A stretch of 64,000 bases of DNA, taken from positions 256,001 to 320,000 of the forward strand of contig CAWCYI010000004.1 of NCBI GenBank assembly GCA_963799845.1, given 5' to 3'. Positions 1 through 64,000 of the stretch are shown here, piece after piece (the first letter of the stretch is position 1; each line of letters begins with the position of its first letter). A model generated the notes under the pieces. That model was not told the DNA's origin and did not search any database. It saw nothing but the letters and a program-made list of their open reading frames with translations. This stretch comes from an uncultured Nitrososphaerota archaeon (GTDB lineage Archaea; Thermoproteota; Nitrososphaeria; Nitrososphaerales; CADDZS01). A program made the translations under genes and the position numbers.

Positions 1-200
1 TCATACCCGTCGTACATGAACAGACCTGTGATGACTCCGTCGGAAGTCTTTGCGAGATATGCTTCTCCACCTGCTTCAACCGTCTCTTTCAGGTCGTGCT
101 TAAGGTAGGGCTCGAAGAACGTGACGCCCTTCGGAAAGGCGTCGATCTCGGATGCGTCCTTTACTTCGGAAACTTGGATTTCTGACAGATTGACTTTCAC
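1..200 (-). CDS. Hypothetical protein, 5' part only (runs off window); possibly the N-terminus of a GNAT-family protein
   Basis: GTG at 200-198 overlaps the TGA of 197..1423 (GTGA); open frame MKVNLSEIQVSEVKDASEIDAFPKGVTFFEPYLKHDLKETVEAGGEAY... to the window edge. GNAT guess is weak. Confidence 0.65.
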   Translation of the reverse strand, partial: MKVNLSEIQVSEVKDASEIDAFPKGVTFFEPYLKHDLKETVEAGGEAYLAKTSDGVITGLFMYDGY

Positions 201-1423
201 CAATCAATAATCGTAAATTTCTTCGTCGCGCTTTCTTCTCCCAGTACATTGCCTATGTTCAGATCGAGACGGTCTGGCTCGCGGACAAGCTCGATGACCT
301 CGTCGTCCTTCAGGGTGTCTTTCAGCAGGTACTCAAAGTGTAGTTTCCTATCAGCAGCGTAGCCGAACCGTCTGACGCGTTCGATTTCTATCTGCTCGTA
401 AGCATACATTAGCTCGTACATTGATCTGTAGATCTGGTACTCCATTTTCTCTTCGATGGGGTCTTTTCCGCCCTCAGGATCTTTGTCCCAGACCGTTATC
501 CATTCCAATCCTTCGAGGTCTGCCCAGAAGATTGTGCCATCGGGAGCCAAGACCGCGTCTTTGTCCAGCCAGACATCGTAAAAGTCCAGTCCGCTGTGAG
601 TTCCGTTGTCGTTATTCTTCATCGACCTAGCAAACAGCGTCAGGACGGCCATGCCACTCTTTAGAAAATTCTTCTCGAACTCCATGGCTTCGTCGTTGCT
701 GTCTATTCCAAAGAGGTCATAGACCCAGCCCGTGTCATCGCCGAGCGTGTGATCGGAATGAAAATAGATCCTGATGTTGGACGGAACAAGCCTTTCCTCC
801 TGAACTATCGGCTGCTTGAATCTGCGGTACCAGTATACTTTCTTGGCTTCATCCTGAAATTCCTCGGGAAAATGGACTATCTTTACGATTGGAGCGATTC
901 TAAATCCGTGAATGGATGTGGGTGCGTCGGCCATTTCAGCCGCTCTCATCGCGATTGATGCATAGTCCAATCCTTGTCCGCCGTAGGGCGAACCTCTAGA
1001 CCACAATTCTCCTGTGATATAGCGTGGTCTCATACTTTCTTTAGCGTTCATAATTTTGTTTTTTATTACAGAACTCTTCAGGAAACTGCATATCTCGGTC
1101 TTTTGGAACGGTTTGCGAGAAAACGGACCCGTAGTCGAACCGATGCCCTTTACGTTCTGATAAAAGTTCGTACCATCTATAGTTAGAGAAGACTTCGAAC
1201 CAACAACGCTTCTGTTGTCGTCCTGGATGAATTCTTTCCGCCCTAACGGAGAGAGGTCTGTGAAATGGCTCATGCTATCTGGAAGATAAATCCTCTCAAA
1301 GTCGGGCAGCTCAACGTTTTGAAAATGTTTGTTGGTCTGCACTTTCGAAGATTCATATACATTCAAAGTGAGAGGCATACCCTTCATTTTCATGGAAGAT
1401 TTTGCCCTAAACTCTAGTACCAA
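197..1423 (-). CDS. Uncharacterised protein with SelO/YdiU-like (pseudo)kinase motifs
   Basis: 408 aa; QDDNRS, NVKGIGSTTGPFSR, RLVPSNIRI and DKDAVLAPDGTIFWADLE line up in order with SelO LGDGR, LKGAGxTPYSR, RVAPSHIRF and the catalytic-loop/DYG region. Confidence 0.6.
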   Translation of the reverse strand: MVLEFRAKSSMKMKGMPLTLNVYESSKVQTNKHFQNVELPDFERIYLPDSMSHFTDLSPLGRKEFIQDDNRSVVGSKSSLTIDGTNFYQNVKGIGSTTGPFSRKPFQKTEICSFLKSSVIKNKIMNAKESMRPRYITGELWSRGSPYGGQGLDYASIAMRAAEMADAPTSIHGFRIAPIVKIVHFPEEFQDEAKKVYWYRRFKQPIVQEERLVPSNIRIYFHSDHTLGDDTGWVYDLFGIDSNDEAMEFEKNFLKSGMAVLTLFARSMKNNDNGTHSGLDFYDVWLDKDAVLAPDGTIFWADLEGLEWITVWDKDPEGGKDPIEEKMEYQIYRSMYELMYAYEQIEIERVRRFGYAADRKLHFEYLLKDTLKDDEVIELVREPDRLDLNIGNVLGEESATKKFTIIDW

Positions 1424-1434
1424 TGAATGTCACC

Positions 1435-2434
1435 TTAAGTTCCAGCGGATGGGTTGCCCATGTTCGATTTACTCGTATCCGATTTACGTCTTACAGAGAA
1501 ATCGTAAAAGACAATTACAACAACCACGACGATTGCAGCGACCACTAAAATGTAATCGACATATGGCGTTCCTGAATTACTGGTTGTGATACTTGTCGGA
1601 CCAACAACAGTCGTTGCACTAATAGAAGAGGTAGTTGGAGTAGCGGTCATCGAAGTCAATGAAGTCGAGGAACTAGAAGTAAAGATTGTCAGAGTCGTCG
1701 AACAGCACACCACTGATAGCAGATAACTGGTTGAAGTTACATACAAATCATCAGTGAAGCCGAATCCCGTGCCGTTGCCGTTGGGCGAAACGTCCTGTTC
1801 CACGTAGTGGTATCCGACGATGTAGCCCGTAGTAGGATCAAAGTACACGTCCCATGTGTATTTGGCGCTGAAGTTACCATAGGCGTTGTCTTCGGGGCTT
1901 CCGGTGTAGCTTCCACTTCCTTGCGCAAAAATGGTCGTGTCCTTCTGATTTTCGGTAGGAAGGTAAAAACTGTAATTTCTGGACATGATAGTCATCTGAG
2001 TGTTTAGCAGGACGAACGTGCCACCCACTGGCAGTGCATTATTCATCGCGAACCAGATAGTTGGATTCACATAACCTTGTTCATCGTCAGTTCCGTCAAC
2101 GTACAGGAAGCTAGAATCAGACCACGTGTAACTTCCTGATACGGTCGATGACGTGCTACTGCCCTGATTGTCACTGAACGAGTAGGAGTAACTATAGTTC
2201 GCGAATACGGTCGAACCGCTAACACCGTCCATAGTTTCTCCTCCGGTAACAACGCTCTGGTCCGTGTAGCCCGCGTCAGCTGCCAGTACCGTTTGCGACG
2301 GTCTCGACTTCGTGATAGTTGAAGTAGTCTCCCTGGGAGAATGCTACGGCCTTCGGCGCCATGCGCAATCCGATCGCGGAGACAATTAGAGTGAGCGACA
2401 GAAAGAGGACAAAGACCGGTCTTATCCGTGTCAA
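1435..2434 (-). CDS. Secreted, C-terminally membrane-anchored surface protein (one apparent extra base at 2277)
   Basis: TTG at 2434 overlaps the upstream TGA; signal peptide MTRIRPVFVLFLSLTLIVSAIG...; removing C2277 joins it to ORF 1435..2232; S/T-rich linker and TM helix at the C-terminus. Confidence 0.8.
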
Positions 2435-4098
2435 CCCCAGAATCCTCCGACGCCGTGAGAATGCGCTTCGTGAGAACCGGTGATCTTGTTGTACGTTGTG
2501 TAGTAAGAATTGTGCGCGATGATTAATGGAAAGTAGTACCAGAAGAATGGAAATCCACCGTAGTAGCCTCCTCCATAATAATTCTGTCCACCATACGTAG
2601 ATTGCATCGCCTGCTGCTGAGTGTGCGTGAACTGAACTGGTGTATTGCTCATCCTAGCATTCGGATCCAATTTCTTCGCGAGTTCGTTGTTGACCCCGTG
2701 AACCATCCTGACGGCGAGACTTATCAGTTCGGAACGACCCAAGCCCGTTGCATAATTCCCCAGTATAGACGCGCCCTTCTCCATGAGATCGACTACTTCG
2801 GCAGCTTCGAGTGTTGACATCGAAGTAAGTATGGCAGCTGCCACAAGTGGATATTGCAAGTCATTCTGAATCATATCTACGATTGTGTTCAGCTTCGGCT
2901 TGACCTGATCTACTTCAGAACCTGAGATTGCCAGATAAGCAGAGGCAAGGTCTGTGTCCTCCGAAGTAGAGTGTCCCCAATCATCGAACAGTGATTTGAA
3001 CGCCCGGAACTTTTCGGTTAACTGATCTGATGGAATGTTTGTTATGGACAGAATCGCCGCTGCTTCGTGCGAATCAGTTAGTTTGGAATTTTGCACAAAT
3101 TTGTCGAATGCGGCGTCCGTCGTTTCATCAGGGGTCTTCGCATACAGAAGCGTGGCCGCGATGCCAGCCGATGATTCCTCGGCCACGTTAGCCTGAGTTC
3201 TGAGCTTCTCCTCAAGATATGTCAAGTCATCCGAGAGACTGCTAAAGTCGGCGTGAGTCGCCGTCATGATTTCTGCCGCCATCATCTTGCTTTCGATAGA
3301 CGAGTTGAAACGCCGGAGCTCGTCCATTGCCGCGAAGAACCGCGCCGTCATTTGGTCTTGATCGCCCTGGAGCTTTGCCAGACCTATTGCCACGCTCCAC
3401 AATTGAGACTCATCTGGTTCTGGCTTTGCCGTTTCAGCTTCATTGATGTCACCTCTGCTGTCTTCGGTGTAAACAGGAGCTGGTGCGTAATCGGAAATTC
3501 TTGCTCGAAATGTGGAGACATAAGAACTCGCTCTTTGCGCAATGGCTGTCAGTTCGTCAGTTGTGGCTTTGCTCTCTTGGATAAAGTCGGAGAACTCCAC
3601 GTCGGCAACCCGATAGTTCCTGGCGCCTAGATCGTTCAACATGATTACTCCTGCATCAGTAAGTGCAACATATTCATCACCGAAGGGAACTAGCCTGTCG
3701 AGCGACGATTTTTTCTGCACTAGTTCGCTGGCGTCGAAGTTACTTTCTCTAATGTCCAATTCCTGTTTGGAAAGCGCCTCCTTGTCCTGTTCGACCTGCT
3801 GGAGCTCTCGTTGCTTCTCCTCTTCGCCCTGAAAGTGGAACGTGATGCCTTGAGTTTTCTTCAAGTCCTGAGCGAGCGTCTCCTCGCTCCGTTCTTCTTG
3901 GGCTCGTACGGCCTCAATCTGCTGACTTCTCTGTTCCAAATCGGCAACTTCAGCTGCGGCCTGATCGTAGTCCGCTTTCGAAGTCCGCGAGACATAGCCG
4001 TTGGTCGAGAGAAAATCGAGGTCGCCCTGCGGAATTCGCTCCGTGATCGACTTGTCCGATATTTCAGACAGTAATGTCCATGCGTCGCTACACTTCAA
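2431..4098 (-). CDS. Hypothetical protein: coiled coil, helical repeats, aromatic/Gly/His-rich C-terminal tail
   Basis: 555 aa ORF; E/Q-rich coiled coil at about aa 45-135; repeated xAAILx helices; ends GGFPFFWYYFPLIIAH...HEAHSHGVGGFWG. Confidence 0.8.
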   Translation of the reverse strand: MKCSDAWTLLSEISDKSITERIPQGDLDFLSTNGYVSRTSKADYDQAAAEVADLEQRSQQIEAVRAQEERSEETLAQDLKKTQGITFHFQGEEEKQRELQQVEQDKEALSKQELDIRESNFDASELVQKKSSLDRLVPFGDEYVALTDAGVIMLNDLGARNYRVADVEFSDFIQESKATTDELTAIAQRASSYVSTFRARISDYAPAPVYTEDSRGDINEAETAKPEPDESQLWSVAIGLAKLQGDQDQMTARFFAAMDELRRFNSSIESKMMAAEIMTATHADFSSLSDDLTYLEEKLRTQANVAEESSAGIAATLLYAKTPDETTDAAFDKFVQNSKLTDSHEAAAILSITNIPSDQLTEKFRAFKSLFDDWGHSTSEDTDLASAYLAISGSEVDQVKPKLNTIVDMIQNDLQYPLVAAAILTSMSTLEAAEVVDLMEKGASILGNYATGLGRSELISLAVRMVHGVNNELAKKLDPNARMSNTPVQFTHTQQQAMQSTYGGQNYYGGGYYGGFPFFWYYFPLIIAHNSYYTTYNKITGSHEAHSHGVGGFWG

Positions 4099-4427
4099 TG
4101 TTCGATCGATTTACCTGCGTGAATTCGCTTTTGTTACCGAAGCGTGTACCGATTTAGATATACAATTATCGTTTGAATGCAAGGATTGGAAAGAAGGCGG
4201 GATCTAAGCCCAGAAGAAGAAGGAAAAGCATGTGAGTTCGCGATCCAAAAAGGTAAAAACCGCCTAATCACATCGAGGACTCGTTTTGGTCCGTGCGATT
4301 TTTTGAAGAATCAACTAAGATTGTTTATGATCAAAATGCTTGCTCTGAGGAAAATCACTTTCTTTCTGTGCATTTAGGAGTATTAATACAACCTTTTTGC
4401 TAGTATCAGTGGCTCTCTAACGGGCGT

Positions 4428-5474
4428 TTGACACAAATGCAAATTGGAATTGATAGCTTTGCGGCAGCTTACGACGATGCAAGCCTTTCAGTCAGCGAAT
4501 CCCAGCCATTGCTGAACTTGGTCGAACAGATAGAATATGCGGATCGTCTTGGACTGGACTCGTTTGGAATTGGGGAACACCACCGCAAGGAGTACCTCGA
4601 TTCGGCACCGACGGTCATTCTCGGAGCGGCGGCGGCAAGAACTAGCCGCATTCGGCTCACGAGTGCCGTGACTGTGCTGAGCGCTGCCGACCCAGTGCGC
4701 GTCTTTCAGAACTTTGCTACACTTGATCTACTCTCGAAGGGCCGAGCAGAGATGGTGGTCGGTCGGGGTTCTTTTATCGAGGCTTTTCCGCTCTTCGGAC
4801 TGGATCTCAAAGATTACGATGCTCTTTTTGCAGAGAAACTCGATCTGCTCTTGAAGATTCGTGAGAACGAGCACGTTACCTGGTCCGGGAAGTATCGGGC
4901 TCCCCTCACCGGAGAGGGAGTGTACCCGCGGCCCCTGCAGAATCCCCTGCCAATATGGATCGGCGTTGGCGGAACTCCGGAATCGTTCGTTCGTGCCGGT
5001 GCATTGGGTTTACCATTAATGGTGGCGATCATAGGCGGCGAAACGCGTGATTTCCGACCACTCGTCGATCTCTACAGGGACGCCGGCAGCGATTACGGAC
5101 ACTCACCTGATCAGTTGAAGGTGGGCATGCACTCACTCGGCTACGTCGCAGAGACAACCCAAAGAGCGGCTGACGACTTTTTCCCAGGCTATGCGCGCTC
5201 GTTCACCGATGTTGGAAAAGAACGCGGATGGGCGCCGGTGACTCGAGCTGATTTTGACGCTCAGCGAGGTCCAAACGGTGCATTGATGATCGGGGATCCT
5301 GACGAGGTAGCTGAGAAAATTATTCACCACAGCAAAGCGCTTGGCGGACTGTCACGGGTCACTTTTCAAATGAGCGTATCTTCATTGCCTCATGAAAAGC
5401 TCATGCGAGCTACCGAATTGCTGGGTACTCGCGTGGCGCCTTTGATTCGTGAAACAGTCGCAAAGGAAGCTTAA
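4428..5474 (+). CDS. LLM-class flavin-dependent oxidoreductase
   Basis: GIGEHHR, SAVTVLSAADPVRVFQNFATLD, GRGSFIE and YPRP motifs. Confidence 0.95.
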   Translation: MTQMQIGIDSFAAAYDDASLSVSESQPLLNLVEQIEYADRLGLDSFGIGEHHRKEYLDSAPTVILGAAAARTSRIRLTSAVTVLSAADPVRVFQNFATLDLLSKGRAEMVVGRGSFIEAFPLFGLDLKDYDALFAEKLDLLLKIRENEHVTWSGKYRAPLTGEGVYPRPLQNPLPIWIGVGGTPESFVRAGALGLPLMVAIIGGETRDFRPLVDLYRDAGSDYGHSPDQLKVGMHSLGYVAETTQRAADDFFPGYARSFTDVGKERGWAPVTRADFDAQRGPNGALMIGDPDEVAEKIIHHSKALGGLSRVTFQMSVSSLPHEKLMRATELLGTRVAPLIRETVAKEA

Positions 5475-5525
5475 CGAGGAGATAAGAAATGATTGAAAGG
5501 AGAATCTGCTCGGGGTCAAAGCTTT

Positions 5526-5921
5526 TCAGCTAAATTCCCCGTTCATGTTTTTCTTCAATAATTTTTCCACCCTTGATTTCACCATTGTTCGATGGCAGTT
5601 CTCTCCCTCCTTCTCATAACACAAGAGGGTGACGTCTGCATCCTTGGAAAGCTGTACTATGCAATCTATCGCGGCTTTGCTTTCTTCAAGGCTAGTTAGT
5701 TGCTTCCGAAATCTTTTCGAGAACTCTGCCCACCCAATAACACCAGTCTTGTATTCTTTCAAAAGATCTGGGGTCGGCGATGCACCGCGTATCCAGAAAT
5801 CGAAACGTTCCTTCTTTACACCACGAGGATAAAACCTGGTTATAAGAATCCGAATACCGTCTGAGCCAGATTTATCTTCGTAGATTGATTTGGTTTGGAG
5901 AGCCAATACAACACTTGTCAA
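5526..5921 (-). CDS. DUF488/YeaO-family protein
   Basis: DGIRILITRFYPRGVKK, SPTPDLL, TLLCYE...CHR. Confidence 0.9.
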   Translation of the reverse strand: MTSVVLALQTKSIYEDKSGSDGIRILITRFYPRGVKKERFDFWIRGASPTPDLLKEYKTGVIGWAEFSKRFRKQLTSLEESKAAIDCIVQLSKDADVTLLCYEKEGENCHRTMVKSRVEKLLKKNMNGEFS

Positions 5922-6049
5922 CCTGTTTGATGAAAAGCTTCAGCTCGTACGATAAACTTCTCTGTGGAATTACTATTTCGATATTAGAGTTGTCTTCAGG
6001 TAGCGATTAGATACACGCAGAAACAGCATGATTTGGTGCGGATCGGTAA

Positions 6050-7390
<1,341 letters not shown>

Positions 7391-7465
7391 GGGATTGAGC
7401 GGTACACTTAGATTCATAATAAGAGATAGGATGGGAAAGCTGTCCCGGAGTGCCTCGCCTGAAGC

Positions 7466-8644
7466 ATGTTAGATCAGTCCCAATCTATCCTTCAAAACAA
7501 AACGAAGTACTTCACTTTCGCCAGTCCACCGAATGAGATGGTTCTCGAAAGTGGAGAAATGCTCGGTCCGATAACGCTGGCGTATGAGACCTACGGGGCG
7601 CTAAGCAACTCCAAGTCGAATGCAATCCTGGTGCTCCACGCACTTTCAGGCGACGCGCATGCGACCAGCCTGGGTGAGCAGGGTGCCAATCCGGGATGGT
7701 GGGACACGATGATTGGACCCGGCAAAGCCATTGACACTGAAAAGTACTTTGTCATTTGCTCTAACGTACTAGGCGGTTGTCGCGGTTCGACTGGTCCTTC
7801 TTCCGTCAATCCAAGGACCGGGAAACCATACGGGTCAGAATTTCCGATCATAACGGTTCGAGACATGGTGAACGCGCAGCGCTTCCTGGTAGACTATCTG
7901 GGCATAGAAAGGCTGCTTTGCGTAGTGGGTGGATCTATGGGCGGAATGCAGGTTCTGCAGTGGATGATCGCCTACCCCGAGAGAATACGTTCCGCGATTC
8001 CGATCGCCACCACGATGAAGCACTCCCCTCAGCAAATCGCACTGGATGAAGTTGGTAGACAATCGATCATTGCCGACCCAAACTGGAGGGGAGGGGATTA
8101 TTACGGCCATGAGCCACCGGTGAAGGGACTTGCGGTCGCCAGGATGGTGGGGCACATAACCTACATGAGCGACATCTCGATGAACGAAAAGTTCGGCAGG
8201 AGGACCAGGAAGCCCTCGAAGGATTCAAAGTTCGAGCCGGTCTTCGAAGTTGAAAAATATCTCGAATATCGCGGCGACGACTTTGTGAAGCGATTTGACG
8301 CCAATTCGTACCTCTACATTACGAAGGCGATGGACTACTGCGACATCCTGGATTCGAAGAGCATTGACCAGGTCTTCAAGGGTGTCAAGGCAAAGGTCAT
8401 GGTCATCGCGTTCAAGTCCGACTGGCTGTATCCCGCGTACCAGTCGAAGGAGATAGTGAAGGCGTGCAAACTGGCGGGCCTTGAAACGACGTATTGCGAA
8501 GTCAACTCAACTTACGGCCATGATGCGTTTCTCTTGAAAGTCGAGGAGGAGACGCACCTGATCAGCCACTTTCTGAATTCCGTGACAAACGGGAATGCCA
8601 AGGGAACTCTTGTAAATGAAGCTCGAGCACAGAATAATCGTTGA
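7466..8644 (+). CDS. metX: Homoserine O-acetyltransferase
   Basis: HALSGD, GWW, GGSMGG nucleophile elbow, RFDANSY, GHDAFL. Confidence 0.95.
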   Translation: MLDQSQSILQNKTKYFTFASPPNEMVLESGEMLGPITLAYETYGALSNSKSNAILVLHALSGDAHATSLGEQGANPGWWDTMIGPGKAIDTEKYFVICSNVLGGCRGSTGPSSVNPRTGKPYGSEFPIITVRDMVNAQRFLVDYLGIERLLCVVGGSMGGMQVLQWMIAYPERIRSAIPIATTMKHSPQQIALDEVGRQSIIADPNWRGGDYYGHEPPVKGLAVARMVGHITYMSDISMNEKFGRRTRKPSKDSKFEPVFEVEKYLEYRGDDFVKRFDANSYLYITKAMDYCDILDSKSIDQVFKGVKAKVMVIAFKSDWLYPAYQSKEIVKACKLAGLETTYCEVNSTYGHDAFLLKVEEETHLISHFLNSVTNGNAKGTLVNEARAQNNR

Positions 8645-9212
8645 TTGGGTCGATGAGGGCTCGAACGTCTTAGATCTTGGGTGTGGTGACGGAGAGCTAC
8701 TTTCAATCCTCGTAAAAGAAAAGAACGTGCACGCCCAGGGGACAGAGATCGACGAACAGCTGATCTACAAGTGCGTCGCGAGGGGTCTGAACGTTTTTCA
8801 TGAGGATATTGATGCAGGTCTGTCTGGGTACCCGGATGGTTCCTTCGATTTCGTAATACTCAGCGAAAGTTTGCAACAAGCAAAGCGCCCAGATTATGCA
8901 TTGAGCGAGGCACTGCGAGTTGGAAAAAACCTTGTTGTGAGTTTTCCCAATTTCGGCCGCTACACGGTCAGGTTCCAGATTCTTTTTCGCGGAAAGGTTC
9001 CCGTGACACCTGCTTTGCCTTTTGAATGGTACGACACCCCGAATTTGCATTTTTTGAGCATCTCGAACTTTTTTGACTACTGCAAGATAAAAAAAATCGA
9101 AATCAAAGATTCCGCTTACGTAACAAATGGCAAGAAAGTGAAGACACTTCCCAACCTTCTTGCTGAAAAGGGAATTTTCCTGCTTTCTAAAGAGGAAAAA
9201 TCTGAGAAATGA
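8616..9212 (+). CDS. metW: Methionine biosynthesis protein MetW (SAM-dependent methyltransferase fold)
   Basis: VLDLGCGDG, SFPNF, WYDTPNLH; overlaps the 3' end of metX. Confidence 0.93.
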   Translation: MKLEHRIIVDWVDEGSNVLDLGCGDGELLSILVKEKNVHAQGTEIDEQLIYKCVARGLNVFHEDIDAGLSGYPDGSFDFVILSESLQQAKRPDYALSEALRVGKNLVVSFPNFGRYTVRFQILFRGKVPVTPALPFEWYDTPNLHFLSISNFFDYCKIKKIEIKDSAYVTNGKKVKTLPNLLAEKGIFLLSKEEKSEK

Positions 9213-9364
9213 TTAATCCGGAAGAACTAGGTTCATTAAACCAATTCGGAATTCTCCTGTATCAGGAAATTTTCGAGAATACTTACCCAATCGAGTCATT
9301 ACATGGTGTAATTATTGGGATTGAAGCCTTTTAACGCCGACTGGACGCATGTACATGATTTGAA

Positions 9365-9637
9365 ATGAGCGAAAGTACGTTTGCAGGCCCGAAATTTGAG
9401 CGTAGCCCCGCTGACATTGATATTCTTCAATATTCTTACAATCTGAAGAGAGCCTCGAAGACTGATCTGCATCAGGATCTTCTGTTTTATCAAATGCAAC
9501 TGGACTCGATTGAAAGAAAGCTGTCTTCGAAACTTACGATATCTGATTCCAGTCAAAAGTCGATAGCCCTAAGAAAAATTACCGCGTTGAACGACGAAGT
9601 CGAAAGACGAACCATGGAAGAATTCGAATCTGTATAA
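9365..9637 (+). CDS. Small helical hypothetical protein
   Basis: 90 aa ORF; TTTTAA box about 35 nt upstream. Confidence 0.6.
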   Translation: MSESTFAGPKFERSPADIDILQYSYNLKRASKTDLHQDLLFYQMQLDSIERKLSSKLTISDSSQKSIALRKITALNDEVERRTMEEFESV

Positions 9638-9822
9638 TCGAAAGCCATCTGGAAGTTTAGATGACAGTAAGCACTAGATTTTCACAGATCCTATTTTCTC
9701 GTTGAGATAATTCAGATAGTACCCGTCGACGATTCGTCCTTTTTCTCGCACTTCTCAATATTTTGGAAATCTATAGAATCTACTCGCAACGTATTCATAT
9801 CTTGGCCCTCTAAGAGGTAGGC

Positions 9823-10704
9823 ATGCTCCTATGCGACAAGTGCAAAAAGCCCATTGTCGGAGAATCGAAGAAACTGCTGGACGTGTGTCCCGACTGTTAC
9901 GATCAGGTAATGAATTACATCGCCGCGGGGACTCCAAACTATGGAATCACCCAGGCTAGAATCATCTCGAGAATTGGCAGAAAGTTTTCCTCAAGGGTTG
10001 TAGCGACCATCGTCATCTTGCTTGTTCTGCTCTCGTTTTCTAGTTATTTTGCCTACTACACTTACTCCCAGTATGAAGCTCCATTTCAAACCGAAAGGCA
10101 GCTGGTGAACGCGCTTCAGGGAAACTTGACCCAAGAACAAAGCACAATTCAAACCGCCGCTACCCTGATATTGAAATACAGAGCCGCCAACGCGAACCTG
10201 ACTAACCAGGTCGATTCTCTCAATCAGAGTCTGATTAGCGTCGGCCGCAATATCACGGCACTCCAGGGGATCATTTCCTCGCTAAAATCCCAGAGTTCGT
10301 CCCTCCAAAACACCGTTTCGGTGCTCATGGACAACATTACGCTGTTAAAGAACAAGACAAACACCTTCGTCATCTGGAACGTTCCGGTGAACGTGAGTTC
10401 AGGGTACTTCCTGTTCGAGACCGTCCCGGATACTTTCGACTATCACGATAATTTCACGGCCACCGCCCCCCTGACTGTGTATTACTTCAACAGCACGCAG
10501 TTTGTCCAGTGGTATACGAGCAAAACGATTTCTGGAAATTACACAAAGTACAGCAGTACCGAGAAGCAGTCTGATACCTTCACCCTGGCGGAAGGCTGCG
10601 GAGGGTACGTCGTGATTTACTTCTTCTCTTCGGCCGGTATCATCCGTCCAAATGTCTCGGCTACATATGATCCCGCTTCCCGCCCGACGGGCTCCTGCTC
10701 ATAA
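9823..10704 (+). CDS. Bitopic membrane protein: cytoplasmic Zn-ribbon, TM, coiled-coil stalk, extracellular beta domain
   Basis: CDKC...CPDC at the N-terminus; one TM helix; heptad region; many N-x-S/T sequons; GAGGT upstream. Confidence 0.8.
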   Translation: MLLCDKCKKPIVGESKKLLDVCPDCYDQVMNYIAAGTPNYGITQARIISRIGRKFSSRVVATIVILLVLLSFSSYFAYYTYSQYEAPFQTERQLVNALQGNLTQEQSTIQTAATLILKYRAANANLTNQVDSLNQSLISVGRNITALQGIISSLKSQSSSLQNTVSVLMDNITLLKNKTNTFVIWNVPVNVSSGYFLFETVPDTFDYHDNFTATAPLTVYYFNSTQFVQWYTSKTISGNYTKYSSTEKQSDTFTLAEGCGGYVVIYFFSSAGIIRPNVSATYDPASRPTGSCS

Positions 10705-10839
10705 TCACTGCAATAGGGACTTTCAGTCAGAATGGTTCGCGGTAAGCTTCTTCCCGTTAAAGTCAGCCGTCGAACGAGAGGATAATTCTATCGCTAACCT
10801 TAGATAAACCGCACGTCTGAAGGACTGTAAAGGCTCAAG

Positions 10840-11124
10840 GTGGATTACTTCATGTCTGATCCCATGGATGAAATTGTGGAAAAAGATCTCAAGAAGACTC
10901 GCAAATGGATTGACCCCTACATGAACAGCGCGGAACCTCCGGGACTCGAGGGTACCGGCTTGGGGAAGAATGACGAAGAGTTTATCGAATTTGAAAGGGG
11001 CGAAGAGAAGGAGGAAGAGAGAAAGGAGTCCGATGACTACTCTGAAGATTCGTTCGAAAAACCATCAGACAAGAAGTTGACTGGACGAAAGACGAAATCA
11101 GACGAAACCGAAGATATCAGTTAG
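10840..11124 (+). CDS. Small acidic, probably disordered hypothetical protein
   Basis: D/E-rich ORF; start is probably ATG 10852. Confidence 0.6.
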   Translation: MDYFMSDPMDEIVEKDLKKTRKWIDPYMNSAEPPGLEGTGLGKNDEEFIEFERGEEKEEERKESDDYSEDSFEKPSDKKLTGRKTKSDETEDIS

Positions 11125-11134
11125 AGCGGCACTT

Positions 11135-11525
11135 TCATTTTTTGAATAGATCCATTTTCGACCAGATGTAGATTCCGAAGACAGCTGCAATTACAGTACC
11201 GGCAACGATCGATACTGCATCGATCCCTTTGAAAGGAAAGAGTCCAATCCCGACCATCAGCTATGCGTCCGATGATGTCAGCGACCAGCAAGACGATGGC
11301 GAGCACAGCTCCCCATCTCCTCATGGTTAGGATAAGCACGCCAGCGAAGCAATAGAAGGAGCCAATTAATGATGATACAAGCGTGTACGTCGAAGTCGGA
11401 GTTGCCGAAATGACGTTCAGAAAATTGCCGGTAATGCCGGTTGCAACCTCGGCCAAACCAAAAAGAATCATGAGAAAAGCAGCTACCACGATGCCTCTGG
11501 GGCGGTTCATTGAAATCGATTCCAA
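11135..11525 (-). CDS. Small 4-TM membrane protein (apparent extra base at 11258)
   Basis: Removing C11258 restores ...GRIAMVGIGLFPFKGIDAVSIVAGTVIAAVFGIYIWSK... with a fourth TM and a stop at 11135. Confidence 0.75.
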
Positions 11526-11620
11526 TAGAATATTGCATCGGCCGGATGGATATGTGTTGAAGCTAGCATACTCAGCTTAAGACAGCATGCGCCAACCAGT
11601 ACATTCCTGGATGAATTTGG

Positions 11621-12265
11621 ATGCGCAGGGTCGTAGTTGAAGCCCCAATCGACTCCATGAGGAGCCTTCTGGGGGATTCGCAAGAAATGTTCGGAGAAAT
11701 AAGATCCTTGGAAATACTGACTTTTTTGAAAGATACTCCGCGCGAGACAGCCATGATCTGTAGGATCGAAGTGACCGATCCCGCTGAGTCCAACTTGGTT
11801 GTCGAAAGAAATGACATCTCCATTAAAATTCTGGAGAAGGAAAAGAAGGGAACATTCATCTGTTTTGTAAAAAGAAGGCGAAAAGCTGGTCTGCCACGCA
11901 GCAGTTTTATCGCGGGAGGAGGGTACCTGTCGACCGCGTACGAAATCAGGGACGGAAATATTAGAGCGACATTCTTGGGCACTTCAAGGCAGGTGAGGAG
12001 TTTTCTTCAGACAATCCAAAAAACGGGTATCCGATTCAAGGTGATCGCGCTGGCCGATGCAAAGTTTTCTCCTGATTCTCCGCTGAGCGGCCTGACAGAC
12101 ACGCAAATCAAAGTATTGAAGAGCGCATTCAATCTCGGCTATTACGATCTCCCAAAGAAGATAACTTCCGACGAACTCGCGAAGAAGTTGAATATGCGGA
12201 GCTCGACGTTCGTCCTGCATCGGATCAAAGCTGAAAGGCGAATTTTGGCAAAGGTCTTGAAATGA
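11621..12265 (+). CDS. HTH-10 (Bat-type) transcriptional regulator
   Basis: C-terminal LTDTQ...AFNLGYYDLPKKITSDELAKKL...KAE. Confidence 0.9.
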   Translation: MRRVVVEAPIDSMRSLLGDSQEMFGEIRSLEILTFLKDTPRETAMICRIEVTDPAESNLVVERNDISIKILEKEKKGTFICFVKRRRKAGLPRSSFIAGGGYLSTAYEIRDGNIRATFLGTSRQVRSFLQTIQKTGIRFKVIALADAKFSPDSPLSGLTDTQIKVLKSAFNLGYYDLPKKITSDELAKKLNMRSSTFVLHRIKAERRILAKVLK

Positions 12266-12353
12266 CATTTCGATCTGACCTTCGCAAATAAGAATCGAAA
12301 GTATTTAGCCGTTCAAGAATGGAATCAGGTGATTTGTTCCGGAGCCTGGCCGA

Positions 12354-13187
12354 ATGGATACTCTAATTCTGAAGATTGTTGCAACTCCGGCACTAATCGC
12401 CCTTGCTAGCCTCGTCGGTCGACGGTGGGGATCTGCGGTGAGCGGATGGCTAATAGGACTGCCACTTACTTCCGCACCGATTGTATTCTTTCTCGCGCTG
12501 GACCAGGGTGCTTCATTTGCTGCTTCTGCATCTGTTTCAGTTCTTGCTGGATCGATGTCGGGCATCGCATTTGCGCTAATTTACGCCAGGCTAGCCCTCA
12601 GGCTGAATCAAAAATGGCCCGTTTGCCTTATCGGTGGATACGTCGCAGTTCTGGGGATAACTTTCGTTCTGCAGTTTCTCACAATTTCGGTACTTCCGTT
12701 GTACTTCATAGTCGTCGCGATTCTTCTCATCTCCCTTCAAATTATGCCGCGGATAATATCGAGCGAGGATAATTCGAACTATCCAAAGTGGGATCTCCCA
12801 GCCCGGATGATCGCCGCAACTATATTCGTAATAGCCGTGACCGGCGTCGCGCCAATCCTTGGTTCTCATCTTAGCGGTTTGATTACTCCGTTCCCCATCT
12901 ACACTTCCATCCTCGTTGTCTTCAATCAAACTTCAAAGGGTGTTACTGCGGTTGTCAAACTCCTCCGCGGGTTGCTCTATGGATTATTCTCGTTCGTGAC
13001 TTTTTTTCTAACGCTATCTATCGCGCTTCAGGCGACAAACATAGGTCCGGCTTTTATCTTTGCAACCTGCGCGGCTCTGCTCGTTCAGGGGCTCACGCTG
13101 GTCGTCTTAACGCGGAGGGAGAAGACGTTCGTCACGTCAAACTCTAAAGGGAATTCCGAGAGCCGGAATGAAAAAGCTGCGTCATAG
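12354..13187 (+). CDS. Multi-pass membrane protein with duplicated halves
   Basis: About 10 TM helices; GRRWG..SGWLIGLP repeated as LG..LSGLITPFP. Confidence 0.85.
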   Translation: MDTLILKIVATPALIALASLVGRRWGSAVSGWLIGLPLTSAPIVFFLALDQGASFAASASVSVLAGSMSGIAFALIYARLALRLNQKWPVCLIGGYVAVLGITFVLQFLTISVLPLYFIVVAILLISLQIMPRIISSEDNSNYPKWDLPARMIAATIFVIAVTGVAPILGSHLSGLITPFPIYTSILVVFNQTSKGVTAVVKLLRGLLYGLFSFVTFFLTLSIALQATNIGPAFIFATCAALLVQGLTLVVLTRREKTFVTSNSKGNSESRNEKAAS

Positions 13188-13269
13188 GAGCTGAAGCTGC
13201 TCACGACCAGATTGGCTCATCGCATTTTGGAATCATTTATTTTCTGATCAGTAATGGAACGACGCCCGA

Positions 13270-14779
13270 TTGCCAAAAGATAATTTTCCCTCCGGAATAG
13301 TCGAGGGATTCTACGGTCCTCCATGGTCGCACATTGATAGGCTTTACATGATTCGATTCTTGAGTGAGGCGAAGTTTGACACATACATGTACGCCCCAAA
13401 AGAGGACGAATTCCACAGGGCCGAGTGGCGGAAAAGATACCCCGAAGCTCTTTCGCAGAAACTGCTCGAACTAATTGAGGCTTGTAACTCATCTTCAGTG
13501 AAATTCGTCTTTACCGTTAGCCCGGGACTCAGCATTGTGTATTCTGATCCGGAAGAAACGAACCTTCTGATCGCGAAACTGCATCACGTCATCGACATGG
13601 GTTGCAGCTGGATTGGCATTCTGCTCGATGACATTCAAACCGAACTCACAAACGATGCAGACAGGCACGCGTTTGGAAGTCTGGCCAAAGCGCACGCGTA
13701 TCTCATAAATGGTGTCAGAGACCGACTACGAAAAGAGAACGGAGAGATTCGGATAATTTTTTGCCCGACATACTACGCGAACGATTACCTCGGGAAAAAG
13801 ATCTCGAGTAACGAGTACCTGAGTGAGATCGGAGCTGAGATGGATCCGCACGTGGATATTCTATGGACAGGAACTCACGTAGTTTCTCAGCAAATAACCA
13901 GAGAAGACGCCTCCGCTTTCGGAAAGGCGATTCGACGCAAACCGATTCTCTGGGATAACTACCCCGTGGATGATTACTTCCGAGAGAATGATCCGCCCAG
14001 ACTCCGTCTGAATTTTGGGCCCTTCAGAGGCAGATCCTCTGACCTTCCTGAATATCTATCAGGGTACTTGTCGAATCCGATGAATGAGTCGGAAGCTTCC
14101 CGCGTTTCGCTGCTGACCCTTGCTGACTATTTGTCAGACCCCGAGGAATATTCACCTGAGAAATCGTTTGAAAGCGCGATTGAAAGGCTCCATTCGCGCG
14201 AGAGATCCTACGAAGCTATCAGCGCGATAATTGCTGCTTCGAAGGCGAGCGTTCTCGACACTCGCGAAGTCGAAGAGCTTCGGCTTACCGCAGAAAACCT
14301 GATCTCCTCGCTTGAAAAGAAATCTGATTGGGAGGACGAAGCGGAAAGTTTGCAGGTCCAGCTGACAATGTATTCGAATTTGATTGATGCGCTCTATGCA
14401 GGTACCTCGAACAAGAAATTCTTGCGGGAGATCGAACCTCTGGCTCGAAAATTGAAGAAGTTAGTCAGACTGGGGATAGACAGCGTCGATTATCTTTTCA
14501 AATTGGAAACAAAGGGGTTCAACGAAGCCTTATGGTCTAGGGTTGAGACAGATGCCGACGAAGTTTCGAAAGACAGGACTCAGATTCTGGGACAGGTAGA
14601 TTTTGGATGGGAAGCTTGAAGAACGAAAAGAAGGTGACACGCCGGAGCAGGGAATCACAAAAGCCGAGCTAGGATTTATCGAGGAACATTCGTCGGGAAT
14701 GGGTCTCCCGAAAGAACAGAGGGACTCTCCAGTCTGGGAGTTTTACGAATATCTCAAGAAAAGCCGGACGGCGAAATAG
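13270..14779 (+). CDS. GH84 O-GlcNAcase/beta-N-acetylglucosaminidase (likely extends past an apparent extra base at 14617)
   Basis: GIVEGFYG, YMYAPK, catalytic LLDDI, FCPTYY, WTG, WDNYPV, NPM; the shifted frame stays open to TAG 14779. Confidence 0.9.
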
Positions 14780-14953
14780 ATCAGGGTTGGACAAGTAAAC
14801 AGTCAGTTTTGAACCGCACTGCCCTAAGTTCCTTGACTACAAATCCACACTACTCAAGGACGTTGGGGTGGTCTCTTCGTTGCAGAAAGGATGCAGTTTT
14901 CAATTATTCGCCTAGGCCAGTAAATAATTTTCAAAAAAAGATAAAGTACAAAG

Positions 14954-15094
14954 TTGTCGATACAAGATAATGTGATTTTGATGTGCGGCGAATGCCACGA
15001 AATGAAGATGGATCCTGCGGAAATGAAGAGCAAGATGATCACCTGTGACGGTTGTGGTGGCGATATGTCTGAGAAGCAAATGAAGAAGATGTAG
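14954..15094 (+). CDS. 46-aa Met-rich CxxC...CxxC small protein (below the ORF-track cut-off)
   Basis: MSIQDNVILMCGECHEMKMDPAEMKSKMITCDGCGGDMSEKQMKKM; TAAATAA box about 30 nt upstream; T-rich tract downstream. Confidence 0.7.
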   Translation: MSIQDNVILMCGECHEMKMDPAEMKSKMITCDGCGGDMSEKQMKKM

Positions 15095-15221
15095 TGCGAT
15101 TTGGAATGAAACGTAATTCATTCCCATACCACATCTCTTCTATTTCTTTGTTCCTTTAGTTTGTTTCAGTATTGTTGTGGTGGGAGTACCGGATCACTTG
15201 AACTCCGGTGGTTTTATACGG

Positions 15222-16022
15222 CTAGGAGCTTTCTGGTCTCGAAAGCCAGTACCGCGCGATTTCTTCAGCTTTCGCGATCCACACGCCTTCATGCGATTTG
15301 ATGTGGCAGATTATCTTTTCCAGAGACTTGCTAGCAGCGGGTCTACCAGTCATGAACGGGTGCATTGTTAGGCAGTAGAATTTTCCTTCTTCATATAGAA
15401 CGTCGAACTCGTCCCGCCAAAGCTCGAAGACTTCCTGCGGAGAATAGCCTCTTTCGGCGTAATTGTCGTAATCGTCGAGAGTAACCGCGCTGGGCAATTC
15501 AACGATGTTGTTTCCTGAACTGAACTTGTGGATATAGGGAACGTCCCTGTCTAGACTGTCACCCCTCCAGATGAACCCGCCTAAATTGTTCAGGAGTTTG
15601 ACCGTGTCTTTGCTGGGGCACCAGTTGGCAGTCCTGTGTCCCACCACGTTCTTGCCCGTGATGTTTCTGATCAGTTCGACGGTTTTCTCGAGATCAATTT
15701 TCTCGTCTTCGACCTTCTTTTCGTTGTAGGGTGTGTGATCCCATCCGTGAGAAGCGATTTCGTGTCCCTTCTCTACAATCGCCCGAGCGACATCTGGCCT
15801 CTTTTCCGCTGTCTTAGCCACCATGCAGAACGTCGCTTTGACGTTTTGTCGCTCAAGGATTCTAAGAACACGCCACGTACCTTCATTGGTGTCGTAATAC
15901 CCCTGACTCACGTAAAACATCTTGTCTGGTCCGAACGCGTTTATCAGCCCGGACTCATCGTCATTGTCAAACGTCAGAGCAACGGCGCATCTAATCCCCT
16001 TGGGCCATATTGATTCCTGCAA
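15222..16022 (-). CDS. Polysaccharide deacetylase (CE4, PuuE/HpPgdA-like)
   Basis: LTFDND, GHEIASHGWDH, LDD, LTMHP..GRP. Confidence 0.92.
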   Translation of the reverse strand: MQESIWPKGIRCAVALTFDNDDESGLINAFGPDKMFYVSQGYYDTNEGTWRVLRILERQNVKATFCMVAKTAEKRPDVARAIVEKGHEIASHGWDHTPYNEKKVEDEKIDLEKTVELIRNITGKNVVGHRTANWCPSKDTVKLLNNLGGFIWRGDSLDRDVPYIHKFSSGNNIVELPSAVTLDDYDNYAERGYSPQEVFELWRDEFDVLYEEGKFYCLTMHPFMTGRPAASKSLEKIICHIKSHEGVWIAKAEEIARYWLSRPESS

Positions 16023-16287
16023 ACTCTTGTTCGCTTACTCGGATTTCCTGGCGAAAAGACCTGATTATTTCAAAGTTTGCAAGAGTCGATGGATGACTCC
16101 CGGGTGACGAAGGATTCTAGAGTCCAAAGAGTTAATCCGACAACAATTCTTCCACGAGGAGAAGGAGCAGAACGAATGTCCTCTGAAGATGTGCCTTGGT
16201 GGACAAACGCTCTTTCTGCCATCCTCTTTAGTTCATCCTGCAGTCCCTTGCGTCCACTAGTTTCGTTCCCCTTTGCTCACTGACCTC

Positions 16288-16325
16288 TTATAGAATGCAA
16301 TTTGTGCAAAATTTGCATTCTATAA
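16288..16325. repeat. Perfect 13-bp inverted repeat with a 12-nt spacer
   Basis: TTATAGAATGCAA-tttgtgcaaaat-TTGCATTCTATAA in an intergenic region. Confidence 0.85.
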
Positions 16326-16427
16326 CTTCATTTATGCACGGTTTCTGAAAAATAGGCGACTAAGAAACTTCTCCATGTTGCAGACGATCCAAAGTACGCA
16401 AGAAGTTTTCCAATTCATGTTCAGAGC

Positions 16428-16521
16428 ATGACCAAGTTTGATTGAGACGGAGAACCTAACCAAAAAGTTTGGCTCCTTGACCGCGGTTGATGGGGTTACA
16501 CTTCAAGTTGATGAGGGATAG
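16428..16521 (+). pseudogene. N-terminal remnant of an ABC transporter ATP-binding gene
   Basis: LIETENLTKKFGSLTAVDGVTLQVDEG* stops just before Walker A and abuts the next gene's stop codon. Confidence 0.75.
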
Positions 16522-16523
16522 GT

Positions 16524-17534
16524 CTAATTTCTCGTCGACAAATACTCGACGAGCTCAAAGAGCCTAGCCTTGGCCTTGGATTCCCGGAGATTACTGAGAA
16601 TGGACTGAGCCTTTTCGACGTTTTTGGCTGAGGATTTCTTGCAGTAGATGTCTGAGCCGTATTTCGTTAAGAGTATTTTCAATTTGTCCTTACTTGATTC
16701 GTCAAGATATTCCGATTTTCCCAGAAGTGAATTTACAAAATTCCTTTCATCTGGCGTGCAACGTTTAAGGCAGTGAATCAATGCCAAGCTTTTCTTCCCG
16801 TACTTCAGATCGGAGAAAGCAGATTTTCCCATTAGAGTCTCATCGCCGAGATAGTCCTGGAGATCATCCTGGATCTGGTATGCCACTCCCAAAGATTCGC
16901 CGAAAACATAGGCGTCATCAATTATCTTTGCATCGGAGTTCCCAACTCCAATCAGTGCACCGCTGGCTGATGATGCGCCGATGAGTGCGCCAGTTTTCAT
17001 TTTAATCATATCCTCATAGTCTTCTTCAGAAACATTCGCTAGCTGCACCATTTCGAGGTCTAAAAATTCACCAGCGGCTGTCGAGCGGCAACAATCAGCG
17101 AGAAGTTCGAGCAGTCGGGAAATGGTCAGGGAGTCAATGCCCGATCTGGAATATTTTGCTATCATTTTGGGCGCGTAAAACAAGAGATTATTCGACACAA
17201 GTATAGAACGGGGGATTCCGTACTTGGAAACCATAGAATCCATTCCAGCTTTTGATCTGGAACCGTCGATCATGTCGTCTTCGATAAGTGCCGCCGAATG
17301 AGCGAATTCATACGCCGCGGCAATGGGGATGGCAGCCCGATAATCGCCTGAAAGCGCCTCGCACCAAAGCATGGCGAGGATCGCCCTTATCCGTCTGCCT
17401 CCGGAAACAGCTTCCTGAGCAGTCAAATCCAGTCGCGAAGGCTTTCTCTCAAAAACGGAAAAAATCTCGGTGTTGACTAGCTCATAGTACTCTTGAAACC
17501 AAGAAAGAATGGAAGCGGAAGCGCTTGCCGACAT
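16524..17534 (-). CDS. Polyprenyl-diphosphate synthase family protein (divergent motifs)
   Basis: EDDMID (FARM), KT, QIQDDLQD (SARM), GK..SD..GK. Confidence 0.9.
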   Translation of the reverse strand: MSASASASILSWFQEYYELVNTEIFSVFERKPSRLDLTAQEAVSGGRRIRAILAMLWCEALSGDYRAAIPIAAAYEFAHSAALIEDDMIDGSRSKAGMDSMVSKYGIPRSILVSNNLLFYAPKMIAKYSRSGIDSLTISRLLELLADCCRSTAAGEFLDLEMVQLANVSEEDYEDMIKMKTGALIGASSASGALIGVGNSDAKIIDDAYVFGESLGVAYQIQDDLQDYLGDETLMGKSAFSDLKYGKKSLALIHCLKRCTPDERNFVNSLLGKSEYLDESSKDKLKILLTKYGSDIYCKKSSAKNVEKAQSILSNLRESKAKARLFELVEYLSTRN

Positions 17535-17675
17535 TCTGGCTCTGATTGCTTTAAGCGAATAGAAAAGTCATCTGGCGAGACCCATGGAATTGATCAAAAG
17601 ACGCCGTCCCGCCAGTTGGGAAGGGCAATTGCACACTTATAACGTTCGCGTCCGCGAAACACATCGGCATTTGCT

Positions 17676-18539
17676 TTGCAGACTATCAAAGCCGGAAATG
17701 TGAATTTGAGTTATGAGGAGCGCGGTTCCGGACATGCCGTGGTAATGGTTCACGGAATCCCGACTGATCTTAGAGCCTGGTCTAACCAGCTCGACAGTTT
17801 CTCAAGTTCGTTTAGGGCAATATCGATTTCACGGAGGCATGCGTACCCTAACAAGAACGACTTCAAAATAACCGACAGCACAGTCGGGAATAACTCGGAA
17901 GATCTAGTTTCTTTCGTCCAAGCCCTGAATTTACAGCCCATCCATCTGATTGGTCATTCCTACGGCGGCTTTGTCTCGCTATTTTCGGTGTGGAAACATC
18001 CCGAGCTGTTTCGCACTCTCGTCCTGGTTGAGCCTGCCGTACCGTCGATTCTAGTAAAAAATGAAAAGAGTCCACTTCAGGTGCTTGCATTTCTCTTCAG
18101 TAATTTCTCGGCGGCAATGTCGGCTAGGCGTTTCCAGAATGGAAACCTCAAGCTCACGCTGAAAGCTTACGATGGTGGCGACTTGAACGGCGCCGTGAAG
18201 TACTTCTATGAGGGAATCCGTGAGATTTCTGGTTCATTCGAAAAGCTTCCTGATCCAGTTCGTTCGATGATGCTGGACAACGGGATCACGATCGGAGAAC
18301 TGGAAACTGAATTTCCGATCTTTACAAAAGAAGACGCGCGGTCGATCAAACTTCCGACCCTTCTGGTCAAAACTCAGAATGGTCCAAAATGGCTCAGAGC
18401 CATCGTCGATGGGCTCTCCAAAAATATTCCGAACTGCTCGGTCGTCGATATTTCCGGATCTTGCCATTTACCTCACTTAGAGAATCCGACGGATTTCAAC
18501 AAGTCCGTGTCGGAATTCTTGAAGAAGAACGATGCGTAA
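17676..18539 (+). CDS. Alpha/beta-fold hydrolase
   Basis: VHG, GHSYGG, C-terminal H..HLENP. Confidence 0.92.
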   Translation: MQTIKAGNVNLSYEERGSGHAVVMVHGIPTDLRAWSNQLDSFSSSFRAISISRRHAYPNKNDFKITDSTVGNNSEDLVSFVQALNLQPIHLIGHSYGGFVSLFSVWKHPELFRTLVLVEPAVPSILVKNEKSPLQVLAFLFSNFSAAMSARRFQNGNLKLTLKAYDGGDLNGAVKYFYEGIREISGSFEKLPDPVRSMMLDNGITIGELETEFPIFTKEDARSIKLPTLLVKTQNGPKWLRAIVDGLSKNIPNCSVVDISGSCHLPHLENPTDFNKSVSEFLKKNDA

Positions 18540-18639
18540 AAAAGCAGCTAAAATTGCTGTCTTCGTTCCCAGTTCTGGTTCAATTTCCCGAGCTAATTCA
18601 CGTAAAACAGAATAACCCTAAGTCACGAGTGAGTGTGAG

Positions 18640-20599
18640 ATGCCATCCAAGAGCAGGATATCGGCTCCCTACGGTTCGTGGAAATCCCCCTTAACCGCAG
18701 CTCGAGTCGCGTCTTCCTCAAATGCATACTTTGAAACAAAGCTGACTGAAGATGGCACGGTATTTTTCATAGAAAGGAGGCCGGGAGAACAGGGCAGGCA
18801 CGTTATTCTGCGCGCTAGAAGCGGTGGACGAATTGAAGATGTTATTCCGCCCGAATTTAACGCGCGAACTCGCGTCCACGAATATGGGGGTGCGTCATAC
18901 GTCGTAACGAAGGAATCGGTATTCTTCTCAAATTTTGGAGATCAGCTCGTTTACAGAATCGATCTTTCCAAGTATGGCAGCCCTGTTCCAATCACATCCA
19001 ATTCTCAAACCTTCTATGCAGATTTCATTCTTGACGATAGAAGAAAAAGACTGATTTCGGTCAGAGAGGATCACACCGTCTCAGGAGAAGCCGTAAACAC
19101 CATAGCTGAGTCTAGATCCCAATAACAAGGACAAATTTACGATCCTCATTTCCGGGAATGACTTTTACTCTTCTCCCAGAATCAGCCCCGACGGTGGCAA
19201 ACTTGCCTGGCTGACTTGGATCCACCCATCTCTCCCCTTTTTCGGATCGGAGCTTTGGGTGGGCGACATCTCCGATGAAGGTGCTATAGTAAATCGGAAA
19301 AAGGTAGCAGGTGGCATGGAAGAATCGATTGCAGAGCCCCGTTGGTCGCCCGATGGAATACTTTACTTTGTGTCTGACCGATCAAACTGGTGGAATATCT
19401 ACCGCTTTGATAATCAGGTAGTCGAGAATGTTTATCCCGCCAGTTTTGAATTTGCCGGAGCTCACTGGGTCTTCGGTCTTTCATCTTATGCGTTCATTTC
19501 GAAATTCGAAATTCTCTGCTCTTACTTGAAAGATGGTTTCTATCGGCTGGCTGTTCTCGACGTTCGCTCTAAATCTATCAAGGACGTGGAAAACCCATTC
19601 ACTGAAGTGAGTTATGTAGAATCGAATAACCGGAATGTTGTCTTTATTGCTGGTTCGCCCTCGACTCCTGACGAAATATTTCTCTTCGATCCCCGGAGCT
19701 CTAAATTCGAAACTATCTATCCTGAGACAAGTGGCGAAAAACTAGATCCACTCTATTTGTCACTCCCAACTTCGATAGAATTCCCGACTGAAGGGAATAA
19801 GACAGCATACGCGCTCTATTATCCACCGAAAAATGACGGTTACGAAGCTGGGGATGGTTCCCTTCCTCCCCTTATGGTAATCAGTCATGGGGGACCGACA
19901 AGCCGCTGTCATTCTGACCTGAATCTGGGAATTCAGTACTGGACTTCTCGGGGATTTGCCGTCGCAGATGTCAACTACGGCGGCAGTACGGGTTACGGCA
20001 GGGAATATAGAATGCGGCTTGATGGCAGCTGGGGCGTTGTCGATGTCGATGATTGCGTGAATGTTGCAGCTTTCCTCGCTGATGAGAACAAGGTTGACAA
20101 AAATAGGCTAATCATACGCGGGGGAAGCGCCGGAGGATATACCACGCTCAGCTCTCTCGCATTCAGGAAAGCCTTCAAGGCGGGCGCTAGCTACTACGGA
20201 ATCAGCGATCTTGAAATTTTCGCGAAGGACACCCACAAGTTCGAATCGAGATACCTCGATAGGCTGATCGGCCCGTTTCCGGAAAAGCGCGAATTATATA
20301 GAGAGCGCTCTGCAATTAATTATCTGGATGAAATTTCAGCTCCCGTGATTTTCTTTCAGGGTCTCGAGGACAAGGTAGTACCCCCGAATCAGGCGGAAAT
20401 GATGTTCGATGCCCTAAGAAAAAAGGGACTGCCGACCGCTTACATCGCCTATAAGGGAGAGCAACACGGATTCCGCCAAGCGAAGAATATCTCCAGGTCT
20501 TGCGAGGCCGAACTTTATTTCTATTCAAAGGTTTTCAATTTCGATCTCTCAGAAATTATCGAACCCGTAAAAATAGAGAATTCTCCCCAGTCGAGCTGA
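18640..20599 (+). CDS. S9 prolyl oligopeptidase/acylaminoacyl peptidase (apparent extra base at 19108)
   Basis: APYGSWKSP, RTRVHEYGG, HGGPT, GGSAGG, D..V, EQHGFR; removing G19108 joins the two ORFs into 652 aa. Confidence 0.92.
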
Positions 20600-20608
20600 T
20601 TTTTACAA

Positions 20609-21404
20609 ATGTCTGCTTTCGAACCTTCACGCTTTGATCCCGCCGTAACCGTCGAGCGGGTGGCAAAAAGCTGACGGAACCATCTGGGCCTTGAACGGTG
20701 TCAATACAACCGTGGCGAAAGGAGAGATCAGGGGCCTACTGGGTTCAAACGGCTCCGGAAAGTCAACCCTGATGAAGATACTTCTCGGACTGGTCAAGCC
20801 AGATAACGGGAGGGTAACGGTGAACGGGATCGATCCAGCGGTCAACCCCATACCTGTTCGTCAGATAGTCGGTTATGTCCCGGAGACACCGAGGCTCTAC
20901 GATTTTCTCACGGGCATAGAGTACCTCGATTTTGTCGCGGACCTGTACGGGTTGTCCGCAGAGACAAAAAAGCAGAGAATCGAGGAATATCTCTCCGCGT
21001 TTGAACTGCGCGCTCAGGGAAACGATCTGCTATCGGGGTACTCGCTCGGAATGCGCCAGAAAATCGCAATAAGCGCGGCTCTAATTCATCGTCCGCAAAT
21101 ACTGATACTTGACGAAGCTCTGAACGGTCTTGATCCGAAAACCGCAAAAATCGTGAAGGACACGATTGTAAAACTCGCCTCGGACGGAGTCACAGTCATA
21201 TTCAGCACCCACGTCCTCGAAATCGCTCAGGCAATATGCAAGAAGATTACGATCCTGAATAAGGGTAGCGTAATCGCGGAAGGAACGATGGACGAGCTGC
21301 GGGCGATGGCAAGTTCCGGCGGCGACAATAGCCTCGAGAACATCTTCCTCAATCTGACCGGCACAGCCGATGTAAGGGGGATTGTGGAGGAACTTACCGC
21401 GTGA
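20609..21404 (+). CDS. ABC transporter ATP-binding protein (apparent extra base at 20673)
   Basis: GSNGSGKS, YSLGM signature, ILDE; removing G20673 restores VERVAKSYGTIWALNG. Confidence 0.93.
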
Positions 21405-23014
21405 TTAGTTTCAGAAAAATTTGGATCATAGCAAAGAGCCTCCTCCTTTCGCAGCTCAGGGCTACGTCTACCAGCCGATCCAGTGTGAGGTCCCTGATCA
21501 GGAGGCCGTTGATTCTAGCGGTACTGGACGTAGTCGTTGCGGTCGCGGCCGGCGGTATTTCGTACTACGCGGCGACTGCCATAGTGGGTACGTCATTTTC
21601 CTCGACGCTTTCCCCGATGATTCAGAACGTAGTGGTAATACTGCCTGCGATCATCCTCGGGATCATCCTCCTCATGGGTCTCGTTCTCGAAGTCAGCTCC
21701 GGTGCCCAGTTTGCAAGTTCCGACACTGTCAACTGGCTTCCCGTGCGGGCAACCGAGTACGTTGCGGCTTCTGCTCTCTCGCTCCTGATGTATTATTCCG
21801 TGATCCCGGTCGCGGCGCTCAGCGCGACTTTTTCCTTTGCAATTGTCTACGGTTTTGGCGGCGCCTGGGTTCTCGCCGCCGTGCTTTCGATCTTTTCCGT
21901 GTTAATTGCAACCAGCGTACTTGAAATCCTGAGAGCAGTCCTGAATCGATTCTCGAGTACGTTCTACAAGAGGGGAGGAAAAGCCGCGATTGCCCTAAGA
22001 ATAGTGTCTGGAATTCTAGTCCTGATCGTATTCCAGGCCCTGTTTTATCCTTCGGTGTACGAACATTTCCTTGGGGTAATTACTTCCAGCCTTGGGCCTA
22101 CGTGGTTTGTCCCAATTCTCTGGGCCTCGGTGAGCGTCACCAGTTTTCTGAATGGCAACTTCGCAATAGCCGGCCTGTTCGCTCTGCTGACTATATCTCT
22201 CGCGGCAGTTTTGTTCGCGATTGCAGTTGGAGCCCGATCGAAGTACTGGGTTCCCGCACAGCCAACAATTACGATATCTTCATCGGTTTACTCTCCCGGA
22301 GCGGGATTCGGTTCCTTCATCCTAAATCAGGTAGAACTGGCAATTGCCCGGAAGGACATGCGGGGCCTGCTCAGGCGAAGGGAAATGATCAGGTTGCTAG
22401 CTACTCCGTTTGTTTTTCTCGTAATTTCATTCCTCAGTTCCGGAACCGCGGGGTTTTCATTCACAATATACTTCGGTTTCTTCATCGTAGCGTTTTCGAC
22501 CCTTTTCATCGCAATTTCGGCGATTGGAGCCGAAGGAAAGGCAATCGTTAATCTGTATCAGGCTCCTTTGAAAATACGAGATTTCGTTATTGGCAAGTCG
22601 ATAACACCTCTAGTTTTTGGTTCGATATTCGGCGTTCTCGTTTATCTGATTGTTGCCTTGATCGTTCGAAATGACGCGGTTCAAGCCGCAATCTTCATGG
22701 TGGCAGCAATCGGTCTTGCTCTCGAGATGTCTTTCGTGGGAACATTAATCGGATTTCGGTTTCCAAATTTTTCGGAATCTCCGAGGGCCCAATTTGTTTC
22801 TCAGACAGGAGGCCTTATCGCCGTTCCGGTGGCAGCAATCGTCGGCGGTCTCTCACTCGCACCGTTGTTGATTACTTCGATATTGAAATTTGGAAGTGAG
22901 TATCTGGCAATCGGGTTCGTATCTTCGATCGTTATAATTTTGGTCGCATCGTTCGTATTTTTCAAATTCGCCGAGGGCCAGGCTGTAAAACTCCTCTCGC
23001 AATTGCCAATCTGA
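21401..23014 (+). CDS. ABC exporter permease
   Basis: Many TM helices; GTGA overlap with the ATPase gene; KD...R and EG..I..L...P motifs. Confidence 0.88.
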   Translation: MISFRKIWIIAKSLLLSQLRATSTSRSSVRSLIRRPLILAVLDVVVAVAAGGISYYAATAIVGTSFSSTLSPMIQNVVVILPAIILGIILLMGLVLEVSSGAQFASSDTVNWLPVRATEYVAASALSLLMYYSVIPVAALSATFSFAIVYGFGGAWVLAAVLSIFSVLIATSVLEILRAVLNRFSSTFYKRGGKAAIALRIVSGILVLIVFQALFYPSVYEHFLGVITSSLGPTWFVPILWASVSVTSFLNGNFAIAGLFALLTISLAAVLFAIAVGARSKYWVPAQPTITISSSVYSPGAGFGSFILNQVELAIARKDMRGLLRRREMIRLLATPFVFLVISFLSSGTAGFSFTIYFGFFIVAFSTLFIAISAIGAEGKAIVNLYQAPLKIRDFVIGKSITPLVFGSIFGVLVYLIVALIVRNDAVQAAIFMVAAIGLALEMSFVGTLIGFRFPNFSESPRAQFVSQTGGLIAVPVAAIVGGLSLAPLLITSILKFGSEYLAIGFVSSIVIILVASFVFFKFAEGQAVKLLSQLPI

Positions 23015-23280
23015 GCTGTGGCAAGCTCGACACTGGTGGCACTATAGATGTTGCAAGCTTGAATCGAACGTTGTGAACGGAGTACTTCACAACGAGATTC
23101 AAGACGTTATCATAATATCTGACCTGAGGACACACTGTTGCCGTATTTCAATAAATTAGCAGTCGGATTTTAATTGAATGTATAAAGAATTCATTAGCCA
23201 GAAATACCGATATTTCATCTGTAGCTACCTAATTTAATCTTCGATCGGTGTTGCCACTGAACAATCCATGGTGAGTTGCC

Positions 23281-23562
23281 ATTTCTGCTAATTATGAATG
23301 CCCCAAATGCTTGCGATTATTTCACATGCAGAGCAAATACTCTGATCATCTCCAAACTCACTTTCCTCGCGCGACTGCTGAAGAAAGATCGAAGATAGAC
23401 AGCATCGTAGCGTCGAAGATGTTCAAGAGGATGCCCTCCCACGATAAGAGGAATCCGGCCTTTACTGGCTTTATAAAACCAAAACCCCAGCGCAAGATCG
23501 GGCGCTACAGCCCAATTGACCAAGCGATGGCCTGGGCTGTTGTTCTGGGTGAACTGGGATGA
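23281..23562 (+). CDS. C2H2 zinc-finger protein (start uncertain, possibly ATT at 23281)
   Basis: YECPKCLRLFHMQSKYSDHLQTHF begins upstream of the track's TTG; GGTGA lies 6 nt before ATT, with an in-frame TGA just upstream. Confidence 0.7.
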   Translation: MSANYECPKCLRLFHMQSKYSDHLQTHFPRATAEERSKIDSIVASKMFKRMPSHDKRNPAFTGFIKPKPQRKIGRYSPIDQAMAWAVVLGELG

Positions 23563-24047
23563 GCGGCGGCAACGGTCTAAGGTTAATGGCGATAGGCCGT
23601 ATGAAAGCAGAGGAGATGCTGCAGGTCTACAGAGTATCCGCTGCAAAAAAGCAGGCCCAGTTTTTCTGGGTAACAAGAGGGACTTCGCCCAAAGTAACGA
23701 GGGAGTCAATTGAAGAGGAAGCTCAAAGGCTACTTTCCGAATGGAAACGGAGACGGACAAAAGCGCTTCCTTCGGGAAAAGTTTCCGAGGAAGTACTTTC
23801 TGTATGCTTTGAAGAATCTCCAAAACAGCGAGGAAATTTCGAATGCAGCAGATGCTACAAGACCTTCGCGAGCCACGCTAGATTTTTGAAACATGTTTCA
23901 AACCATTACAGCGGCGGAAGCGGAAGTTTCAATGCTGTCCTAATGGCTGAAAAAGTTGAAGGTCGAGGATTGGAGCACAGCTCCAGAAAGATGTCGGAAG
24001 CGGAAAGGGAGGATTTGCGTTACTTTCTTAACGATGGATACCAGTGA
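23559..24047 (+). CDS. C2H2 zinc-finger protein
   Basis: FECSRCYKTFASHARFLKHVSNHY; ATGA overlap with the previous ORF. Confidence 0.75.
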   Translation: MSGGNGLRLMAIGRMKAEEMLQVYRVSAAKKQAQFFWVTRGTSPKVTRESIEEEAQRLLSEWKRRRTKALPSGKVSEEVLSVCFEESPKQRGNFECSRCYKTFASHARFLKHVSNHYSGGSGSFNAVLMAEKVEGRGLEHSSRKMSEAEREDLRYFLNDGYQ

Positions 24048-24155
24048 GCAGTTTCCGAAAAAATTCCAGAATGCTGCTGAAGATCTCTTCCAGATTGCCT
24101 CAAATGACTTCCATCGAGATGAATTCCGTGATGATTCATTTTCCATAGGACCTTT

Positions 24156-24284
24156 TCTTCTTCTCGTACCTGGACCCGTTTGCAACCCAAAGCTATTGTT
24201 TAATCTTCATTGATTTATTATGCCATTTTTGCCCTTTTCTGCACGGGGGCGCAATTCTGCGTACCGACGAGCTCGTTTCAAGCT
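24156..24284 (-). repeat. Dispersed ~130-bp repeat, copy 1 (inverted relative to 46830..46959)
   Basis: Core AGCTTGAAACGAGCTCGTCGGTACGCAGAATTGCGCCCC...CATAATAAATCAAT differs from copy 2 at 3 of about 75 positions. Confidence 0.92.
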
Positions 24285-24485
24285 GTTACACGAAGGGGGC
24301 CCCTAGTAGAGTTCTGCAACCGTGAGCTTGTTCCCGTTAGATCGGTTTCCTTCAGCTCGTTTCAACCTCTGATTTCTGATGAGCGCAACAATGAAAAAAT
24401 GTGCTGATTTTGCATAAACGTTCATGTTCAGTGCAAAAAGATATCCTGAAATCTTCAAGTATTTTGAATCGAAGCTCGAAGACCT

Positions 24486-25397
24486 TTGGAGCAAAGCAAG
24501 GTTCGAGCTTTTCACATCGTCGATGTGTTTGCGGGAGAAAAGTATGCGGGAAATCAGCTTGCGGTGGTCAGAAACGCGTATGATTTCTCCGACGAGAACA
24601 TGCAGAAATTTGCCCGCGAGATGAATTTCTCGGAGACCACTTTCGTCCTTGTGAACGAGAGCGAGATGAACGCGTCCGAATCCGTCTTCAGGGTTCGCAT
24701 ATTCACGCCGAAATTGGAGCTCCCGTTTGCAGGGCATCCCACAATAGGAACGGCATTCGTAATCCAGCAGTACATCATTCGCAGAGAGGTTCCGAAAATA
24801 ATTCTAGATCTGAACATCGGTCCTATTGAAGTTACTCCGGTCTATGAATCTGGGAGGATCAAACTTCTCTGGATGAAGCAAAACGAGCCAAAGTTCTCCA
24901 AGGGAAAAATTGGCGCGGATCAGGTTTCCAAGAGTCTCGGATTGAAGAAAACTGACATCGATCCGAAATTTCCGATCCAGGAAGTATCGACAGGAGTTCC
25001 GTTCATCATCATTCCGCTAAAATCGATGAGAGTTCTCAAAGGATGCCGCGTGGACAAGGATCGATATTTTGCCTTGATCCGGAGGACCAAAGCGAAATCT
25101 CTCCTGGTTTTCTGTCCAGGTTCGCACGGGACTGACAGCAAACTCAGTGTCCGAATGTTCTCTGACTATTACGGGGTTAGCGAAGACCCGGCCACAGGAT
25201 CTGCCAACGGATGTCTAGCCGCGTACCTTTCCCATCACGAATATTTCGGATCTGGTCTCGTCGACATCAAGGTCGACCAGGGATATGAAATCTGTCGGCC
25301 TTCGACAATTCATCTGAGGACCGCTCCGGAAAAAAGCAGGGTCAACGTCTCTGTTGGCGGTCAGGTCGTTCCGGTGGCGGAAGGCGTTCTAGTCTAG
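24486..25397 (+). CDS. PhzF-family isomerase/epimerase
   Basis: VDVF..GN, NFSETTF, ELPFAGHPT, EDPATGSA. Confidence 0.95.
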   Translation: MEQSKVRAFHIVDVFAGEKYAGNQLAVVRNAYDFSDENMQKFAREMNFSETTFVLVNESEMNASESVFRVRIFTPKLELPFAGHPTIGTAFVIQQYIIRREVPKIILDLNIGPIEVTPVYESGRIKLLWMKQNEPKFSKGKIGADQVSKSLGLKKTDIDPKFPIQEVSTGVPFIIIPLKSMRVLKGCRVDKDRYFALIRRTKAKSLLVFCPGSHGTDSKLSVRMFSDYYGVSEDPATGSANGCLAAYLSHHEYFGSGLVDIKVDQGYEICRPSTIHLRTAPEKSRVNVSVGGQVVPVAEGVLV

Positions 25398-26362
25398 TTT
25401 CGTACCTGCGTCGCAAGAGCTATTGCGATCAGCATTACCGCCCCGCCCACGAGCGTCAATAATGTGATTTTCTCCTGAAGGAGCAGGACGCCACCGACCA
25501 CGCTGATAATGGGTATAAGGTAAAGCTGAATCGACAGCTTCGACACCGCGCCGCGACTTACGAGCGTGTAGAACATGGAGTATCCCAGTACCGTGCTCAG
25601 AAGCGAGAGATACAGTACCGATTCCCAACCGCCCAGCGAAAGCGACTCCACCTGAGTAACAAAACTGGAGGAAATCGACGGCAGCAGCATTGCCGTCCCG
25701 ATTACCCCCGCCCAGATTGCAATGTGCAAAGCTCCGTACTTTTTCACGAGCGGCTTGGATAAGACCGCAAAAACTGCGTAAGCCGCGGCACTGATCACTA
25801 CTTCAATCGGTCCCACCAACCCGCCGGAACCGACGCCTAAATCTCCAATTGATAATATTGCTGCACCTGCCAGAGCAAGAATCAGGGCGAGCGCAATTCT
25901 CGTTGGTATCTTTTCCTTCAAAGTATAGACAGAGAGGACGGTGACAAAAACTGGACCCAGAGAAATCAAAAGGCCCGCGAGACCTGCGGATACGCTCTTT
26001 TCCGCATAGTTCAGTGACAGATGATAGAGGGGTACGTTAGCGAAAGAAATCACGAGAAGCCTCGGCAGGTCCTTCCTTTCGAAACTTACTTTTGGTTTGC
26101 CGAGAAAAAGTAGTACGACTAGATAGGCGGCACTGGAAATGAACCAACGGAGGAGCGCCAGATTAACCGGCGAGAGCTCAAAGTCTGCCCTCCTAATCGC
26201 GACGAATGCAATACCCCAGATCAGACTGAGAACGATAAGAATCCAGTATGCTCTCATTCGCGACGAGAGGCTTTTCTGGGCCCTGCCCGCGTCGGTACCT
26301 GCGATGGGCACGCCCTCATTCGGCTGTCGTTCGGTCACCTGCATTCGTGACCTTCTATTCAT
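25394..26362 (-). CDS. EamA/DMT-family transporter
   Basis: About 10 TM helices in two EamA repeats. Confidence 0.92.
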   Translation of the reverse strand: MNRRSRMQVTERQPNEGVPIAGTDAGRAQKSLSSRMRAYWILIVLSLIWGIAFVAIRRADFELSPVNLALLRWFISSAAYLVVLLFLGKPKVSFERKDLPRLLVISFANVPLYHLSLNYAEKSVSAGLAGLLISLGPVFVTVLSVYTLKEKIPTRIALALILALAGAAILSIGDLGVGSGGLVGPIEVVISAAAYAVFAVLSKPLVKKYGALHIAIWAGVIGTAMLLPSISSSFVTQVESLSLGGWESVLYLSLLSTVLGYSMFYTLVSRGAVSKLSIQLYLIPIISVVGGVLLLQEKITLLTLVGGAVMLIAIALATQVRN

Positions 26363-27476
26363 TCTTTGAAGAGACCGAGTCGCCTTCCATCCTCAGTAGC
26401 TTTTTCTTCCTCTCAATGCCCCATCGATAACCGCCGAGGTCTCCATTTTTTCTGATTACTCTGTGACACGGGATAATGAGTGGAACGCGGTTTGAGCCGC
26501 ATGCATTTGCGACTGCGCGATACGCGAGCGGATTGCCTATCCTCTCCGCTATTTCGTTGTAAGACATCGTCGCACCGTATGGGATGTTTTGAAGCTCCTT
26601 CCAGACCCTCCACTGAAACGCTGTCGCCTGAACATCTATCGGGAGGTTTGAATTCCTCAAACGATTCTTCCCATCAAGGTATCCGAGGATCTCGGTTACC
26701 CAGGGTTTCAGTCCTTTTTCCTCTTCCGGGGATATTCTCGCGTTGGGGTATTCTCCCCGAAGATGAGAGATCAGCTTTTCACCCGAATCTCCAAGACATA
26801 CAAAACAAATCCCCCTTTCCGTCCCGGCTACAAGCAGCTGTCCGAGGGGGCAACTCGATATTGAGTACCTTATGACAAGACCCGCACCCCCGGACTTGTA
26901 TTTCGAGGGTGACATTCCAAATTTTGAATCATTCTCCGAGTAAAGCCAGGCAGATGAATTGTGGCCCACTTTGTATGTTGATTTCCTCGCGGACTCTCCT
27001 CTCTTCAAAGCGAACTTTGCGTGTCTTAATCTGACGGCCTCCAAGTACGCCTTTGGTGTGATTCCCATAATTTCTTTGAAATTCCTGTGAAAATGAAATT
27101 GACTCTGGTCAGCAATCTGAGCCAGCTCAACCAGAGAGATCTTCGAATCATAATTTTCTTCGATGTAATTACAAACTCTCTGGACGATCTGAAAATTCTC
27201 CGGGAATTTAGTTACCGCATCAGGTTTACAACGCAAGCAAGGTCTGTAGCCAGCTCCTTTCGCAAGCTTCGTGCCTGAGAAGAAAACAACTCGCTCCCTA
27301 GGAGGTCTTCTGGACGGACAGGTCGGCCTGCAGTAAATCTTTGACGAAGTCACGCCATAGACGAATGTAGAATAGTAACGGTAATCTCTTGACAGCACTG
27401 CTCTCCATAGTTCGTCTTCATTTCGCAGATCAATTTCTCTTGCCGTTTGCCCGTCAAGAACCGTGTTAATCGTCAA
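26355..27476 (-). CDS. ada: Bifunctional Ada: Zn-binding/AraC domain plus O6-methylguanine-DNA methyltransferase
   Basis: YCRPTC, GYRPCLRC, AraC-type HTH, PCHRV active site. Confidence 0.93.
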   Translation of the reverse strand: MTINTVLDGQTAREIDLRNEDELWRAVLSRDYRYYSTFVYGVTSSKIYCRPTCPSRRPPRERVVFFSGTKLAKGAGYRPCLRCKPDAVTKFPENFQIVQRVCNYIEENYDSKISLVELAQIADQSQFHFHRNFKEIMGITPKAYLEAVRLRHAKFALKRGESARKSTYKVGHNSSAWLYSENDSKFGMSPSKYKSGGAGLVIRYSISSCPLGQLLVAGTERGICFVCLGDSGEKLISHLRGEYPNARISPEEEKGLKPWVTEILGYLDGKNRLRNSNLPIDVQATAFQWRVWKELQNIPYGATMSYNEIAERIGNPLAYRAVANACGSNRVPLIIPCHRVIRKNGDLGGYRWGIERKKKLLRMEGDSVSSKNE

Positions 27477-27594
27477 TTACATCACATCCGAATTATCTTT
27501 AGCAAAACGCGGCTTTGGTTATAATCAGTTGCCTCTAGATCTTGCTCTCAAAGTGGGAGATTATCTTTAAGGAAGTACCGAAAACTGGATAAAC

Positions 27595-28184
27595 GTGATT
27601 TTGGCAAAACTTCTTTCCGTGAATGTGGGATTACCCAACGAAATTGGATTATTTCGAGGAAACAGGATCTTGTCAGGGATTCGCAAGGAATCCATTACCG
27701 GTTTTGTCACAGTAAGGAAATTGAATCTGGAAGGCGATAGGCAGGCTGATCTCACCGTGCACGGAGGAATAGACAAGGCTGTTTGCGTATATCCCTCCGA
27801 GAACTATCCGTTTTGGAAAAATAAATTTCCAGATTTCGACTTGCGCTGGGGAGTTTTGGCGAGAATTTCACAACCGAAGGCCTGCATGAGGATTCCGTTC
27901 GAATCGATGATCGATTGATGGGGGGCTCCGCCGAATTTGCAGTTACGCAGCCCCGCTACCCTTCCTACAAACTTGGATTAAGATTTGGGACGCAAAAAAT
28001 GATCAAGATGTTTTTGGAATCATTGCGCTCAGAATTCTATCTGAGGGTTCTCAAGGAAGGTAGAGTTAGAGCAGGCAAGGAGATCAGAGTAATTGGTGGA
28101 AGCGAGGATTCTGAAACGGTGGAGTCAATTGTCAGAACATTCCTGGAAAATGAAAAAGCTGCTTCCAGGCTCGGGCGTAAGTAA
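27595..28184 (+). CDS. MOSC (YiiM-like) protein; apparent missing base at about 27853; conserved Cys replaced by Ser, possibly decaying
   Basis: GDRQADL.VHGG..KAV; inserting C restores GAFGENFT; QPRYPSYK instead of QPRxPCxK. Confidence 0.8.
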
Positions 28185-28247
28185 CCGAGAAGACGGAAGA
28201 TCGAATGATGAAAGCTGATTTTCTGGCTTCGGCCAGGAGACAATAAC

Positions 28248-28694
28248 TCAGGCAACCTGCGCGGGCTCTTTGTATTTTTGAGCCAGTTCCTCGCTCCAGG
28301 GAAACCAGATGAAGTGATTCGCCTTCCCGACGTTCCGATCCTGCTCCTTCAAATCTCCCCTCAGGTACATGTCGCCAACGAAAATCAATTTCGTTTTTCC
28401 GCCAGAAGCTTCCGAATTCCTGACGTCCTTTATCTTCATGTACGAAGACTTGTGCCAGTTCGAACTCCTGACGATGAACGGTAATGTCTTGCCTTTTTCC
28501 TCCCAGATCTGGTTGACGGTTCTCATGTTCTCGTCGTATTTGAAAACAGATTTGAAGCAGCCGTCGCAGAAATACGTCGTTTTCTTCTTGAAGTAGATGC
28601 TCGCTGCTTTTTCCCTCGCAATTTCACTGCCGCATCTCTGACACTTTATCGCTTGACTTGGAACCGTTTCGGGAGAGCTCAATGTATTGCTCAT
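28248..28694 (-). CDS. Hypothetical protein with N-terminal CxxC...CxxC (TRASH/LIM-like) finger
   Basis: CQRCG...YFCDGC; ATG 28694 preferred over the longer track ORF, which overlaps the divergent gene. Confidence 0.75.
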   Translation of the reverse strand: MSNTLSSPETVPSQAIKCQRCGSEIAREKAASIYFKKKTTYFCDGCFKSVFKYDENMRTVNQIWEEKGKTLPFIVRSSNWHKSSYMKIKDVRNSEASGGKTKLIFVGDMYLRGDLKEQDRNVGKANHFIWFPWSEELAQKYKEPAQVA

Positions 28695-28812
28695 CAGTCT
28701 AACTCCGTCTGGGGCAAGGGGTAAGTCGCTCGGTTTCTTAACATTTCTCGACTCTGGCGAGATCGAGGGGGAGTTGGGACTCACGACAAAGAGATAAAAA
28801 CTTGCAATCAGG

Positions 28813-29034
28813 ATGCAATTCCTCATGCGATCCGAATCAATCGTAGCTCTCTTTACAATCCTGGTTATGGCGGTCGGGATATCGATTTCTGCCATCGCCG
28901 CGTCATCGCACGGCTCGCTAGCTACGTCCTACACGAGCGTTTTGATCGGTTTTGGGCTGTTCATCGTCGTCGGCTTTGCGATTGCAGCGGCCGTTCAAAA
29001 TGGTAAAGCGAAAAATCCGAACCTCGGAAAATGA
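28813..29034 (+). CDS. Small 2-TM membrane protein
   Basis: Two hydrophobic helices and a basic tail. Confidence 0.65.
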   Translation: MQFLMRSESIVALFTILVMAVGISISAIAASSHGSLATSYTSVLIGFGLFIVVGFAIAAAVQNGKAKNPNLGK

Positions 29035-29204
29035 AACGCTCACGGGACAAGAGTTTTTGTCCGAATAGATCTAATCTTATTACTAATCCTAAGAAATTCG
29101 ATCTCTTTTCGAGATAGATCTTCAATTTGCGGATTGTTTGTATTCCGATTCTTCAATAGACTTTAAGTGCGATAATTTTTCCAGCTCACCTTCGCTTCTG
29201 GTGA

Positions 29205-29415
29205 TTGAAGATGTCGTGCCTGGATGAACGTTCTCTCGATCTAAGGCGCCAGTCCGAGCTTTGGAAAATCATCAACAGCCACGAGTGGGAGCTCAGCTCA
29301 TTTCGACGACTTTGGAGAGAGTGGGGTAGTCGTGAGGTACGGGTGCAAAAGGTGCAAGAAGGAGTGGACGACGTTTCTTCTCGATCCCGAGGGAATCAGG
29401 AAATTAAATTTCTGA
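29205..29415 (+). CDS. Small putative Zn-binding protein (C...H...CxxC); apparent extra base at 29294
   Basis: GGTGA before TTG; removing C29294 gives HEWELAHFDDFGESGVVVRYGCKRCKKEW. Confidence 0.6.
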
Positions 29416-29449
29416 TTGTTACTGGTAAATTACAGTAATCCTTTTCAAG

Positions 29450-29944
29450 TTGACTTACCTTCTAATTTCGGCCGTCATGAGAGGCGGCCTTCGATCAGTT
29501 CCATTTGAGCTGCTTCAGGAGCAGTGGAACGAATATGTCTTTTCAGACCAAGTCGTTGTTAGAACGAGGCTGATCCTTATCATGGTAATGCAAGAGTACG
29601 AACTTGGACCGCTGACTTTCCAGACGGAGAGGGCAACGGCTGTCTCTGCTCCCGATCATCTTCGAGGCCATCCCGGCGAATACGAACAAGGAAATGATAT
29701 GAGTGGAGAAACAAAGTGGGAGTGTCCGATCCTTCTTCGATACGAAAGATGGAACGAATACTCTCTGGCCGACGACACAAGTAGAGTGAGGATAATTTTT
29801 GTGGCAAAGAAGGCCTTCAGATTGGTGAATGCATTCGACAAAAATGGTCAGCCGGTTTACATGATCGATGGAAAACCATTGATCAAGGTTGATGATAGAC
29901 TCTATCCAGATGAAATCGGCAATAACTCTGAACTACTGCGGTAG
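29450..29944 (+). CDS. Hypothetical protein with an internally duplicated E.WNEY...D domain
   Basis: LLQEQWNEYVFSDQVVVR versus LRYERWNEYSLADDTSRVR. Confidence 0.75.
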   Translation: MTYLLISAVMRGGLRSVPFELLQEQWNEYVFSDQVVVRTRLILIMVMQEYELGPLTFQTERATAVSAPDHLRGHPGEYEQGNDMSGETKWECPILLRYERWNEYSLADDTSRVRIIFVAKKAFRLVNAFDKNGQPVYMIDGKPLIKVDDRLYPDEIGNNSELLR

Positions 29945-30002
29945 GTTGCTATGTTGATTTCTATACCTCATCGTTCAACAAATATCTAGCCATGTCCAGG
30001 AC

Positions 30003-30716
30003 TTGACCAAACAGATGGAAAGAATCGGAAGGATATCGAAGATCAGGCGCTACCCGGTCAAGAGCATGATGGGAGAGGATCTTGCAAAAGCTATTCTGGC
30101 ACCTTACGGAATGGTCGGAGACAGGGTCTATGCTTTCATCGATGATCAAAATCACAATCCCCGATTCCCGTGGATGACGGCAAGGAACGCAAATGAAATG
30201 CTCCTCTTCAAACCCAATTTTCTTTCCGATAAAGAGGTCGTCGTGAGATCGCCAAGCGGAAGAGAATATTCCATCACTGATCCAGCCCTCGAGAGGTACT
30301 TTGAAGAAAAGTACAACTTCCGGATGACGTTGAAGTATCGCGAGAGCGGCTGCCATGATTCAAAGCCCGTCTCCCTCATCAGTTCACACACGATCGAGAG
30401 CCTGGGAGGGGAGACCGGATTGGAGCTTGCCGGAGAGCGGTTTCGCGCAAACATTTACGTTGACTGGGATAATCGGATGCCCTTCTACGAGGATGAGCTT
30501 CTAGGAAGGGAGATCACGGTAGGAGATGGAGTCATCCTCAAAATTGTAAAGAAGGACTCGAGATGCGTCATACCGACTCTCGACCCGCGCACAGCGGCAG
30601 CCTCACCAATCATTCTGCAGACGATCCAGAAGAACCACGGTGGTTGCACGGGAGTTTACGCCGAGGTGGAAAAGCCTGGCCAAATCAATCTGCGTGACGA
30701 AATATTCGTGCCCTAA
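30003..30716 (+). CDS. MOSC-domain protein (YcbX-like)
   Basis: RYPVKSM.GE, GDR, RFRANI, ED, RC. Confidence 0.92.
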   Translation: MTKQMERIGRISKIRRYPVKSMMGEDLAKAILAPYGMVGDRVYAFIDDQNHNPRFPWMTARNANEMLLFKPNFLSDKEVVVRSPSGREYSITDPALERYFEEKYNFRMTLKYRESGCHDSKPVSLISSHTIESLGGETGLELAGERFRANIYVDWDNRMPFYEDELLGREITVGDGVILKIVKKDSRCVIPTLDPRTAAASPIILQTIQKNHGGCTGVYAEVEKPGQINLRDEIFVP

Positions 30717-30718
30717 AG

Positions 30719-31648
30719 TTATTTCTCCTTGATCAGGTTTCGCGGCATCATCATCCCGACGACCCAGTTCGGCCGGTCCACGATCTCGTGCGTGCGAAGC
30801 TCACCCGCAACCGAGCAGAGCATGTAAGCGTGCTCTCGGGAAATTCCCAGATTTTTCTCAAGAAACGAGATCATGTTCCGGAGGGCCTGCTTTGTCGCGA
30901 CCATCAGATCTGGGGAAATTCCCGTCGTACCAAAATATCCCGTACTCGGGCCGAACAGTGGCTTTGAATAATACTGGGGCGTCTCTAGGTTTGCGCTCTT
31001 TCTCAGATCAAACGTGAGCGTCACGTCTCCGGGGCATTCAATAGCCGTCACGCATACTTCGCCATCACCCTGAGCCGCATGGACATCGCAAGTCGAAAAC
31101 AGCGCTCCCTTCGTCCACACTGGAATCAGTACTTTGGATCCAGCCGTCAGGTGTCTGATGTCCATATTTCCGCCGTGCTTGCCGGGGGGCATGACATCGA
31201 AGTATCCGTCCTCCGGCGGCGCCACTCCGAGCACGCCGCAGAATGGGTTGATCGGGATCTGAAGCCGCTTGACAAAACTCGCATACTTTCGAGGACCGCG
31301 AAGATTCCAGACGAAGAGCTCCGGGGTAGCAAACTCTTCGAGGAGTCCCAGGCCCGGCATCACTCCAGTCCATCCCCAGCTCGCGGGTTTTACGGATTCG
31401 ACGTTCACTACGAGAGCATCTCCCGGTTCAGCACCCTCGATGTAGACGGGGCCAGCCAGAGGATAGAGTTTGGACTCATCCATCTTTGCCAGATCTTCTA
31501 CCTTTGATTTCTCCGTCACCTGCCACGATGACACTTCATTGACTTCAAAGTGAACTCTGTCTCCTGGCTTTACAGTCAATACCGGTTCGTGGGATTTGCT
31601 CCACTTATAATGAAAAGTATCTTTCTTGATCACGTTTGTTCTGGGCAT
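30719..31648 (-). CDS. Acetamidase/formamidase family protein
   Basis: GPVYIEGAEPGD, GGNMD, DVHAAQGDGE, AIE. Confidence 0.95.
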   Translation of the reverse strand: MPRTNVIKKDTFHYKWSKSHEPVLTVKPGDRVHFEVNEVSSWQVTEKSKVEDLAKMDESKLYPLAGPVYIEGAEPGDALVVNVESVKPASWGWTGVMPGLGLLEEFATPELFVWNLRGPRKYASFVKRLQIPINPFCGVLGVAPPEDGYFDVMPPGKHGGNMDIRHLTAGSKVLIPVWTKGALFSTCDVHAAQGDGEVCVTAIECPGDVTLTFDLRKSANLETPQYYSKPLFGPSTGYFGTTGISPDLMVATKQALRNMISFLEKNLGISREHAYMLCSVAGELRTHEIVDRPNWVVGMMMPRNLIKEK

Positions 31649-31759
31649 TCGTCGCAGTCGGACGAGAAAGAAAGCAGCGATTTATGTTAATCGCAGCGAG
31701 GTCTTAATTACGAGTTTTCATTGATTCTTAAAGAAAAAAATTCTATCGTTTCGCAACCG

Positions 31760-31868
31760 CGCGTACCTTTTGACGGGAGAGCTACGTTCAAGCTCTGTAA
31801 GCTCAGAAGAGCTTGAAACGAGCTGAATGGAGCTCACAGAGCTCGAAACGAATTGAACGTCGGCACAT
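31760..31868. repeat. AGCT-phased palindromic/tandem repeat related to the dispersed repeat
   Basis: AGCT at 31780, 31791, 31800, 31810, 31821, 31831, 31840; arms AGCTACGTTCAAGCTCT and AGAGCTTGAAACGAGCT; imperfect 30-bp tandem unit. Confidence 0.85.
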
Positions 31869-32123
31869 AGCGTTCTCGACAATCGTCGAGTTGATCACTT
31901 CGTATTGGATTTTCGAGTTTTCGAGGATGTTCTGAAAATTTTAAACGCTATACCAGATCTTTGCTCGAGAGTCTTACGTATGCAGAACTGAATTTTCTCT
32001 AGGTTTCTGCGCATGTGAGCGCTTTTTGGGCACCTGCTTTCTCCAATTGAAACAGCTCGATTCATGACCTTTTTTCCCTGACCAAAACTCTGAAAGCGCC
32101 TTAATCCTTTCAGAGTTAAGCAA

Positions 32124-33026
32124 ATGACTCAAGTCGAGATCATCGGCGTCCCACTCGATCTCGGGGCAGACAGAAGGGGTGTTGACATGGGCCCCTCTGC
32201 CATCAGGTACTCCGGCCTGTCAGAGAAATTGAAGGCCCTGGGCATCAAAGTTGAGGACAGGGGAAACATCGAGACGCCTATCGCAGAGGCGATCAAAGTG
32301 GAGTATTCGAACGCAAAGTATCTCTCTAATGTCAGGGGAGTCTGTCTCCGCCTCTCGAGGGAGGTCTCTGCGTCTCTGAAACAAAACAAGATCCCGATAG
32401 TTCTGGGAGGAGACCACTCGATTGCTATCGGTACTCTCGCCGGGATTCATAACGGAATGAAGAACGAATTCGGTGTCATATGGCTGGACGCGCACGGTGA
32501 TTTCAATACCCCGAACATTACTCCGAGCGGAAACATTCACGGCATGAGCCTAGCATTCTCCGCGGGTCAGGGCTCGAAATGGTTCCCCAGCCCTCCCTGG
32601 CCAAAGAGATCCGTAGATCCCAAGAAGATCGCAATCGTAGGCGCAAGACAGCTGGACCCCGCCGAGCGAACGAACCTGAAAGAAATGGGTGTTCGAGTTC
32701 TCTCTATGGAAGACATCGATAGATCAGGAATGAAATCGATCATGTCAGAAGCGATAAGTCTCGCATCAAGCGACGGGCAGAATAAGATCCACGTCAGCCT
32801 CGACATGGACCTTCTGGATCCGACAGAGGCGCCGGGAGTTGGAACACCGGTCAGGGGAGGCGTGACATACAGGGAAGCGCATCTTGCGATGGAGATGATA
32901 TACGAATCCGGGCTAATGAAATCTCTCGAAGTTGTCGAGGTGAACCCGATCTTGGACCAGCAGAACGCCACGGCGGAACTCGCGGTCGAACTGATTCTCT
33001 CGGCGATGGGGAAGCGAATAATATGA
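32124..33026 (+). CDS. rocF: Arginase
   Basis: GGDHS, DAHGD, SGNIHGM, SLDMD, EVNP. Confidence 0.96.
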   Translation: MTQVEIIGVPLDLGADRRGVDMGPSAIRYSGLSEKLKALGIKVEDRGNIETPIAEAIKVEYSNAKYLSNVRGVCLRLSREVSASLKQNKIPIVLGGDHSIAIGTLAGIHNGMKNEFGVIWLDAHGDFNTPNITPSGNIHGMSLAFSAGQGSKWFPSPPWPKRSVDPKKIAIVGARQLDPAERTNLKEMGVRVLSMEDIDRSGMKSIMSEAISLASSDGQNKIHVSLDMDLLDPTEAPGVGTPVRGGVTYREAHLAMEMIYESGLMKSLEVVEVNPILDQQNATAELAVELILSAMGKRII

Positions 33027-33082
33027 CGAAAACTGATATCTGGAAAGGTTTTAATCCCTAATTCAGACCATTGATATTTGCG

Positions 33083-33292
33083 ATGCCTGAACAATCATGT
33101 CCAGAATGTGGGGCTTCGCTGTTCTATGACACCTCTACCAAGAGATATGCCTGCAAGGGTTGCGGTCTGTACGTTACAAAGGACGAGCTCGTTAACATCA
33201 GGGATAAACTTCACAACCAGACGGACGAGTCCAGGAAGAAAAGGGCCCAGCAGAGCGAATATCTGGAGTGGTGGCTGTCCTCCAAAAAGTAG
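33083..33292 (+). CDS. Small Zn-ribbon protein
   Basis: CPECG...CKGCG; ends EYLEWWLSSKK. Confidence 0.8.
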   Translation: MPEQSCPECGASLFYDTSTKRYACKGCGLYVTKDELVNIRDKLHNQTDESRKKRAQQSEYLEWWLSSKK

Positions 33293-33365
33293 CAAGCCTC
33301 AAGTTACCGAGACTGGGAAACCTTCGGGTTTCACCAGTTATTTTAGAAAAAACAATTAGAGCGGA

Positions 33366-33683
33366 TTACTGTTTCGAAGAAAGGTTCACTTCAATGAAAA
33401 CGTCTTCAGGGACGCGCAGTCTCATGAGCTGTCGCATCGTTCGATCATCCGCATCAAGATCAATCAACCTTCGGTGTATCCTCATCTCCCATTTATCCCA
33501 GGTTTTTGTACCCTCGCCGTTCGGAGACTTCATAGTGGAAATCTGCAATTTTTTTGTAGGAAGCGGCTGAGGACCCTTGACCTTTACCCCAGTTTTTTCC
33601 GTAATGTCCTTGATCTCCTTGCAAACATCTTCAAGGCCTCTCAAGTTCGTACTGGTTAATTTAACGCGCGCAAAAGTTGCCAT
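33366..33683 (-). CDS. rps10: 30S ribosomal protein S10 (uS10)
   Basis: GPQPLPTK, SPNGEG, WEMRIHRR. Confidence 0.97.
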   Translation of the reverse strand: MATFARVKLTSTNLRGLEDVCKEIKDITEKTGVKVKGPQPLPTKKLQISTMKSPNGEGTKTWDKWEMRIHRRLIDLDADDRTMRQLMRLRVPEDVFIEVNLSSKQ

Positions 33684-33761
33684 TTTCTTCGCTCTTTAAC
33701 TCTGCTCAAGGCAATCTGTCCGCATGCCTATTTAGTCTTAACTCAATTGCAGGGTGGTACG

Positions 33762-34449
33762 ATGCAGAAAGATACAACGCCCAGGAAAAAGTACAGGTTT
33801 GACCTTTCTATAGACCTCACTCATCCGTTGGAAAACGAAATGCCGGTTTATCCCGGAGATCCTTCACCGTCATTTGAGCCGGCCGCGACAATCGCAAAGG
33901 ACGGGTCAACTTGACGCGAATGACGCTTGGCTCGCACACGCGTACTCATATGGACGCACCGGTCCACTTTATTCCGAGTGGATTGGGATCGACCAGATCC
34001 CCGTTTCAAGTCTTTTTGGAGAAGAGCTTGTCCTCGATCTTTCCTCAAAGCCTGTCGGGTCTCGAATTTCAGCCAGCGACCTCAGAGAAAAGCTGGATGT
34101 CCTAGTCCAGAAGGATGATTTTGTCCTCTGCTATACCGGCACGAGCGATCTCTGGGGAAATCCGAAAGCGAACTCGAACTTTGGTTATCTTTCGGTTGAT
34201 GGTGCAAAATATCTTGTGTCATAGAAAATCAGGGCTTTCGGAATAGACTCTTTGAGTGTGGAAGAGTTCCATGACCGAGGCGCGCCCACCCACAAGATGC
34301 TGCTCTCAAACGGGATCTTTATCGTGGAATCACTGTCAAAGGAATTGAAGCGCATTTGCGGAAAGCGGATTTTTTTCATAACACTGCCGATAAGATTGAA
34401 GCCCGGAGACGAGGCTCCCTGCCGAGCCATTGCTGTTCCTGTAGAGTAA
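33762..34449 (+). pseudogene. Cyclase/kynurenine formamidase family, disrupted
   Basis: IDLTHP, YPGDP, HTRTHMDAP, GIDSLSVE, H..LL...E; frameshifts in G-runs at about 33904 and 33986; in-frame TAG at 34222. Confidence 0.8.
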
Positions 34450-34461
34450 TTTAGAGCAAAA

Positions 34462-35415
34462 TTGAAAGCTGATCAATGCAGAGTGGGAGTGGCGTACGGC
34501 CCGGAATCAGAGCTTTACTCCTTCCCGGAAAATCATCCCATGAACAGTTCCCGAACTAGACTATTTTTCGAAGCATTGAAAAAAGTGCCAGATGTCGAGA
34601 TCTCGAGACCTGCAAGGGCAACTGATGATGACCTGCTGCTCTTTCACGGGAAGGAGTACGTCGAGTTTGTCAAGGAGAAATCAAAATCAGGATATGGCTA
34701 TCTTGACTTTGGAGATACACCGGCATTTCCGGGAGTTTACGAAGCATCACTCTACACAGTAGGCAGTACCCTTTATGGCCTCGAGATGATTTCACGCCGA
34801 AAAATGGATCATTTTTTCAATCCGGTCGGAGGGCTTCATCATGCTCGGAGGGACAGAGCTGGCGGCTTTTGCGTTTTCAATGATGCCGCCATCGCGATCT
34901 CAAGATGTCTGAAGGAGGGAATATCTCGCGTGGCATATGTCGACATTGATGCGCACCATGGCGACGGTGTCTATTACGGATTGGAGGAGGATGAAAGGGT
35001 GATAATCGGTGACATCCACGAAGATGGCAGGTTCCTCTATCCTGGGACAGGTTCAGCGGATGAGACCGGAATCGGAAAAGCAAAAGGAACTAAAATGAAC
35101 ATACCGCTTTCTCCTAGAAGCGGAGACAAGGAATTCATTTCGAGCTTCGCGGAGATCGAGAATTTCCTTGAAGGTTTTGAGCCAGAATTTATCTTCTTCC
35201 AGTGCGGAGCGGACGGGCTGAAGAACGACCCGATAACCCATCTAGAATATTCTTCAAATGCACATAGCTACGCCACGAAAAGGCTCCATGAGCTGTCTCA
35301 CAAGATATGCGACGGAAGAATAATTGCGATGGGTGGGGGAGGCTATAATCCAGACAACGTGAGAGATGCCTGGATTTCAGTTGTAGAAGGTTTGAAAGAA
35401 AAAGACAGGAATTGA
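34462..35415 (+). CDS. Histone deacetylase/AcuC-family Zn-dependent deacetylase
   Basis: HP, DTP, GGLHHA, GFC, DAHHGDG, GAD, DP, GGGGY. Confidence 0.95.
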   Translation: MKADQCRVGVAYGPESELYSFPENHPMNSSRTRLFFEALKKVPDVEISRPARATDDDLLLFHGKEYVEFVKEKSKSGYGYLDFGDTPAFPGVYEASLYTVGSTLYGLEMISRRKMDHFFNPVGGLHHARRDRAGGFCVFNDAAIAISRCLKEGISRVAYVDIDAHHGDGVYYGLEEDERVIIGDIHEDGRFLYPGTGSADETGIGKAKGTKMNIPLSPRSGDKEFISSFAEIENFLEGFEPEFIFFQCGADGLKNDPITHLEYSSNAHSYATKRLHELSHKICDGRIIAMGGGGYNPDNVRDAWISVVEGLKEKDRN

Positions 35416-35433
35416 GGACGAATAGTCCTCAAA

Positions 35434-36765
35434 CTAGGCTTTGGCGACAGCTTTCGCCGTCTCTGCAACGCCCTTCTCCGTTATTTCGCGAACGACTCCA
35501 GCAGCAATTGTCGTTCCCATGTCCCGTAACGCAAAACGTCCTAGTTCAGGGAACTCTTTGAAGGTCTCGATGCAGAGAGCTCTTAGTGGCTTTATGATGA
35601 CGATCGCAGAATCGCCCGTCTTGATCGATTTCGGCTTCTCCTCGACGGGCTGACCCGTTCTCGGATCGAGCTTTGACTCAATTTCTGTAATCGTCGCAGC
35701 TACTTGAGCTGTGTGAGCATGTAGCACCGGAGTATAACCTGCCGCAATTGCAGTTGGATGATGCACAACGATGATCTGCGCCCTAAAGGCTTTCGCGATG
35801 GACGGTGGATTATTTGCAGGGCCAAGAACCGAGCCTCGTTTGATTTCTCCTTTTCCAATTCCTCTAAGGTTAACGCCGATATTGTCGCCTGATTCAGCTT
35901 CCTGCATTTGCACATGGTGAGACTCGATAGTCTTGACTTCACCCGTTAGCCCTTCAGGCATTACGATAACCTGATCCCCGACTTTCATCTTGCCAGTCTC
36001 TATTCTACCGACAGGGACTGTTCCAACTCCGGTAATGGAGTAAACATCCTGCAACGGCATTCTCAACGGTTTGTCAGTTGGCTTTGGTGGCTGTTCAAAT
36101 TCGTCAAGGGCTTCCTTCAAAGTAGGGCCCTTGTACCAGGGCATGTTTGTGCTCTTCTTGACTAAATTGTCTCCCAGCCATCCGGATACCGGGATGAACC
36201 TGATTTTTGAAACGTTGAACCCGACCGTCTTGAGGAGCTTTTCCATCTCCGCCTTTACTTCGTTGTACCTCGCCTCTTTGAATCCGATAATCGGATCATC
36301 CATTTTGTTTATGCAACAAACGATCTGATTAACACCCAGGGTCTTTAGCAAGAAAGCGTGCTCCCTGGTCTGTCCGCCAGGACCCGTTCCGACTTCGGTC
36401 TCTCCGGGCTTGCCGGAAACGAGGACTACTGCGCAGTCCGCTTCAGAAGCACCGGTAATCATGTTCTTTATGAAATCGCGGTGGCCGGGCGCATCAATCA
36501 AAGTAAACGAATACTTTTGTGTCTCGAATTTTTGGAACGCAAGGTCAATAGTGACTCCTCGCTCTCTTTCGTCCTTGAGGCTATCCATGACCCATGCATA
36601 CTTGAAAGTGTCACCCTTTCCAGTTTTTTCCGATTCCTTTGCAAATTCATCTATAGTTCGCTGGTCAACAGCGCCCATGTCAAACAAAAAGTGACCCATG
36701 GTAGTGGACTTGCCGTGATCAACGTGTCCCGTAACAATTAGATTCAAGTGAGGTTTTACTGCCAA
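35434..36765 (-). CDS. tuf: Elongation factor 1-alpha
   Basis: GHVDHGKST, RGVTID, DAPGH, NKMD. Confidence 0.99.
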   Translation of the reverse strand: MAVKPHLNLIVTGHVDHGKSTTMGHFLFDMGAVDQRTIDEFAKESEKTGKGDTFKYAWVMDSLKDERERGVTIDLAFQKFETQKYSFTLIDAPGHRDFIKNMITGASEADCAVVLVSGKPGETEVGTGPGGQTREHAFLLKTLGVNQIVCCINKMDDPIIGFKEARYNEVKAEMEKLLKTVGFNVSKIRFIPVSGWLGDNLVKKSTNMPWYKGPTLKEALDEFEQPPKPTDKPLRMPLQDVYSITGVGTVPVGRIETGKMKVGDQVIVMPEGLTGEVKTIESHHVQMQEAESGDNIGVNLRGIGKGEIKRGSVLGPANNPPSIAKAFRAQIIVVHHPTAIAAGYTPVLHAHTAQVAATITEIESKLDPRTGQPVEEKPKSIKTGDSAIVIIKPLRALCIETFKEFPELGRFALRDMGTTIAAGVVREITEKGVAETAKAVAKA

Positions 36766-36845
36766 GTTTCATAGTACACCTTTGATAAGGCCCTAATACC
36801 CAACTATGTCTTTTAAACCTTTACCGTTTTCTTGAAAAAATTATT

Positions 36846-37442
36846 CTAACGAGAGGACATTGCGATCCTTTCTTGCTCGTTCTTTCTCTTTATGGAAAAA
36901 CTGTTAGTGTCATTGTTTGCTGCCTGGATAATTTCATCCGCAAGAATTTCTTCCACGCTTCGAGATGAAGAAAAGGCAGCTTGGCGCAAGCCTTCGGAGA
37001 TGAATCTCAAAGCCAAATCCACCCTTCTGCTTGGCGCAATATCAACGGCGACGTGATAAACCACTCCTCCATAAGCTATCCGCGTCGTATCTTCATTTGG
37101 GGCAGCGTTCTCAACCGCCCTAACGATAACTTCGATCGGATTATGCCCCGTCTTCAAGTAAACGATGTCCATGACGGAAGCGACAATTTTTAGGGCCCTT
37201 TGCTTCTTCCCGCCCATTCGGCCGGCATTTTTCGAATACTTCTTGCCAAAGTGCATGATGTTGTTAGCAAGCCTCTCGACGATGTTTACCTCCAGTTTTC
37301 CGAATTTCTTGTGCTCGTGCCTTCCCATCGAAGTCACGGCAATCGACGGCTTTAGCGATATGGCCCTTTGGAGGCCCGCGTCCTCGATCTTGATTCCCGC
37401 TACGTCCCACTTTTCAAATAAGAGTAATTTCGGTTCAGGCAA
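36846..37442 (-). CDS. rps7: 30S ribosomal protein S7 (uS7)
   Basis: IVERL, AVDIAPSRRVD, ERIAMSSR. Confidence 0.98.
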   Translation of the reverse strand: MPEPKLLLFEKWDVAGIKIEDAGLQRAISLKPSIAVTSMGRHEHKKFGKLEVNIVERLANNIMHFGKKYSKNAGRMGGKKQRALKIVASVMDIVYLKTGHNPIEVIVRAVENAAPNEDTTRIAYGGVVYHVAVDIAPSRRVDLALRFISEGLRQAAFSSSRSVEEILADEIIQAANNDTNSFSIKRKNEQERIAMSSR

Positions 37443-37447
37443 ATCAA

Positions 37448-37903
37448 TTACCTCCTCGGTTTTTCCTTGCGGCCATAAACCAGTTCGTTAAGGGAAACGT
37501 CATTTACCTTGTAGACTTCAAACCTTACTCCCGGGATATCGCCCATCGCGCCTCCCGTAGAGCCACCGATACCCTGGATTGCCACTTCGTCGTGCTCGTC
37601 TATGAAATTAAGCGCGCCGTCACCAGGGAGAAACGCCGTCACCTGCTTACCATTCTTCACAAGCTGGACCCTAACACACTTTCTGATCGCAGAGTTTGGC
37701 TGCTTGGATTCGATACCAATCTTTTCCAGGACAATGCCTCGCGCCTGCGGCGCACCTTCAAAAGGATCTGCTTTCTTGTCAAGCATAAGCATCCTACGTT
37801 TGTAATATTTATCAGACCAGCGCAGTCGCTGTCTTTTCTGAGCTTGCTTCCTAGCGGCAAACTCACCATTTGGAGACTTGGACTTGCTCAAAGTACTAAT
37901 CAA
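37448..37903 (-). CDS. rps12: 30S ribosomal protein S12 (uS12)
   Basis: [18 protein letters not shown]. Confidence 0.98.
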
Positions 37904-37936
37904 CCTCTCTGAATCTTATAAAAACGTATAGCCTTT

Positions 37937-38383
37937 TCATGAAGGGGTTACTATGTGGATCGTCTCGATCGAATAATATCGCTTCGCCAAAAGTCTCGCC
38001 TTTTCCGCGTTCCTTCCGCCCTTGCCGAGGATCGCGCCCTTTTTCTTCTCGTCGACGACAACCGTGGCGCTCTTAGATCCATCCGGTTTTTCGGTCATTC
38101 TAATCTCCGTGATCAACTGAGGGTTCAACGAGTTCATTATGAACTGCTTTGCGTCATCCGCCCATTCAACTAGTTCGACCTGCTTTCCGAGAGCTTTCTG
38201 GACTTTTTTGATCGTCTCGCCCGATTTTCCGATCGCGAGGCCCATCTCCCCACGACTGACCACAAATATCACTCTCTCAACCTTTGTGTCGATAACGCAA
38301 TCCCTTGCAGTTGCGCCCGAGATGTTTTGAAAAAGCGACATCAACCCGAGTTCTTCGGAAGTAAGTTTGATCTTGTCAGTCAA
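37937..38383 (-). CDS. nusA: Archaeal NusA (two KH domains)
   Basis: AIGKSG and ILGKGG GxxG loops; conserved operon position. Confidence 0.95.
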   Translation of the reverse strand: MTDKIKLTSEELGLMSLFQNISGATARDCVIDTKVERVIFVVSRGEMGLAIGKSGETIKKVQKALGKQVELVEWADDAKQFIMNSLNPQLITEIRMTEKPDGSKSATVVVDEKKKGAILGKGGRNAEKARLLAKRYYSIETIHIVTPS

Positions 38384-38471
38384 CTCGACGATGTCGCTCC
38401 TGGAAGTGTTTTACGCTTTGACGGCCGTGGGATTAAGTAATTTAAACGAAGCGTTTTACTGAAATTCGGAT

Positions 38472-39072
38472 CTATTCTTCGTCATCGGATTTTTTCGTCT
38501 TCGCTACCTTTTTCGGTTTCTTGGCATTCGTCTCTTCGTCTGACTTTTTCGGTTTCTTGGCATTCGTCTCTTCGTCTGACTTTTTCGGAGACTTCACTTT
38601 TTCAGAATCTTTTTTCTTCTCTTCTGTGGACTTTCTTACCTTCTTAGGTGCTGGCTTGTCAGTTTCGTCCTTTTTCTTCGATTCTTTCTTTGGCGTTGCC
38701 TTTTCAGTTTCCTTTGGCTTTGCTATCTCAGTCTCCGGTTTCGAGACAATCATGCTTCCCGAGTGGTAATCCGAAGAACTCATAAATCCGGACAAATCGG
38801 CATCGCCGGCAGCCCTTAGAGCAATTACCGAAACACGAAATGGAATTCCGCAAGCCCGCCCCAACTCCACCGAATTGCCGCTGAATTTTAATGCGGGTAC
38901 CGAGAGCTTCCGACACTCATCCAATATCATCTGTGGAACATTCGCCGACGCAGACCATACCAAGAGCTTCGTTCCCTTGATCGCGTTCGGAACCTCACGC
39001 CGGCCAACGATGTAGCTGCCCGTTTTTGCAGCTGAGCTTCAGTTGTTTTTGTAGTTCTACATTTTCCGGCAT
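38472..39072 (-). CDS. rpl30e: 50S ribosomal protein L30e with a long Lys/Glu-rich tail (apparent extra base at 39034)
   Basis: Removing G39034 gives MPENVELQKQLKLAAKTGSYIVG...ELGRACGIPFRVS; lies between rpoA and nusA. Confidence 0.93.
38510..38588. repeat. 36-bp tandem duplication encoding KKSDEETNAKKP twice in the L30e tail
   Basis: ttcggtttcttggcattcgtctcttcgtctgacttt occurs twice in tandem. Confidence 0.9.
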
Positions 39073-39085
39073 GATTACTCACTCA

Positions 39086-42000
39086 CTAGACTCCTCTCAT
39101 GAATACATCGATCATGCCCGTCCCGACAGGAATCGGAAGCCCCACAATGACATTTTCGGTGACTCCTCTTAGATCCTCTGTTTCCCCGCGAACAGCCGCT
39201 TCTGCGAGCGTCGGAACAGTGATTTCAAAAGCAGCTCTGGCAAGAACGCTTGTCTTCGTACCAGCGACGCCGTGTCTTCCGATTTGTTGCAGGAACCCCT
39301 TGCTCGTCATAAGGTCAGCAACCAAGTAAATGTGCCTGATATCGACTTCCAGTCCTTGTTCTTCGAGTGTACCTATAATTTCTCTAACGAGAGCAGCCCT
39401 GGCGGCTTCTATCCCCAGCGCCTGGTAGATTTCGAAGATGTTGTTGGTTGTTGTTCTCGCCTTGTCGACTCCCTCTATCGCTCTGACCTTTTGAAGGTTT
39501 GAGCCCGAAGTCTGAATTTTCCACTCCTCACCCTCTTTCACGACGGTGACTCGATCTATGCCTGGTATGCCCTTTACTTTCTGATTGAGAATCTTGTTCT
39601 TGTGAATATGCAGTGAAGCGAAATCAACGTCGATCTTTATCGTTATCACATTGGTCTTCTGGTCAACTGAGACTTCGCGTTTTGGAGACTCGATTGCGGC
39701 AATTATGTCAGACATCTCGCATTGCCTTTCTGCCATCTTCTCGTTGCTGACTGACAGGTATATCTCGCCAGACGGATCGACTTCAGCCTTTGAAATTACA
39801 TTTGCCACTTTGGTGAATCTGATTTGGTTCGCCACTTTGATTGCTTTTTCATTTGATTTCTTCGTTGCATCGTCCAACAGGACATCCATTGATGGTGTTG
39901 CGGGTTGCTTTCTTGCATCCACTAGTTCGATTAACCGGGGAAGACCCAGCGTGACGTCTCTTTCTTTGACTCCCGCAAAGTGGAAAGTCCTCAGGGTCAT
40001 CTGAGTACCAGGTTCTCCGATGGACTGTGCCGCGACAATTCCAGATGCTTCTCCCGGTTCAACGGTGCTTTTCTTGACGAGTGCGACAACTCTTTCGCAC
40101 GCCTTCTCGACTGATTTTGGATCAAGTTTCGAACCTATTAGTGCGTCCATCAGGTCCTGTCGCAATTTCGGATTCAAGTCGGATGAGTATTTTTCAACAG
40201 TTCTTACTATGGTACTCTCGGCAGCAGCTTTCGCTGGATCAGAGCTGAGGGCAATTGTATCGACTAGTCGTTCTAGGTTGACTGCTCTACCGTGGTCGCT
40301 TTTTGCAGGGTCTACTCCGTCTTCCCCGTACTTGAACTGGATGACGTTGCCATTCGGGTCCCGGACCGTTAGATCGTATTCGACCTTGAGGTGCTCGAGC
40401 GCGTTCACAAGACGTCGTTGCATGTAACCGCTTTGTTGTGTTCTGACCGCAGTGTCAACAAGCCCTTCTCTGCCGCCCATGGCGTGGAAAAAGAACTCGA
40501 TCGGATTTAGCCCGTCCCTGTAGTTCGAACGAACAAACCCTCTGGCATCCGGACTGGGATCGTTTTGAGAGAAGTGAGGTAAAGCGCGGCGCAAATATCC
40601 CTTTTCAATCCTCTTGCCACGAACAGACTGTTGCCCGAGAGCAGCTGTCATTTGACCCAAGTTCAGAGTTGATCCCCTAGCACCAGTTCGAGCCATGATG
40701 ATTCCCGCGTTCGTCGGCGAGAATGATTTGTCGGCAATTCTACCTGCCCTCTCTCTTGCCCTGGAAAGCTCGTTTGCAACGTAGAATTCGAGAGCATCCT
40801 CCGGTGAAAGGCCTCTAGTTTCCGGAAGAGTTCCATTCCTATACTGAGTATTGAGGTCGCTCACTTTCGCGTACGATTCATCAAGCGTCTCTGAGATCTT
40901 AGCCCGAATTTCTTCCGGAAGCTCTAGTTCGTCAAAACCGTAGCTGAATCCAGATCTCGTGATGAAGGCTTTCAGAAGTCTAAGAATCGAGTTGAGAAAG
41001 TTCCTCGCCTCGTCAGTTCCATAGTCCTTCGCAATCCTGTGGAGTATGGAGTCGGACTCTTCTGCACCGATCGCAGCTCTGTCAATAACGCCACTAAGGA
41101 GAGTCCCATTCTTTATGACGACATCCTTTCCTGCTCCCCTGGAGCTCTTTTCCCATTTTGATACGAGGACGTAGTTGAAGTCGGAAGGAAGGAAAAGTGA
41201 GAAGAGTTGTTTTCCGGAGTAAAGCGCCTGTGGCTCTGTTTTCTCAGGCTTTGGAAGATCAGCTCCGGCAGGATATCCACCGGCCACCGCCAAGTTCGTA
41301 AACTCCTCCCTCGTCACATATGTTCCGTCTTTCGTAAGCAAATACGCAGCAGTCAGAAAGTCCCTGATTCCGCCGATGATTGGACCGCCGTATCTCGGAG
41401 ATAAAATCTGATCTTGCACTCGCATAAGCGTCAAGGCTTCAGACCTTGCTTCCTCGCTCTGCGGTACGTGCAGGTTCATCTCGTCGCCGTCAAAGTCAGA
41501 GTTGTACGGGGGGCAAACTGCCGGATGAAGCCTGAATGTTCTGTAAGGCAATACTTTGACGTAATGAGCCATGACTGACATCCTGTGGAGCGAGGGCTGT
41601 CTGTTGAAAATTACAATGTCCCCATCGACAAGATGTCTTTCGACCACGAAACCTGGCGCGAGCGAATCGGCGTGCATTTGCAGATCAGTGACGTAATCGA
41701 GTCTGATCTTTATCCCATCCGGTCTGATGATGTAGTTAGCACCCGGATGCTTGAACGGTCCGTTGAGGATCAGTTTCTTTAGAAATTCGATGTTCCACGG
41801 CGAAGTTTTTTCTGGAATGGTAAGTTTTCTCGCAACTTCAAATGGAATACCGACCTCGGAGATATCAAGCGAAGGATCTGGAGAGATCACCGTGCGACTG
41901 GAAAAGTCGACACGTTTTCCCGAAAGACTGCCTCGAAATCTTCCTTCCTTGCCCTTTAGCCTCTGGCTGATTGTCTTGAGTGGCCGGCCGCTTCTGTGAT

Positions 42001-42877
42001 GAGCCTGAGGTATACCTGAAACCTCATTGTCAAAATAAGTCGTAACGTGGTACTGCAAAAGGTCTACGAGGTCCTGAACAATAAGCGGAGGTGTGCCAGA
42101 CTCTTTGCTTTCTCGCACCCTCTGGTTGACCCGAAGGATGTCTACGATCTTGTGGGTCAGATCATCTTCAGACCTGATTCCAGACTCCAGAGTTATAGAT
42201 GGTCTCACGGCAACGGGGGGAACAGGCAGGACCTGCAATATGAGCCATTCAGGTCTTGCGCTTGAAGGATCATAGCCAAGAAGTTTCAGATCGTCGCTGG
42301 TTATTCTCTCAAGCCGTTCCCTGATTGCGACCGGCAGCAATCTGGTGGCTCCACCAGTCTCGGTGATTTCGTGGAACACCGTGGGTTTTGTGAACTCGAT
42401 TTCGTACTGTCCGCGACCGCAGTGAAAACACTCCTTCGCTTTCTTTACCTTGGCCAAGATTTCTCTTGAAATGATCTCGATCAGCATCGGAGAAGAGGAT
42501 GACCTCTCATCAAGTCTCTTCCGATACTCGGCGATGTCTTCTTCCGATAACCGAAGCCGACCACAAGCTCTGCAGGTCGAAATCAATAGTTTGTGGACTT
42601 CGTCTACGAAAGCAATGTGAATGACCGGCTCGGCGAGCTCCACGTGGCCGAAGTGACCCGGACACTTTGGCGCCGTATTTCCGCAAGTAGCGCACTTCTG
42701 TCCTGGCTCAAGAGTTCCGAGGCGATTGTCCATCAAGCCGCCTTGGACCGACATTCCGTCTTCGTCGTAAGTTTCTGGTGCGGTAATCTCCGCTACGCTG
42801 TACTTTCTAATTTCGCTGGGCGAAAGGAAAGCGAACCTGATTCCGCCCACTGCCTTTATCGATTCTTCGAGCGACAT
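39086..42877 (-). CDS. rpoA: RNA polymerase largest subunit, fused A'+A''
   Basis: 1263 aa; C..C/GHFG Zn site, NRQPSLH, NSDFDGD, GGREG; AQSIGEPGTQMT in the same ORF. Confidence 0.99.
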   Translation of the reverse strand: MSLEESIKAVGGIRFAFLSPSEIRKYSVAEITAPETYDEDGMSVQGGLMDNRLGTLEPGQKCATCGNTAPKCPGHFGHVELAEPVIHIAFVDEVHKLLISTCRACGRLRLSEEDIAEYRKRLDERSSSSPMLIEIISREILAKVKKAKECFHCGRGQYEIEFTKPTVFHEITETGGATRLLPVAIRERLERITSDDLKLLGYDPSSARPEWLILQVLPVPPVAVRPSITLESGIRSEDDLTHKIVDILRVNQRVRESKESGTPPLIVQDLVDLLQYHVTTYFDNEVSGIPQAHHRSGRPLKTISQRLKGKEGRFRGSLSGKRVDFSSRTVISPDPSLDISEVGIPFEVARKLTIPEKTSPWNIEFLKKLILNGPFKHPGANYIIRPDGIKIRLDYVTDLQMHADSLAPGFVVERHLVDGDIVIFNRQPSLHRMSVMAHYVKVLPYRTFRLHPAVCPPYNSDFDGDEMNLHVPQSEEARSEALTLMRVQDQILSPRYGGPIIGGIRDFLTAAYLLTKDGTYVTREEFTNLAVAGGYPAGADLPKPEKTEPQALYSGKQLFSLFLPSDFNYVLVSKWEKSSRGAGKDVVIKNGTLLSGVIDRAAIGAEESDSILHRIAKDYGTDEARNFLNSILRLLKAFITRSGFSYGFDELELPEEIRAKISETLDESYAKVSDLNTQYRNGTLPETRGLSPEDALEFYVANELSRARERAGRIADKSFSPTNAGIIMARTGARGSTLNLGQMTAALGQQSVRGKRIEKGYLRRALPHFSQNDPSPDARGFVRSNYRDGLNPIEFFFHAMGGREGLVDTAVRTQQSGYMQRRLVNALEHLKVEYDLTVRDPNGNVIQFKYGEDGVDPAKSDHGRAVNLERLVDTIALSSDPAKAAAESTIVRTVEKYSSDLNPKLRQDLMDALIGSKLDPKSVEKACERVVALVKKSTVEPGEASGIVAAQSIGEPGTQMTLRTFHFAGVKERDVTLGLPRLIELVDARKQPATPSMDVLLDDATKKSNEKAIKVANQIRFTKVANVISKAEVDPSGEIYLSVSNEKMAERQCEMSDIIAAIESPKREVSVDQKTNVITIKIDVDFASLHIHKNKILNQKVKGIPGIDRVTVVKEGEEWKIQTSGSNLQKVRAIEGVDKARTTTNNIFEIYQALGIEAARAALVREIIGTLEEQGLEVDIRHIYLVADLMTSKGFLQQIGRHGVAGTKTSVLARAAFEITVPTLAEAAVRGETEDLRGVTENVIVGLPIPVGTGMIDVFMRGV

Positions 42878-42889
42878 CTTATTCCACCT

Positions 42890-45800
42890 TTAGACTTTGT
42901 CCTTCAGCTGCAACCTGGGAGCGATGTTGAGGCTCATCATCTCTTGAAGGAGAAGCTTGAACGCGTAGGCGATCACGACAGTCGATATCCTTGCCGTGTC
43001 TCCATCCACTCTGCACACATACTTGCGCTGCTTTGCATCAAAGTAAGCGATGAGACCACACTTTTCGCACACGTGAATTTCGGTCTTGTCCGCCTCATCA
43101 AGAAGACGATCTTTCAACACCATTGATGCACCGTATGCGATCAAACAGTCTCGCTCCATTTCACCGAACCTCAGACCTCCGCCTCTAGCCCTGCCTTCCG
43201 TTGGTTGTTTAGTAAGCATCTGAACCTGCCCGCGTGCTCTCGCGTGAATTTTGTCCGCGACCATGTGGTGAAGCTTCTGGTAGAAGACGACTCCAATGTA
43301 AACGTCCGCCGCGAATTTCTTGCCAGTTCTTCCATCATACATTACTTCCCTTCCGGTCGGAGCAAACCCGTTACTCTTGAGAGTCTCTTCCAGAGACTGT
43401 GCTGTTTCTCCCGTGAAAGCTGTGCCATCAACTGGTTTACCTCTTAGGGCTGCTGCCTTGCCCGCGAGCGACTCGATGAACTGCCCCGCGGTCATACGCG
43501 ACGGGAATGCGTGCGGGTTGATGATTACGTCTGGTACGAGACCTTCTTCGGTGTATGGCATATCTTCCTGATTAACGACCATGCCGATAACTCCCTTCTG
43601 ACCGTGTCTTGAAGCGAATTTGTCTCCAATCTCAGGGATTCGCATGTCCCTGACTCTCACCTTGTACATTTTTCCCCCTTCCTCGTTTTCGGTCAGGAAG
43701 ACGGCATCAACAACTCCGGTCTCGCTCGCTCGGACTCCAATCGAAGTATCGCGACGGTAAGGCCCCTTTACTTCGAATTCTTTGTACTCCTCCATGAACC
43801 TCGGAGGGCTCGTTCTTCCGATAATCACGTCTCCTCCAGTGACTTGAGCTTCGTGCATTACCACGCCGTCGGATTCGATTAGGCGGTAGTATTTTTCTCC
43901 TCGGTAACCTCTGATGTTGGCATCTGCTCTCGGGACCTCGAAGGTGTCTTTCATGCCACCGAGATACTGCTTTGCTTCAGCTTCGTAAATACGATAGAAG
44001 ATTGATCTGGCAAAGCCCCGGTCAATCGCTGACTTGTTGAAAATAATTGCGTCTTCAATGTTGTATCCTTCGAACGAAAGAACTGCGACTATTGCGTTCT
44101 GCCCAGTCGGCCTTTCATCAAGACTCAACAGAGAAGTGGACCTCGTCTTTACCAAGGGTGGCTGTGGATGAACCAACAGATGCTCACGCACGTACGTGCT
44201 GAACGGATAGGTCGGGGTGGGGAAGCCCAGCGATTGTTTTGCCATCGCCGACTCGTAGGTGTTCCTCGGTGACTGGTTATGCTCAGGATATGGAATGATG
44301 GAAGCAGCGATGCCAAGAATTGATGATGGATACATTTCGAGATGGGTGTTCCTTTCGCCCAGATGTCGAAAGTCGATTGCGATAAGCGAGTTCTCTTCCT
44401 CGTTCGCATCGATAAGTTCGATGACTCCCATCTGGACGATATCTCTCCAATTCAGCTGGCCCCCTTCTATTCTCTTGATCATCTCTGGAGCCAAGATTGG
44501 CCGGCCATTTTCGCAGATAATGAGAGCTCGAAGTACTCGACCAGAGTTGGTGGAGATGAATATCCTGTTTATTCCACCATCCTTCATGGCTGGGAAATAC
44601 GCAATTCCCGCGTGGGGATGTATCTGTCCCTCGCGCCGCAATTTTCTGAAGGATCTCGCAAGTGCTTCTCCATCTTTCACAAATCCTATGAATCTTCCTT
44701 CAACAAAAGCCCTGCAACCATCCAGCTTGATCTTCTCGTCCGCTTCCTTGAACGGCTTTACTCCCAGATCGTACAGCTTCGCAACTACCTGAGCGGAAGG
44801 AACGCTCACAGAAATTAGCGCAGACAGGGCGAGATTCTTTACCAGACCACAGTTCGATCCTTCCGGCGTCTCGCTGGGGCAGATCCTACCAAAGTGAGTA
44901 GCGTGCAAATCCCTTGCCTCAAAGTTCGGCTGGCTCCTTGACAGCGGCGATTGTATTCTTCGAAGGTGTGATAGCGTAGAAAGATAATTGGTGCGATCCA
45001 GAAGTTGTGTGACTCCAACCTTTCCTCGTCCCCAGTTTCCGGTTGCGATCGCGTTGTTGAGCTTGTCAGTAATTATTCCCGGTCTTATTGCGGCACCAAC
45101 TACGTTTAATCCTCGTCTTTGACCAGTACGCTCTAACTGGTACTTCATGTCTCGAGCTAGATTTCGGAAAGCAGTCCTGAAAAGGTCCGCGATCATCTGA
45201 CCCGCGAACTTGATCACTTTGTTTCCATAGTGGTCTTTGTCGTCTGGATCGAGTAGCCCGATTCTCAGCTCCGCAAGTTTGCAGACGGCTTCTCCGAGGA
45301 AAATCGCCTTGTCGTATCTGTCGTCTTTGGTCTTGCCGAGGTGAGGTAGAAGGCCCCAGTCCAGAACTGACTCCGCGCGCCTCAACCTGAATTCATCAAG
45401 CATTCCGTGGGCGACGCGGTTTCCGATATACATCAAAGCGTCCTTTGGAGTCTTCGCTTCGGAAGCTTTTTCGAACGAAACTTCGAGTCTGTCCTGAATT
45501 TCCTGCTTCAGAGAAATTGCGTCCGCAATCTCCTTGTCCGTTTCCAGGCCAAGAGCTCGCATTACGATGATAAGAGGAAGGTCAACCGGAGAGCTCGGTA
45601 ACTTTACACTGATTGATTCGTCCTGCTTCAGAGTAAGCTCGAGCTTCGCCCTGTAGCCGACGATCGAAGAGTAAACCTTCGCCTTGTAATTTGTGACGCC
45701 GCCGACCTTTTCTACGTCAACGAGAATCTTGTTGGGAGAAAGATCTTCCAGCCCGACGATCACTCTCTCCGAGCCGTTGATGATGAAATAACCTCCCGGA

Positions 45801-46246
45801 TCTTTCGGATCTTCACCGACCTCGATCAGCTGCTGGGGGTTCATCGTCGCAAGCATGCAACGGTCCGACTTTACCATGACCGGCAGGTCGCCGATGTGCT
45901 GTTCCTGAGACTCCCTGACGATGCCGTCTTCCTCGACCGTCATGTCGACGAAAATTGGAGAAGCATAGGAGAGATTTCTCAGCCTCGCTTCCAGCGGAAG
46001 GATGTTGCTGACTGAGCCATCAATCTCGACAACTCGCGGGAGTTTCAGCTTTACCTTGCCAAACTTTACTTTGTATGGAGTTCCGACCGTCTCGATATCA
46101 ATCGAGCCGATCTCGTCGATAATGCTCTGCAGCCCGCGCTGAATGAACTCGTTGTAGGAGTTCAGGTGCTGCCTCGCAACACCTTCTCGATTCAAAATAT
46201 CTTGAAGGACTGGCCACGCGTCATATTGCTGAATTTCTTTTTGCAT
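42890..46246 (-). CDS. rpoB: RNA polymerase subunit B (unsplit)
   Basis: GGYFIINGSE, GDKFASRHGQKG, GLRFGEMERD. Confidence 0.99.
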   Translation of the reverse strand: MQKEIQQYDAWPVLQDILNREGVARQHLNSYNEFIQRGLQSIIDEIGSIDIETVGTPYKVKFGKVKLKLPRVVEIDGSVSNILPLEARLRNLSYASPIFVDMTVEEDGIVRESQEQHIGDLPVMVKSDRCMLATMNPQQLIEVGEDPKDPGGYFIINGSERVIVGLEDLSPNKILVDVEKVGGVTNYKAKVYSSIVGYRAKLELTLKQDESISVKLPSSPVDLPLIIVMRALGLETDKEIADAISLKQEIQDRLEVSFEKASEAKTPKDALMYIGNRVAHGMLDEFRLRRAESVLDWGLLPHLGKTKDDRYDKAIFLGEAVCKLAELRIGLLDPDDKDHYGNKVIKFAGQMIADLFRTAFRNLARDMKYQLERTGQRRGLNVVGAAIRPGIITDKLNNAIATGNWGRGKVGVTQLLDRTNYLSTLSHLRRIQSPLSRSQPNFEARDLHATHFGRICPSETPEGSNCGLVKNLALSALISVSVPSAQVVAKLYDLGVKPFKEADEKIKLDGCRAFVEGRFIGFVKDGEALARSFRKLRREGQIHPHAGIAYFPAMKDGGINRIFISTNSGRVLRALIICENGRPILAPEMIKRIEGGQLNWRDIVQMGVIELIDANEEENSLIAIDFRHLGERNTHLEMYPSSILGIAASIIPYPEHNQSPRNTYESAMAKQSLGFPTPTYPFSTYVREHLLVHPQPPLVKTRSTSLLSLDERPTGQNAIVAVLSFEGYNIEDAIIFNKSAIDRGFARSIFYRIYEAEAKQYLGGMKDTFEVPRADANIRGYRGEKYYRLIESDGVVMHEAQVTGGDVIIGRTSPPRFMEEYKEFEVKGPYRRDTSIGVRASETGVVDAVFLTENEEGGKMYKVRVRDMRIPEIGDKFASRHGQKGVIGMVVNQEDMPYTEEGLVPDVIINPHAFPSRMTAGQFIESLAGKAAALRGKPVDGTAFTGETAQSLEETLKSNGFAPTGREVMYDGRTGKKFAADVYIGVVFYQKLHHMVADKIHARARGQVQMLTKQPTEGRARGGGLRFGEMERDCLIAYGASMVLKDRLLDEADKTEIHVCEKCGLIAYFDAKQRKYVCRVDGDTARISTVVIAYAFKLLLQEMMSLNIAPRLQLKDKV

Positions 46247-46252
46247 TTTTTA

Positions 46253-46552
46253 TTACGCCGATTCTACTACAAATCTGTAGTACGTAGTTTCCCCCGCGGT
46301 ATCGCTTTTCCTAGTTATCCGAACCATATCGCCCGGTTTCGCTCCAATCTCCCTCGCAACCGGGTCAATGCTGAAGAGGAACGGAAACTGTTCCTCCGTC
46401 GCATTGAACTTTCCAAGGACTTCCTTTTTCTCGTCAGCCGAGAGGATCTCGTGTTTAGGAACGAGAACGTGATCTGTAACCTTTACTTCTTCTATTACCT
46501 CGTCTTTCTTACTCTTCTTAGCCACAGTAAAATGCGCTCTCTTCGATGACAT
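46253..46552 (-). CDS. rpoH: RNA polymerase subunit H (Rpo5)
   Basis: HVLVPKHEIL, DPV, RKS.TAG...YR. Confidence 0.97.
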   Translation of the reverse strand: MSSKRAHFTVAKKSKKDEVIEEVKVTDHVLVPKHEILSADEKKEVLGKFNATEEQFPFLFSIDPVAREIGAKPGDMVRITRKSDTAGETTYYRFVVESA

Positions 46553-46810
46553 ACCCTACGGTAGAAAACAGATATCCAAAGATCTTGACGGGGATCGGTA
46601 TATACGGATTGTGCCTCGTTTAGCATCAAATCGCCAGGATCTTAGCTCGAAAACAGCTGAAAATCGGGTTCGGGAGTTTCCCTGAGTTCACCGGACTCGT
46701 TTTGAGCCCCGTCTGTTGTGGTTTTCAGGTGCGTCGAAAAGACCTGCGTAAGTCAAAGATTTCCAAAATAATTCTAAACGGGTCTGCTCTAACTAAAAAT
46801 CTCAAAATCA

Positions 46811-46959
46811 AGCTGTTTCAATCCATCAGAGCTTGAAACGAGCTCGTCGGTACGCAGAATTGCGCCCCGTGTAGAAAAGGGCAAAAACGGCATAATAAAT
46901 CAATAGAGTAAAACAATGGCTTTAGGGAGCAAGGCAGGTCCAAAGGTACGAGAAGAAGA
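46811..46959 (+). repeat. Dispersed repeat copy 2, with palindrome AGCTGTTTCAA-N11-TTGAAACGAGCT at its start
   Basis: Matches the reverse complement of 24156..24284; includes a TATA-like CATAATAAAT and the start of a 29-aa ORF (46916..47005). Confidence 0.92.
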
Positions 46960-47048
46960 CCTGACCATTTGCAAAATACGGAAATTCTTTCCCGAAAGTC
47001 AATAAAAACTCGGACGCAAGCTATCGTTTCGATAGTGTCTTTTGAAAG

Positions 47049-48008
47049 TCAAGCCCTCCGCGCCTTGATTTCCGGGCTTTCGATCCCTGGGAAGATGGGG
47101 ATTCCCTCCTCCACATCGCTCCTTACTTTCACAAACTCTCCGTAGATTCTGGCTGTCACGGGGCCGACCTTTCCCAAACCGATAATCCTCCCATTGACTC
47201 TGATGACCGGGACGAGCTCCGCCAGAGTTCCCGTAAGAAAGACTTCATCGGCGTTGATGAGCTCGAACGGCGTGATTTCTCTTTCGCTGACGGGATACCC
47301 GAGATCGCCTGCAAGTTCTATGACTCTCTGTCTGGTAACGCCGTGAAGGATTGCAGAGTTGGTCGCTGGAGTTGCCAGCTGGTCCTTGCGGACGATGAAC
47401 ACGTTTTCCGCGGTTGCCTCTGATACGAAGCCCCTAGTGTCCAGCATGATCGCCTCATCCACGCCTGCCGCTATCGCCTCCCATCTCGCGAGGATACTGT
47501 TCATGTAGTTCAGGGATTTTACCTCGTGCGAAGTTGCATCGACCGGGTCTCGCCTGATGGATGAAATGATAGTAGTTTTCCCGATCGCGTTTGTCCTCGG
47601 GTCGCGTGATGGAGCAGAGGGTTCGGTGATTACGACGATAGAAGGATTCTTGCATATCGTCGGGTTGAGGCCAAGATCGCCCACGCCTCTGGTAACGAGC
47701 AGCCTGATGTAAGCGTCCTTGAGGTTATTCTTCCTCAGAGTTTCAAGTACGGCCTGAATTATTTCTTCTTTCCGCATCGGAATTGCGAGTCGGATGTAGT
47801 TTGCAGATTCGTAGAGCCGATCGATATGTTCCTTCAGTTTGAAGACGACCCCGTTGTAAGCTCGAATACCCTCGAAGACGCCGTCGCCGTAGAGGAGACC
47901 ATGATCGAAAACAGAAATCGTGGCTTTTGATCTCGGAAAAAGCTCTCCATCGACGTAGACAAAGAGGTTTTCTTTTGAGACTTTCGACGCGTCCGCGGAA
48001 TTTTTCAT
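47049..48008 (-). CDS. ilvE: Branched-chain amino acid aminotransferase
   Basis: DHGLLYGDGVFEG, KSLNY, E...EN, L.GVTR, GTLAE. Confidence 0.96.
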   Translation of the reverse strand: MKNSADASKVSKENLFVYVDGELFPRSKATISVFDHGLLYGDGVFEGIRAYNGVVFKLKEHIDRLYESANYIRLAIPMRKEEIIQAVLETLRKNNLKDAYIRLLVTRGVGDLGLNPTICKNPSIVVITEPSAPSRDPRTNAIGKTTIISSIRRDPVDATSHEVKSLNYMNSILARWEAIAAGVDEAIMLDTRGFVSEATAENVFIVRKDQLATPATNSAILHGVTRQRVIELAGDLGYPVSEREITPFELINADEVFLTGTLAELVPVIRVNGRIIGLGKVGPVTARIYGEFVKVRSDVEEGIPIFPGIESPEIKARRA

Positions 48009-48205
48009 TTCAAATATTCCCTACTAACAATTGAATTTCTTTGATAAAAACACATCTAGTTTTGGTTCTACCAGTACGGAGGTGAGAGTCATTCACTATT
48101 TGCTTCAAAGTATGTGGCAATTCTCTCATGGGTCACTTTGAGATGGGGAGATCAACAGTTTCTGATAAGGAGTTCATCTAGTTCCTGATGATATTCTGCG
48201 GCTAC

Positions 48206-48229
48206 TCGGCCGACTTATTAGTCGGCTGA
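48206..48229. other. Hairpin-forming palindrome just downstream of 48245..48526; terminator or binding site
   Basis: TCGGCCGACT-TATT-AGTCGGCTGA. Confidence 0.5.
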
Positions 48230-48244
48230 TGGTCAACCGCCTAA

Positions 48245-48526
48245 CTAATCTTTTACACCAACTATTGAATAAACTATCAGAGAAAAGCCAATTACTTCTG
48301 CCCCTGCCTCGATCGTTTCGACGATGGTTAGATCATAGTTCAAAAACTCAAACAAGAGCCCGGCCAAAGCCGCACCGATTGTTACGAACACGAAACCAAG
48401 AGCCAGAAAAAGAAGAGACTTGCTCTTTGTTTTTCTGTAGCCTTTTTGTGAATAATAGACAACAATTATTCCTAGAATCAAAATGGCAATTTGGAAAATG
48501 CGTAACAGGTCGAGAGTTACGGTCAA
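48245..48526 (-). CDS. Small 3-TM membrane protein, partner of the adjacent wHTH
   Basis: KGYRKT...LLFLALGF...GFSLIVYSI; starts 4 nt after the wHTH stop. Confidence 0.85.
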   Translation of the reverse strand: MTVTLDLLRIFQIAILILGIIVVYYSQKGYRKTKSKSLLFLALGFVFVTIGAALAGLLFEFLNYDLTIVETIEAGAEVIGFSLIVYSIVGVKD

Positions 48527-48530
48527 TTAT

Positions 48531-48887
48531 TTACGCCCTCATTGAAGACCACAATCGCGACAGTCTCGTGGCAACGTCCTCGTTCAGCTCAACGTCCAAC
48601 ACAATCTCGCCCTGATTCAATTGTAATTTTATGCTCCTGAAAGAGCTCCTGTAAAGTTCAAATTTCTTGCCGTCGTCAGTGATGATCGTCTTTTCAACCG
48701 TGAGTAGACCAATATCCCGCATTTCATTTACGCGGCGATACGACGTACTAATCGGAATCTGTTCGGACGCGCTCAGCTCTTCAACCGACCTCGCTCGATC
48801 TATCGTTCCCAAGAGAATCTTCCTCGAATATTCGTCAGCCAGCGCCCTAATCAGCGCGTCGCGGACGTTCTGGCCTGTTATTCTCAT
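48531..48887 (-). CDS. ArsR-like winged-HTH transcriptional regulator
   Basis: ALADEYSRKIL, IPISTSYRRV, DGKK...Y; paralogue of 61371..61826. Confidence 0.9.
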   Translation of the reverse strand: MRITGQNVRDALIRALADEYSRKILLGTIDRARSVEELSASEQIPISTSYRRVNEMRDIGLLTVEKTIITDDGKKFELYRSSFRSIKLQLNQGEIVLDVELNEDVATRLSRLWSSMRA

Positions 48888-48956
48888 TTCTTCGACCCGG
48901 CATTGAAAAGACCTAGCTTTCGGAACTTTTTGATTGATCTAATAAGGCAGTACACG

Positions 48957-48974
48957 ATTCTCACGAGTGATAAT
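48957..48974 (-). promoter_or_regulatory. Motif A site, wHTH promoter
   Basis: ATTATCA-CTCG-TGAGAAT, then 11 nt, then TTATTAGA (minus strand). Confidence 0.75.
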
Positions 48975-48990
48975 GATCTGAAGGGGTAGA

Positions 48991-49010
48991 AACCCGAACA
49001 GATTCGGGAT
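48991..49010. promoter_or_regulatory. Motif B palindrome
   Basis: AACCCGAACAGATTCGGGAT; near-identical to 61869..61888. Confidence 0.65.
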
Positions 49011-49021
49011 TTTCAAGAGTT

Positions 49022-49039
49022 GCTATCAATTTTGATGAT
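49022..49039 (+). promoter_or_regulatory. Motif A site, promoter of 49096
   Basis: GCTATCA-ATTT-TGATGAT, then 11 nt, then TTTAAGTA. Confidence 0.75.
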
Positions 49040-49095
49040 CGTCTCCCGGCTTTAAGTACCAATGCCCCCCAAATGACTCACAAGTGAAAAACTAA

Positions 49096-49671
49096 ATGCT
49101 AAAGTCTCAAGAACAAACTGTAAAGCAAGTACCCGTAACGACTAGCAGATGGGCAAGCAGATTTACCTGGGCAGCCGTGGTCCAGGGTCTGATCCTAACA
49201 ATCATCACGGTGCTCATCGTGGAGCCGCTCAGCTACTTCGGCATCAATTCGTACTACAGCCCGTCTAAAGTTATAGCGGGAGGCGGAGGAGGAACATGGC
49301 TGTTCACTGGCTACATTCTATATCTTACGGTAGGCGTTATCGCGGTCGCAGTCACTGCAATGTTCTACTTCTTCATCGAAGGAGTCAACGGCAAGGTGTA
49401 CCATGGTCTGACGAACTACCTCGCCTGGGGGCACTATATATTCATGAATGTGGGAGTCGCTGGTTCTATGCTCCTCATGATCTGGGGTGGTTATATGGCA
49501 GGTTATGCCGCAGCTCCAGTTGCCTCGGGAGGCCTGGGTTACACAGATCTACAAATCCACGTGAACTATCTCGGTCAGCTAGTCAACCCAATTGGCGGAT
49601 TCGTCCTTCTGGCAGCAGTCGGTGCAATCCTCGGAGGACTTGGATTCATACTCAGAAGCAGGATGAAGTAA
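49096..49671 (+). CDS. 4-TM membrane protein resembling the C-terminal helices of heme-copper oxidase subunit I-like proteins
   Basis: LAWGHYIFMNVG...WGG; hydrophobic; family call tentative. Confidence 0.75.
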   Translation: MLKSQEQTVKQVPVTTSRWASRFTWAAVVQGLILTIITVLIVEPLSYFGINSYYSPSKVIAGGGGGTWLFTGYILYLTVGVIAVAVTAMFYFFIEGVNGKVYHGLTNYLAWGHYIFMNVGVAGSMLLMIWGGYMAGYAAAPVASGGLGYTDLQIHVNYLGQLVNPIGGFVLLAAVGAILGGLGFILRSRMK

Positions 49672-49687
49672 TCATCGAAATCTATGC

Positions 49688-49715
49688 GGGGATAAAATTC
49701 CCCCACCTATTTTTT
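49688..49715 (+). terminator. Hairpin plus T-tract terminator
   Basis: GGGGA-TAAAAT-TCCCC followed by TTTTTT, just after the stop codon. Confidence 0.55.
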
Positions 49716-49762
49716 ATTCGGAGAAATAATTTTTAGAGAAATAAAATGGTGAAATTGGTAAA

Positions 49763-49987
49763 ATGAGAGCAAAGTACGCAACAGTCAAGATTCCACAAGA
49801 ACTCGCCATGAAGCTGGATGAGTTTGTCGTGGACTTGGGTTATAGAAGCAGGGCAGAAATTGTGAATGACGCTATCAGAAGGTTTATCGATGAAAGGAAA
49901 AGGTTGGATAATCCATCGGCAGTCAGCGAATCGGAAGTACCTACTCGGAATCTCAAACGGAATGAACCGATCAAGTTAACTCCATGA
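49763..49987 (+). CDS. Ribbon-helix-helix (CopG/NikR-like) regulator
   Basis: TVKIP.EL..KLD...GYRSRAE.V.DAIR. Confidence 0.88.
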   Translation: MRAKYATVKIPQELAMKLDEFVVDLGYRSRAEIVNDAIRRFIDERKRLDNPSAVSESEVPTRNLKRNEPIKLTP

Positions 49988-50009
49988 GTTTAAGCTCGGT
50001 TAGGTTAAG

Positions 50010-50459
50010 TTGCAACGTTCTCCTTCAGTCATGAAAGTTCTCGATGTCATGTCAACGGATCTTGTCACCAGTCAGGCTGATGAACCACTTAACGAAGCCG
50101 TGCATCGAATGCTGCAGCGAGATGTCGGGTGTATAATAGTAATGGATGATTCGGTTGTGGAGGGGATCATAACGAAGGGTGACGTGTTGAAGAAGGCATT
50201 TCTTCTCGATCTGGATGCTCGGGAAGTTTCTTCGAAAAAGGTGATGTCGAAACCGGTAATAGCAATCGACCCGGACTCGACGCTTGAAGAAGCTTCGCGA
50301 ATGATGACTAGAAACAACGTGTCGAAGCTTGCGGTCGTCAAGGGAAAGAAACTTGTCGGTGTTGTGACTTCCAGCGATATCATCAGGGCGGAGCCAATGC
50401 AGGTGGGCTATCTTCAGGAACTCATCAAAGCAAGGTTTGTGCCCCACGACATCGGCTAA
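50010..50459 (+). CDS. Stand-alone CBS-pair protein
   Basis: V.DVM, GIITKGD, GVVTSSD. Confidence 0.93.
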   Translation: MQRSPSVMKVLDVMSTDLVTSQADEPLNEAVHRMLQRDVGCIIVMDDSVVEGIITKGDVLKKAFLLDLDAREVSSKKVMSKPVIAIDPDSTLEEASRMMTRNNVSKLAVVKGKKLVGVVTSSDIIRAEPMQVGYLQELIKARFVPHDIG

Positions 50460-50485
50460 ATCCCTGGGGCCGATGATGATCGTTC

Positions 50486-50644
50486 ATGAAAGTAGATTCG
50501 AAGAGGGCGAAAGCTGCTGGAAGAAAATGTCCCAAGTGTGGCACGGTTATGATAAACGGTGTTTGTCCTAAATGCAAATACTCGGCAAAGACAGCCTACA
50601 AAAGTAGACGGGAAGCTAAGGAATTCACTTTTGCTGGCGACTGA
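50486..50644 (+). CDS. 52-aa basic CPxCG-type Zn-finger small protein (below the track cut-off)
   Basis: MKVDSKRAKAAGRKCPKCGTVMINGVCPKCKYSAK... Confidence 0.75.
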   Translation: MKVDSKRAKAAGRKCPKCGTVMINGVCPKCKYSAKTAYKSRREAKEFTFAGD

Positions 50645-50843
50645 AATGTTATTCTCTTTAGGAGAATCATTAGTAACTTCCGTTCAACACAAATTCAATA
50701 TTGTTAATTGTTGATTACTTCTCTTCAGAGTTTCTCGACTATGACGAAAAGAATCGTGAAAAAGAGACACATCGAGCAATCTGTAGTCTCCCACAGAAAG
50801 TCGAAAAAGTGCCAATTCAGAGCGAAGGCTTTGCCTTCCCCCA

Positions 50844-51682
50844 TCAAGAAGTGCGGGTTGTCTCGGCTATATTCAACTGGCCTAATTCCCACGTCTTCAC
50901 GGTCAGATCCCAAGGAGTTACAATACCTCGATCTGTAAGAGCACAGTCATTGTCCTTCAGCGACAGCAATTCGGCTGCATCTGAGATTTGTTTTCTGCCG
51001 TCGATCCAGGGGACTTCTCCAAGTTCGATATCATCCAATGTTCCATCAAGCAATCTGTTCTGAAACCTCAAGATGTGGCCGAGTCTCTCTTGTTGGAACA
51101 AGTACGCAAGAATCTGTTTGTCAGAGATCACAGTCCTTGTACCTGAAATCTGGACACGTCTGAATTTTCGACGCCCAATCTCCTTCAAGGATACGTCGAG
51201 CTTGTTCCCCGAGAAAGTTGGAAGACAGGGAATGTCACTATATCATCGACTACAAGCTTCGACGAAAAAATTCCAAGATGATACAATTTCAAAAGATCTT
51301 TTACAGAAATTTTTTCATACTGACTTTTTTTTCCATGAACCAGGGCAAATCCAAAAGTGGATGATTGGAAGACATGCAGTAGAGAAAGAATGTCATCGTT
51401 CGAACTGATCGTTCCGGCCAGAAGGGAACTCTCGAGACAAGGAGAATTGAGAAACGAAGCGTAATTATGCGGATTCATTTGCATCATTTTCGAAACAATT
51501 GAATATCCGGAAATAACCAGTGGCCTTGCCTCCGAGGATCCCTGATTCGATTCTATTAACAGAAGGTCGAAATCATTTTCACGAAGTTTTTGAATCGCCT
51601 CTAGGATTATTGTCCTGCCGGATATAGTCTTGAGAGGTCTCACATCCAGACGTGGAAGGATTTCTTCTAGGTTAGCTGCCAA
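50844..51682 (-). CDS. Degenerate four-CBS-domain protein (apparent missing base at about 51203)
   Basis: Adding one A restores RGTKLDVSLKEIGRRKFRRV; shares GYS, FGFA, RRV and GIVTPWDL with 62782..63588. Confidence 0.8.
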
Positions 51683-51696
51683 TTTATTTATTCATC

Positions 51697-52114
51697 CTAT
51701 GGAAATATTTGTTCGCCGGACTCTGCATCCTTCACAGTAATCGCTTTGTAGGGACACATCTGTGCTGATACGATTATCTTTTCGCTTGGAACTTCTCTGT
51801 CCTGGACATCCTTCATCCCAAGTGGTTCGTCCGCATTTCTTCCAAAGCCCAAGTTGGAGTAATCCAGTGCGAATACTTCCGGTGCAAGTGCCACGCAGAC
51901 TTTCAACTCCCATGCATTTCCCCTGCTCGATGCTCAAAATTAGCCTGCGATTGTCCCGAGTCACGATTTCCTTCTCCCCTCTTCTTTGCAAGCTATCCAG
52001 AGTGCCGGAAACTAGACGAATTATCACGTCAGAATAATCTTCGTTTTGTTTCTTAGCCCTTTGTATCGTATCGTATGCTCTTGCAGAGATTTCTATCGTT
52101 ATTTCGTCAGTCAT
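51697..52114 (-). CDS. RHH (VapB3/DUF217-like) DNA-binding domain fused to a single-cluster ferredoxin (apparent extra base at 51899)
   Basis: TIEIS..AY.....AK...EDYSDVIIRL; removing one base gives KCMGVESCVALAPEVF...AQMCPYKAI. Confidence 0.8.
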
Positions 52115-52162
52115 GAAACTCAAACAGTTAAGCACAGATTATGATAATAAAGAGCCACCACG

Positions 52163-52180
52163 ATTACCAAGTTTGGTTTT
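52163..52180 (-). promoter_or_regulatory. Motif A site, RHH-ferredoxin promoter
   Basis: AAAACCA-AACT-TGGTAAT, then 11 nt, then TTTATTAT. Confidence 0.7.
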
Positions 52181-52373
52181 GAGACTTCTCTTACAGACTG
52201 GAGCTCTGAGAGTCAGCGATTCGCGATCCCCAGTTTTGACGGTAAGAATTGTGAATCCAGGTTGAGGGTACTCAACGGCCGGGCCCCCTCGAGACAATCG
52301 TCAAACTAGGATTCTAATCTTCGAGAGTAAGGAGGTGTCGTTTGAAATGGAGGTTCTCCGCTTGTAATTCCAC

Positions 52374-53336
52374 TCACGACATTGTCGTTCCTGCGTTACC
52401 ATCCAGTGCTTGCCTGCCTTGCTCCAGGGATGCAATTATCGCCTTCTCTCCCCCTGCTTCCAAAAAATTGATGGCGGCTTGAACTTTGGGTCCCATGCTC
52501 CCGGGAGGAAACTGCCCCTCTGTCAAGTATTTTCTTGCCTCCTCGATTGTTAGCGAATCAAGCTGCTTTTCATTAGTTTGACCATAATTTAGTGCAAGTT
52601 TCTCAACATCAGTCAGGATCAGTAGCACATCGACTTTCATCAACGAAGCAATCAAACTGGCGCTCAGGTCTTTATCGATCACTGCTTCAACTCCCACCAG
52701 GCTTCCGTCATCATTTCTTACCACTGGGATACCTCCTCCCCCTGAATGAATAATCATGAATCCTTCGTCGAACATTTTCCGAATTACCTTGAGTTCGACA
52801 ATCGATTTTGGTTTTGGTGATGGAACAACCCTGCGATACCCCTTGTTACTATCGTTCACGACGATCCACCCCTTCTCACTTGCGAGGTTTCTCGCCTCTG
52901 TTTCTGAATAGTAAGGGCCGATTGGTTTGGTCGGATTTGCAAATGCCGAGTCGTTCCTGTCTACTATTGTTTGCGTGAGGATCGTGACCATTGGAATGTC
53001 CAACCCCGCCTTCCTTAGTTCATTGTCTAGGGACTGTTGCAACATATAACCGATCATGCCCTGACTTTCTGCCCCACAAACATCGAGAGGCATTGGCGGG
53101 AGAACATTTTTCGCGAGATCGTCTCTTAGTAGGATATCTCCGACTTGGGGGCCGTTTCCGTGAGTGATTGTTAACAGTGCTCCGTGAAGAAACAAATCTA
53201 CAAGTTGAGAAGATGTGTGACGTATGTTGGCAAACTGCTGTTCGGAAGTTCCAGTTTCTTTCCGTTGAAGAATCGCGTTTCCCCCGAGAGCTACAAGAAC
53301 TTTCATCTGGCTAACCAAATCCTCACCTGAATACAA
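52374..53336 (-). CDS. arcC: Carbamate kinase (true start probably 53318 or 53306)
   Basis: ALGGNA, HGNGPQVG, PTKPIG, GGGGIPV, AVIDKD, GSMGPK. Confidence 0.97.
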   Translation of the reverse strand: MYSGEDLVSQMKVLVALGGNAILQRKETGTSEQQFANIRHTSSQLVDLFLHGALLTITHGNGPQVGDILLRDDLAKNVLPPMPLDVCGAESQGMIGYMLQQSLDNELRKAGLDIPMVTILTQTIVDRNDSAFANPTKPIGPYYSETEARNLASEKGWIVVNDSNKGYRRVVPSPKPKSIVELKVIRKMFDEGFMIIHSGGGGIPVVRNDDGSLVGVEAVIDKDLSASLIASLMKVDVLLILTDVEKLALNYGQTNEKQLDSLTIEEARKYLTEGQFPPGSMGPKVQAAINFLEAGGEKAIIASLEQGRQALDGNAGTTMS

Positions 53337-53366
53337 TTATAGTTTGGCAATTTAAGCTGAGAGAAC

Positions 53367-53384
53367 GTTTTCAAATTCGAAAAT
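53367..53384 (-). promoter_or_regulatory. Motif A site, arcC promoter
   Basis: ATTTTCG-AATT-TGAAAAC, then 11 nt, then TTAAATTG. Confidence 0.6.
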
Positions 53385-53432
53385 GACCGATCTCTGTTTC
53401 GATACTGATACCTCTTTATCTATAACCTCGAA

Positions 53433-53450
53433 ATTATCAAAATTGGCGAT
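53433..53450 (+). promoter_or_regulatory. Motif A site, CBS-HPF promoter
   Basis: ATTATCA-AAAT-TGGCGAT, then 11 nt, then CTTAAATA. Confidence 0.7.
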
Positions 53451-53493
53451 CATCCTCGTTTCTTAAATAGCTCAATCGGCAACTAATTCCAAA

Positions 53494-54648
53494 ATGTCCT
53501 ATTCACATTCAATCGATCATCTCAGAGTTTCAGATTTTGTTGAACCTGCTTCTATGTTTAATTCATCTGATTCTGTATCGCATTTGATCGGAACTTTGAA
53601 GAGATCCAAGGGGTATGAGGGTTTCGTCGAGGAAACCAGTCGGACTTGCACGATAACTCTCCGCGAAATTCTAGATGTTGAGAGCGCAGATACGACTAAG
53701 GTCTCCGCACTAATGCTTCCAGTACCGAGATTGAACGCAGGCGATTCGATTATCTTTGCAGCAAAACTGATGTTCGAAAACAAATTGAGGGCGCTCCCAG
53801 TCTACGAAAATGGGAAACTGCAGGGAAAAGTAACTTCGCCATCGATTGTCAGAAGAATGATAGAATCAAATCCTCCCGAAGAAACGCTCCCAAAGATTAT
53901 GACTCCGGGTCCTATTTGCCTTGTAGATTCGGATGCAATGTCGAAAGCGAGGAGTATAATGATAAGAAGAAAAATCGACCAGCTCCCGATTCTCAGAGCG
54001 GGAGAACTGAGCGGCGTAATAACCTCGGAAGATATCGTCTTCAGCTTTCTTTCTGCTCCGCTGGATAGAGATTCGAAGGGAGGGCGAGAAGACAGCCGAT
54101 TTAGTGCCCCGGTGTCAACTCTTGCCTCCGTCGAAACGACATCTAACGACATCAAGGACTCACTTTCAAATGTCGCTCAGGAGATGCTGAGGATGCGGAC
54201 GAACTATTCAGTAATATTGGGCGGTGGATCTGTCAAAGGCATAGTTACGTTTAGAGACTTTCTGAAGTTGCTGCCGATCAGTGGAGCAAATGAGGACGTA
54301 CCAGTCTCGATCATTGGACTGCCCGACAATCCACTAGAAGCAGAACTGGTCACGTCGAAATTCACCGCTTCGGTGCGCATGCTGCAGAGGATGGATCCCA
54401 CCGTGAGCGAGGTCAGAGCCGTAATCAAGAACAAGGAGGTTAATTCGAATACGATACTGCATCAGGTACAGGTCTTCATCGACAGTTCAAAGTGGCACGA
54501 AAGCTATGAAGCTTCCGGGTACGACATCTCGAAAGTATTCGCCGAGATTGATACATGGATTAAGCGAATAGCCTCAAAGCATGACTTCAAACCTGACCGG
54601 GAAAGAATGTCATTCAAGACTGTCAGGCACTCTGACGGAAACGTCTAA
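53494..54648 (+). CDS. Four CBS domains plus a C-terminal HPF/RaiA-like domain (Hib-type ribosome hibernation factor candidate)
   Basis: CBS motifs LPV/GVITSED/GIVTFRD; C-terminal beta-alpha-beta-beta-beta-alpha pattern VSIIG...EVRAVIK...QVQVFI...ASGYDISKVF. Confidence 0.75.
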   Translation: MSYSHSIDHLRVSDFVEPASMFNSSDSVSHLIGTLKRSKGYEGFVEETSRTCTITLREILDVESADTTKVSALMLPVPRLNAGDSIIFAAKLMFENKLRALPVYENGKLQGKVTSPSIVRRMIESNPPEETLPKIMTPGPICLVDSDAMSKARSIMIRRKIDQLPILRAGELSGVITSEDIVFSFLSAPLDRDSKGGREDSRFSAPVSTLASVETTSNDIKDSLSNVAQEMLRMRTNYSVILGGGSVKGIVTFRDFLKLLPISGANEDVPVSIIGLPDNPLEAELVTSKFTASVRMLQRMDPTVSEVRAVIKNKEVNSNTILHQVQVFIDSSKWHESYEASGYDISKVFAEIDTWIKRIASKHDFKPDRERMSFKTVRHSDGNV

Positions 54649-56561
54649 TCCCGGATCATACCTTCTCTTCGGAAGTTCCGGGTCTGATCAAATATTCCGT
54701 ACTGCTCGGTAAATTCTCTGAATATCTGTCGTTTCTTCAGCTGATGTTTCTCTTCCGTAGCCAGTAAGTTCGCCAATGTTCTTGTGGCATCCAAAATATG
54801 TGGACCCTTGTTCAGCATGACGCACTCTGCCCGAATTCCCATTACTGCATCGGTTATCTCTGCCCTTGAAGGCAATCCACTTTTCGCCATGGTCTCCAAG
54901 ACCTGAGTTGCAAAGATAACTGGAATGTGAGATGCTTCACACATACAAAGAATGTCTTCTTGGACGAAAGCAAGATTTTCAAATCCGACCTCAACTGCCA
55001 GATCTCCTCTTGCGATCAAGATTCCGAATTTCGGAAGGTTCAGTCCAGCCAGTAGAATTTCTCCGAGCTTGTGTACAGCTTCTCTGGTTTCTATTTTCGC
55101 GATGATTCCGAAATCGTCGTGACCCAATTTCTTGAGCGCCTCGTGTAAAGAATGCAAGTCCTCGGCGCGATGAACGAAAGATAGTCCAACTGCGGTTGCA
55201 TGAGAGGTAATGAAGTCCAGATTATTCTCGTCCTCGGGTGTAAGAGCTGGAATTATGATTGATGAATCAGGAAAGTTCAGCCCCTTCTCCGACTTGATTC
55301 CCGCCGTGCCTTCAGTCGGAGAAAGAATTTCAAGCTCCAAGAACTCGTCGTTTATTTTCCGAATGATACAACCGATCTTTCCATCGTCAATGAAGACACG
55401 TTCCCCGATTTTTGCAAAGTCTAACGCCCTTGGCAACGTACAGCTGATCCCTGCTGGTTCCTCATTTGTCTCAGGGGTACCTAGCCGTGTTGGATCTCGA
55501 AAGAGATTCAATTTGTCTCCAGTCTTCACCTGAATTTCTACGGGCTGCGGCTTCATTGCCCCAGTAGTCAGTTTAATCCCGCTTTCTGATTCAATTGAAA
55601 TTCCTTCTTCCAGATATGCTGTTCTGGCTAAACCTACTCTGATTTTAGTCGGAGTTACCTTCTGAAGGACGACGAAAATTCTTTGTCGATCTCGCGCGTC
55701 GTTGAACTTTAGCCTCTCACCCACTTTCAGGTTCGAAATATTGGGATGATCCTTCAAGGCTATCGTAAACCCGGGCATCATCCCGGTCAGGTTTTGCTTT
55801 TCGGTCAGTGTTGCATCGCAATCCAACAATCCCTCCAGCAGTCTCGAAGTCTTTCCCGCGAAGTCCTTAGGGACTGAGAGTTTTAGAGGCCGTTCTACAA
55901 GCGCAAGAGGGCCCGTTCGAATCTTCGGGCCGGCAAGATCCATCAGAATTCGACAAGTCCTTCCGATCCCTTTTCCTCGTTGTACCAATCTCTCTTCGGC
56001 CGTCCTGATTGAGTTGATCAACATCAACCATTCACTTTCGGAATCGTGGGCGCAGTTAATTCGAGCGATGTCCATTCCTGAGAGCAACAACTGCTCTAAC
56101 AGTTCAGGTTGGTAAATGTACGGGGAATCGAGGGTCACCATTATTCGAGTCTTCCTTCCATCACGTGGTCGACCGAGAAGCTGTTTGCTTCGTTCTTCGA
56201 GAAGGGAATTCGCGAGAGAAAACGTGGTCTTATGAAGAGAAGTCTTGGTCGGAGGTATCCCTAGGTTTCCAAGCACCTTCACTATGTTTGATAAAGTGTC
56301 TCCTTCCAATCTTCCAAGAGAGGACAGTCCTAGATTTGAGAGTGATATTTGAAGCAGCGAAAGGTCATGCTCTCGTAGGGCAAGATACAACAGAAAGTTG
56401 TCTCGACTGTATTCATTCTGCGGAGAAAACACGGGAAATCTCGGAGCAACAGTTTCAGATTTTCTCAAAATTTCCGAGTATAGATCGTAGAGTTGTTTTC
56501 CAACCTTAACTCGATCTGGATCGTCTCTTTCCACAACAAGAGGAACTTGACTGTCTACCAT
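54645..56561 (-). CDS. pyk: Pyruvate kinase, long form with expanded B domain
   Basis: RIMVT, ARINCAH, DLAGPKIR, AKIE, ARGDL, ATQ, CVMLNKG. Confidence 0.95.
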   Translation of the reverse strand: MVDSQVPLVVERDDPDRVKVGKQLYDLYSEILRKSETVAPRFPVFSPQNEYSRDNFLLYLALREHDLSLLQISLSNLGLSSLGRLEGDTLSNIVKVLGNLGIPPTKTSLHKTTFSLANSLLEERSKQLLGRPRDGRKTRIMVTLDSPYIYQPELLEQLLLSGMDIARINCAHDSESEWLMLINSIRTAEERLVQRGKGIGRTCRILMDLAGPKIRTGPLALVERPLKLSVPKDFAGKTSRLLEGLLDCDATLTEKQNLTGMMPGFTIALKDHPNISNLKVGERLKFNDARDRQRIFVVLQKVTPTKIRVGLARTAYLEEGISIESESGIKLTTGAMKPQPVEIQVKTGDKLNLFRDPTRLGTPETNEEPAGISCTLPRALDFAKIGERVFIDDGKIGCIIRKINDEFLELEILSPTEGTAGIKSEKGLNFPDSSIIIPALTPEDENNLDFITSHATAVGLSFVHRAEDLHSLHEALKKLGHDDFGIIAKIETREAVHKLGEILLAGLNLPKFGILIARGDLAVEVGFENLAFVQEDILCMCEASHIPVIFATQVLETMAKSGLPSRAEITDAVMGIRAECVMLNKGPHILDATRTLANLLATEEKHQLKKRQIFREFTEQYGIFDQTRNFRREGMIRD

Positions 56562-56643
56562 TCTCTAAGTCTCATCTGGGACTGAAAAATATACTAAAAA
56601 TTATTATTTTTTCGGCTCTCTTCCACCTAAAAAGATGACCTCG

Positions 56644-56661
56644 ATTTTCAAAAACAGTAAT
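56644..56661 (-). promoter_or_regulatory. Motif A site, pyk promoter
   Basis: ATTACTG-TTTT-TGAAAAT, then 11 nt, then TTTTAGG. Confidence 0.55.
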
Positions 56662-56671
56662 CACCCGAATA

Positions 56672-56689
56672 ATTCTCAGTGTTGGGAAT
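56672..56689 (+). promoter_or_regulatory. Motif A site, permease-arcB-arcA operon promoter
   Basis: ATTCTCA-GTGT-TGGGAAT, then cgtctccatgg, then ATAAATAT. Confidence 0.75.
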
Positions 56690-56744
56690 CGTCTCCATGG
56701 ATAAATATCGTCAGAGTGGTCTTTCAAAGTCAGGTCACTGAGAA

Positions 56745-58334
56745 ATGCAGTCAAGTCAGAGCCACAAAGAGGAAGACAAACCTGCGCTGAAGAAGGAACT
56801 TGGTCTCTGGAGCCTCGTGGGCCTGGGCGCTGGCGGTATCATCGGATCTGGGATATTTGGGCTGATAGCCGCTTATGGTGCAGACGCAGGACCTGCGCTG
56901 ACTTTGGCCATCGTCTTTGTCGGGATCATCATGACCATACTTGCGCTAATCTATGCGGAGTTAGGCTCAAGGTTCCCACTTACGGGAGGTCCCTACTCAA
57001 TCCCAAGACTTGCACTGGGTAATTCTGCGGGCTACCTCATCGGCTGGGGATACTTCATTTACGCTTTCACCGGCACTGCCGCGATTATAGATGTCTTTGT
57101 AACCTATCTCGGTTTCTATGTACCCGGCCTCGCTGTCGGTCTGACACTTACCCCTCTCGGGATAGCGATCTCTCTGGTGGCGCTGGTCGTCTTTACCGTA
57201 ATCAACGTCCTGGGAGTCAAGTGGGGTGGACTATTTAGTATAGTGACCACAGTCACGAAGCTGATTCCACTAATTCTTTTTGCGGCCGTGGGCTTGTTTT
57301 ACTTGAATTTCGGAAATTTCACGCCGTTCATGCCCTTCGGCTGGACTGGGATCGCTGTGGCGATGGCTCTCGCTGTGTTCATGTTCACGGGCTTCGAGGG
57401 TGTCGTCATTCCGAGCGGCGAGGTAAAGAATTCATCCAAGACTATTCCACGCGCCATGATAATCACGATGGCAATAGTCGTCGTAGTCTATGTGCTAATT
57501 GGGGTGGCTTTCGTCGGCATGATCAATTGGTCGGGCCTCGGTATTCATGTGGGTGACTGGTCCTATAGCACAGGCATAGGGAGCCTATCTTCACCGCTCT
57601 CTGATGTCGCGAAGGGTGCGGGCTACGGAATACTTGCGGCTGTGGTGACCATTGGCGCAATCATCAGCACGGCAGGAGCTGGTAGCGACTGGGTCCTTTT
57701 CCAGGGTCGGATCCCATATGCGATGGCCGACGACGGGCTCTTCCCCAAGGTCATGGACAGGGTCAATAGCAAATATCGTACTCCCGCTCTTTCGATTATC
57801 TTTGCCGCGATCCTGACCGGAATAATCCAGGTGCTCTTTCCGTTCTTCCCAAACGTTGTGCTACTCGCATCAATCACGACCCTCATCCCATACGCAGCCG
57901 CTTCGGTATCGCTCGCAATCTTGAGAAAGAGCCCTCAGTCAGGAGTCGCGGATCACTTCAGACTCCCTGCAGGCATGATATTCGCCTTCCTAGGGTTCGT
58001 CTTATCAAGCGTGCTGATCTACTGGGCTACCTGGCCACTGACACTAGTGGGAGTGATTTTGACACTCATCGGGTTTCCCCTCTATTTGTTCACGAAGAAC
58101 AAGAAGATGGAGTGGCGCAGGCAGGTATGGTTGTGGGTTTACGTATTGGGGCTGACAGTGATATCGTTCATCGGAGATACGAACTTCGTCACTTCAGGCA
58201 TCCTGCCTATTCCAGGCCCGCTTGGGTACCTACCTTTACCGTACGACATAGTGGCCGTAGAGGTGTTTTCAGCGTTGATATTCTTCTGGGCTTACAAGGC
58301 CAATGTAGGAAAGGTCGTTGAGCTAAAAGCATGA
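56745..58334 (+). CDS. APC-family amino acid permease; probable arginine/ornithine antiporter by context
   Basis: IIGSGIF, YAELG, F.F.GFE; first gene of the arc operon. Confidence 0.92.
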   Translation: MQSSQSHKEEDKPALKKELGLWSLVGLGAGGIIGSGIFGLIAAYGADAGPALTLAIVFVGIIMTILALIYAELGSRFPLTGGPYSIPRLALGNSAGYLIGWGYFIYAFTGTAAIIDVFVTYLGFYVPGLAVGLTLTPLGIAISLVALVVFTVINVLGVKWGGLFSIVTTVTKLIPLILFAAVGLFYLNFGNFTPFMPFGWTGIAVAMALAVFMFTGFEGVVIPSGEVKNSSKTIPRAMIITMAIVVVVYVLIGVAFVGMINWSGLGIHVGDWSYSTGIGSLSSPLSDVAKGAGYGILAAVVTIGAIISTAGAGSDWVLFQGRIPYAMADDGLFPKVMDRVNSKYRTPALSIIFAAILTGIIQVLFPFFPNVVLLASITTLIPYAAASVSLAILRKSPQSGVADHFRLPAGMIFAFLGFVLSSVLIYWATWPLTLVGVILTLIGFPLYLFTKNKKMEWRRQVWLWVYVLGLTVISFIGDTNFVTSGILPIPGPLGYLPLPYDIVAVEVFSALIFFWAYKANVGKVVELKA

Positions 58335-58468
58335 TAAGAAGCCTTCCGCTCGGCGACTCTGCATCCTTCCTCCTTGAATCGATTCTTAGACGAGCCGCCA
58401 AACTGAACAAAGAAATAAAGCAGGAAATGGAGCTCGATTTGTTGAATCGAATGGTGGTCAGTGTATGA
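58331..58468 (+). CDS. 45-aa ORF resembling the N-terminus of the downstream OTCase
   Basis: ATGA overlaps at both ends; 13/45 identities with ArcB aa 1-46 by manual alignment. Confidence 0.65.
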   Translation: MIRSLPLGDSASFLLESILRRAAKLNKEIKQEMELDLLNRMVVSV

Positions 58469-59388
58469 CTCGATCGTTCCTTTCAGTTTCAGATATCTCT
58501 GCCGTGGAAATGGACGTGATACTAACGCGGACCAGGAGCATCAAGGCGAGCATCAAATCAAGGGAGAAGATTGCAACTCTCGCGGATTACGTTGTATGTC
58601 TTCTGTTCGAAAAGCCCTCAACTAGAACGAGCGCGGCTTTCGAAGTTGCGACCCTCCGGCTTGGGGGCAATCCGCTTTACTTTTCGTCGCAAGAACTTCA
58701 ACTAAGCAGGGGCGAGCCCGTCAAGGACACAGCTAGAGTACTAGGTTCAGATATGGACGGGATAGTGGCGAGAGTATTCGCTCACGATACCGTCAATCAG
58801 CTGTCGATGTATTCTGGGATTCCGGTAATAAACGGTCTGAGCGATTTAGAACACCCGACACAGATCGTATCGGACTTCTTCACCATTCAGGAGGTCAAGG
58901 GCAAGTTGAAAGGATTGAAAATGGCCTACATAGGAGATGGTGACAACGTCTGTAATTCTCTGCTTCTCGGGGCGGCCATGGTCGGAATGAACTTGTCGGT
59001 TGCCTGCCCTATAGGATACGAGCCAAATAGCGAGATCCTGGAAAGAGCTTTGGTGGATGCCAAGATTACAGGATCATCATTAGTTGTCACAAACAGCCCG
59101 AGTGAAGTAGTCAGGGACGCTGATGTCCTCTATACCGATGTCTGGGTGAGCATGGGAGAGGAGGCAGAGCAGGAAAAGCGAATGAAAGCCTTTGTGGGAT
59201 ACCAGATCAACTCTCAACTAATGAAACTGGCGAAAGGCAACGCAGTTGTGATGCACTGTCTCCCGGCACACAGAGGCCTTGAAATCACTGATGACATTAT
59301 CGAGGGAGCCCAGTCAATTGTGTGGCAGCAGGCGGGCAACAAACTTCCCGGCGCTGCTAGCGTTCTAGAATTTTTCCTGAGAAAATAA
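58465..59388 (+). CDS. arcB: Ornithine carbamoyltransferase (catabolic by context)
   Basis: STRT, HPTQ, WVSMG, HCLP. Confidence 0.95.
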   Translation: MTRSFLSVSDISAVEMDVILTRTRSIKASIKSREKIATLADYVVCLLFEKPSTRTSAAFEVATLRLGGNPLYFSSQELQLSRGEPVKDTARVLGSDMDGIVARVFAHDTVNQLSMYSGIPVINGLSDLEHPTQIVSDFFTIQEVKGKLKGLKMAYIGDGDNVCNSLLLGAAMVGMNLSVACPIGYEPNSEILERALVDAKITGSSLVVTNSPSEVVRDADVLYTDVWVSMGEEAEQEKRMKAFVGYQINSQLMKLAKGNAVVMHCLPAHRGLEITDDIIEGAQSIVWQQAGNKLPGAASVLEFFLRK

Positions 59389-59392
59389 ATAA

Positions 59393-60709
59393 GTGAAAAG
59401 GAAATTGGTAGCAAAAATTAGGGCGGAGTTCGATCGACTGAGACGAGTGGCGATTCACAGGCCGGGAATCGAAATGTTCTTCGGCTTGCTGGCGCCAGAA
59501 GCGTCTCTTTACGAGAGAGTGTTCAACAGGTACGGGGCAAGAATGGAGCATGAAAGGCTCGAATATACGCTCAGGCACGAATTCGGAATTGAAGTTTTTC
59601 GAATCAAGGAAAGATTGCTCGAGCTGGCGGACAAAAAACCGGAAATCAGGGACAAATTAGTTGTCGCCGGCCTGAACGATCTCAAGTTCACCGGAGACGA
59701 AAAAACAGTAGCCGAAGCAAAAAAAGAAGTTCAAGAAGGATCTGCAATGTACGACGGTGGCCACTTTTTCAATCTGCTTTTACTCCACCCGACATTGGAC
59801 CTTGAAAAAGGAGGAAAGGCGGCCAGGGCAATTCATCTGGGTGTCACCGAAAATGATCCTCTTGCAAACCTCTATTTCATGAGAGACCAACAGGCTGTAA
59901 CTGACAAAGGGATCTTCCTATCGCGAATGTCGAAACCCCAAAGAGCAGGGGAACCTTCCCTGACCAAGTTCGTATGGCAGGCGTTGGGAGAGCAGATAAT
60001 TCACGAAACCCAATCCCCTGGGACCTTTGAAGGCGGGGATTTCATTCCCATGAAAGATTTCGCCCTCGTCGGCTTCGGAGATAGAACCAACAGAAGCGGA
60101 GTTGATCAGATGCTTGAATTTGGTTTAAATTTTGATGAAGTGGCGGTGGTCCATCAACCCAGCCACCCCCTGATACCCGGAGACGAGATTGATCCGATGA
60201 TCGACATGCACGTCGACACCTACTTTAACATCGCAGGCAGTGGAGTCGCAGTAGGATCTGAACTGTTACTGAAACGGGCTAAAGTCGAAATTTACGACCA
60301 CGAAGGTGAGAATGTTTACAAGAAATCTGAACGCGAAACAAACCTGCATGATTACATCACGAAGAAAGGTTTTGACATCATAAATCTAACCACACTCGAA
60401 CAGCTATGCTATGCTTCAAATTTTCTATGCATAAAAGACGGGCAGATTTTGGCAATTGAAGTTGAAAGAGAAGTAAAAAATGTCCTCAAGACCCTTGCCT
60501 CGCAGGCTGAAGAGAACCCACATCGCTATGGTAGGCTCCTTGACCAAGCCCGAAAGGATTACCAGGACCTTCAGGATTTAGGCGGTTTCTTTCCTCACAA
60601 GAAGGAGATTTACCAACACGGAATAGATGCGTATGCGATCGTCATGACAAACCTGACCGGCGGATATGGGGGAGCGCACTGCATGACGGCGGTGCTAGAA
60701 AGAAATTAG
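59393..60709 (+). CDS. arcA: Arginine deiminase
   Basis: NLYFMRD, EGGD, MHVDT, GYGGAHCMT. Confidence 0.93.
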   Translation: MKRKLVAKIRAEFDRLRRVAIHRPGIEMFFGLLAPEASLYERVFNRYGARMEHERLEYTLRHEFGIEVFRIKERLLELADKKPEIRDKLVVAGLNDLKFTGDEKTVAEAKKEVQEGSAMYDGGHFFNLLLLHPTLDLEKGGKAARAIHLGVTENDPLANLYFMRDQQAVTDKGIFLSRMSKPQRAGEPSLTKFVWQALGEQIIHETQSPGTFEGGDFIPMKDFALVGFGDRTNRSGVDQMLEFGLNFDEVAVVHQPSHPLIPGDEIDPMIDMHVDTYFNIAGSGVAVGSELLLKRAKVEIYDHEGENVYKKSERETNLHDYITKKGFDIINLTTLEQLCYASNFLCIKDGQILAIEVEREVKNVLKTLASQAEENPHRYGRLLDQARKDYQDLQDLGGFFPHKKEIYQHGIDAYAIVMTNLTGGYGGAHCMTAVLERN

Positions 60710-60719
60710 CCCCAAGACG

Positions 60720-61196
60720 CTACCTTACGACAAGTACTGAACAGTGCGCATGGGCAATTATCGCGTTAGATACGCTGCCAAGCAGCAGTTTCTTGAAACC
60801 GCCTAAGCCTCTCGTTCCGACAATGAGCAGATTGATTTTCTCATTGGAAGCCTCTTCCAAGATCGTCTCGGCAACAGAGGTAACTGTCCTCAAAACAATC
60901 CCTCTTGCGTTGACGGATTCGTTCTTCGCATCCGCTACAGCGTCATTTACCAATTTCTTCGCGTCATTCTCTGCAAGCTCCAGATAGTTCGAATAATCGA
61001 CTGCAGGAACATTCACTCCGATCGGAGAGAAAACCGGAGGAACCATTTCCGCAACCACGTTCAAGATCAGCAGTTCCGATTGAAACTGCTTTGCAATACT
61101 AATAGCTGCCTTTGCTGCCCTTGTCGCATTTTCCGATCCGTCGATTGAAACGAGGATCTTGCTCAACGGCAATAAATGTGATGATTCGTCTGACAT
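60720..61196 (-). CDS. Universal stress protein
   Basis: ILVSIDGS, GTRGLGG....LGSVS. Confidence 0.95.
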   Translation of the reverse strand: MSDESSHLLPLSKILVSIDGSENATRAAKAAISIAKQFQSELLILNVVAEMVPPVFSPIGVNVPAVDYSNYLELAENDAKKLVNDAVADAKNESVNARGIVLRTVTSVAETILEEASNEKINLLIVGTRGLGGFKKLLLGSVSNAIIAHAHCSVLVVR

Positions 61197-61245
61197 CTGA
61201 TTTCAACAATACATTCGCATTCAAGTTAATTAAATAATCCACAGG

Positions 61246-61263
61246 ATCTCCATGATTGAAAAC
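61246..61263 (-). promoter_or_regulatory. Motif A site, USP promoter
   Basis: GTTTTCA-ATCA-TGGAGAT, then 11 nt, then TTTAATTA. Confidence 0.7.
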
Positions 61264-61370
61264 AAGTGGATACGGAACGGATATGAATCTGGAGCTTGCT
61301 CTTCGCGCTAGATCATGACGAAATTGTCGAGTTTTTTGTTCATCGCCCTTGTTCTTGCGGTAAGCGACGA

Positions 61371-61826
61371 TTAAAGAATAGGAGCTATTTTCTGGAGAGC
61401 TGAGGTACCGATCGCTGCCGACTCTTGCAATTTTTCAGGGATTGCTTGGCTAGCTTCTTTCGGTCTCAATGTTGACCAGATGTCACTCAACTTATCCGCT
61501 GGATCTCTATTGGAAACAAGATCTACCTTCAGTTCTCCTGATTCTAGCTGAATAGTCGCGTTCCTGAATGACGACTTGTAACACACGAATTTCTTACCGT
61601 CATCATGAATTATTGTTCTATCCGGTCTGACGATACCGTATTCCAGCATCTCGTGAATCCTTCGATAACAAGTGCTGACAGGAATGTGCTGTTCTTTGCT
61701 GATCTCCTCGATTGGAAGGGAATTTGAGATGATCGTAAGAACAATTTTTCGAGAATATTCGTCCGCGAGTACCTTTATGACTTCAAGGGCCTTTTCCTCG
61801 TCAGAGACGAGCAATGAATGATTCAC
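61371..61826 (-). CDS. ArsR-like winged-HTH regulator, paralogue of 48531..48887
   Basis: LADEYSRKI, IPVSTCYRRI, DDGKKF..Y.SSFR. Confidence 0.9.
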   Translation of the reverse strand: MNHSLLVSDEEKALEVIKVLADEYSRKIVLTIISNSLPIEEISKEQHIPVSTCYRRIHEMLEYGIVRPDRTIIHDDGKKFVCYKSSFRNATIQLESGELKVDLVSNRDPADKLSDIWSTLRPKEASQAIPEKLQESAAIGTSALQKIAPIL

Positions 61827-61868
61827 TTCCTGTGACTCACATATGGATTCTGCTCGTTATTGGATATA

Positions 61869-61888
61869 ATCCCGAATAGATACGGGAT
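61869..61888. promoter_or_regulatory. Motif B palindrome upstream of the second wHTH
   Basis: ATCCCG-AATAGATA-CGGGAT. Confidence 0.65.
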
Positions 61889-62045
61889 AGGAGTATTCGA
61901 CCAATCTACATGCAAAGATTTTTTCCGGGTCGAAGTTTAGAACGGAAACTTAAGAGCACTGATTACGACTACGATGAGATGATTCGGTTATACTTACGAT
62001 AGTACTACTGTCGGTTGTTTTGTCGATTTTGACCATCGTCGTGGG

Positions 62046-62678
62046 TTAGGACTTTTCAAAATATCCGGTTATTATCCTTCTTTCCGCCCTTCTCAGGATC
62101 TCGGATGCGGTGCTTGGGGAAATCCCGACTGCTTTGGACAATTCTTCCGTAGAAATACGCTTTGGATAATCATAGTACCCAAGTTCCAGTGCAGATTTCA
62201 TGACGCGCTCCTGCTTGGGAGTCAAAGCCCTAGTTGGGCTCATCTTCGCAATCTCTCCAATCTTGTAGATAACCCCATTCTCGTGCAAAGATTGAAGAAA
62301 ATTTGGAATGCCCTCACCACTCATGAAAAGCTTGTACGTCATCTGGCAATTACTCTCGGTCACGGCAGGGCCGACAAAGTATCCGCTCTGGGATTGCATG
62401 ATCAAAAAGCATACTAGGCAGTCCTTGCTGGTTACTGCGCCTACTAGTCTATTCGGTCCCACGCTCGCAAGATCGCATTCCGTAACATCAGGCAGGTTAC
62501 CCAAATCCTTTCTCAGATGTTCCGCGGTAACTTTCTCGGATGTAATCTCGACAAAGTGAGTGATGTTCCGTTCAGAGTCCTGCGACTTCATACTTAGTAC
62601 CCTTACGATTGCAGAATCATTGCGGCAGATGTTATCGATCCAGCTTTCTGGGTTGACGCTGAACTGTAGCTGGATCAC
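62046..62678 (-). CDS. HTH-10 (Bat-type) regulator with a Cys-containing N-terminal domain
   Basis: LTPKQ..V...ALELGYYDYPKRI...LRRAE; DCLVC motif. Confidence 0.9.
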   Translation of the reverse strand: MIQLQFSVNPESWIDNICRNDSAIVRVLSMKSQDSERNITHFVEITSEKVTAEHLRKDLGNLPDVTECDLASVGPNRLVGAVTSKDCLVCFLIMQSQSGYFVGPAVTESNCQMTYKLFMSGEGIPNFLQSLHENGVIYKIGEIAKMSPTRALTPKQERVMKSALELGYYDYPKRISTEELSKAVGISPSTASEILRRAERRIITGYFEKS

Positions 62679-62781
62679 AGATGAATGCCTTTGTCACGCG
62701 ATTAAAGAAAATATCGTCTATAACTTTGGAAGAGATAATCTCGGAAACGCTAATAGAGCTAACCGGTCTGGAACCTCCCCT

Positions 62782-63588
62782 GTGCAGATTGGAGAAGCGC
62801 TTCCACAAGTGTTCAGGAGAACGTATCCGATCATTGAACCAACCACACAGCTGTTATTGGCTCTTTCACTCCTGAGATTTCATGAAATTGATGCACTTCC
62901 AATTGGAATCAAAGCGAGTCAGAAAAAGAGGCTCGCCGTGTTCGGCTATTCCTGTCTTTCCTTGCTTCTTAAGACGCCGCCCAAGAACTATGGTAAATTC
63001 CTAGAACTCCCGGCCAAGAAGGCCGCACTCGAACTTGCTACTATCGGCATCAACAAAGACATCTATTCATTGGTTAAGATTTTCAAGAGAACAAGGTTTG
63101 GTTTCGCCTGGGTGGAATCGGAGAAACTGGCAGGATTCGCAAGTCTCAGAGATCTACTCGAGCTTTACGAAAGCGGTGTGTTAGAAACCAGGATGACGCT
63201 TGGTGAATTGGCGTCTCCGATTTTTTCTATGCCCAGGGGCGAAAAAGTCAGAAACGTGTTGAAAGAAATGTTCGACAGACGAATTCGTAGAGTATTCGTT
63301 GAGGGGAAAAAAACCGTCGTTACGGATAGGAGAATCATAGGGTTCCTTTTTAGCACTTCAAGACTAGACAGCACAACAAAGAATCCGGAATCACTACTCG
63401 ACTTCAATTTGGGTGATATCGAACCGCTAGAACCGTTTTTCGTTCGAGGCAGTTCTAGCGTAAAAAAGGGGGCGCAGTCAATTGCCTATCACAGCGAGGA
63501 ATGTCTGATATGTGAGAAAGGAGTCATCACTCCCTGGGATCTAATAATGAAGCCTCTTGCTCTGGGCGCCCTTAAAATCAGGGACTGA
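62782..63588 (+). CDS. Degenerate four-CBS-domain protein, paralogue of 50844..51682
   Basis: GTG 62782 start chosen by alignment to the paralogue; GYS, FGFA, IRRV, GVITPWDL. Confidence 0.8.
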   Translation: MQIGEALPQVFRRTYPIIEPTTQLLLALSLLRFHEIDALPIGIKASQKKRLAVFGYSCLSLLLKTPPKNYGKFLELPAKKAALELATIGINKDIYSLVKIFKRTRFGFAWVESEKLAGFASLRDLLELYESGVLETRMTLGELASPIFSMPRGEKVRNVLKEMFDRRIRRVFVEGKKTVVTDRRIIGFLFSTSRLDSTTKNPESLLDFNLGDIEPLEPFFVRGSSSVKKGAQSIAYHSEECLICEKGVITPWDLIMKPLALGALKIRD

Positions 63589-64000
63589 GTCCGTGGGCTC
63601 CTTTGAGCATCTCTTCTCGAATATGGACGTTATCGATGTGGTTAGAAAGATCTTCTCTATCCTTCAAGATAGAGCCGCAATATGGGCAACGAGCTCCTCT
63701 CGACGGCTCCAGCATCGTTAAGGATATGGAACCTTCTCGAGAATTCCCCACTACTTGACTGAGTGTAATTATCCCGAGCAATCTCGTTCCCTCTTTCACG
63801 ACGAGCCGCCTGTACTTGTTATGAACCATCAGCGAAATTGCCTCCCCTGCTTTCATCTGTGCGGGGACCGACAGTACGGGAGAGGACATTACATCTTTCA
63901 CTGCAGTCTTGCTGGCATCTTTTCCCTGAGCGACTACACGCGAAAGGACATCCCATTCAGTCACTATTCCTACTGGCTCGCCGTTCCTTGTGACTACAAT
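63578..64000 (-). CDS. CBS-pair protein with a C-terminal C2H2 zinc finger (5' end beyond window)
   Basis: VGIVTEWD, GIITLS; CPYCG...L..HIDNVH. Confidence 0.88.
   Translation of the reverse strand: MVVTRNGEPVGIVTEWDVLSRVVAQGKDASKTAVKDVMSSPVLSVPAQMKAGEAISLMVHNKYRRLVVKEGTRLLGIITLSQVVGNSREGSISLTMLEPSRGARCPYCGSILKDREDLSNHIDNVHIREEMLKGAHGLSP

Follow-up and report, generated by a model that had tools for sequence, protein, structure and literature searches.

Orphan DNA methyltransferases producing N4-methylcytosine (m4C) in the motif AGCT are persistent in Nitrososphaerota. According to PMC10609329 they occur in every genome surveyed of Nitrososphaerales (8 of 8) and Nitrosopumilales (14 of 14), and are assigned there to the groups HG19 and HG11, HG19 being AGCT-specific. 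M.Nca01I, M.NspBD3I and M.TarMY3I are listed as AGCT m4C enzymes of Nitrososphaerota (PMC11033074), m4C was registered at 96% of AGCT sites in a Nitrosoarchaeum genome (PMC6329791), and AGCT methylation reaches 82–91% in two Thaumarchaeota genomes (PMC8919816). Thus, an earlier note on the DNA analysed here correctly mentioned AGCT methylation in marine Thaumarchaeota, although the modified base has to be specified as N4-methylcytosine and the group carrying it is wider than marine. Modification-induced errors, in turn, are reported to survive in assemblies made from Nanopore reads only (PMC11610603, Genome Res 2024). The literature search gave methylome and restriction-modification papers, and in their accessible text no AGCT-specific Nanopore error in Nitrososphaerota was found.

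Here we consider frameshifts in a 64,000-nucleotide stretch of DNA (hereafter the window) from an uncultured archaeon belonging to Nitrososphaerales, whose RpoB is 91–97% identical to that of its closest named relatives. Six of these frameshifts arise from one extra base that turns AGCTA into AGCTGA (TCAGCT on the opposite strand). Like the errors described in the available part of PMC11610603, this class is bound to one short motif, survives long-read polishing and is corrected by short reads, and methyltransferases of the lineage are known to target the motif itself; it is, therefore, an artefact of an already known type. The published errors concern bacteria and consist for the most part in C-to-T and G-to-A substitutions, whereas here a single base is inserted after the motif if one particular flank follows, the organism is an archaeon, and the sequencing platform had to be deduced. 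The assembly was obtained from a soil metagenome (4.6 Mb, completeness 86.7%), and its 9 contigs of up to 2.1 Mb together with about 12 frameshifts in 64 kb point to Nanopore sequencing.

Results

The earlier note listed ten frameshifts in the window and ascribed all of them to AGCT. The letters it described are present at all ten coordinates, and nine frameshifts were reproduced in comparison with homologues, while at 14617 the homologue is read in one frame. Six are insertions converting AGCTA to AGCTGA exactly as had been described: alignment with the DNA of relatives places the extra letter as AGCT(G)A or T(C)AGCT, the window being one base longer each time, and the frames of relatives are unbroken at all six sites (tblastn and DNA alignment). 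Since genomes of the same genus are only 64–86% identical in DNA, base-exact positions of indels taken from relatives alone would be unsafe, and we relied on protein frames and reads.

Two of these insertions lie in TCAGCT motifs of genes on the minus strand. The extra base at 2277 (motif 2276–2281, i.e. AGCTGA on the minus strand) splits a gene of unknown family into frames 2279–2653 and 1438–2343; the 441-aa open frame of relative G004 passes from frame −1 to −2 at 2270–2274 (tblastn), and DNA alignment with G004 gives one additional base in the window. At 11258 (motif 11257–11262) a small membrane-protein-like gene is split, with a 184-aa open frame of relative G006 changing frame at 11257–11265 (tblastn) and one base more in the window than in G006 DNA. 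Three further sites belong to the plus strand, with relative G003 as the reference. The extra G at 19108 (AGCTGA at 19104–19109) splits a gene of the prolyl-oligopeptidase family (Peptidase_S9 by Pfam, 18622–20596), so that residues 1–155 of a 651-aa open frame align in frame 1 and residues 156–651 in frame 2, with the junction at 19107–19109 (tblastn). The extra G at 20673 (AGCTGA at 20669–20674) removes the first codons of an ABC-transporter ATPase gene (20649–21401): the window has one base more than the DNA of G003, and the ABC_tran profile begins at residue 15 of the downstream frame, right after the site (Pfam). The extra C at 29294 (TCAGCT at 29293–29298) splits a short gene located approximately at 29205–29412, a 151-aa open frame changing frame at 29299–29303 (tblastn).

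The sixth insertion affects ribosomal protein L30e, as had been claimed. The gene occupies positions 38475–39070 of the minus strand, downstream of rpoA, and the extra G at 39034 (AGCTGA at 39030–39035 on the plus strand) falls about 13 codons into it. The window has one base more than G004 in DNA alignment, the match to the L7Ae/L30e profile starts right after the insertion, with profile position 10 at the head of the frame 38475–39038 (Pfam), and the orthologue in G004 is a frame of 203 aa with the same Lys-rich tail. All in all, the insertion was retained at 6 of 67 AGCTA sites of the window (~9%, or roughly one in ten), and 51 of its 57 AGCTGA sites (~90%) are situated in undisturbed frames.

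Contigs from four public soil-metagenome runs (X1–X4) were compared with the stretch containing 19108, 20673, 29294 and 39034. At 4 of 4 sites the extra base was missing, with 100% of the covering depth in every covering run (up to three, X1–X3). One letter was omitted by read-derived contigs at 19108 (depth 5.92 of 5.92 in X1 and 4.3 of 4.3 in X2), at 20673 (5.92 of 5.92 in X1, 3.44 of 3.44 in X2), at 29294 (6.6 of 6.6 in X1, 3 of 3 in X2, 2.4 of 2.4 in X3) and at 39034 (5.65 of 5.65 in X1, 4.8 of 4.8 in X3). Long X1 contigs covering these sites had at most two other differing letters each; one of them, of 2785 letters, differed in 1 other letter and in 2 gaps, which are two AGCTGA sites. Several read-derived contigs were exactly 151 letters long, as expected from short reads. 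X3 and X4 made up small shares (0.16 and 0.09) and added little. All four runs stem from a single study, possibly from the very samples that were assembled; this suits the test but does not make them an independent population. Based on these data the AGCTGA insertions are consensus errors of the assembly and the genes are intact, in agreement with what the earlier note had deduced.

The same change is enriched throughout the genome. For the AGCTGA class neither of the outcomes that the earlier note had named as refuting its reading, reproduction of the indels by short reads or lack of a genome-wide enrichment at AGCT, was observed. AGCTGA or TCAGCT was found at 22 of 46 homology-defined frameshift junctions of the whole genome with 1.28 expected, and at 18 of the 37 junctions outside the window with 0.94 expected, a value attained in 0 of 2000 random sets; among insertion-type junctions outside the window the share was 17 of 26. 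In a reference-free test the G of AGCTGA was deleted and we asked whether this joined the two flanking open frames, each of them 300 nt or longer. This happened for 131 of 3348 AGCTGA sites versus 1422 of 173286 other NNNTGA sites (odds ratio 4.9, p = 4e-45), AGCTGA holding the first rank in frame joining among 6-mers observed at least 300 times. AGCT(G)A is the only one of 16 contexts AGCT(N)N to stand out (3.9% against 0.6–1.5%), and AGCT is an outlier among 16 palindromic 4-mers (1.31% versus 0.62–0.97%). Frame-joining AGCTGA sites are distributed over 7 of the 9 contigs. The wider sequence context of erroneous and unaffected AGCTGA sites gave no clear signal. GTAC was registered at 8 of 37 junctions outside the window, where 3.5 would be expected (44 of 2000 random sets gave at least as many), but in the palindrome scan it attained only 0.97%, and we do not claim it as a second footprint. 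Depletion of AGCTA estimated by k-mers (1204 per Mb versus 1472 per Mb in 167 kb of relatives) was too weak to be used.

In 400 kb of each of three other genomes, two with large contigs (G021 and G022) and one with SPAdes-named contigs (G024), the same footprint was not detected. For G021 and G022, which are Nitrososphaerales-related assemblies whose platform and pipeline may differ, removal of G joined frames at 4 of 296 and 12 of 276 AGCTGA sites, equal to their NNNTGA controls.

The remaining sites of the window have to be considered apart from this class. At 51897–51901 (minus strand) the window reads AGACT where G004 has AGCT; one extra base within the motif, at 51899, splits a gene of about 139 aa (51700–52114), the window being one base longer in DNA alignment, and homologous open frames of 138–139 aa in G004 and G012 change frame at 51897–51899. 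Although the genome-wide excess of AGACT/AGTCT is small (1.2–1.3% versus 0.8–1.0%), this frameshift is probably a consensus error of the same kind. Two other junctions are of the deletion type. One, at 51200–51239 on the minus strand and referred to position 51203, lies in gene 50850–51676 next to AGCT at 51199–51202; proteins of 7 relatives (269–343 aa) pass there from frame −1 to −3, and one added base rejoins the frames. The other, at 27840–27853 on the plus strand, is inside a MOSC-domain gene (27571–28181): a 219-aa frame of G003 changes frame at 27840–27852 (tblastn) and the MOSC profile is divided at position 32 (Pfam). No inserted letter was listed there from reads at a bin depth of 6.5, which by itself does not prove that the reads agree with the assembly. 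The proposed loss of C from AGCT at 27853 was not confirmed: the window has no AGCT at this site, and a lost C fits the AGC codon of the relative no better than other repairs do. Genome-wide, deletion-type errors at AGCT (loss of C, i.e. AG^T and GC^T) show no excess, amounting to 0.58–0.81% against a baseline of 0.71%. Thus, of the AGCT class proposed for all ten positions the six AGCTGA sites and probably 51899 stand, while 27853 and 51203 belong to a type with no AGCT excess and 14617 drops out. At the latter, AGCT is followed by the TGA stop codon (14613–14619, plus strand) of a gene for a GH84 beta-N-acetylglucosaminidase (13270–14619). The matches to NAGidase and NagJ_C end normally (Pfam), and the only homologue found (a 488-aa frame of G009) aligns with 13282–14604 in one frame, the downstream frames giving no alignment. 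The frame-joining test showed no excess for AGCT(T)N contexts in the genome.

The list of indels was not complete: two deletions of a single base each, near 33904 and 33975 (33896–33982, plus strand) and away from AGCT, had been missed. They interrupt a Cyclase-family gene (33792–34446), so that a 239-aa frame of G004 aligns in three frames (tblastn) and the Cyclase profile is split (Pfam); both deletions are also seen in DNA alignment. An X1 contig spans 33033–34513 with 0 gaps, i.e. the reads reproduce both deletions, and they are probably real and present in the DNA.

The earlier note proposed a genome search for an AGCT-specific methyltransferase. It gave 12 matches to PF01555 (N6/N4 methyltransferases) over the cut-off, one of them only jointly with its in-frame neighbours, and none of the 12 could be assigned to AGCT; matches to PF00145 (C5 methyltransferases) numbered 0 (Pfam). 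Two PF01555 proteins possess the motif TSPPY (C8:12140–12946 and C6:1380695–1381639). The first is matched over its full length by solved cytosine-N4 methyltransferases (E 3e-18). Two methyltransferase groups occur in all of the 5 Nitrososphaera/Nitrosocosmicus genomes sampled, with AGCT and GTAC as their presumed targets in either order. For one group, the protein encoded on C8 is the closest sequence from outside, and this relation is reciprocal (blastp, 36–38% identity). The protein encoded on C6 has its best match in the second group (blastp, 29–32%), but not reciprocally. Searches of the candidates against solved structures and NCBIfam named no motif, with no NCBIfam match at the cut-off. 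The genome thus shares with the orphan m4C AGCT system, as far as the latter is presented in PMC10609329, the order, the motif, beta-class TSPPY methyltransferases and the lack of a C5 enzyme; it differs in that the candidates are only 29–38% identical to the two conserved groups and AGCT is known here from the error footprint alone. A Pfam search for amoA found no match in the genome, but the control likewise matched no genome, so this result is uninformative.

Approximately 125 intergenic REP/MITE-like repeats are dispersed in the genome, each with 2–8 AGCT sites; in the copy located in the window these sites are about one helical turn apart. The variation seen at the frameshifts also occurs within a dispersed repeat, where 10 of 29 aligned copies have AGCTGACG and 19 have AGCT-ACG. 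A search of the repeat element in Rfam gave a match of chance level only.

Discussion

Taken together, the six AGCTGA/TCAGCT frameshifts, probably that in AGACT and a few hundred more in the genome can with good confidence be regarded as errors of the long-read consensus putatively originating from AGCT methylation, which the lineage and the literature make their likely cause. In this scenario the cytosine of AGCT would be methylated at N4 on both strands by an orphan beta-class methyltransferase, as in the surveyed members of the order, and native DNA would be read through the nanopore. The base-caller may then take the altered current of methyl-C-T-A for C-T-G-A in many reads, and the consensus would retain the insertion at approximately 1 in 10 AGCTA sites. 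Gene callers would subsequently split the genes, and marker-based completeness would fall. Several features do not easily fit methylation as the cause: only the following A errs, though methylated AGCT alone might affect other flanks as well; published modification-induced errors, as given in PMC11610603, are mainly substitutions and not insertions; and G021 and G022 have no AGCTGA excess, while in the window only ~9% of AGCTA sites are affected.

An alternative is a base-caller or polisher bias specific to AGCTA that needs no DNA modification. The insertions would remain artefacts in that case but would carry no information on the methylome. Such a bias is favoured by the strict dependence on a following A (AGCT(G)A among 16 contexts), by the low share of affected sites (~9%) without a wider context signal and by the absence of the footprint in two other relatives with large contigs. 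We nevertheless find it rather unlikely, since AGCT gives the sole clear excess among 16 palindromes and is also the motif methylated in every member of the order covered by PMC10609329, and since persisting errors of Nanopore assemblies were traced, albeit as substitutions, to modified motifs in the accessible account of PMC11610603. About equally doubtful is a more far-reaching reading, in which the footprint is a signal of the methylome, m4C in AGCT would be retained by an uncultured Nitrososphaerales family from soil, and the repeats would represent dense methylated arrays serving as epigenetic or protein-binding elements.

Genuine insertions, due either to recent pseudogenisation or to a frameshifted strain dominating the long reads, appear very improbable. 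Real pseudogenes and the AGCTGA class have in common split frames opposed to intact homologues, and the genome may carry some of the former, since the frameshifts at 33904 and 33975 were reproduced by reads. These two have no common motif, whereas the AGCTGA class is not reproduced: its extra base was absent from every covering contig at 4 of 4 sites in up to three runs. Moreover, essential or conserved genes including that of L30e are affected, and an identical one-base alteration is found again and again at a single 5-letter word, spread over 7 of 9 contigs; relatives are intact. It is hardly credible that ribosomes shift frame at AGCTGA in a programmed manner or that transcripts are corrected there, as suggested only by the recurrence of one word: the base is missing from DNA reads, which refutes this at the four sites compared, the homologues have a single frame without this word at the corresponding position, and 51 of 57 AGCTGA sites of the window lie in undisturbed frames.

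The number of falsely split genes in the assembly, that of L30e included, is probably a few hundred (300–450 as a rough estimate), so that counts of pseudogenes, completeness (86.7%) and metabolic reconstruction are biased. These errors have a simple signature, AGCTGA in place of true AGCTA, by which they can be found; short-read polishing or re-basecalling can remove them. The AGCT footprint alone raises no new question, and its value is practical. With methylation as the likely cause, it indirectly supports the view that this uncultured soil lineage shares the AGCT methylation whose persistence in Nitrososphaerota has been reported before.

Frameshifts in the window

The assembly under study (G000; 4.60 Mb in 9 contigs, G+C about 47–48%) has a marker-based completeness of 86.7%, and its nearest named records by RpoB are soil “Nitrososphaerales archaeon” genomes with 91–97% identity. 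The window (C4:256001–320000 of G000) carries rpoH, rpoB and rpoA (unsplit) and the L30e gene with its neighbours. Ten single-base indels, all at AGCT, had been described by the earlier note as splitting genes of this window and were read as the footprint of AGCT modification; the letters it described are present at all 10 coordinates. For homology testing all open frames of syntenic contigs from the same genus or family were translated, and a single protein aligning to the window in two frames was sought; DNA alignments to relatives supplemented this protein-frame test, and the unpublished genome G001, on which none of the conclusions depend, entered the tallies over relatives' genomes only as one relative.

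Relatives' proteins switched frame at 2270–2274, 11257–11265, 19107–19109, 27840–27852, 29299–29303 and 51897–51899, and in DNA alignments the window is exactly one base longer than a relative at 2277, 11258, 19108, 20673, 29294 and 39034. At these six sites, designated below as the AGCTGA class, the extra base separates AGCT from a following A (on the opposite strand, T from a following AGCT). At 51899 the genome G004 has AGCT in place of the AGACT of the window, and at 51200–51239 seven relatives' proteins of 269–343 aa pass from frame −1 to frame −3, confirming the frameshift at 51203. Pfam profiles agree with the frameshift in Peptidase_S9 at 19108; the ABC_tran match begins just after 20673, the MOSC domain is interrupted at 27853 (profile position 32), and the L7Ae/L30e match starts with profile position 10 immediately after 39034, in a gene whose Lys-rich tail is common to G004. 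Thus nine of the ten claimed frameshifts (2277, 11258, 19108, 20673, 27853, 29294, 39034, 51203 and 51899) stand. The tenth, at 14617, was rejected: the GH84 gene stops there like its only homologue, and the downstream frames gave no alignment.

Two further frameshifts, at about 33904 and 33975, are absent from the earlier note and do not fall on AGCT; they are one-base deletions about 70 nt apart that split a Cyclase-family gene (PF04199, 33792–34446). At 46524–46543 relatives' frames also switch, but at the start of rpoH or upstream of it, where the T-run of the window is two bases shorter than in G004; this difference may be real variation.

Genome-wide distribution of the error

In a search against the whole of G000 with 1248 open frames, taken from loci totalling 733 kb (relatives' DNA, mostly of genome G011, except the own locus L001, which was excluded) 46 frameshift junction windows with a mean length of 43 nt were found. 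AGCT was present in 29 of them (7.6 expected) and AGCTGA/TCAGCT in 22 (1.28 expected). Without the nine in-window junctions the counts were 24/37 (5.9 expected) and 18/37 (0.94 expected), neither being reached by any of 2000 random sets. Outside the window AGCTGA/TCAGCT accompanied 17 of 26 insertion junctions vs 1 of 11 deletion junctions.

The same motif emerged from a reference-free test applied to every base of G000: a base was scored if its removal fused two flanking open frames, each 300 nt or longer, into one that exceeded the best existing frame by 300 nt or more. Removal of G from AGCTGA joined frames at 131 of 3348 sites (3.9%), found on 7 of the 9 contigs, vs 1422 of 173286 (0.82%) for the corresponding G of the remaining 63 NNNTGA words (odds ratio 4.9, p 4e-45). 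AGCTGA headed the ranking of 6-mers with 300 or more occurrences and alone stood out from the 16 AGCT[N]N contexts, the rest giving 0.6–1.5%; among 16 palindromic 4-mers AGCT was the outlier (1.31% vs 0.62–0.97%). A small excess was registered for AGACT/AGTCT (1.2–1.3%). Genome-wide enrichment of indels at AGCT is therefore borne out for the AGCTGA class by both tests, and the attribution of all ten indels to AGCT was overstated: 14617 is not a demonstrable frameshift, and loss of a base at AGCT lacks genome-wide support, since insertion-needing contexts such as AG^T gave no excess in the frame-joining test.

The window has 57 AGCTGA/TCAGCT sites, 6 of them erroneous, and keeps 61 AGCTA/TAGCT sites, so that about 9% of true AGCTA sites were hit. 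Extrapolated from 6 per 64 kb, or from the surplus of strict hits after correction for a recovery of 2 of 6 window errors under the strict criteria, the whole of G000 would contain, very roughly, 300–450 such errors.

GTAC is a weak lead to a second error motif. Of 37 junction windows, 8 contain it (3.5 expected), a number attained by 44 of 2000 random sets, for instance at C4:765601, C7:23486 and C4:1272333 of G000, and some GTAC-containing 6-mers were 2.4-fold enriched in the frame-joining test, with only 0.97% in the palindrome scan. A further Nitrososphaerota genome with large contigs shows rpoB itself aligned in two frames (residues 5–48 and 46–1118; G022:C8:374430–374561, locus L199), and this junction is not at AGCT.

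Comparison with read-derived contigs

The window stretch is contained in four public runs from a single soil-metagenome study, of which X1 has 93% of the sampled words. A length of exactly 151 letters in several read contigs suggests short-read libraries. Logan contigs of these runs, aligned on 19050–39049, omit one letter at full covering depth at 19108 and 20673 (X1 depth 5.92/5.92 at each), 29294 (6.6/6.6) and 39034 (5.65/5.65), and X2 or X3 concur wherever they cover these sites. One contig of 2785 letters matches the window except for one other letter and two gaps, which are two of the AGCTGA sites. The extra base is therefore an assembly error at all four AGCTGA-class sites of this interval. 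For 27853 no indel is listed among the read contigs, which may not bridge the exact site. The Cyclase-family gene behaves differently: an X1 contig covers 33033–34513 with no gaps, both deletions therefore exist in the DNA, and the gene is probably a real pseudogene.

Elsewhere in unique sequence, reads and window differ by scattered substitutions that share no motif. Those at 20077, 21658, 27591, 27872, 33073 and 33088 are full-depth single-letter differences and represent either strain differences or consensus substitutions.

Dispersed repeats

An intergenic repeat at 31700–31990 (core 31778–31850) recurs at about 125 places in G000. Its core is a degenerate tandem unit of about 10 bp around RAGCTY, with seven AGCT sites spaced by 9–11 bp in the window copy. 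The 125 copies found by nhmmer hold 599 AGCT over 9162 bp, a density of 1 per 15 bp vs 1 per 221 genome-wide. Only 4 of 125 midpoints fall inside open frames of at least 200 aa, though such frames cover 68% of the genome; of 115 copies between two crude gene calls, 40 occupy convergent gaps (about 18–20% expected) and 12 divergent ones. The absence of orientation bias among the copies makes the family REP/MITE-like. Its word depth in X1 is 57 vs about 6, the comparison genome G003 has roughly 30 matches, and Rfam gave none. Among 29 aligned copies AGCTGACG occurs in 10 and AGCT-ACG in 19, the same variation as in the frameshift error. A second family, at 24150–24300 and 46700–46970 in mutually inverted orientation, gave 23 blastn matches for each copy in G000 (74–91% identity) and many in G003 contigs.

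Candidate methyltransferases and the cause of the error

Persistent orphan methyltransferases reported for Nitrososphaerota target GATC (m6A) in 27/29 genomes, AGCT (m4C) in 14/14 Nitrosopumilales and 8/8 Nitrososphaerales, and GTAC (m4C) in 8/8 Nitrososphaerales (PMC10609329). AGCT carries m4C at 5974 of 6224 sites of a Nitrosoarchaeum genome (PMC6329791) and at 82–91% in two Thaumarchaeota genomes (PMC8919816), and M.Nca01I, M.NspBD3I and M.TarMY3I are enzymes on record for this modification (PMC11033074). AGCT is not avoided in G000 (20817 observed vs 18993 expected from trinucleotides, ratio 1.10); the under-represented palindromes are TATA, TTAA and GGCC (0.70–0.85).

PF00145 has no match in G000 and PF01555 has 12, none of them inside the window. 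Two small enzymes have the TSPPY motif. That at C6:1380695–1381639 has a counterpart at least 70% identical in 9/12 same-family genomes; that at C8:12140–12946 has one 70–76% identical in 4/6 same-genus genomes and resembles solved cytosine-N4 methyltransferases along its full length. Each Nitrosocosmicus genome has exactly two PF01555 genes, and these define two groups present in 5/5 sampled Nitrososphaera/Nitrosocosmicus genomes. The closest protein outside one group is that of C8 (36–38% identity); the C6 protein is nearest, not reciprocally, to the other (29–32%).

We infer that AGCT methylation is the best-supported cause of AGCTGA errors. A base-caller bias independent of modification is an unlikely source of these insertions, even though it would accommodate two observations that count against methylation, the confinement of the error to one flank and the lack of excess in two other relatives with large contigs (400 kb of each). 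The type of error also speaks against methylation: Nanopore-only assemblies are described as keeping modification-induced errors, which short reads remove, but these are mainly substitutions (PMC11610603), whereas those of G000 are insertions.

The earlier observation is thus largely right, as is its reading of the AGCTGA class as artefact. Both halves of the explanation, AGCT m4C in the phylum and motif-linked long-read errors, are already known; AGCT modification in the source organism itself is plausible but unproven. For users of the G000 assembly the practical warning is that AGCTGA frameshifts are artefacts.

Follow-up and report, generated by a model that had tools for sequence, protein, structure and literature searches.

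A row of seven phased AGCT sites in the genome of a soil ammonia-oxidising archaeon of the order Nitrososphaerales belongs, almost certainly, to one copy of an interspersed repeat of the REP/BIME-like kind, of which it forms the conserved core; this repeat is lineage-restricted, non-coding and mosaic. The fuller statement, that this REP/BIME-like repeat carries a constrained AGCT row which would work as a protein-reading platform, is proposed tentatively from sequence comparison, and we place it a little short of an even chance. The window, i.e. the whole stretch of 64,000 nucleotides that was analysed, corresponds to C4:256001-320000 of a 4.6-Mb host genome in 9 contigs. The completeness of this genome is 86.7%, and the gene calls are crude ORF calls, which cover ~81% of the sequence in the two main contigs (70-82% over the nine contigs).

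Structure of the AGCT array and of its repeat family

The array (31780..31843, no strand assigned) contains seven AGCT sites separated by AGCT-bounded words of 5-7 nt. The sites start at 31780, 31791, 31800, 31810, 31821, 31831 and 31840 (spacings 11, 9, 10, 11, 10, 9), just as a sequence-only reading of the window had listed them. The inverted repeat described in that reading was recovered with arms 31780-31796 and 31808-31824 (17 nt, 82% complementary), and so was the imperfect 30-bp tandem (31808-31827 and 31838-31857, 85% identity). The array is built as a chain of 9-12-bp units, each starting with AGCT, and three such units make up a 30-31-bp super-period. Because the array units occur in either orientation, the region is strongly self-complementary.

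Clusters of at least seven AGCT sites within 64 bp have a Poisson expectation of ~0.01 genome-wide (our own arithmetic), while fifteen were found, plus one six-site cluster; an array like that of the window is thus also present at 15 other loci, with 6-8 AGCT sites each. All 16 clusters fall in catalogued copies of one repeat family, in both orientations, and with 16 clusters versus ~0.01 expected their occurrence at chance frequency is excluded. An origin from decayed coding tandem repeats, the other mundane source named beforehand, does not fit the 11 long copies, among which no frame is consistently open, and a coding reading of the family was rejected on the same ground. The earlier suggestion of an intergenic palindromic element holds in that this copy is intergenic, but the array is not a unique signal, being one of 83-84 dispersed loci; its alternative wording as REP-like repeats was borne out, since the region is one of these 83-84 dispersed intergenic copies. 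Four further AGCT pairs had been pointed out at gene ends or between genes, and two of them (24270/24281 and 46830/46841) lie inside two further repeat-family members, whereas the other two (23014/23024 and 46644/46655) are in unique sequence and compatible with chance. Non-family AGCT pairs at a spacing of 10-11 amount to 5 in the window versus ~2.4 expected, again by our own arithmetic.

A search of the host genome with the window copy (nhmmer) gave 58-64 matches, and iterated module profiles gave 143 matches to the left/array module, 13 to the central module and 24 to the right module. These were joined into 83 family loci at a 400-bp join and 84 at a 150-bp join, a catalogue that represents a lower bound, with a few array-like fragments falling outside it. 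Of the 54 occurrences of the 15-mer AGCTTGAAACGAGCT or its complement, 52 lie in catalogued loci or at most 150 bp from them. The full unit of ~445 bp was read from a more complete copy on contig C1. All three modules are present at approximately nine loci, and most loci consist either of left/array alone (~160 bp) or of left/array fused directly to the right module; the short copies look as internal-deletion derivatives would. Copy sizes range from 160 to 450 bp, the array core is found in both orientations and the module combinations vary, so that the family is a mosaic.

The loci are largely outside genes: by the crude ORF calls, 67 out of the 84 have no coding overlap and 8 are covered by more than half. 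Relative to the element, the two flanking genes diverge at 21 loci, converge at 25 and are co-directional at 37, with one locus at a contig end, while background spacers of at least 100 bp comprise 663 divergent, 418 convergent and 1235 co-directional cases. This comparison indicates no orientation bias and only a modest convergent excess (25/83 versus 418/2316). No recurring neighbour gene family was found either, the largest cluster containing 5 of the 322 neighbours.

The density of AGCT is 29.3 per kb in the elements versus 4.3 per kb in other intergenic DNA (6.8-fold), and none of the other palindromic 4-mers exceeds 2.5-fold in the elements. In the same comparison, GATC (0.55-fold), GTAC (1.87-fold) and CGCG (1.82-fold), further 4-bp palindromes for which methylation has been reported in the order, are not notably enriched. 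A genome scan for AGCT periodicity, which had been suggested together with the original observation, showed that the excess at 10-11-bp spacing is confined to the repeat family. Within the family, AGCT distances peak at 9-12 bp (58, 67, 98 and 23 pairs), with further peaks at 19-21, 30-31 (116 and 49 pairs) and 40-41 bp. Outside the family, AGCT spacing follows codon periodicity only, with 87 pairs at 10 and 96 at 11 where 90 each are expected. The helical phasing therefore belongs to the repeat and not to the genome.

The window copy is larger than first reported (~31702-32068) and consists of left, array, central and right-hand remnants, of which the module map lists left and central only. 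The left module (31702..31779, plus strand) has a sharp left boundary at ~31702-31705 in 41 aligned copies. It opens with a TATA-box-like octamer (31702-31711, plus strand) that resembles the genome's own upstream hexamers, followed on the same strand, according to the module alignment, by a conserved CATTGATTC (31719-27) and an A/T tract (31730-42), and then by a variable G+C-rich box (31754-67, plus strand) and, at the entry to the array, a T run. The G+C box forms subfamilies among the copies and differs between positional orthologs. A hairpin in this box was considered and dropped, as some variants are interrupted palindromes and the commonest is not; the box was assigned to subfamily variation. 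The left/array module ends in a GAAACGAATTGAACG-type tail (31844..31860, plus strand), and short copies stop at ~31859-31871. The central module (31875..31997, plus strand; nhmmer module C match C4:287875-287997), which is present at only 13 loci, contains a CTCGAC/GTCGAG palindrome and a tandem TTTTCGAG (8-mer, 31910-31925). Alignment with 12 long copies revealed a partial second G+C-box/T-run unit and the right-module remnant CAATTGAAACAGCT (32004..32068, plus strand); most of the right module, including its GGGGCCCC palindrome, is missing from the window copy, and sequence common to the species represented by genome G004 restarts at ~32069.

Two more family members are located in the window. 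The second (24151..24370, plus strand; C4:280202-280365) combines a variant left module with a right module and contains the AGCT pair 24270/24281, and the third (46709..46963, minus strand; C4:302806-302905) belongs to a variant left-module subfamily and contains the pair 46830/46841.

The window copy with the array lies between two divergent genes, a formamidase-like gene of the acetamidase/formamidase family (30719..31648, minus strand; NF045496, 132 bits and thus below the curated cut-off of 500) and an arginase gene (32124..33026, plus strand; TIGR01229 rocF, 306 bits versus a cut-off of 227.6). It begins just after a motif upstream of the formamidase-like gene (31683-31696) that is common to the congeners G004 and G002. 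In contigs from four soil DNA runs over 30900-32900, neither a joint nor an empty site was found. Pieces from one of these runs (X1) end within the window element, at 31776 and 32041, and the summed soil-read depth, which is not a copy number, is higher in the array bins.

Distribution and conservation at shared sites

BLAST matches to the element were obtained in 4 out of 31 relatives' genomes (host counted), all of the same genus, with at least 30 matches in G003, 2 in G005 and one weak match in G006. A five-site AGCT pattern in which only the spacing 11-9-10-11 was fixed occurred in 2 of 301 sampled genomes of the order, 13 times in the host genome and 10 times in G003, and its reversed control had zero occurrences in the 301 genomes. 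Most of the congener genomes searched are fragmented and 58-87% complete, and assemblies of that sort lose repeats; the tallies for relatives, congeners and the order include an unpublished genome (G001) that contributes 'no match' rows only. The genome collection contains the exact 35-nt array pattern 6 times, each time in the same Nitrososphaerales record and with flanks 79-84% identical to the host; the pattern was also located at thirteen metagenome loci, with 0 matches in viral contigs. Judged from these searches, the repeat family is restricted to one subclade of a Nitrososphaerales genus. Since it is absent from most congeners searched, it cannot serve an essential function.

External loci (from G003, G005 and metagenome contigs) were placed on the host genome by their flanks. 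For 7 of the 12 informative external loci, the element lies at the same place in the host, with flanks 79-88% identical (C4-52.7k, C4-125k, C4-152k, C4-1356k, C4-1519k, C6-715k and C7-63k). The remaining 5 have no element at the same place, and two of these have one 1.7-4 kb away. At C6:830324 and C6:631795 the element is present in the related species and not in the host, with only one flank alignable; for the conserved 158-nt stretch at C6:631638-631795, Rfam gave no match. The gene spacer of the window copy is 115 bp long in G002, without the element, and contains an unrelated small ORF in G004; the flanks of this spacer in both genomes are too diverged for base-level boundaries, so that an exact empty site was not obtained. 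Taken together, the shared sites and the absences indicate that insertions are of sufficient age to be common to species with 79-88% identical coding flanks and that turnover is also present.

At the 7 shared-site pairs, AGCT columns differ in 5 out of 140 cases and spacer columns in 39 out of 175, counted on chains that are intact in the host genome only and with flips scored as spacer differences. Without the rearranged pair L048, the corresponding figures are 1/128 and 31/161. These differences, together with the retained spacing, support the view that the AGCT sites themselves matter. The array is 146/158 identical in the four cleanly aligned pairs, versus 80-85% for the coding flanks, 36-77% for the rest of the element and 25-88% for other intergenic DNA; L029 was left out of the 146/158 figure as its global alignment was upset by a 1-kb indel, and it is included in the local alignments. 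The mean identity between paralogs is 0.78 within the host and 0.79 between genomes, and orthologs resemble one another more than paralogs do, which favours vertical descent under constraint over within-genome homogenisation. By eye, the arrays at shared sites also carry site-specific rare states.

Structural rearrangements affect three of the 7 shared sites. Compared with the most frequent arrangement, at C4-1519k a 7-nt word is flipped in the host and the adjacent 15-nt block in the G003 ortholog, and both flips leave the AGCT positions within 1 bp. At C4-1356k, two 12-nt cassettes are swapped around an 18-nt unit, as gain or loss of a 30-bp unit would give, and the C4-52.7k orthologs retain different internal parts. 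Among 34 paralogs, the 7-nt word is of the TGAAACG type in 15 and of the complementary type in 11. Because the spacers diverge, flip and swap around AGCT sites whose positions and spacing are retained, it is probably the AGCT row on one face of the helix that is constrained. Such a one-face row would most likely be a platform with several sites for a protein recognising AGCT in double-stranded DNA, and through the repeat family this platform would have been distributed between genes within one subclade of the genus.

Several points weigh against the platform. The binder is hypothetical, and neither a transposase nor any other partner could be tied to the family; the pairs are few (7, three of them rearranged) and the family is found in only 4 of the 31 relatives' genomes; and the ~10-bp period could stem from the length of the duplicated words. 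Self-complementary AGCT junctions could also persist in quasi-palindromes by hairpin-templated repair or template switching, and the strong single-strand folding on both strands leaves room for a hairpin or cruciform role.

The main rival, possible though in our judgement doubtful, is a neutral quasi-palindrome, and readings as an RNA, as a substrate of a single-strand transposase or as a SeqA-type device rank lower. Under the main rival, the family would be a selfish or functionless palindromic repeat whose AGCT sites are unread and whose period comes from duplicated ~10-bp words and the 30-bp unit; the AGCT junctions would be kept by template switching or hairpin-templated repair, and the flips would be known hairpin-loop inversions. 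This would fit the mosaic build, the internal deletions between repeated words and the ragged right ends, as well as the flipped blocks edged by short inverted repeats and the strong single-strand folding on both strands. It would also fit the lineage restriction (phased pattern in 2 of 301 genomes), the variable presence and absence (5 of 12 loci not at the same place, and an empty spacer in G002) and the somewhat higher frequency of loci between convergent genes (25/83 versus 418/2316 spacers). However, resident copies of a neutral repeat would be expected to decay as the remaining intergenic DNA does, yet AGCT columns differ by 3.6%, against 22% for the spacers and 15-20% for the coding flanks. 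Correction templated by the arms should shield in-arm spacers too, and these vary, while homogenisation is not evident, copies within a genome being no more alike than copies between genomes.

Folding, ends and possible mobility

The single-stranded DNA of 31770-31870 folds with z = -4.9, and 38 arrays fold below their shuffled controls, with both strands alike (mean z -2.6 and -3.1). Across these 38 left/array copies, the consensus structure is negligible (alifold -3.8 and -3.4 kcal/mol on the two strands). The left octamer is A/T-rich, varies among copies and points into the element, and it matches strand-specific hexamers found in excess 26-45 nt ahead of start codons of the host genome. 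T runs follow the octamer on both strands of the left module.

These features could be combined in an RNA reading, in which the left module would be a promoter and the array would give a hairpin-rich small RNA or untranslated region; alternatively, T runs and hairpins might act as terminators or RNA stabilisers between genes. Both forms are considered unlikely. On the one hand, the left end fits the TATA-like, strand-specific motif of the genome and is directed into the element, both strands of the left module carry T runs, folding of the arrays is far stronger than that of shuffled controls and the loci show a modest excess between convergent genes. On the other hand, there is no consensus structure in the 38 copies, folding is equal on both strands, and the flips of the 7-nt word disrupt the longest stem in ~11 of 34 copies, with stem changes that by eye are not consistently compensated. 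The T runs intervene between the putative start site and the array, the loci have no orientation bias versus neighbouring genes, and in the window no Rfam match reached the gathering score (local best E-values of 0.15 and 1.7 are at chance level). Among the sequencing runs listed as containing positions 30000-34000 of the window, none is recorded as RNA.

As regards mobility, no terminal inverted repeats join the ends of a full-length copy, no target-site duplication is visible by eye at long-copy boundaries, a test that the ragged right ends weaken, and no conserved flanking tetranucleotide was seen at the left boundary. The host genome contains two Y1 transposase genes and 15 TnpB-type matches. 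Both Y1 genes are in IS605-type units beside TnpB (C4:749.8-751.2 kb and C6:728.2-729.6 kb); neither these genes nor the TnpB genes are flanked by family copies, the nearest being ~3.7 kb from the Y1 units, and the module profiles do not match the insertion-sequence loci. No Y1 match was found in 6 congeners including G003 (genomes 58-87% complete). No autonomous partner with the same ends was found in the left-end profile search, in which off-catalogue matches turned out to be copies split by unrelated insertions. A CRISPR array was rejected as an identity of the row, given its period of ~10 bp (30 bp for three words) and the lack of unique spacers.

Recognition and spread of the folded array by a Y1 (HUH) transposase, of the REP/RAYT or IS200/IS605 type, is accordingly hard to sustain, and we rate it as distinctly improbable. 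The family is palindromic and is without terminal inverted repeats or target duplication, as such systems are, and two Y1 genes are at hand in the host genome. Both are, however, of the IS605 type with TnpB and unflanked by copies (nearest ~3.7 kb), the congeners without a Y1 match include the element-rich G003 (58-87% complete genomes), and the left boundary is without the conserved flanking tetranucleotide.

AGCT methylation and relation to known systems

A REBASE survey (PMC10609329) describes persistent orphan m4C methylases for AGCT in 8 out of 8 Nitrososphaerales and 14 out of 14 Nitrosopumilales genomes and suggests a common epigenetic function, as yet unknown, for them. In two marine Thaumarchaeota MAGs, 82-91% of AGCT was modified (PMC8919816). 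In the host genome, the N6_N4 methylase family is represented by 12 matches, an assignment at the family level from which specificity cannot be read. AGCT occurs at 20,817 sites genome-wide (4.52 per kb, observed/expected 1.10) and at 277 sites in the window versus 242 +/- 15 in shuffles; genome-wide it is neither depleted nor enriched, and its sequence statistics bear no sign of modification. The premise of the sequence-only reading that AGCT appears to be the modified motif agrees with what the survey reports for the order (PMC10609329). Given the published target of the orphan m4C methylase, up to 14 methyl groups would be present on the 64 bp of each array. Since the phased pattern is found in 2 of 301 genomes and AGCT methylation is reported throughout the order, the pattern cannot be the conserved function of the methylation.

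The array palindrome is the reported target of an order-wide orphan methylase. Should a protein read the arrays, they would be a natural high-density substrate for finding the role of AGCT methylation in globally important nitrifiers; otherwise, they would still be a clean example of quasi-palindromic repeat evolution by in-place inversions.

A further possibility, to which we give little credence, is that the arrays are domesticated, epigenetically marked chromatin sites at ~80 intergenic places, where they would position a histone tetramer or recruit an m4C/AGCT reader. Archaeal histones wrap roughly 30 bp per dimer and 60 bp per tetramer. The 60-64-bp span and the 30-bp super-period of the array match these wraps, and the host genome has one histone gene (C6:540183-540368). 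If true, they would give archaea their first example of dispersed, methylation-dense cis-elements that act in chromatin.

The analogy to SeqA drawn at the outset found no support, and the array is not supported as a replication-origin or SeqA-type device. SeqA binds GATC clusters at E. coli oriC and the dnaA promoter, and the likeness is that several methylatable 4-bp palindromes lie about one helical turn apart. The family differs in being a mobile-type repeat that lies off the origin in a genome where no SeqA homologue was found, and its mark would be m4C rather than m6A. By analogy, hemimethylated AGCT clusters might be sequestered after replication and so control origin firing or a nearby promoter, a reading that is highly improbable here even though AGCT methylation is reported for the order and the sites are helically phased. 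The 83-84 copies are dispersed, and none is near the single orc1/cdc6 match (C4:1319359). The relation of copies to cdc6/orc genes that the earlier reading had proposed to look for was not seen, as the nearest copies, C4:1355927 and C4:1151346, are ~36 kb and ~168 kb off. By eye, the orientation of elements along C4 does not switch around orc1/cdc6. No match to the SeqA family (PF03925) was found in the host genome (86.7% complete), and the phased pattern is absent from 299 of the 301 sampled genomes of the order.

Palindromic repeats of the interspersed kind are a familiar feature of bacteria. In enterobacteria and pseudomonads, tens to hundreds of REP/BIME elements occur outside genes as short, imperfect palindromes, and the present family resembles them as a set of non-coding mosaics with variable order and orientation that are recurrent targets of insertion sequences (two copies are split here). 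In contrast to them, it is archaeal and of modest copy number (83-84), has a 60-75-bp row of phased tetranucleotide palindromes instead of a single 20-40-bp stem-loop, and has no RAYT-type Y1 transposase associated with it. At sites common to E. coli and Salmonella, the REPs of the two are different, whereas the arrays of this family are kept across species at shared sites.

Among archaea, MITEs and palindrome-associated elements are known, e.g. the MITEs of Sulfolobus and the PATEs of haloarchaea. The family is like them in being small (160-450 bp), non-coding, dispersed and intergenic, in its variable presence between species and in having what look like internal-deletion derivatives with common end modules; it differs in having no terminal inverted repeats, target-site duplication or autonomous partner, and its right ends are ragged. 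The Correia elements (CREE) of Neisseria, which have terminal inverted repeats and a TA duplication, are likewise abundant intergenic repeats with promoter-like ends that lie between genes without disrupting them, but they are without a phased tetranucleotide array. Small hairpin-loop inversions are known from chloroplast non-coding DNA and template-switch mutations from quasi-palindromes. The segments that flip there from one close relative to another are bounded by short inverted repeats, and the 7-nt word and the 15-nt block of the present family behave likewise, although this is a mutational mechanism and not an element family, and it explains the flips and not the conservation of AGCT.

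The design is unusual in that the conserved part consists of helically phased 4-bp palindromes, with invariant sites and freely flipping spacers. No description of an interspersed palindromic repeat family in ammonia-oxidising archaea was found in our literature searches, and the terms MITE, non-autonomous and miniature do not occur in a survey of thaumarchaeal mobile elements (PMC6563490). The family is also of practical concern, as it breaks short-read assemblies of these genomes. Two of its copies are split by unrelated insertions in the same A/T tract, and one of these insertions has 25-bp inverted ends, an 8-bp duplication and an IS110-family transposase gene.

Repeat copies split by other mobile DNA

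In this genome (G000), other mobile DNA interrupts two copies of the repeat (L050, C6:336606-339017; L051, C4:886256-886852) at the identical position, namely in the left module's A/T tract. On C6, the inserted DNA is bounded by inverted repeats some 25 bp long and flanked by a target duplication of 8 bp; it contains a 205-aa ORF that matches no known family, and is in turn broken by a 1.5-kb element of the IS110 family (PF01548 and PF02371), a second DNA copy of which, 99.6% identical and with a 100% identical transposase, lies at C4:1287262-1288773. Three further loci, L011 and the copies at C4:152250-152444 and C4:656306, retain remnants of similar insertion ends at this point of the repeat. 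Insertions thus seem to have hit the repeat repeatedly, a property it would share with the REPs of bacteria.

A further insertion sequence of about 1.2 kb occurs at C4:751277-752490 and in at least eight other places of the genome, with several copies near-identical (97-99%) and others older (84-85%). One copy adjoins each of the two IS605-type units (Y1 transposase and TnpB; C4:749.8-751.2 kb and C6:728.2-729.6 kb).

The formamidase-arginase spacer in congeners

The spacer that carries the studied copy (window 31697-32068) has its counterpart in the congener G004 at positions 1084-1519 of L017 (G004:C71), where about 436 bp of unrelated DNA is present instead of the repeat. A short minus-strand ORF within this DNA looks, by eye, like a putative truncated SnoaL/NTF2-like protein. 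In the congener G002, the same spacer is only 115 bp long. On a larger scale, the segment with the studied copy is flanked on both sides by members of the variant subfamily, at window 24151-24370 (+) and 46709-46963 (-), which lie in opposite orientation with 22 kb between them.

Repeats at the limits of conserved sequence

A G+C-rich stretch of 158 nt, possibly structured, is 88.6% identical between C6:631638-631795 (L056) and the congener G005 (L003, 1-158), and Rfam returned no match for it at the gathering score. At this locus the two sequences can be aligned no further than the end of this stretch, which a diverged repeat copy immediately follows in G005; none is there in G000. Separately, in a metagenome contig of a related organism (L035), one repeat copy lies between regions matching C6:474043 and C4:1493890, which in G000 are on separate contigs and both far from contig ends, so that the repeat marks the point where synteny is lost.

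Palindromic tetramers across the genome

Among palindromic tetramers in the whole of G000, TTAA and TATA are the rarest against expectation (observed/expected 0.70 and 0.71), followed by GGCC at 0.85; the corresponding ratio for AGCT is 1.10.

Follow-up and report, generated by a model that had tools for sequence, protein, structure and literature searches.

The window – the whole 64,000-nt stretch of DNA analysed here – belongs to the genome (G000) of an uncultured Nitrososphaerales archaeon from soil. The genes that concern us are these:

48245..48526, minus strand: DUF7521 membrane protein (PF24365, 69.8 bits), conserved partner of OG-A winged-helix (wHTH) genes
48531..48887, minus strand: candidate wHTH regulator, group OG-A, 118 aa, CsmR-like family (HTH_20, 26 bits; cut-off 27)
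49096..49671, plus strand: 4-TM membrane protein of a Nitrososphaerota-specific family, third member of a conserved module
49763-49987, plus strand: RHH protein (RHH_1)
50010-50459, plus strand: CBS-pair protein (CBS)
within 51185..52135, minus strand: 165-aa ORF without known function, behind the RHH-like gene
51692-52135, minus strand: RHH-like protein (VapB-like RHH, below cut-off)
52374..53336, minus strand: carbamate kinase, arcC (TIGR00746, 416.5 bits, above cut-off)
53494..54648, plus strand: 384-aa CBS-domain protein (CBS)
54645..56561, minus strand: long pyruvate kinase, 638 aa (PF00224; NF011314, 630 bits, cut-off 642)
56745..60709, plus strand: arginine deiminase (ADI) operon of amino-acid permease (AA_permease_2), ornithine carbamoyltransferase (TIGR00658, 383.5 bits) and arginine deiminase-family enzyme (PF02274, 135 bits)
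60720..61196, minus strand: universal stress protein, USP (PF00582, 103 bits)
61371..61826, minus strand: second wHTH of the same family, group OG-B, 151 aa, with a C-terminal tail and without a DUF7521 partner

Most gene labels of the preliminary description survive (arcC, arcB, permease, USP, pyruvate kinase, arginine deiminase family, wHTH, DUF7521), but the 'HPF' of its CBS-HPF protein and the 'ferredoxin' of its RHH-ferredoxin are without Pfam support in this genome: CBS is the sole family in the 384-aa protein even at E values up to 1, with no HPF domain detected, and no ferredoxin family was found in the RHH-like protein (51692-52135). Ribosome hibernation, proposed as an output of the regulon, finds no support in these Pfam results. 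The 4-TM protein matched no Pfam family and its Atlas clusters consist of Nitrososphaerota hypothetical proteins; the arginine deiminase-family enzyme falls far under the cut-off of the arcA equivalog model.

Eight imperfect palindromes had been described in the promoters of these genes, at 48957, 49022, 52163, 53367, 53433, 56644, 56672 and 61246, and all eight are where they were said to be. Each is given below as palindrome, spacer and TATA-like box, with its matrix score:

Element 1, 48937..48974, minus strand: ATTATCACTCGTGAGAAT + cgtgtactgcc + TTATTAGA, 27.0 bits, serves the wHTH-DUF7521 pair
Element 2, 49022..49059, plus strand: GCTATCAATTTTGATGAT + cgtctcccggc + TTTAAGTA, 36.5 bits, serves the 4-TM protein
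Element 3, 52143..52180, minus strand: AAAACCAAACTTGGTAAT + cgtggtggctc + TTTATTAT, 17.8 bits, serves the RHH-like gene 51692-52135
Element 4, 53347..53384, minus strand: ATTTTCGAATTTGAAAAC + gttctctcagc + TTAAATTG, 15.7 bits, serves arcC
Element 5, 53433..53470, plus strand: ATTATCAAAATTGGCGAT + catcctcgttt + CTTAAATA, 28.2 bits, serves the 384-aa CBS-domain protein
Element 6 (weak), 56624..56661, minus strand: ATTACTGTTTTTGAAAAT + cgaggtcatct + TTTTAGGT, 12.0 bits, upstream of the long pyruvate kinase
Element 7, 56672..56709, plus strand: ATTCTCAGTGTTGGGAAT + cgtctccatgg + ATAAATAT, 30.6 bits, serves permease-arcB-arcA
Element 8, 61226..61263, minus strand: GTTTTCAATCATGGAGAT + cctgtggatta + TTTAATTA, 21.3 bits, serves the USP gene

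The distance of 11 nt between palindrome and A/T-rich TATA-like box holds for all eight sites in the orientation of the gene, with the box readable one base off at 53433 and 56644, and six spacers open with CG (mostly CGTNT...). The pattern as first written, ATTNYCA-N4-TGRNRAT, is exact at three sites (48957, 53433 and 56672), while the remaining five depart from it at 1-2 positions. Exact matches are in clear excess (5 strand matches against 0.08 expected); with two mismatches allowed the bare pattern shows no enrichment in the window (50 matches against 40.7 expected). Sites were scored with a 38-nt weight matrix trained on 66 sites that all lie outside the window, the control being the whole genome reversed and read on both strands. 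The eight sites score 12.0-36.5 bits, and six of them reach 17.8 bits or more, whereas the reversed genome yields 19 matches of at least 12 bits and a single one of at least 16, which makes these six strong. Of the other two, the arcC site (53367) counts as moderate and the pyk site (56644), with its degenerate distal half, as weak. A single cis-element common to these promoters, at fixed spacing to the TATA box, is real.

Several of these sites have counterparts elsewhere. Element 1 is kept upstream of wHTH orthologues in three related genomes (G003, G007 and G010), and on contig C8 the 4-TM gene has a paralogue with its own site (R115). In G011 a site is present both at the best match to the RHH-like gene and, at 35.2 bits, at the carbamate kinase orthologue (64% identity). 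The RHH (49763-49987) and CBS (50010-50459) genes behind the 4-TM gene are probably co-transcribed from element 2, since they share its strand, are separated by short gaps and have no sites of their own.

The element extends far beyond the eight promoters to which the preliminary description had assigned it. Genome-wide there are 122 oriented matches of at least 16 bits against 2 in the reversed genome, corresponding to 103 distinct palindromes – of which 69 score at least 24 bits – and hence to a regulon of about 100 promoters. A/T-rich 8-mers after intergenic palindromes peak at offsets 10-12 (45-47 of 180 flanks, against ~6-12 elsewhere), a peak not seen for palindromes within coding sequence; CGT directly follows the palindrome in 54 of the 70 best sites, and the TATA box mostly lies 20-40 nt from the start codon. 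The fixed phase with the TATA box, together with a one-sidedness such that only 1 of 103 palindromes reaches 24 bits in both orientations, could suggest that a specialised TFB or TBP paralogue reads the element as an extension of the core promoter, without a separate regulator, and Thaumarchaeota do possess several TFB paralogues. TFB, however, contacts just a few bases of the BRE adjoining the TATA box, and the palindrome, at -29 to -12 from that box, lies past this contact. A two-fold symmetric 18-mer better suits a dimeric HTH protein, and published ChIP-seq ties its core to the regulator CsmR (PMC13286277, as far as that account is drawn on here), so that we regard this explanation as very improbable.

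Behind the sites lie genes for CBS-domain proteins, universal stress proteins, flavodoxins, two carbamate kinases, the arginine deiminase operon, pyruvate kinase and an NrdG-like activase, among them paralogue clusters of 7 CBS proteins and 5 USP genes. The regulon is enriched in genes for substrate-level production of ATP and for stress proteins that bind nucleotides (CBS, USP); many members are hypothetical or secreted proteins without a link to energy stress. The genome has one COX1, and no archaellin was found in it.

Among relatives, TCANNNNTGANAATCGT occurs 23 times in this genome, in 11 of 12 other genomes of the family (up to 34 occurrences each) and 11 times in G028 of another family, against 0-2 in reversed controls. 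Across 201 genomes of the order the element was found in 8/8 genomes of family f1, 1/1 of f17 and 26/43 of f9 (1-6 matches each): it is abundant in its own family and one other, and sparse in the rest of the order. Membership of the regulon is poorly kept, a regulon gene of our genome being the best match for only 5 of 54 downstream ORFs of G011, G028 and G029. The genes behind sites in relatives include cytochrome bd subunit I, a molybdopterin oxidoreductase, a NarJ-like protein, ferredoxins, a radical-SAM protein, carbamate kinase, USP and CBS.

A central issue is the nature of the protein that binds the palindrome. CsmR (HVO_1209) of Haloferax volcanii is a 13 kDa wHTH protein known from Halobacteria and some Thaumarchaeota; of its 65 ChIP-seq peaks, 50 contain the motif TATCA(N4)TGATA, which is placed ~10 bases upstream of BRE/TATA (PMC13286277, in part). 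This core is present within two mismatches in 55 of our 70 best sites; in core, spacing and position our element matches the CsmR motif. The likeness covers the semi-palindromic core and its place ~10 nt upstream of BRE/TATA in a ~34-bp promoter element (PMC13286277; 10.64898/2026.02.03.703544; both in part). On the published description CsmR also resembles the wHTHs of the window – 13 kDa, a beta-rich dimerisation part, a Phr-like fold, with Foldseek relating it to Phr (2P4W) – and it too governs tens of promoters (PMC13286277). The two regulons differ in content (stress and fermentative ATP genes here; archaellum, chemotaxis and cell-shape genes in the sections of that paper used) and in size (~100 promoters against 65 peaks). 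Our consensus is longer, with ATT/AAT arms, a CGT flank, and A/T or C/G about equally at position 4/15; and the candidates here are two or more paralogues, of which one has DUF7521 as a membrane partner.

The preliminary description singled out the wHTH at 48531 as the best regulator candidate. Its AF2 model (pLDDT 85.9) has PH1932 and Phr (2P4W) as top Foldseek matches, and DUF7521 follows the wHTH in 11 relatives' loci. Genes of its family adjoin sites in five families of the order (f1, f9, f10, f14 and f17); a site pointing the same way as the gene lies within 260 nt of 4 of the 8 OG-A genes, and in G020 and G035 the 4TM gene heads the operon, the order being site-4TM-wHTH-site-DUF7521. The family as a whole thus appears, from sequence and gene order, the best candidate for the palindrome's regulator; the choice of the 48531 gene within it is less secure. 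The OG-B paralogue (61371-61826), 49% identical to it, belongs to a clade present in 10 of 11 motif-rich genomes of the family. G011 (96% complete, 34 matches), G004 and G006 yielded no strict orthologue of the 48531 gene. The OG-B gene agrees with the spread of the expanded regulon no less well than the 48531 gene. With the leave-window-out matrix its own promoter shows no site. Beyond the order, homologues in PLSDB are all haloarchaeal (103 plasmid records with full-length homologues), share an ST.YRR helix and have a DUF7521-like small ORF downstream; TATCA-N4-TGATA was not seen near the own genes of four of these plasmid paralogues.

Another factor might bind the palindrome, the wHTHs then being mere members of the regulon; examples would be a CBS-zinc-finger protein, an Lrp/AsnC paralogue and the HTH_10 protein at 62046-62678. 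Genes of the wHTH family are present in 29 of 41 genomes, many of these with 0-2 pattern matches, so its presence is no predictor of a large regulon, and the Lrp/AsnC genes R086 and R117 and the gene for the CBS-C2H2 protein all have sites in their own promoters. The Lrp-type family was, however, not found in the motif-rich genomes G004, G006, G007, G009 and G011; adjacency of site and wHTH persists in distant families with few other sites; and the ChIP-seq core of a wHTH described much like ours is the same motif (PMC13286277, in part). We consider a different binder unlikely.

The explanation that we find probable overall joins a CsmR-type wHTH operator to a stress and fermentative-ATP regulon of ~100 promoters. 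The 18-bp palindrome ATT(A/C)TCA-N4-TGA(G/T)AAT, followed by CGT and, 11 nt after the palindrome, a TTTAAAT-type TATA box, would be the operator of a dimeric regulator encoded by one or both paralogues (48531-48887 and 61371-61826). The site's centre would lie ~24 bp upstream of the TATA centre, right against the BRE position, so that a bound dimer would touch or occlude TFB/TBP. Stress regulons are often held off by repressors, and the same wHTH and site could serve a dimer that blocks TFB/TBP in good conditions and leaves on a stress signal; the CGT flank would extend its footprint to within ~8 nt of the TATA box. Up-regulation of motif-bearing promoters in the H. volcanii csmR deletion likewise points to repression rather than activation, but paralogues could confound that phenotype, and the authors themselves, in the text drawn on here, infer a positive role from position upstream of BRE/TATA (PMC13286277). 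Steric block, moreover, needs no rigid 11-nt spacing. The BRE position was said to be mostly not purine-rich: regulon promoters are indeed A-poorer at -6..-2 before the TATA box (A fraction 0.19 against 0.33 in other promoters, p=0.0017, 22 regulon promoters), as in promoters needing help, although purine content does not differ significantly. Because of the rigid spacing and A-poor BRE positions, activation by signal-dependent TFB recruitment – a role suggested by the position of the site – is slightly favoured; a repressor is possible, and the less probable reading.

In the explanation favoured here, some 100 promoters, many in genomic islands, would be wired into one regulon of an oxidase-bearing host. 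It would make ATP without respiration through the arginine deiminase pathway, pyruvate kinase and a second carbamate kinase, which adjoins an oxamate carbamoyltransferase subunit, and would also supply CBS and USP nucleotide-binding stress proteins, flavodoxins and an anaerobic-type radical-SAM activase. Gene content suggests oxygen or energy limitation as the most likely trigger.

There are parallels with other known systems. The modelled wHTH is matched best, in structure as in sequence, by two ArsR-type archaeal regulators, Phr (PF1790, PDB 2P4W) and PH1932 (1ULY/2CWE), with Foldseek E values of 1.5e-4 to 3.5e-4, TMq 0.60-0.67 and a profile match to 1ULY (E 4e-5); both are dimeric and palindrome-binding, but have ~190-200 aa and 15-19% identity to it. 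Phr represses the heat-shock response, and its site overlaps the transcription start. TrmBL1/Tgr, which belongs to the TrmB family and has a sugar-binding domain, controls energy metabolism through the Thermococcales glycolytic motif TATCAC-N5-GTGATA, with an effect set by position relative to BRE/TATA; its half-site TATCA is similar to ours, but the arrangement is TATCA-N7-TGATA rather than N4. Ptr2 and TFB-RF1 are archaeal activators with sites just upstream of the BRE. EarA, as described in part in 10.64898/2026.02.03.703544, is another, placed as here. In all three the site abuts a weak BRE and TFB recruitment is proposed, but protein families and motifs are different and the regulons far smaller. 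A further parallel is the DosR/DevR dormancy regulon of Mycobacterium tuberculosis (PMC3177182, PMC2682197). Hypoxia-induced in an aerobe, it has one palindromic box before dozens of genes, among which USPs dominate and which include a CBS protein, nitroreductase-like enzymes, a ferredoxin and an alternative ribonucleotide reductase. DosR/DevR is a bacterial two-component response regulator acting at sigma-70 promoters, unrelated in motif and protein family to the system described here; the likeness in outline is one of analogy only.

The preliminary description had reported eight 18-bp imperfect palindromes, each at a fixed spacing from a TATA-like box, and all eight lie where it had placed them. 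In the orientation of the gene served, every 18-mer has 11 nt after it (starting with CG in six of the eight), and next comes an A/T-rich box resembling TATA. The pattern as originally written, ATTNYCA-N4-TGRNRAT, held in part: it is exact in three sites, but the other five depart from it by one or two positions. In its exact form the IUPAC pattern is over-represented in the window (5 strand matches against 0.08 expected); at two mismatches there is no enrichment (50 matches against 40.7 expected). What makes the window sites convincing is context – the oriented 18-mer, the 11 nt and the TATA-like box. Because circularity was to be avoided, the sites were scored with a 38-nt matrix trained on 66 sites outside the window, which in the whole reversed genome gives 19 matches of at least 12 bits and one of at least 16 bits. 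Graded by score, the pyk site is weak and the arcC site moderate; the other six are strong.

Palindromes in the window: position; promoter served; leave-window-out score; mismatches from the ten-position core of CsmR, a wHTH regulator of Haloferax volcanii
48957; wHTH–DUF7521 pair; 27.0 bits; 1
49022; 4-TM protein, with RHH and CBS genes behind it; 36.5 bits; 1
52163; RHH-like protein; 17.8 bits; 3
53367; carbamate kinase (arcC); 15.7 bits; 3
53433; 384-aa CBS protein; 28.2 bits; 3
56644; 638-aa pyruvate kinase (pyk); 12.0 bits; 4
56672; permease, ornithine carbamoyltransferase and arginine deiminase-family enzyme; 30.6 bits; 3
61246; USP; 21.3 bits; 4

A ninth match in the window (19122-19159, 18.8 bits) was set aside as doubtful, since it is directed at no gene on its strand and has a poor TATA box; isolated between two plus-strand genes, it is probably a chance occurrence or a relic. 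A scan for bacterial promoters and terminators gave results at or below shuffle level and was uninformative.

From the eight window sites a symmetric matrix was derived and applied to the genome under study (G000; a 4.6-Mb assembly in 9 contigs, 86.7% complete, 4.9% contamination), in which the window corresponds to C4:256001-320000. In intergenic sequence it found 69 matches of at least 14 bits, against about 12 in order-2 Markov simulations, and 32 of at least 16 bits, against about 2. An iterated, oriented 38-nt model gave 122 matches of at least 16 bits and 2 in the reversed genome: the motif is enriched genome-wide. The 122 oriented matches represent 103 distinct palindromes, 69 of them with one orientation of at least 24 bits, and 47 of the 103 are clustered in five islands, among them C4:304957-333819 (16 sites, containing the window's finding) and C4:1020753-1068360 (17 sites). 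The consensus reads ATT(A/C)TCA-N4-TGA(G/T)AAT, CGT-N-T, six variable nucleotides and TTTAAAT, with CGT directly after the palindrome in 54 of the 70 best sites. The variable flanks between these conserved blocks show that the element is not a repeat family. Nor does it match the motif of the TrmBL1/Tgr TGM regulon, TATCAC-N5-GTGATA, in its core: unlike in that motif, TCA and TGA are separated by 4 nt in all sites.

The claim of fixed spacing extends beyond the window. Past intergenic palindromes, A/T-rich 8-mers peak at offsets 10-12 (45-47 of 180 flanks have one there, compared with about 6-12 elsewhere), and this peak is absent for palindromes within coding sequence. Since only one palindrome scores at least 24 bits in both directions, a site serves a single promoter, and gene pairs in divergent orientation have two sites, as in the window. 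The distance from TATA box to start codon is mostly 20-40 nt. An ORF of at least 45 aa lies within 300 nt of 114 of the 122 oriented matches, and 57 matches pass stricter limits (at least 24 bits, at least 60 aa, at most 130 nt). Two low-scoring matches within coding sequence, at C6:1626282 and C7:6267, are near-identical and have identical flanks, indicating a gene segment duplicated across two contigs.

The genes served, delimited by simple ORF calls, include the three enzymes and the transporter of the arginine deiminase pathway, all present in the window. The labels arcC and arcB are secure, both proteins scoring above equivalog cut-offs; arcA stands at the level of the Pfam ADI family, but its TIGR01078 score is far below cut-off, and the permease is a generic member of the APC family. 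Two labels given earlier, HPF and ferredoxin, are not supported, neither domain having been detected in the Pfam search. The pyruvate kinase (54645-56561) is unusually long: its N-terminal ~320 residues fall outside the Pfam PK barrel match, and its NF011314 score is just below cut-off.

Genome-wide, the downstream genes include clusters of paralogues: seven CBS proteins, five USP genes, a flavodoxin group, and two each of carbamate kinases, 4-TM copies, alpha/beta hydrolases and Lrp/AsnC genes. Pfam searches of 20 downstream proteins outside the window set added AllG (oxamate carbamoyltransferase subunit) beside the second carbamate kinase, an NrdG-like radical-SAM activase, an F420H2-dependent quinone reductase-like protein, a TAT-signal FAD protein, CoxG, a receiver domain, a Bmp-type binding protein, a cupredoxin, DUF1269, DUF498, DUF4386 and a CBS-C2H2 zinc-finger protein; many of the remaining members are hypothetical or secreted proteins. 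Two loci outside the window deserve mention. At C4:1059223-1062216 the second carbamate kinase is divergent from the AllG-family gene and each has its own strong palindrome (sites R041 and R043), which suggests that a purine or allantoin branch yielding ATP is subject to the same control. The protein at C4:1582111-1582698 (site R061) joins a CBS pair to a C-terminal C2H2-type zinc finger (sub-threshold in Pfam), has a palindrome in its own promoter, and might bind DNA or RNA as a sensor of nucleotides.

The closest parallel to the element comes from H. volcanii. According to the 2026 report, CsmR (HVO_1209) is a 13 kDa wHTH protein with a beta-rich dimerisation part, related to Phr (2P4W) by Foldseek. 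Its ChIP-seq motif, TATCA(N4)TGATA, underlies 50 of the 65 peaks; it belongs to a promoter-proximal element of roughly 34 bp (PMC13286277) and lies about 10 bases upstream of BRE/TATA (PMC13286277; preprint). The correspondence is close. Among the 70 best sites, 9 match the CsmR core exactly, 21 are off by one and 25 off by two of ten positions, so that 55 lie within two mismatches; TCA-N4-TGA is exact in 46. Here too the motif adjoins BRE/TATA, the TATA box being 11 nt from the palindrome and 13 nt from the TGATA core, and the distance between the T of TATCA and the point where the TATA box ends is 34 bp. The targets differ. Those reported for CsmR are archaellum, chemotaxis and cell-shape genes (PMC13286277), whereas the annotated downstream proteins in our genome include none of these kinds; the archaellin family had no match in this 86.7%-complete assembly, its control matching in four genomes.

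A critical issue is the identity of the regulator. The preliminary description favoured the wHTH gene at 48531-48887, and several lines of evidence make its family the best candidate. Its product, like CsmR, is a small wHTH protein (118 aa) with a beta-rich part and a predicted resemblance to Phr: the AF2 model (pLDDT 85.9) comprises a wHTH, four strands and a C-terminal helix, and Foldseek places PH1932 and Phr 2P4W at the top (2P4W within the top three). The best PDB sequence match of the family profile is 1ULY. As regards the HTH fold of the ArsR/SmtB metal sensors, Pfam HTH_20 scores 26 bits, just under its cut-off of 27, and SmtB, CzrA and HlyU are among the Foldseek matches. The family to which CsmR belongs is reported from Halobacteria and some Thaumarchaeota, the role of the thaumarchaeal relatives being explicitly left open in 2026 (PMC13286277). 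Our matches have a like range, in haloarchaeal plasmids and Nitrososphaerales genomes: tblastn against PLSDB found homologues of full length, 30-38% identical, in 103 records, every one of them haloarchaeal. A DUF7521-like small ORF came directly after the gene in all four plasmid homologues inspected, the DUF7521 family also matched in the H. volcanii control genome, and a DUF7521 gene pair of that species is named in a second preprint. No CsmR-type core was found near four haloarchaeal plasmid paralogues, and a homologous-protein search yielded 88 proteins, all close Nitrososphaerales relatives. The window wHTH genes are putative homologues of CsmR.

The 48531 protein has three paralogues in the genome, one at 61371-61826, and the family is present in 29 of 41 Nitrososphaerales genomes. 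Its tree has two groups, with a recognition-helix motif, ST.YRR, common to both. OG-A (the 48531 type; G000, G003, G007, G008, G009 and G010) always has DUF7521 following it, as at 48245..48526 in the window; OG-B (the 61371 type; G000, G002, G004, G005, G006, G007, G009, G010, G011 and G012) has no partner. A complex prediction for the wHTH protein and its DUF7521 partner scored 0.00, which is evidence neither way. The expectation of sites upstream of orthologues fared unevenly: four of eight OG-A genes have an own-orientation site within 260 nt, but only one of 14 OG-B genes does. OG-B is present in 10 of 11 family genomes with at least two pattern matches and was not found in G008 (one pattern match, 94% complete); since the genomes are kin and partly incomplete, this distribution is a lead and no test. 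Genes of the wHTH family adjoin sites in loci of five families of the order (f1, f9, f10, f14 and f17), and in G020 and G035 the gene order is site-4TM-wHTH-site-DUF7521.

The distribution of the element among relatives was followed with the diagnostic pattern TCANNNNTGANAATCGT; the relatives are MAGs and not independent, and one, the unpublished G001, is counted in tallies only. The pattern occurs 23 times in the genome under study, in 11 of 12 other genomes of its family (up to 34 matches per genome) and 11 times in G028, which belongs to another family; reversed-pattern controls gave 0-2 matches. Among 201 genomes of the order, positives are found in f1 (8/8), f17 (1/1), f18 (2/2), f9 (26/43, with 1-6 matches each), f4 (6/9), f12 (12/43) and f15 (12/42), and several families have none. 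Small numbers of sites are thus widespread, and the large regulon is special to the family of G000 and to f17. Membership turns over rapidly: a G000 regulon gene is the best match for just five of 54 downstream ORFs of G011, G028 and G029 (arcC, the RHH-like gene, a 4xCBS protein and two unknowns). The flavour of the gene content is the same, the Pfam tally for 48 of the 54 ORFs including cytochrome bd subunit I, a molybdopterin oxidoreductase, a NarJ-like protein, ferredoxins, a radical-SAM protein, carbamate kinase, USP, CBS and glutamate dehydrogenase. In four Nitrososphaera MAG loci (L018, L021, L023 and L024) a variant palindrome, (A/G)(A/G)TC(C/T)CAAGNTTG(A/G)GATT, is followed by cg(t/c)cta and an equally spaced TATA box. 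It is located some 320-390 nt upstream of the wHTH homologue and faces a divergent secreted-protein gene. Sought as TCNCANNNNTGNGAWTCG in five genomes it gave one match in all, and so no sign of a large regulon on the variant in those five.

How the regulator acts can be approached through promoter geometry. The palindrome fits a dimer, the centres of its half-sites being 11 bp apart, and its promoter-proximal edge, lengthened by the CGT, abuts the BRE position. That position had been described as mostly not purine-rich: in 22 regulon promoters compared with 519 other TATA-bearing promoters it is A-poor at -6..-2 (0.19 against 0.33, p=0.0017), but purine content is not significantly different. 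The rigid phasing, together with the weak BRE, speaks for contact with TFB/TBP and for activation, as originally proposed; against this, target genes go up when csmR is deleted in H. volcanii (PMC13286277), which argues for repression. Both may be true, in different paralogues with one recognition helix. We lean slightly towards activation.

The trigger would be limitation of oxygen or energy, as judged from gene content in an organism with an aerobic oxidase: the ATP-yielding carbamoyl-phosphate and PEP steps, the anaerobic-type activase, flavodoxins, USP and CBS proteins, together with cytochrome bd and a molybdoenzyme in relatives. The genome has one heme-copper oxidase, and no cytochrome bd was found in it; AmoA gave no match, with a control silent everywhere, so that this is not evidence of absence. 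The three sequencing runs found, all DNA, stem from one soil study. A more comprehensive scenario seems to us improbable in its entirety: two CsmR-type paralogues would act on the same ~100 operators, one coupled to the DUF7521 membrane protein and the Nitrososphaerota-specific 4-TM protein, the other free and with a C-terminal tail, as a membrane-informed switch by which an aerobic thaumarchaeon of soil would enter a fermentative state resembling dormancy – the archaeal analogue of the DosR regulon. In this family the operator would have spread to a hundred promoters from a self-regulated three-gene module, that of other Nitrososphaerales families being ancestral, and the regulator–operator pair would be common with Halobacteria and there recruited for motility.

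To our knowledge, very little is known about transcription networks in Thaumarchaeota. An operator of CsmR type located upstream of BRE/TATA is already known, having been published in 2026. New is the form it takes in Thaumarchaeota: the regulon is different and much larger, the consensus is extended, there are two candidate paralogues and a three-gene membrane module that is conserved, and there is evidence that the regulon expanded within one family. A literature search on DUF7521, HVO_1209/CsmR and a Thaumarchaeota regulon found no paper describing the thaumarchaeal form. Our data offer a concrete and testable answer regarding the thaumarchaeal relatives of CsmR: a promoter architecture that is rigid, some 100 predicted targets and a pair of candidate regulators. 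The physiological theme – ATP without respiration, together with CBS/USP stress proteins – is relevant to the survival of non-ammonia-oxidising soil Nitrososphaerales when oxygen or energy is limiting. The system also provides a case of expansion from self-regulated module to global regulon, and of a regulator–operator pair apparently common to two archaeal phyla with different outputs.

Two further leads were set aside. A resemblance of the 4-TM protein to COX1 fragments (Atlas, score 0.84) is too weak to use. The Lrp/AsnC paralogue at site R086 was rejected as main regulator: its family was not found in the motif-rich G004, G006, G007, G009 and G011. In the genome under study this Lrp/AsnC-like family is expanded, with 12 matches (for example C6:560446-561111, C8:67382-67864 and C4:535631-536092), three of which carry an in-frame stop and may be pseudogenes or misassemblies.

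What the first reader, a model, noticed from the sequence alone, without database searches (positions are those of the whole stretch)
51697..52114. RHH DNA-binding domain fused to a ferredoxin: possible one-component redox/O2 sensor hidden by a frameshift
Seen: the N-terminal ~40 aa match the VapB3/DUF217-type ribbon-helix-helix pattern. After removing one base at an AGCT site, the C-terminus reads C-M-G-V-E-S-C...CP, a single-cluster ferredoxin whose second ligand is not Cys. No PIN toxin gene is adjacent. Known: CxxXxxC...CP ferredoxins with a non-ligating X bind [3Fe-4S]. Inference: an Fe-S-gated transcription factor, functionally analogous to FNR/SoxR but on a different scaffold, inside an arginine-fermentation island. 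I do not know of a characterised example.
Basis: partly seen in the sequence, partly recalled or inferred. Interest (0 to 1): 0.85.

Follow-up and report, generated by a model that had tools for sequence, protein, structure and literature searches.

The report
Ribbon-helix-helix protein fused to ferredoxin
A soil archaeon carries an intact small gene that joins a DNA-binding-type domain to an iron-sulfur ferredoxin, an uncharacterised family that may link gene control to oxygen or redox state; the apparent frameshift is most likely an assembly error.

Summary
On the minus strand (52114..51697), dropping one base at 51899 joins two frames into a 138-aa protein. Contigs from 3 of 3 soil runs covering that place (one study) lack the base, and the exact fused protein is already on record. 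The frameshift is therefore most likely an assembly error.

The protein has an N-terminal ribbon-helix-helix fold, an almost invariant linker (LQRRGEKEI) and a single-cluster ferredoxin. The ferredoxin has three invariant Cys (CxxA/VxxC...CP, the [3Fe-4S] type).

Full-length relatives are common in Nitrososphaerales metagenome genomes and are labelled only "ferredoxin/predicted CopG family antitoxin". I found no characterisation and no PIN toxin nearby.

New here is a palindrome, ACGATTCTCA-N4-TGAGAATCGT, abutting the TATA box. It marks about 30 promoters in this genome, including arginine fermentation, USP, CBS, HSP20 and NrdG-like genes; in relatives it also precedes cytochrome bd and hemerythrin. 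It precedes the fusion gene in 10 of 26 loci.

That places the gene in a low-oxygen/stress-type regulon. It does not show that the fusion protein reads the site: a CxxC-bearing HTH_10 regulator in the window fits the phyletic pattern slightly better.

Fe-S-gated regulator is my leading reading (about 0.45). A tethered electron carrier is the main rival.

The parts
51697..52114 (-). RHH-ferredoxin gene, 138 codons plus TAG stop. It is intact once the surplus base at 51899 is left out.
   Evidence: Searches give the frames; the base is absent from contigs of 3 of 3 covering runs; the exact 138-aa product is on record.
51899..51899 (.). Surplus base that splits the frame; a probable assembly indel.
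   Evidence: table 4: 'left out 1' in X1 (938-nt contig, no other difference), X2 (272 nt) and X3 (172 nt). All three runs are from one study.
51983..52114 (-). Ribbon-helix-helix domain, residues 1-44: strand about 4-10, helices 11-20 and 27-41.
   Evidence: PF02697 at E 8.9e-5, below cut-off; secondary structure. NikR 1q5v_A Z 5.0 over residues 2-43, PutA RHH-DNA 2rbf_A Z 4.8, AmrZ, SvtR, ArtA.
51965..51991 (-). Nearly invariant linker L42-Q-R-R-G-E-K-E-I50. It leads into an extra strand (47-51) packed on the ferredoxin domain.
   Evidence: conservation; strand E47-51.
51700..51946 (-). Single-cluster ferredoxin domain, residues 57-138. Cys ligands are C67 (51914-51916), C73 (51895-51897) and C120 (51754-51756); Val70 sits at the second-ligand position.
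   Evidence: Fer4_15 and Fer4_13 above cut-off; 1siz_A, E 9.3e-4; 8amp_A Z 8.3, rmsd 2.0, 64 residues aligned; invariant Cys.
52144..52189 (-). Promoter region. It holds a TATA-like TTTATTAT (52144-52151), a proximal half-site TGGTAATCGT (52160-52169, 2 mismatches) and a distal half-site AGAAGTCTCA (52180-52189). The halves are 10 nt apart instead of 4, so this is a degenerate copy of the family's operator.
50844..51682 (-). Downstream CBS-like gene, 15 nt after the stop, itself split into two frames (51682-51185 and 51188-50844).
   Evidence: the two pieces align to residues 2-146 and 161-276 of one 282-aa homologue, L015:3519-4367. That homologue matches CBS. No reads were laid here.
52374..53336 (-). 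Carbamate kinase, directly upstream on the same strand.
   Evidence: AA_kinase; the same order (kinase, then RHH-Fd) in L031 and L032.
56669..56692 (.). Palindrome site ATAATTCTCAGTGTTGGGAATCGT, 53 nt before the first ORF of the permease-OTC-ADI operon (56745-60709, +).
   Evidence: OTC and ADI are by Pfam; the first ORF clusters with an amino-acid permease.
48954..48977 (.). Palindrome site ACGATTCTCACGAGTGATAATGAT, 67 nt before an HTH_20 regulator gene (48531-48887, -).
62046..62678 (-). HTH_10 regulator, 210 aa, with CxxC at residues 86-89. It is the rival candidate reader of the palindrome.

Best explanation
The locus is one intact gene; the extra base at 51899 is an assembly error. That part is shown, apart from the caveat that all three runs come from one study. 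The gene encodes a 138-aa protein with three parts: an N-terminal ribbon-helix-helix domain of the VapB/CopG type, an almost invariant linker (LQRRGEKEI), and a C-terminal single-cluster ferredoxin. The ferredoxin has three invariant cysteines in a CxxA/VxxC...CP motif, which predicts a [3Fe-4S] cluster. The fold and motif are shown; cluster binding is inferred.

The gene belongs to a regulon of about 30 promoters marked by the palindrome ACGATTCTCA-N4-TGAGAATCGT, about 8 nt upstream of the TATA box. The sites are shown; that they form a regulon is inferred. The gene content of that regulon points to low oxygen or energy stress.

My leading reading is inferred. The protein is a small DNA-binding Fe-S protein that works as a one-component redox/O2-responsive regulator or co-regulator. 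RHH dimers would pair on DNA, and the state of the ferredoxin domain (holo/apo or oxidised/reduced) would change binding. The architecture resembles NikR and PutA, and the logic resembles FNR. Whether it reads the palindrome itself (about 0.2) or another, unidentified site is open.

Separate confidences: fusion real and conserved 0.95; frameshift an artefact 0.85; [3Fe-4S] cluster 0.75; DNA-binding regulator 0.45.
For: Frameshift as artefact. 3 of 3 covering runs lack base 51899 and show no other differences over 938, 272 and 172 nt. The exact product is in the protein collection, from a 938-nt contig, and a 138-aa near-identical member sits on a 36.8-kb contig. The next gene downstream is also split.

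Family. 150 of 158 candidates reached E <= 1e-3, and 113 of the 120 listed cover at least 93% of the query. Open full-length frames occur in 8 relatives' genomes. 19 full-length loci were found in species-representative genomes, nearly all titled Nitrososphaerales or Thaumarchaeota.

Structure. The AF2 model has pLDDT 86.7. The C-domain matches M. tuberculosis Fdx 8amp_A (Z 8.3) and R. palustris 4ov1_A (Z 8.1). The N-domain matches RHH proteins over its whole length: NikR Z 5.0, PutA-DNA Z 4.8, AmrZ, SvtR, ArtA.

Cluster motif. C67, C73, C120 and P121 are invariant in 105 of 105 sequences. Position 70 is Ala in 102 and Val in 3. 97 of 105 sequences have exactly three Cys. Passages of PMC6237146 give this motif as the [3Fe-4S] type.

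DNA-binding features. K/R at position 5 in 73, T/S at 6 in 78, N/S at 10 in 91, K/R at 12 in 101, at 21 in 104 and at 22 in 99, each of 105.

Operator. The extended palindrome with <= 4 of 20 mismatches occurs 32 times in G000, against a mean of 2.0 in 3 shuffles. 29 of those 32 sites lie within 130 nt of an ORF start, next to a TATA-like box. A full site (<= 6 of 20 mismatches) lies within 160-200 nt upstream of the fusion gene in 10 of 26 unique loci, against 29 of 1864 random windows. Half-sites in register with the TATA box occur in 4 more loci.

Regulon content. In G000: the arc operon, a second carbamate-kinase-like gene, Usp, 3 CBS proteins, HSP20, an NrdG-like radical-SAM protein, an FAD_binding_2 protein and a cupredoxin. 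In G007 and G011: cytochrome bd subunit I, hemerythrin, Usp and a radical-SAM protein.

No PIN toxin was found among the neighbours scanned.
Against: Nothing here shows DNA binding or sensing.

Among 251 genomes of the order, 22 are motif-enriched (>= 6 sites). Only 9 of the 16 genomes with the fusion's N-terminal part are enriched, and G151 (98% complete) has the gene but 0 sites. 13 of the 235 genomes without the gene are enriched, including G145 with 10 sites and G226 with 11. Relatives of the HTH_10 regulator do better: 16 of 22 enriched genomes have one at E <= 1e-15. These genomes are kin, so the counts are not independent.

A 7-N4-7 palindrome is also the usual geometry for a helix-turn-helix dimer (recalled).

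The window's own promoter copy is degenerate, with a 10-nt spacer. 12 of 26 loci have no site at all.

The strand residue at position 8 is variable. It does not co-vary with the site: L103 has an EIRVS strand with a canonical site.

The nearest relatives of the ferredoxin domain (40-49% identity) carry N-terminal transmembrane helices instead of the RHH, in ammonia-oxidiser genomes and in G000 itself. They share the C-terminal GEQIFP tail. That looks like an electron-carrier module.

[3Fe-4S] ferredoxins with Ala at this position are ordinary, oxygen-tolerant carriers in bacteria (PMC6237146, passages).

PF02697 is below its curated cut-off for this protein.
Confidence: 0.45

Rival explanations
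1. It is an electron-carrier ferredoxin. The RHH-like head only dimerises or tethers it, as the transmembrane helices anchor its paralogues. It is a regulated member of the low-oxygen regulon, not its regulator. Another factor, most plausibly the CxxC-bearing HTH_10 protein at 62046-62678, reads the palindrome.
For: The closest ferredoxin-domain relatives are membrane-anchored three-Cys ferredoxins with the same CMG[AV]xSC...CPYKAI...GEQIFP signature. The best structural matches are electron-transfer ferredoxins. The HTH_10 phyletic pattern fits motif enrichment better: 16 of 22 enriched genomes against 9 of 22. HTH_10, HTH_20 and the fusion gene sit in the same island in G000, G007 and G011. 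From memory, ferredoxin fdxA is a member of the mycobacterial DosR hypoxia regulon, and haloarchaeal HTH_10 regulators (Bat, DmsR, NarO) respond to low oxygen.
Against: I know of no RHH domain used solely as an oligomerisation tag on a redox carrier (recalled). The RHH keeps the basic and polar surface residues typical of DNA binders. No conserved redox-partner gene lies beside it: neighbours vary widely across 20 loci. No palindrome was found in front of the HTH_10 gene in the loci I looked at (WIN, L015, L018), so that protein is not obviously autoregulated.
Confidence: 0.33
2. The frameshift is real in this strain, so the gene is a recent pseudogene here, whatever the family does elsewhere.
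For: The window as given contains the extra base. All contigs lacking it come from one study and could be a co-occurring sister strain. Two other records of the family also look frame-damaged: P0132 with P0123 on one 8-kb contig, and P0116.
Against: The contigs are otherwise identical over up to 938 nt. The downstream gene is split too, and the genome is in 9 long contigs. That combination is typical of uncorrected indel errors in long-read assemblies (the last point is inference).
Confidence: 0.1
3. It is a VapB-type antitoxin whose C-terminal toxin-binding tail was replaced. It would still act in a toxin-antitoxin pair with an unrecognised toxin.
For: The N-terminal match is to the VapB antitoxin family PF02697 and to PRK13696. 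The source's own name for relatives includes 'CopG family antitoxin'.
Against: No PIN or other toxin family was found among the neighbours scanned. The neighbour genes are not conserved. The search for short stand-alone relatives of the N-domain returned only one fragment.
Confidence: 0.03
4. Programmed +1 ribosomal frameshifting joins the two frames.
For: Both frames are open across the junction.
Against: All full-length relatives are single open frames without stops. Contigs of the same sequence lack the base.
Confidence: 0.01

Closest known systems
NikR (nickel-responsive RHH repressor)
   Same: An N-terminal RHH joined to a C-terminal metal-binding sensor domain in one polypeptide. The N-domain of the model superposes on apo-NikR 1q5v_A (Z 5.0, rmsd 2.2, 42 residues). 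NikR's tetramer places two RHH dimers on a palindrome (recalled).
   Different: NikR's C-domain is an ACT-like nickel site, not an Fe-S ferredoxin. There is no sequence relationship beyond the RHH fold. The NikR operator halves are 16 bp apart (recalled), not 4.
PutA (RHH fused to a redox enzyme)
   Same: An RHH DNA-binding head on a protein whose redox cofactor state decides between DNA binding and another role (recalled). Structural match to the PutA RHH-DNA complex 2rbf_A (Z 4.8, 43 residues).
   Different: PutA is a large flavoenzyme of more than 1000 aa. Here the redox module is an 80-aa ferredoxin.
Fe-S transcription factors FNR, SoxR, IscR/NsrR, WhiB
   Same: The proposed logic: an Fe-S cluster gates DNA binding in response to O2 or redox state. 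FNR/ANR controls arginine fermentation and cytochrome bd in bacteria and binds a 5-N4-5 palindrome (recalled).
   Different: No homology: those use CRP, MerR, Rrf2 or Wbl scaffolds with [4Fe-4S] or [2Fe-2S] clusters. This protein has an RHH scaffold with a canonical three-Cys ferredoxin fold. Its function is not shown.
VapB antitoxins of Pfam PF02697 / PRK13696
   Same: The best sequence match of residues 6-36, including the E-x-x-S-D-V-I-x-R-L signature.
   Different: The score is below the curated cut-offs. There is no VapC/PIN partner, and the C-terminal half is a ferredoxin instead of a toxin-binding tail.
Single-cluster [3Fe-4S] ferredoxins (P. furiosus Fd 1siz, M. tuberculosis Fdx 8amp, R. 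palustris HaA2 4ov1/4id8)
   Same: Fold (Z 8.1-8.3; Foldseek E about 1e-3) and the CxxXxxC...CP motif with a non-Cys second position. Passages of PMC6237146 and the abstract of PMC9868604 describe such proteins.
   Different: Those are free-standing carriers of about 65 aa, often P450 partners. This one has a 56-aa RHH and linker extension and an extra N-terminal strand.
Membrane-anchored three-Cys ferredoxins of Nitrososphaerales (unnamed; L034-L047, G000 C6 and C8)
   Same: 40-49% identity over residues 54-138, the same cluster motif and the same C-terminal tail.
   Different: The N-terminus is one or two transmembrane helices instead of an RHH. They also occur in ammonia-oxidiser genomes that lack the fusion.

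Membership tests
Ribbon-helix-helix superfamily (Met_repress clan) | A strand-helix-helix fold of about 45 residues | tested here: met
   AF2 model helices 11-20 and 27-41 after an extended N-terminal segment. Whole-domain structural matches to NikR, PutA, AmrZ, SvtR, ArtA, MazE9 and TacA at Z 4.3-5.0. Z values of this size are modest for so small a domain.
Ribbon-helix-helix superfamily (Met_repress clan) | Dimer formed by pairing of the N-terminal strands | not testable with these tools
   Needs size-exclusion, cross-linking or a structure. See Tried and rejected for the modelling attempt.
Ribbon-helix-helix superfamily (Met_repress clan) | Sequence-specific DNA binding through the strand | not testable with these tools
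   Only indirect evidence: conserved K/R at positions 5, 12, 21 and 22 and T/N/S at 6 and 10, and an operator-like palindrome upstream in 10 of 26 loci.
VapB antitoxin, Pfam PF02697 | Profile match above the curated cut-off | tested here: not met
   23.6 bits against 27.9, E 8.9e-5, and only profile positions 2-32 of 69. The precomputed Pfam column lists PF02697 for many homologues.
VapB antitoxin, Pfam PF02697 | An adjacent VapC/PIN toxin gene | tested here: not met
   No PIN family in the 12 window neighbours scanned, nor in the neighbour clusters scanned from related loci. Not every small ORF was scanned.
Single-cluster ferredoxin (Fer4_13 / Fer4_15) | Profile match above the curated cut-off | tested here: met
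   Fer4_15 at 30.3 bits against 22.4; Fer4_13 at 25.5 against 24.5.
Single-cluster ferredoxin (Fer4_13 / Fer4_15) | CxxXxxC(x)nCP ligand motif, with three Cys predicting [3Fe-4S] | tested here: met
   C67, C73, C120 and P121 are invariant in 105 of 105. Position 70 is Ala in 102 and Val in 3, never Cys. The meaning of the motif is from passages of PMC6237146.
Single-cluster ferredoxin (Fer4_13 / Fer4_15) | Ferredoxin fold | tested here: met
   8amp_A Z 8.3, rmsd 2.0, 64 of 65 residues; 4ov1_A Z 8.1. 1siz_A Foldseek E 9.3e-4.
Single-cluster ferredoxin (Fer4_13 / Fer4_15) | A bound Fe-S cluster | not testable with these tools
   Needs UV-vis, EPR or native mass spectrometry on purified protein.
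Fe-S cluster transcription factors (FNR, SoxR, Rrf2, Wbl) | Homology to one of those scaffolds | tested here: not met
   No such family appears among the Pfam or NCBIfam hits or the structural matches. Only a functional analogy is proposed.

The most novel reading that the evidence does not exclude
The RHH-[3Fe-4S] ferredoxin is itself the oxygen/redox sensor that reads ACGATTCTCA-N4-TGAGAATCGT next to BRE/TATA as a dimer of dimers. In soil Nitrososphaerales it would switch on a low-oxygen programme of 30-60 promoters: arginine fermentation, cytochrome bd, hemerythrin, USP/CBS/HSP20 and an anaerobic ribonucleotide-reductase activase. That would be the first Fe-S transcription factor on a ribbon-helix-helix scaffold and a defined O2-response circuit in a group with no genetic system.
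Probability: 0.2. Interest if true: 0.8.

Novelty: new variant of a known kind. Interest (0 to 1): 0.55.

Why it matters
Non-ammonia-oxidising soil Thaumarchaeota are abundant and uncultured. How they cope with shifting oxygen is debated; passages of PMC10640624 describe conflicting aerobic and anaerobic predictions. This work gives a concrete, testable circuit: a defined 24-bp operator, a list of target promoters with a low-oxygen flavour, and two candidate regulators within one 15-kb island. One of them is an RHH joined to a ferredoxin, an architecture for which my literature searches found no characterised example. If that protein is the sensor, it adds a new scaffold to the Fe-S transcription factors. 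If it is a carrier, it shows a ferredoxin module re-tethered from membrane to another anchor. There is also a practical lesson: this assembly carries indel errors that split genes, two of them within 1.3 kb here.

Tried and rejected
Homodimer modelling (complex prediction, two copies with alignment A1) returned no verdict: score 0.28 against a mark of 0.42. It says nothing either way.

A PDB sequence search with the first 60 residues found only designed helical-repeat proteins and one GTPase at weak E-values. That was uninformative; the fold comparison was needed.

The search for short stand-alone relatives of residues 1-46 gave 1 hit among 1 candidate. It is a 46-aa fragment (P0132) from a contig that also holds a 71-aa C-terminal piece (P0123), so it is a second broken record and not a free RHH.

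The scan of 1.84 billion representatives gave 95 hits at E <= 1e-3, 18 at <= 1e-10 and 3 at <= 1e-30. Only about five representatives span both domains, so at the 50% identity level the family is compact.

Literature searches:
- 'ribbon-helix-helix' + 'ferredoxin' + 'Thaumarchaeota': 0 papers.
- 'ribbon-helix-helix' + 'ferredoxin' + 'iron-sulfur cluster' + 'fusion': 2 papers, neither relevant by title and abstract.
- 'CopG' + 'ferredoxin domain' + 'transcription': 0 papers.
- 'ribbon-helix-helix' + '4Fe-4S' + 'transcription': 10 papers, 9 listed, none on such a protein by title and abstract.
- 'NarO' + 'Haloferax volcanii' + 'inverted repeat' + 'denitrification': 0 papers, so my statements on NarO, DmsR and Bat are recalled only.
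Subscription journals are not in the library, and supplements were not opened.

Specificity co-variation idea. Loci whose strand reads I-[RK]-[VI] seemed to lack the palindrome. I rejected this because L103 (EIRVS) has a canonical site with 4 of 20 mismatches.

Conservation of regulon orthologues. A tblastn of 35 G000 queries against 16 loci around perfect sites of G007 and G011 (16 of the 35 perfect sites) found only Usp, an ABC ATPase 712 nt away, and the fusion gene itself. The targets are alike in kind rather than orthologous.

Within the window alone the palindrome is not significant: 2 sites, chance mean 0.56, and 12 of 100 shuffles reached 2. The case rests on the whole genome.

I saw no second conserved element between the TATA box and the ATG of the fusion gene when reading the promoters by eye.

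The AmoA family search in G000 found nothing, but its control rang in no genome. I therefore make no claim about ammonia oxidation.

RNA run X5: one 161-nt contig with 1 mismatch covers 51639-51799. It is too little to claim expression.

Full report
WHAT IS THERE. The feature is a gene on the minus strand. From the ATG at 52114, frame 0 reads MTDEITIEISARAY...IEQGKCMGVES and then continues open but meaningless to 51692. The +1 frame holds CVALAPEVFALDYSNLG...MCPYKAITVKDAESGEQIFP and stops at 51697-51699. Reading the junction as one four-letter step gives a 138-aa protein, P0002. Pfam places Fer4_15 (30.3 bits, cut-off 22.4) and Fer4_13 (25.5 bits, cut-off 24.5) on residues 62-127. VAPB_antitox PF02697 (23.6 bits, E 8.9e-5, below the 27.9 cut-off) falls on residues 6-36. 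NCBIfam gives PRK13696 at E 7.8e-7, also below cut-off.

THE FRAMESHIFT. The window lies in a 4.6-Mb genome of 9 contigs, 86.7% complete. I laid contigs of four public runs on 51400-52600. Every contig that covers place 51899 lacks one base there and is otherwise identical. These are X1 (938 nt), X2 (272 nt) and X3 (172 nt), that is 3 of 3 covering runs, all soil metagenomes of one study. Without the base the strand reads GAA AGC TGC, or E-S-C. The exact 138-aa product is on record from a 938-nt contig. A 138-aa member of the same 90% cluster, differing at one residue, sits on a 36.8-kb contig. The gene 15 nt downstream is also split. Its two pieces (51682-51185 and 51188-50844) align to residues 2-146 and 161-276 of one 282-aa CBS-type homologue. 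Two split genes within 1.3 kb of a long-contig assembly point to uncorrected indel errors. Because the three runs may come from the source sample or a sister strain, a real private mutation stays possible, at about 0.1. Programmed frameshifting is excluded in practice, since relatives are single open frames.

THE FAMILY. A search of 5.8 billion clustered proteins returned 150 of 158 candidates at E <= 1e-3. Of the 120 listed, 113 cover at least 93% of the query at about 133-145 aa. They are named, where named at all, 'ferredoxin/predicted CopG family antitoxin' or 'ferredoxin [Nitrososphaerota archaeon]'. Among 40 relatives' genomes, full-length open frames occur in G004, G007, G009 (two), G010, G011 (two), G012, G028 and G029. 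A scan of species-representative genomes gave 19 full-length loci, nearly all titled Nitrososphaerales or Thaumarchaeota MAGs. In a sample of 251 genomes of the order (at least 80% complete), the N-terminal 56 residues find 16 genomes in three families. None falls in the two large families that hold the small single-contig genomes. At 50% clustering only about five representatives span both domains, so the family is lineage-restricted and compact.

ANATOMY. In 105 aligned members, C67, G69, S72, C73, C120, P121 and Y122 are invariant. Position 70, the second ligand position of a [4Fe-4S] motif, is Ala in 102 and Val in 3 and is never Cys. 97 members have exactly three Cys. Passages of PMC6237146 give CXXA/GXXC(X)nCP as the [3Fe-4S] ferredoxin motif and show that variants at this position were all isolated with [3Fe-4S] clusters. 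The AF2 model (pLDDT 86.7, pTM 0.65) has an extended N-terminal segment, helices 11-20 and 27-41, and then a ferredoxin fold preceded by an extra strand (47-51). Against solved structures, residues 57-130 match M. tuberculosis Fdx (8amp_A, Z 8.3, rmsd 2.0, 64 residues), R. palustris ferredoxin (4ov1_A, Z 8.1) and P. furiosus [Fe3S4] ferredoxin (1siz_A, Foldseek E 9.3e-4). Residues 1-44 match a run of ribbon-helix-helix proteins over their whole length: NikR Z 5.0, the PutA RHH-DNA complex Z 4.8, then MazE9, TraM, AmrZ, TacA, SvtR, HP0222 and ArtA. Each Z is modest, but the matches are consistent. The RHH keeps K/R at position 5 (73 of 105), T/S at 6 (78), N/S at 10 (91) and K/R at 12, 21 and 22 (101, 104, 99). 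The middle strand residue, position 8, varies. The most conserved stretch outside the cluster motif is the linker L42-Q-R-R-G-E-K-E-I50. Its role is unknown.

A SISTER ARCHITECTURE. The nearest relatives of the ferredoxin domain alone (40-49% identity over residues 54-138) share CMG[AV]xSC...CPYKAI...GEQIFP. They carry one or two N-terminal transmembrane helices instead of the RHH. They occur in ammonia-oxidiser MAGs (L034-L047) and twice in this genome, on C6 and C8. The same three-Cys module is thus tethered either to the membrane or to an RHH.

SURROUNDINGS. The arginine-fermentation island is real: carbamate kinase directly upstream on the same strand (52374-53336), OTC (58465-59388) and arginine deiminase (59393-60709), plus an ORF at 56745-58334 that clusters with an amino-acid permease. 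The order kinase then fusion gene recurs in L031 and L032. Otherwise neighbours vary across 20 loci: CBS proteins, Usp, thioredoxin, DUF302, hemerythrin, VKOR, cytochrome b, an AMP-binding enzyme, an HTH_20 protein and an HTH_10 regulator. No PIN toxin was seen.

A CONSERVED OPERATOR AND A REGULON (NEW). Upstream of the fusion gene in many loci lies ATTCTCA-N4-TGAGAAT, flanked by ACG and CGT, ending about 8 nt before a TTTTAT-type box and 40-66 nt before the start codon. In G000 the extended 24-nt palindrome with <= 4 of 20 mismatches occurs 32 times, against a mean of 2.0 in three shuffles. The 14-letter core is perfect 3 times and has one mismatch 17 times. 29 of the 32 sites lie within 130 nt of an ORF start, with the CGT side facing a TATA-like box. 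Pfam on 30 downstream ORFs gave an HTH_20 regulator, three CBS proteins, HSP20, Usp, an NrdG-like Fer4_12/radical-SAM protein, a second carbamate-kinase-like gene, FAD_binding_2, cupredoxin, CoxG, a NosD-like protein, a thioesterase, an SDR, transport proteins and others. Eight had no family. One further site sits 53 nt before the permease-OTC-ADI operon. Relatives have many more sites: G007 has 14 and G011 has 21 perfect cores, with reversed-pattern controls of 0. There the sites precede cytochrome bd subunit I, hemerythrin, Usp, a radical-SAM protein, VKOR, ApbE, PadR, AsnC-type and TFX regulators and others. The mix resembles low-oxygen or dormancy regulons known from bacteria (recalled: FNR/ANR, DosR). 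Across 26 unique fusion-gene loci, a full site (<= 6 of 20 mismatches) lies upstream in 10. Four more loci, including the window, keep a half-site in register with the TATA box, and 12 have none. Among random 160-nt windows of the same loci, 29 of 1864 reach that score. The window's own copy has its halves 10 nt apart.

WHO READS THE OPERATOR? This is the weak point. Among the 251 genomes, 22 have at least 6 sites. Of the 16 genomes with the fusion gene, 9 are enriched. G151 (98% complete) has the gene and no site, and 13 genomes without the gene are enriched, among them G145 and G226 with 10 and 11 sites. Relatives of the HTH_10 regulator in the window (62046-62678, with a CxxC at residues 86-89) are found in 51 genomes. 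These include 16 of the 22 enriched genomes; at E <= 1e-30, 13 of 16 carriers are enriched. These genomes are kin and the cut-offs were set after seeing the data, so this is only a lean. Still, it leans toward the HTH_10 protein. A 7-N4-7 palindrome one helical turn across also suits a helix-turn-helix dimer as well as two RHH dimers. In the other direction, I saw no palindrome in front of the HTH_10 gene in the three loci I inspected. The fusion gene is the gene most often preceded by the site in my sample, but that sample was centred on the fusion gene.

READING. The shown results are these: an intact, conserved RHH + three-Cys ferredoxin protein, a real palindromic promoter element defining a regulon with low-oxygen and stress content, and frequent placement of the fusion gene under that element. 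The inference is that the protein binds DNA through its RHH and that its [3Fe-4S] domain modulates binding, making it a redox or oxygen-responsive regulator or co-regulator. I put this at about 0.45, and at about 0.2 that it reads the palindrome itself. The main rival, at about 0.33, is a ferredoxin electron carrier re-tethered by an RHH-like head and merely induced with the regulon. Both readings can be tested with purified protein and the defined 24-bp site.

NOVELTY. The sequence family is already in databases under generic names, so it is not unseen. My literature searches found no characterised RHH-ferredoxin protein. As an architecture it is a new variant of known kinds: RHH one-component regulators such as NikR and PutA, and Fe-S transcription factors. 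The operator and regulon are, as far as these searches go, undescribed. The library lacks most subscription journals, and supplements were closed.

Noticed in passing
G000 genome-wide; in the window 48954-48977 and 56669-56692: The palindrome ACGATTCTCA-N4-TGAGAATCGT, abutting TATA-like boxes, marks about 30 promoters (32 sites against 2.0 expected). Ten of the sites cluster in C4:1,020,750-1,068,380. The targets have a low-oxygen/stress flavour.
   Followed up: yes
window 62046-62678 (-): An HTH_10 regulator, 210 aa, with CxxC at residues 86-89. It lies 10 kb from the fusion gene and beside the arginine deiminase operon. An HTH_20 paralogue lies next to it (61371-61826), and the same trio recurs in G007 C65 and G011 C139. 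It is a candidate reader of the palindrome.
   Followed up: partly
window 50844-51682 (-): The CBS-like gene just downstream is split into two frames near 51190-51235, a second probable indel error. No reads were laid there.
   Followed up: partly
G000:C6:1699597-1699839 (-), G000:C8:38990-39232 (-); L034-L047: Membrane-anchored three-Cys ferredoxins (145-257 aa) with the same cluster motif and C-terminal tail as the fusion protein. They are widespread in Nitrososphaerales, including ammonia-oxidiser MAGs, and their function is unknown.
   Followed up: partly
P0132 + P0123 (one 8-kb contig); P0116: Other public records of the family are also frame-damaged. One is split into 46-aa and 71-aa pieces. 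One has a compensated frame excursion across the linker.
   Followed up: no
window 51639-51799: A 161-nt contig from a peat metatranscriptome run (X5) matches with one mismatch. It bridges the 3' end of the fusion gene and the start of the downstream gene. This is a weak hint of co-transcription in a near-identical organism.
   Followed up: no
window 54645-56561 (-) and 53494-54648 (+): A 638-aa protein with a pyruvate-kinase barrel only in its C-terminal half, and a 384-aa protein with three CBS stretches, lie between the carbamate kinase and the arc operon. CBS-domain genes are unusually dense in this region.
   Followed up: no
L015 5819-5909, L017 5843-5929; G010:C78:7382-7468: In some relatives two palindromes sit 69-73 nt apart between the fusion gene and a divergent small ORF. 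This suggests cooperative or divergent control.
   Followed up: no
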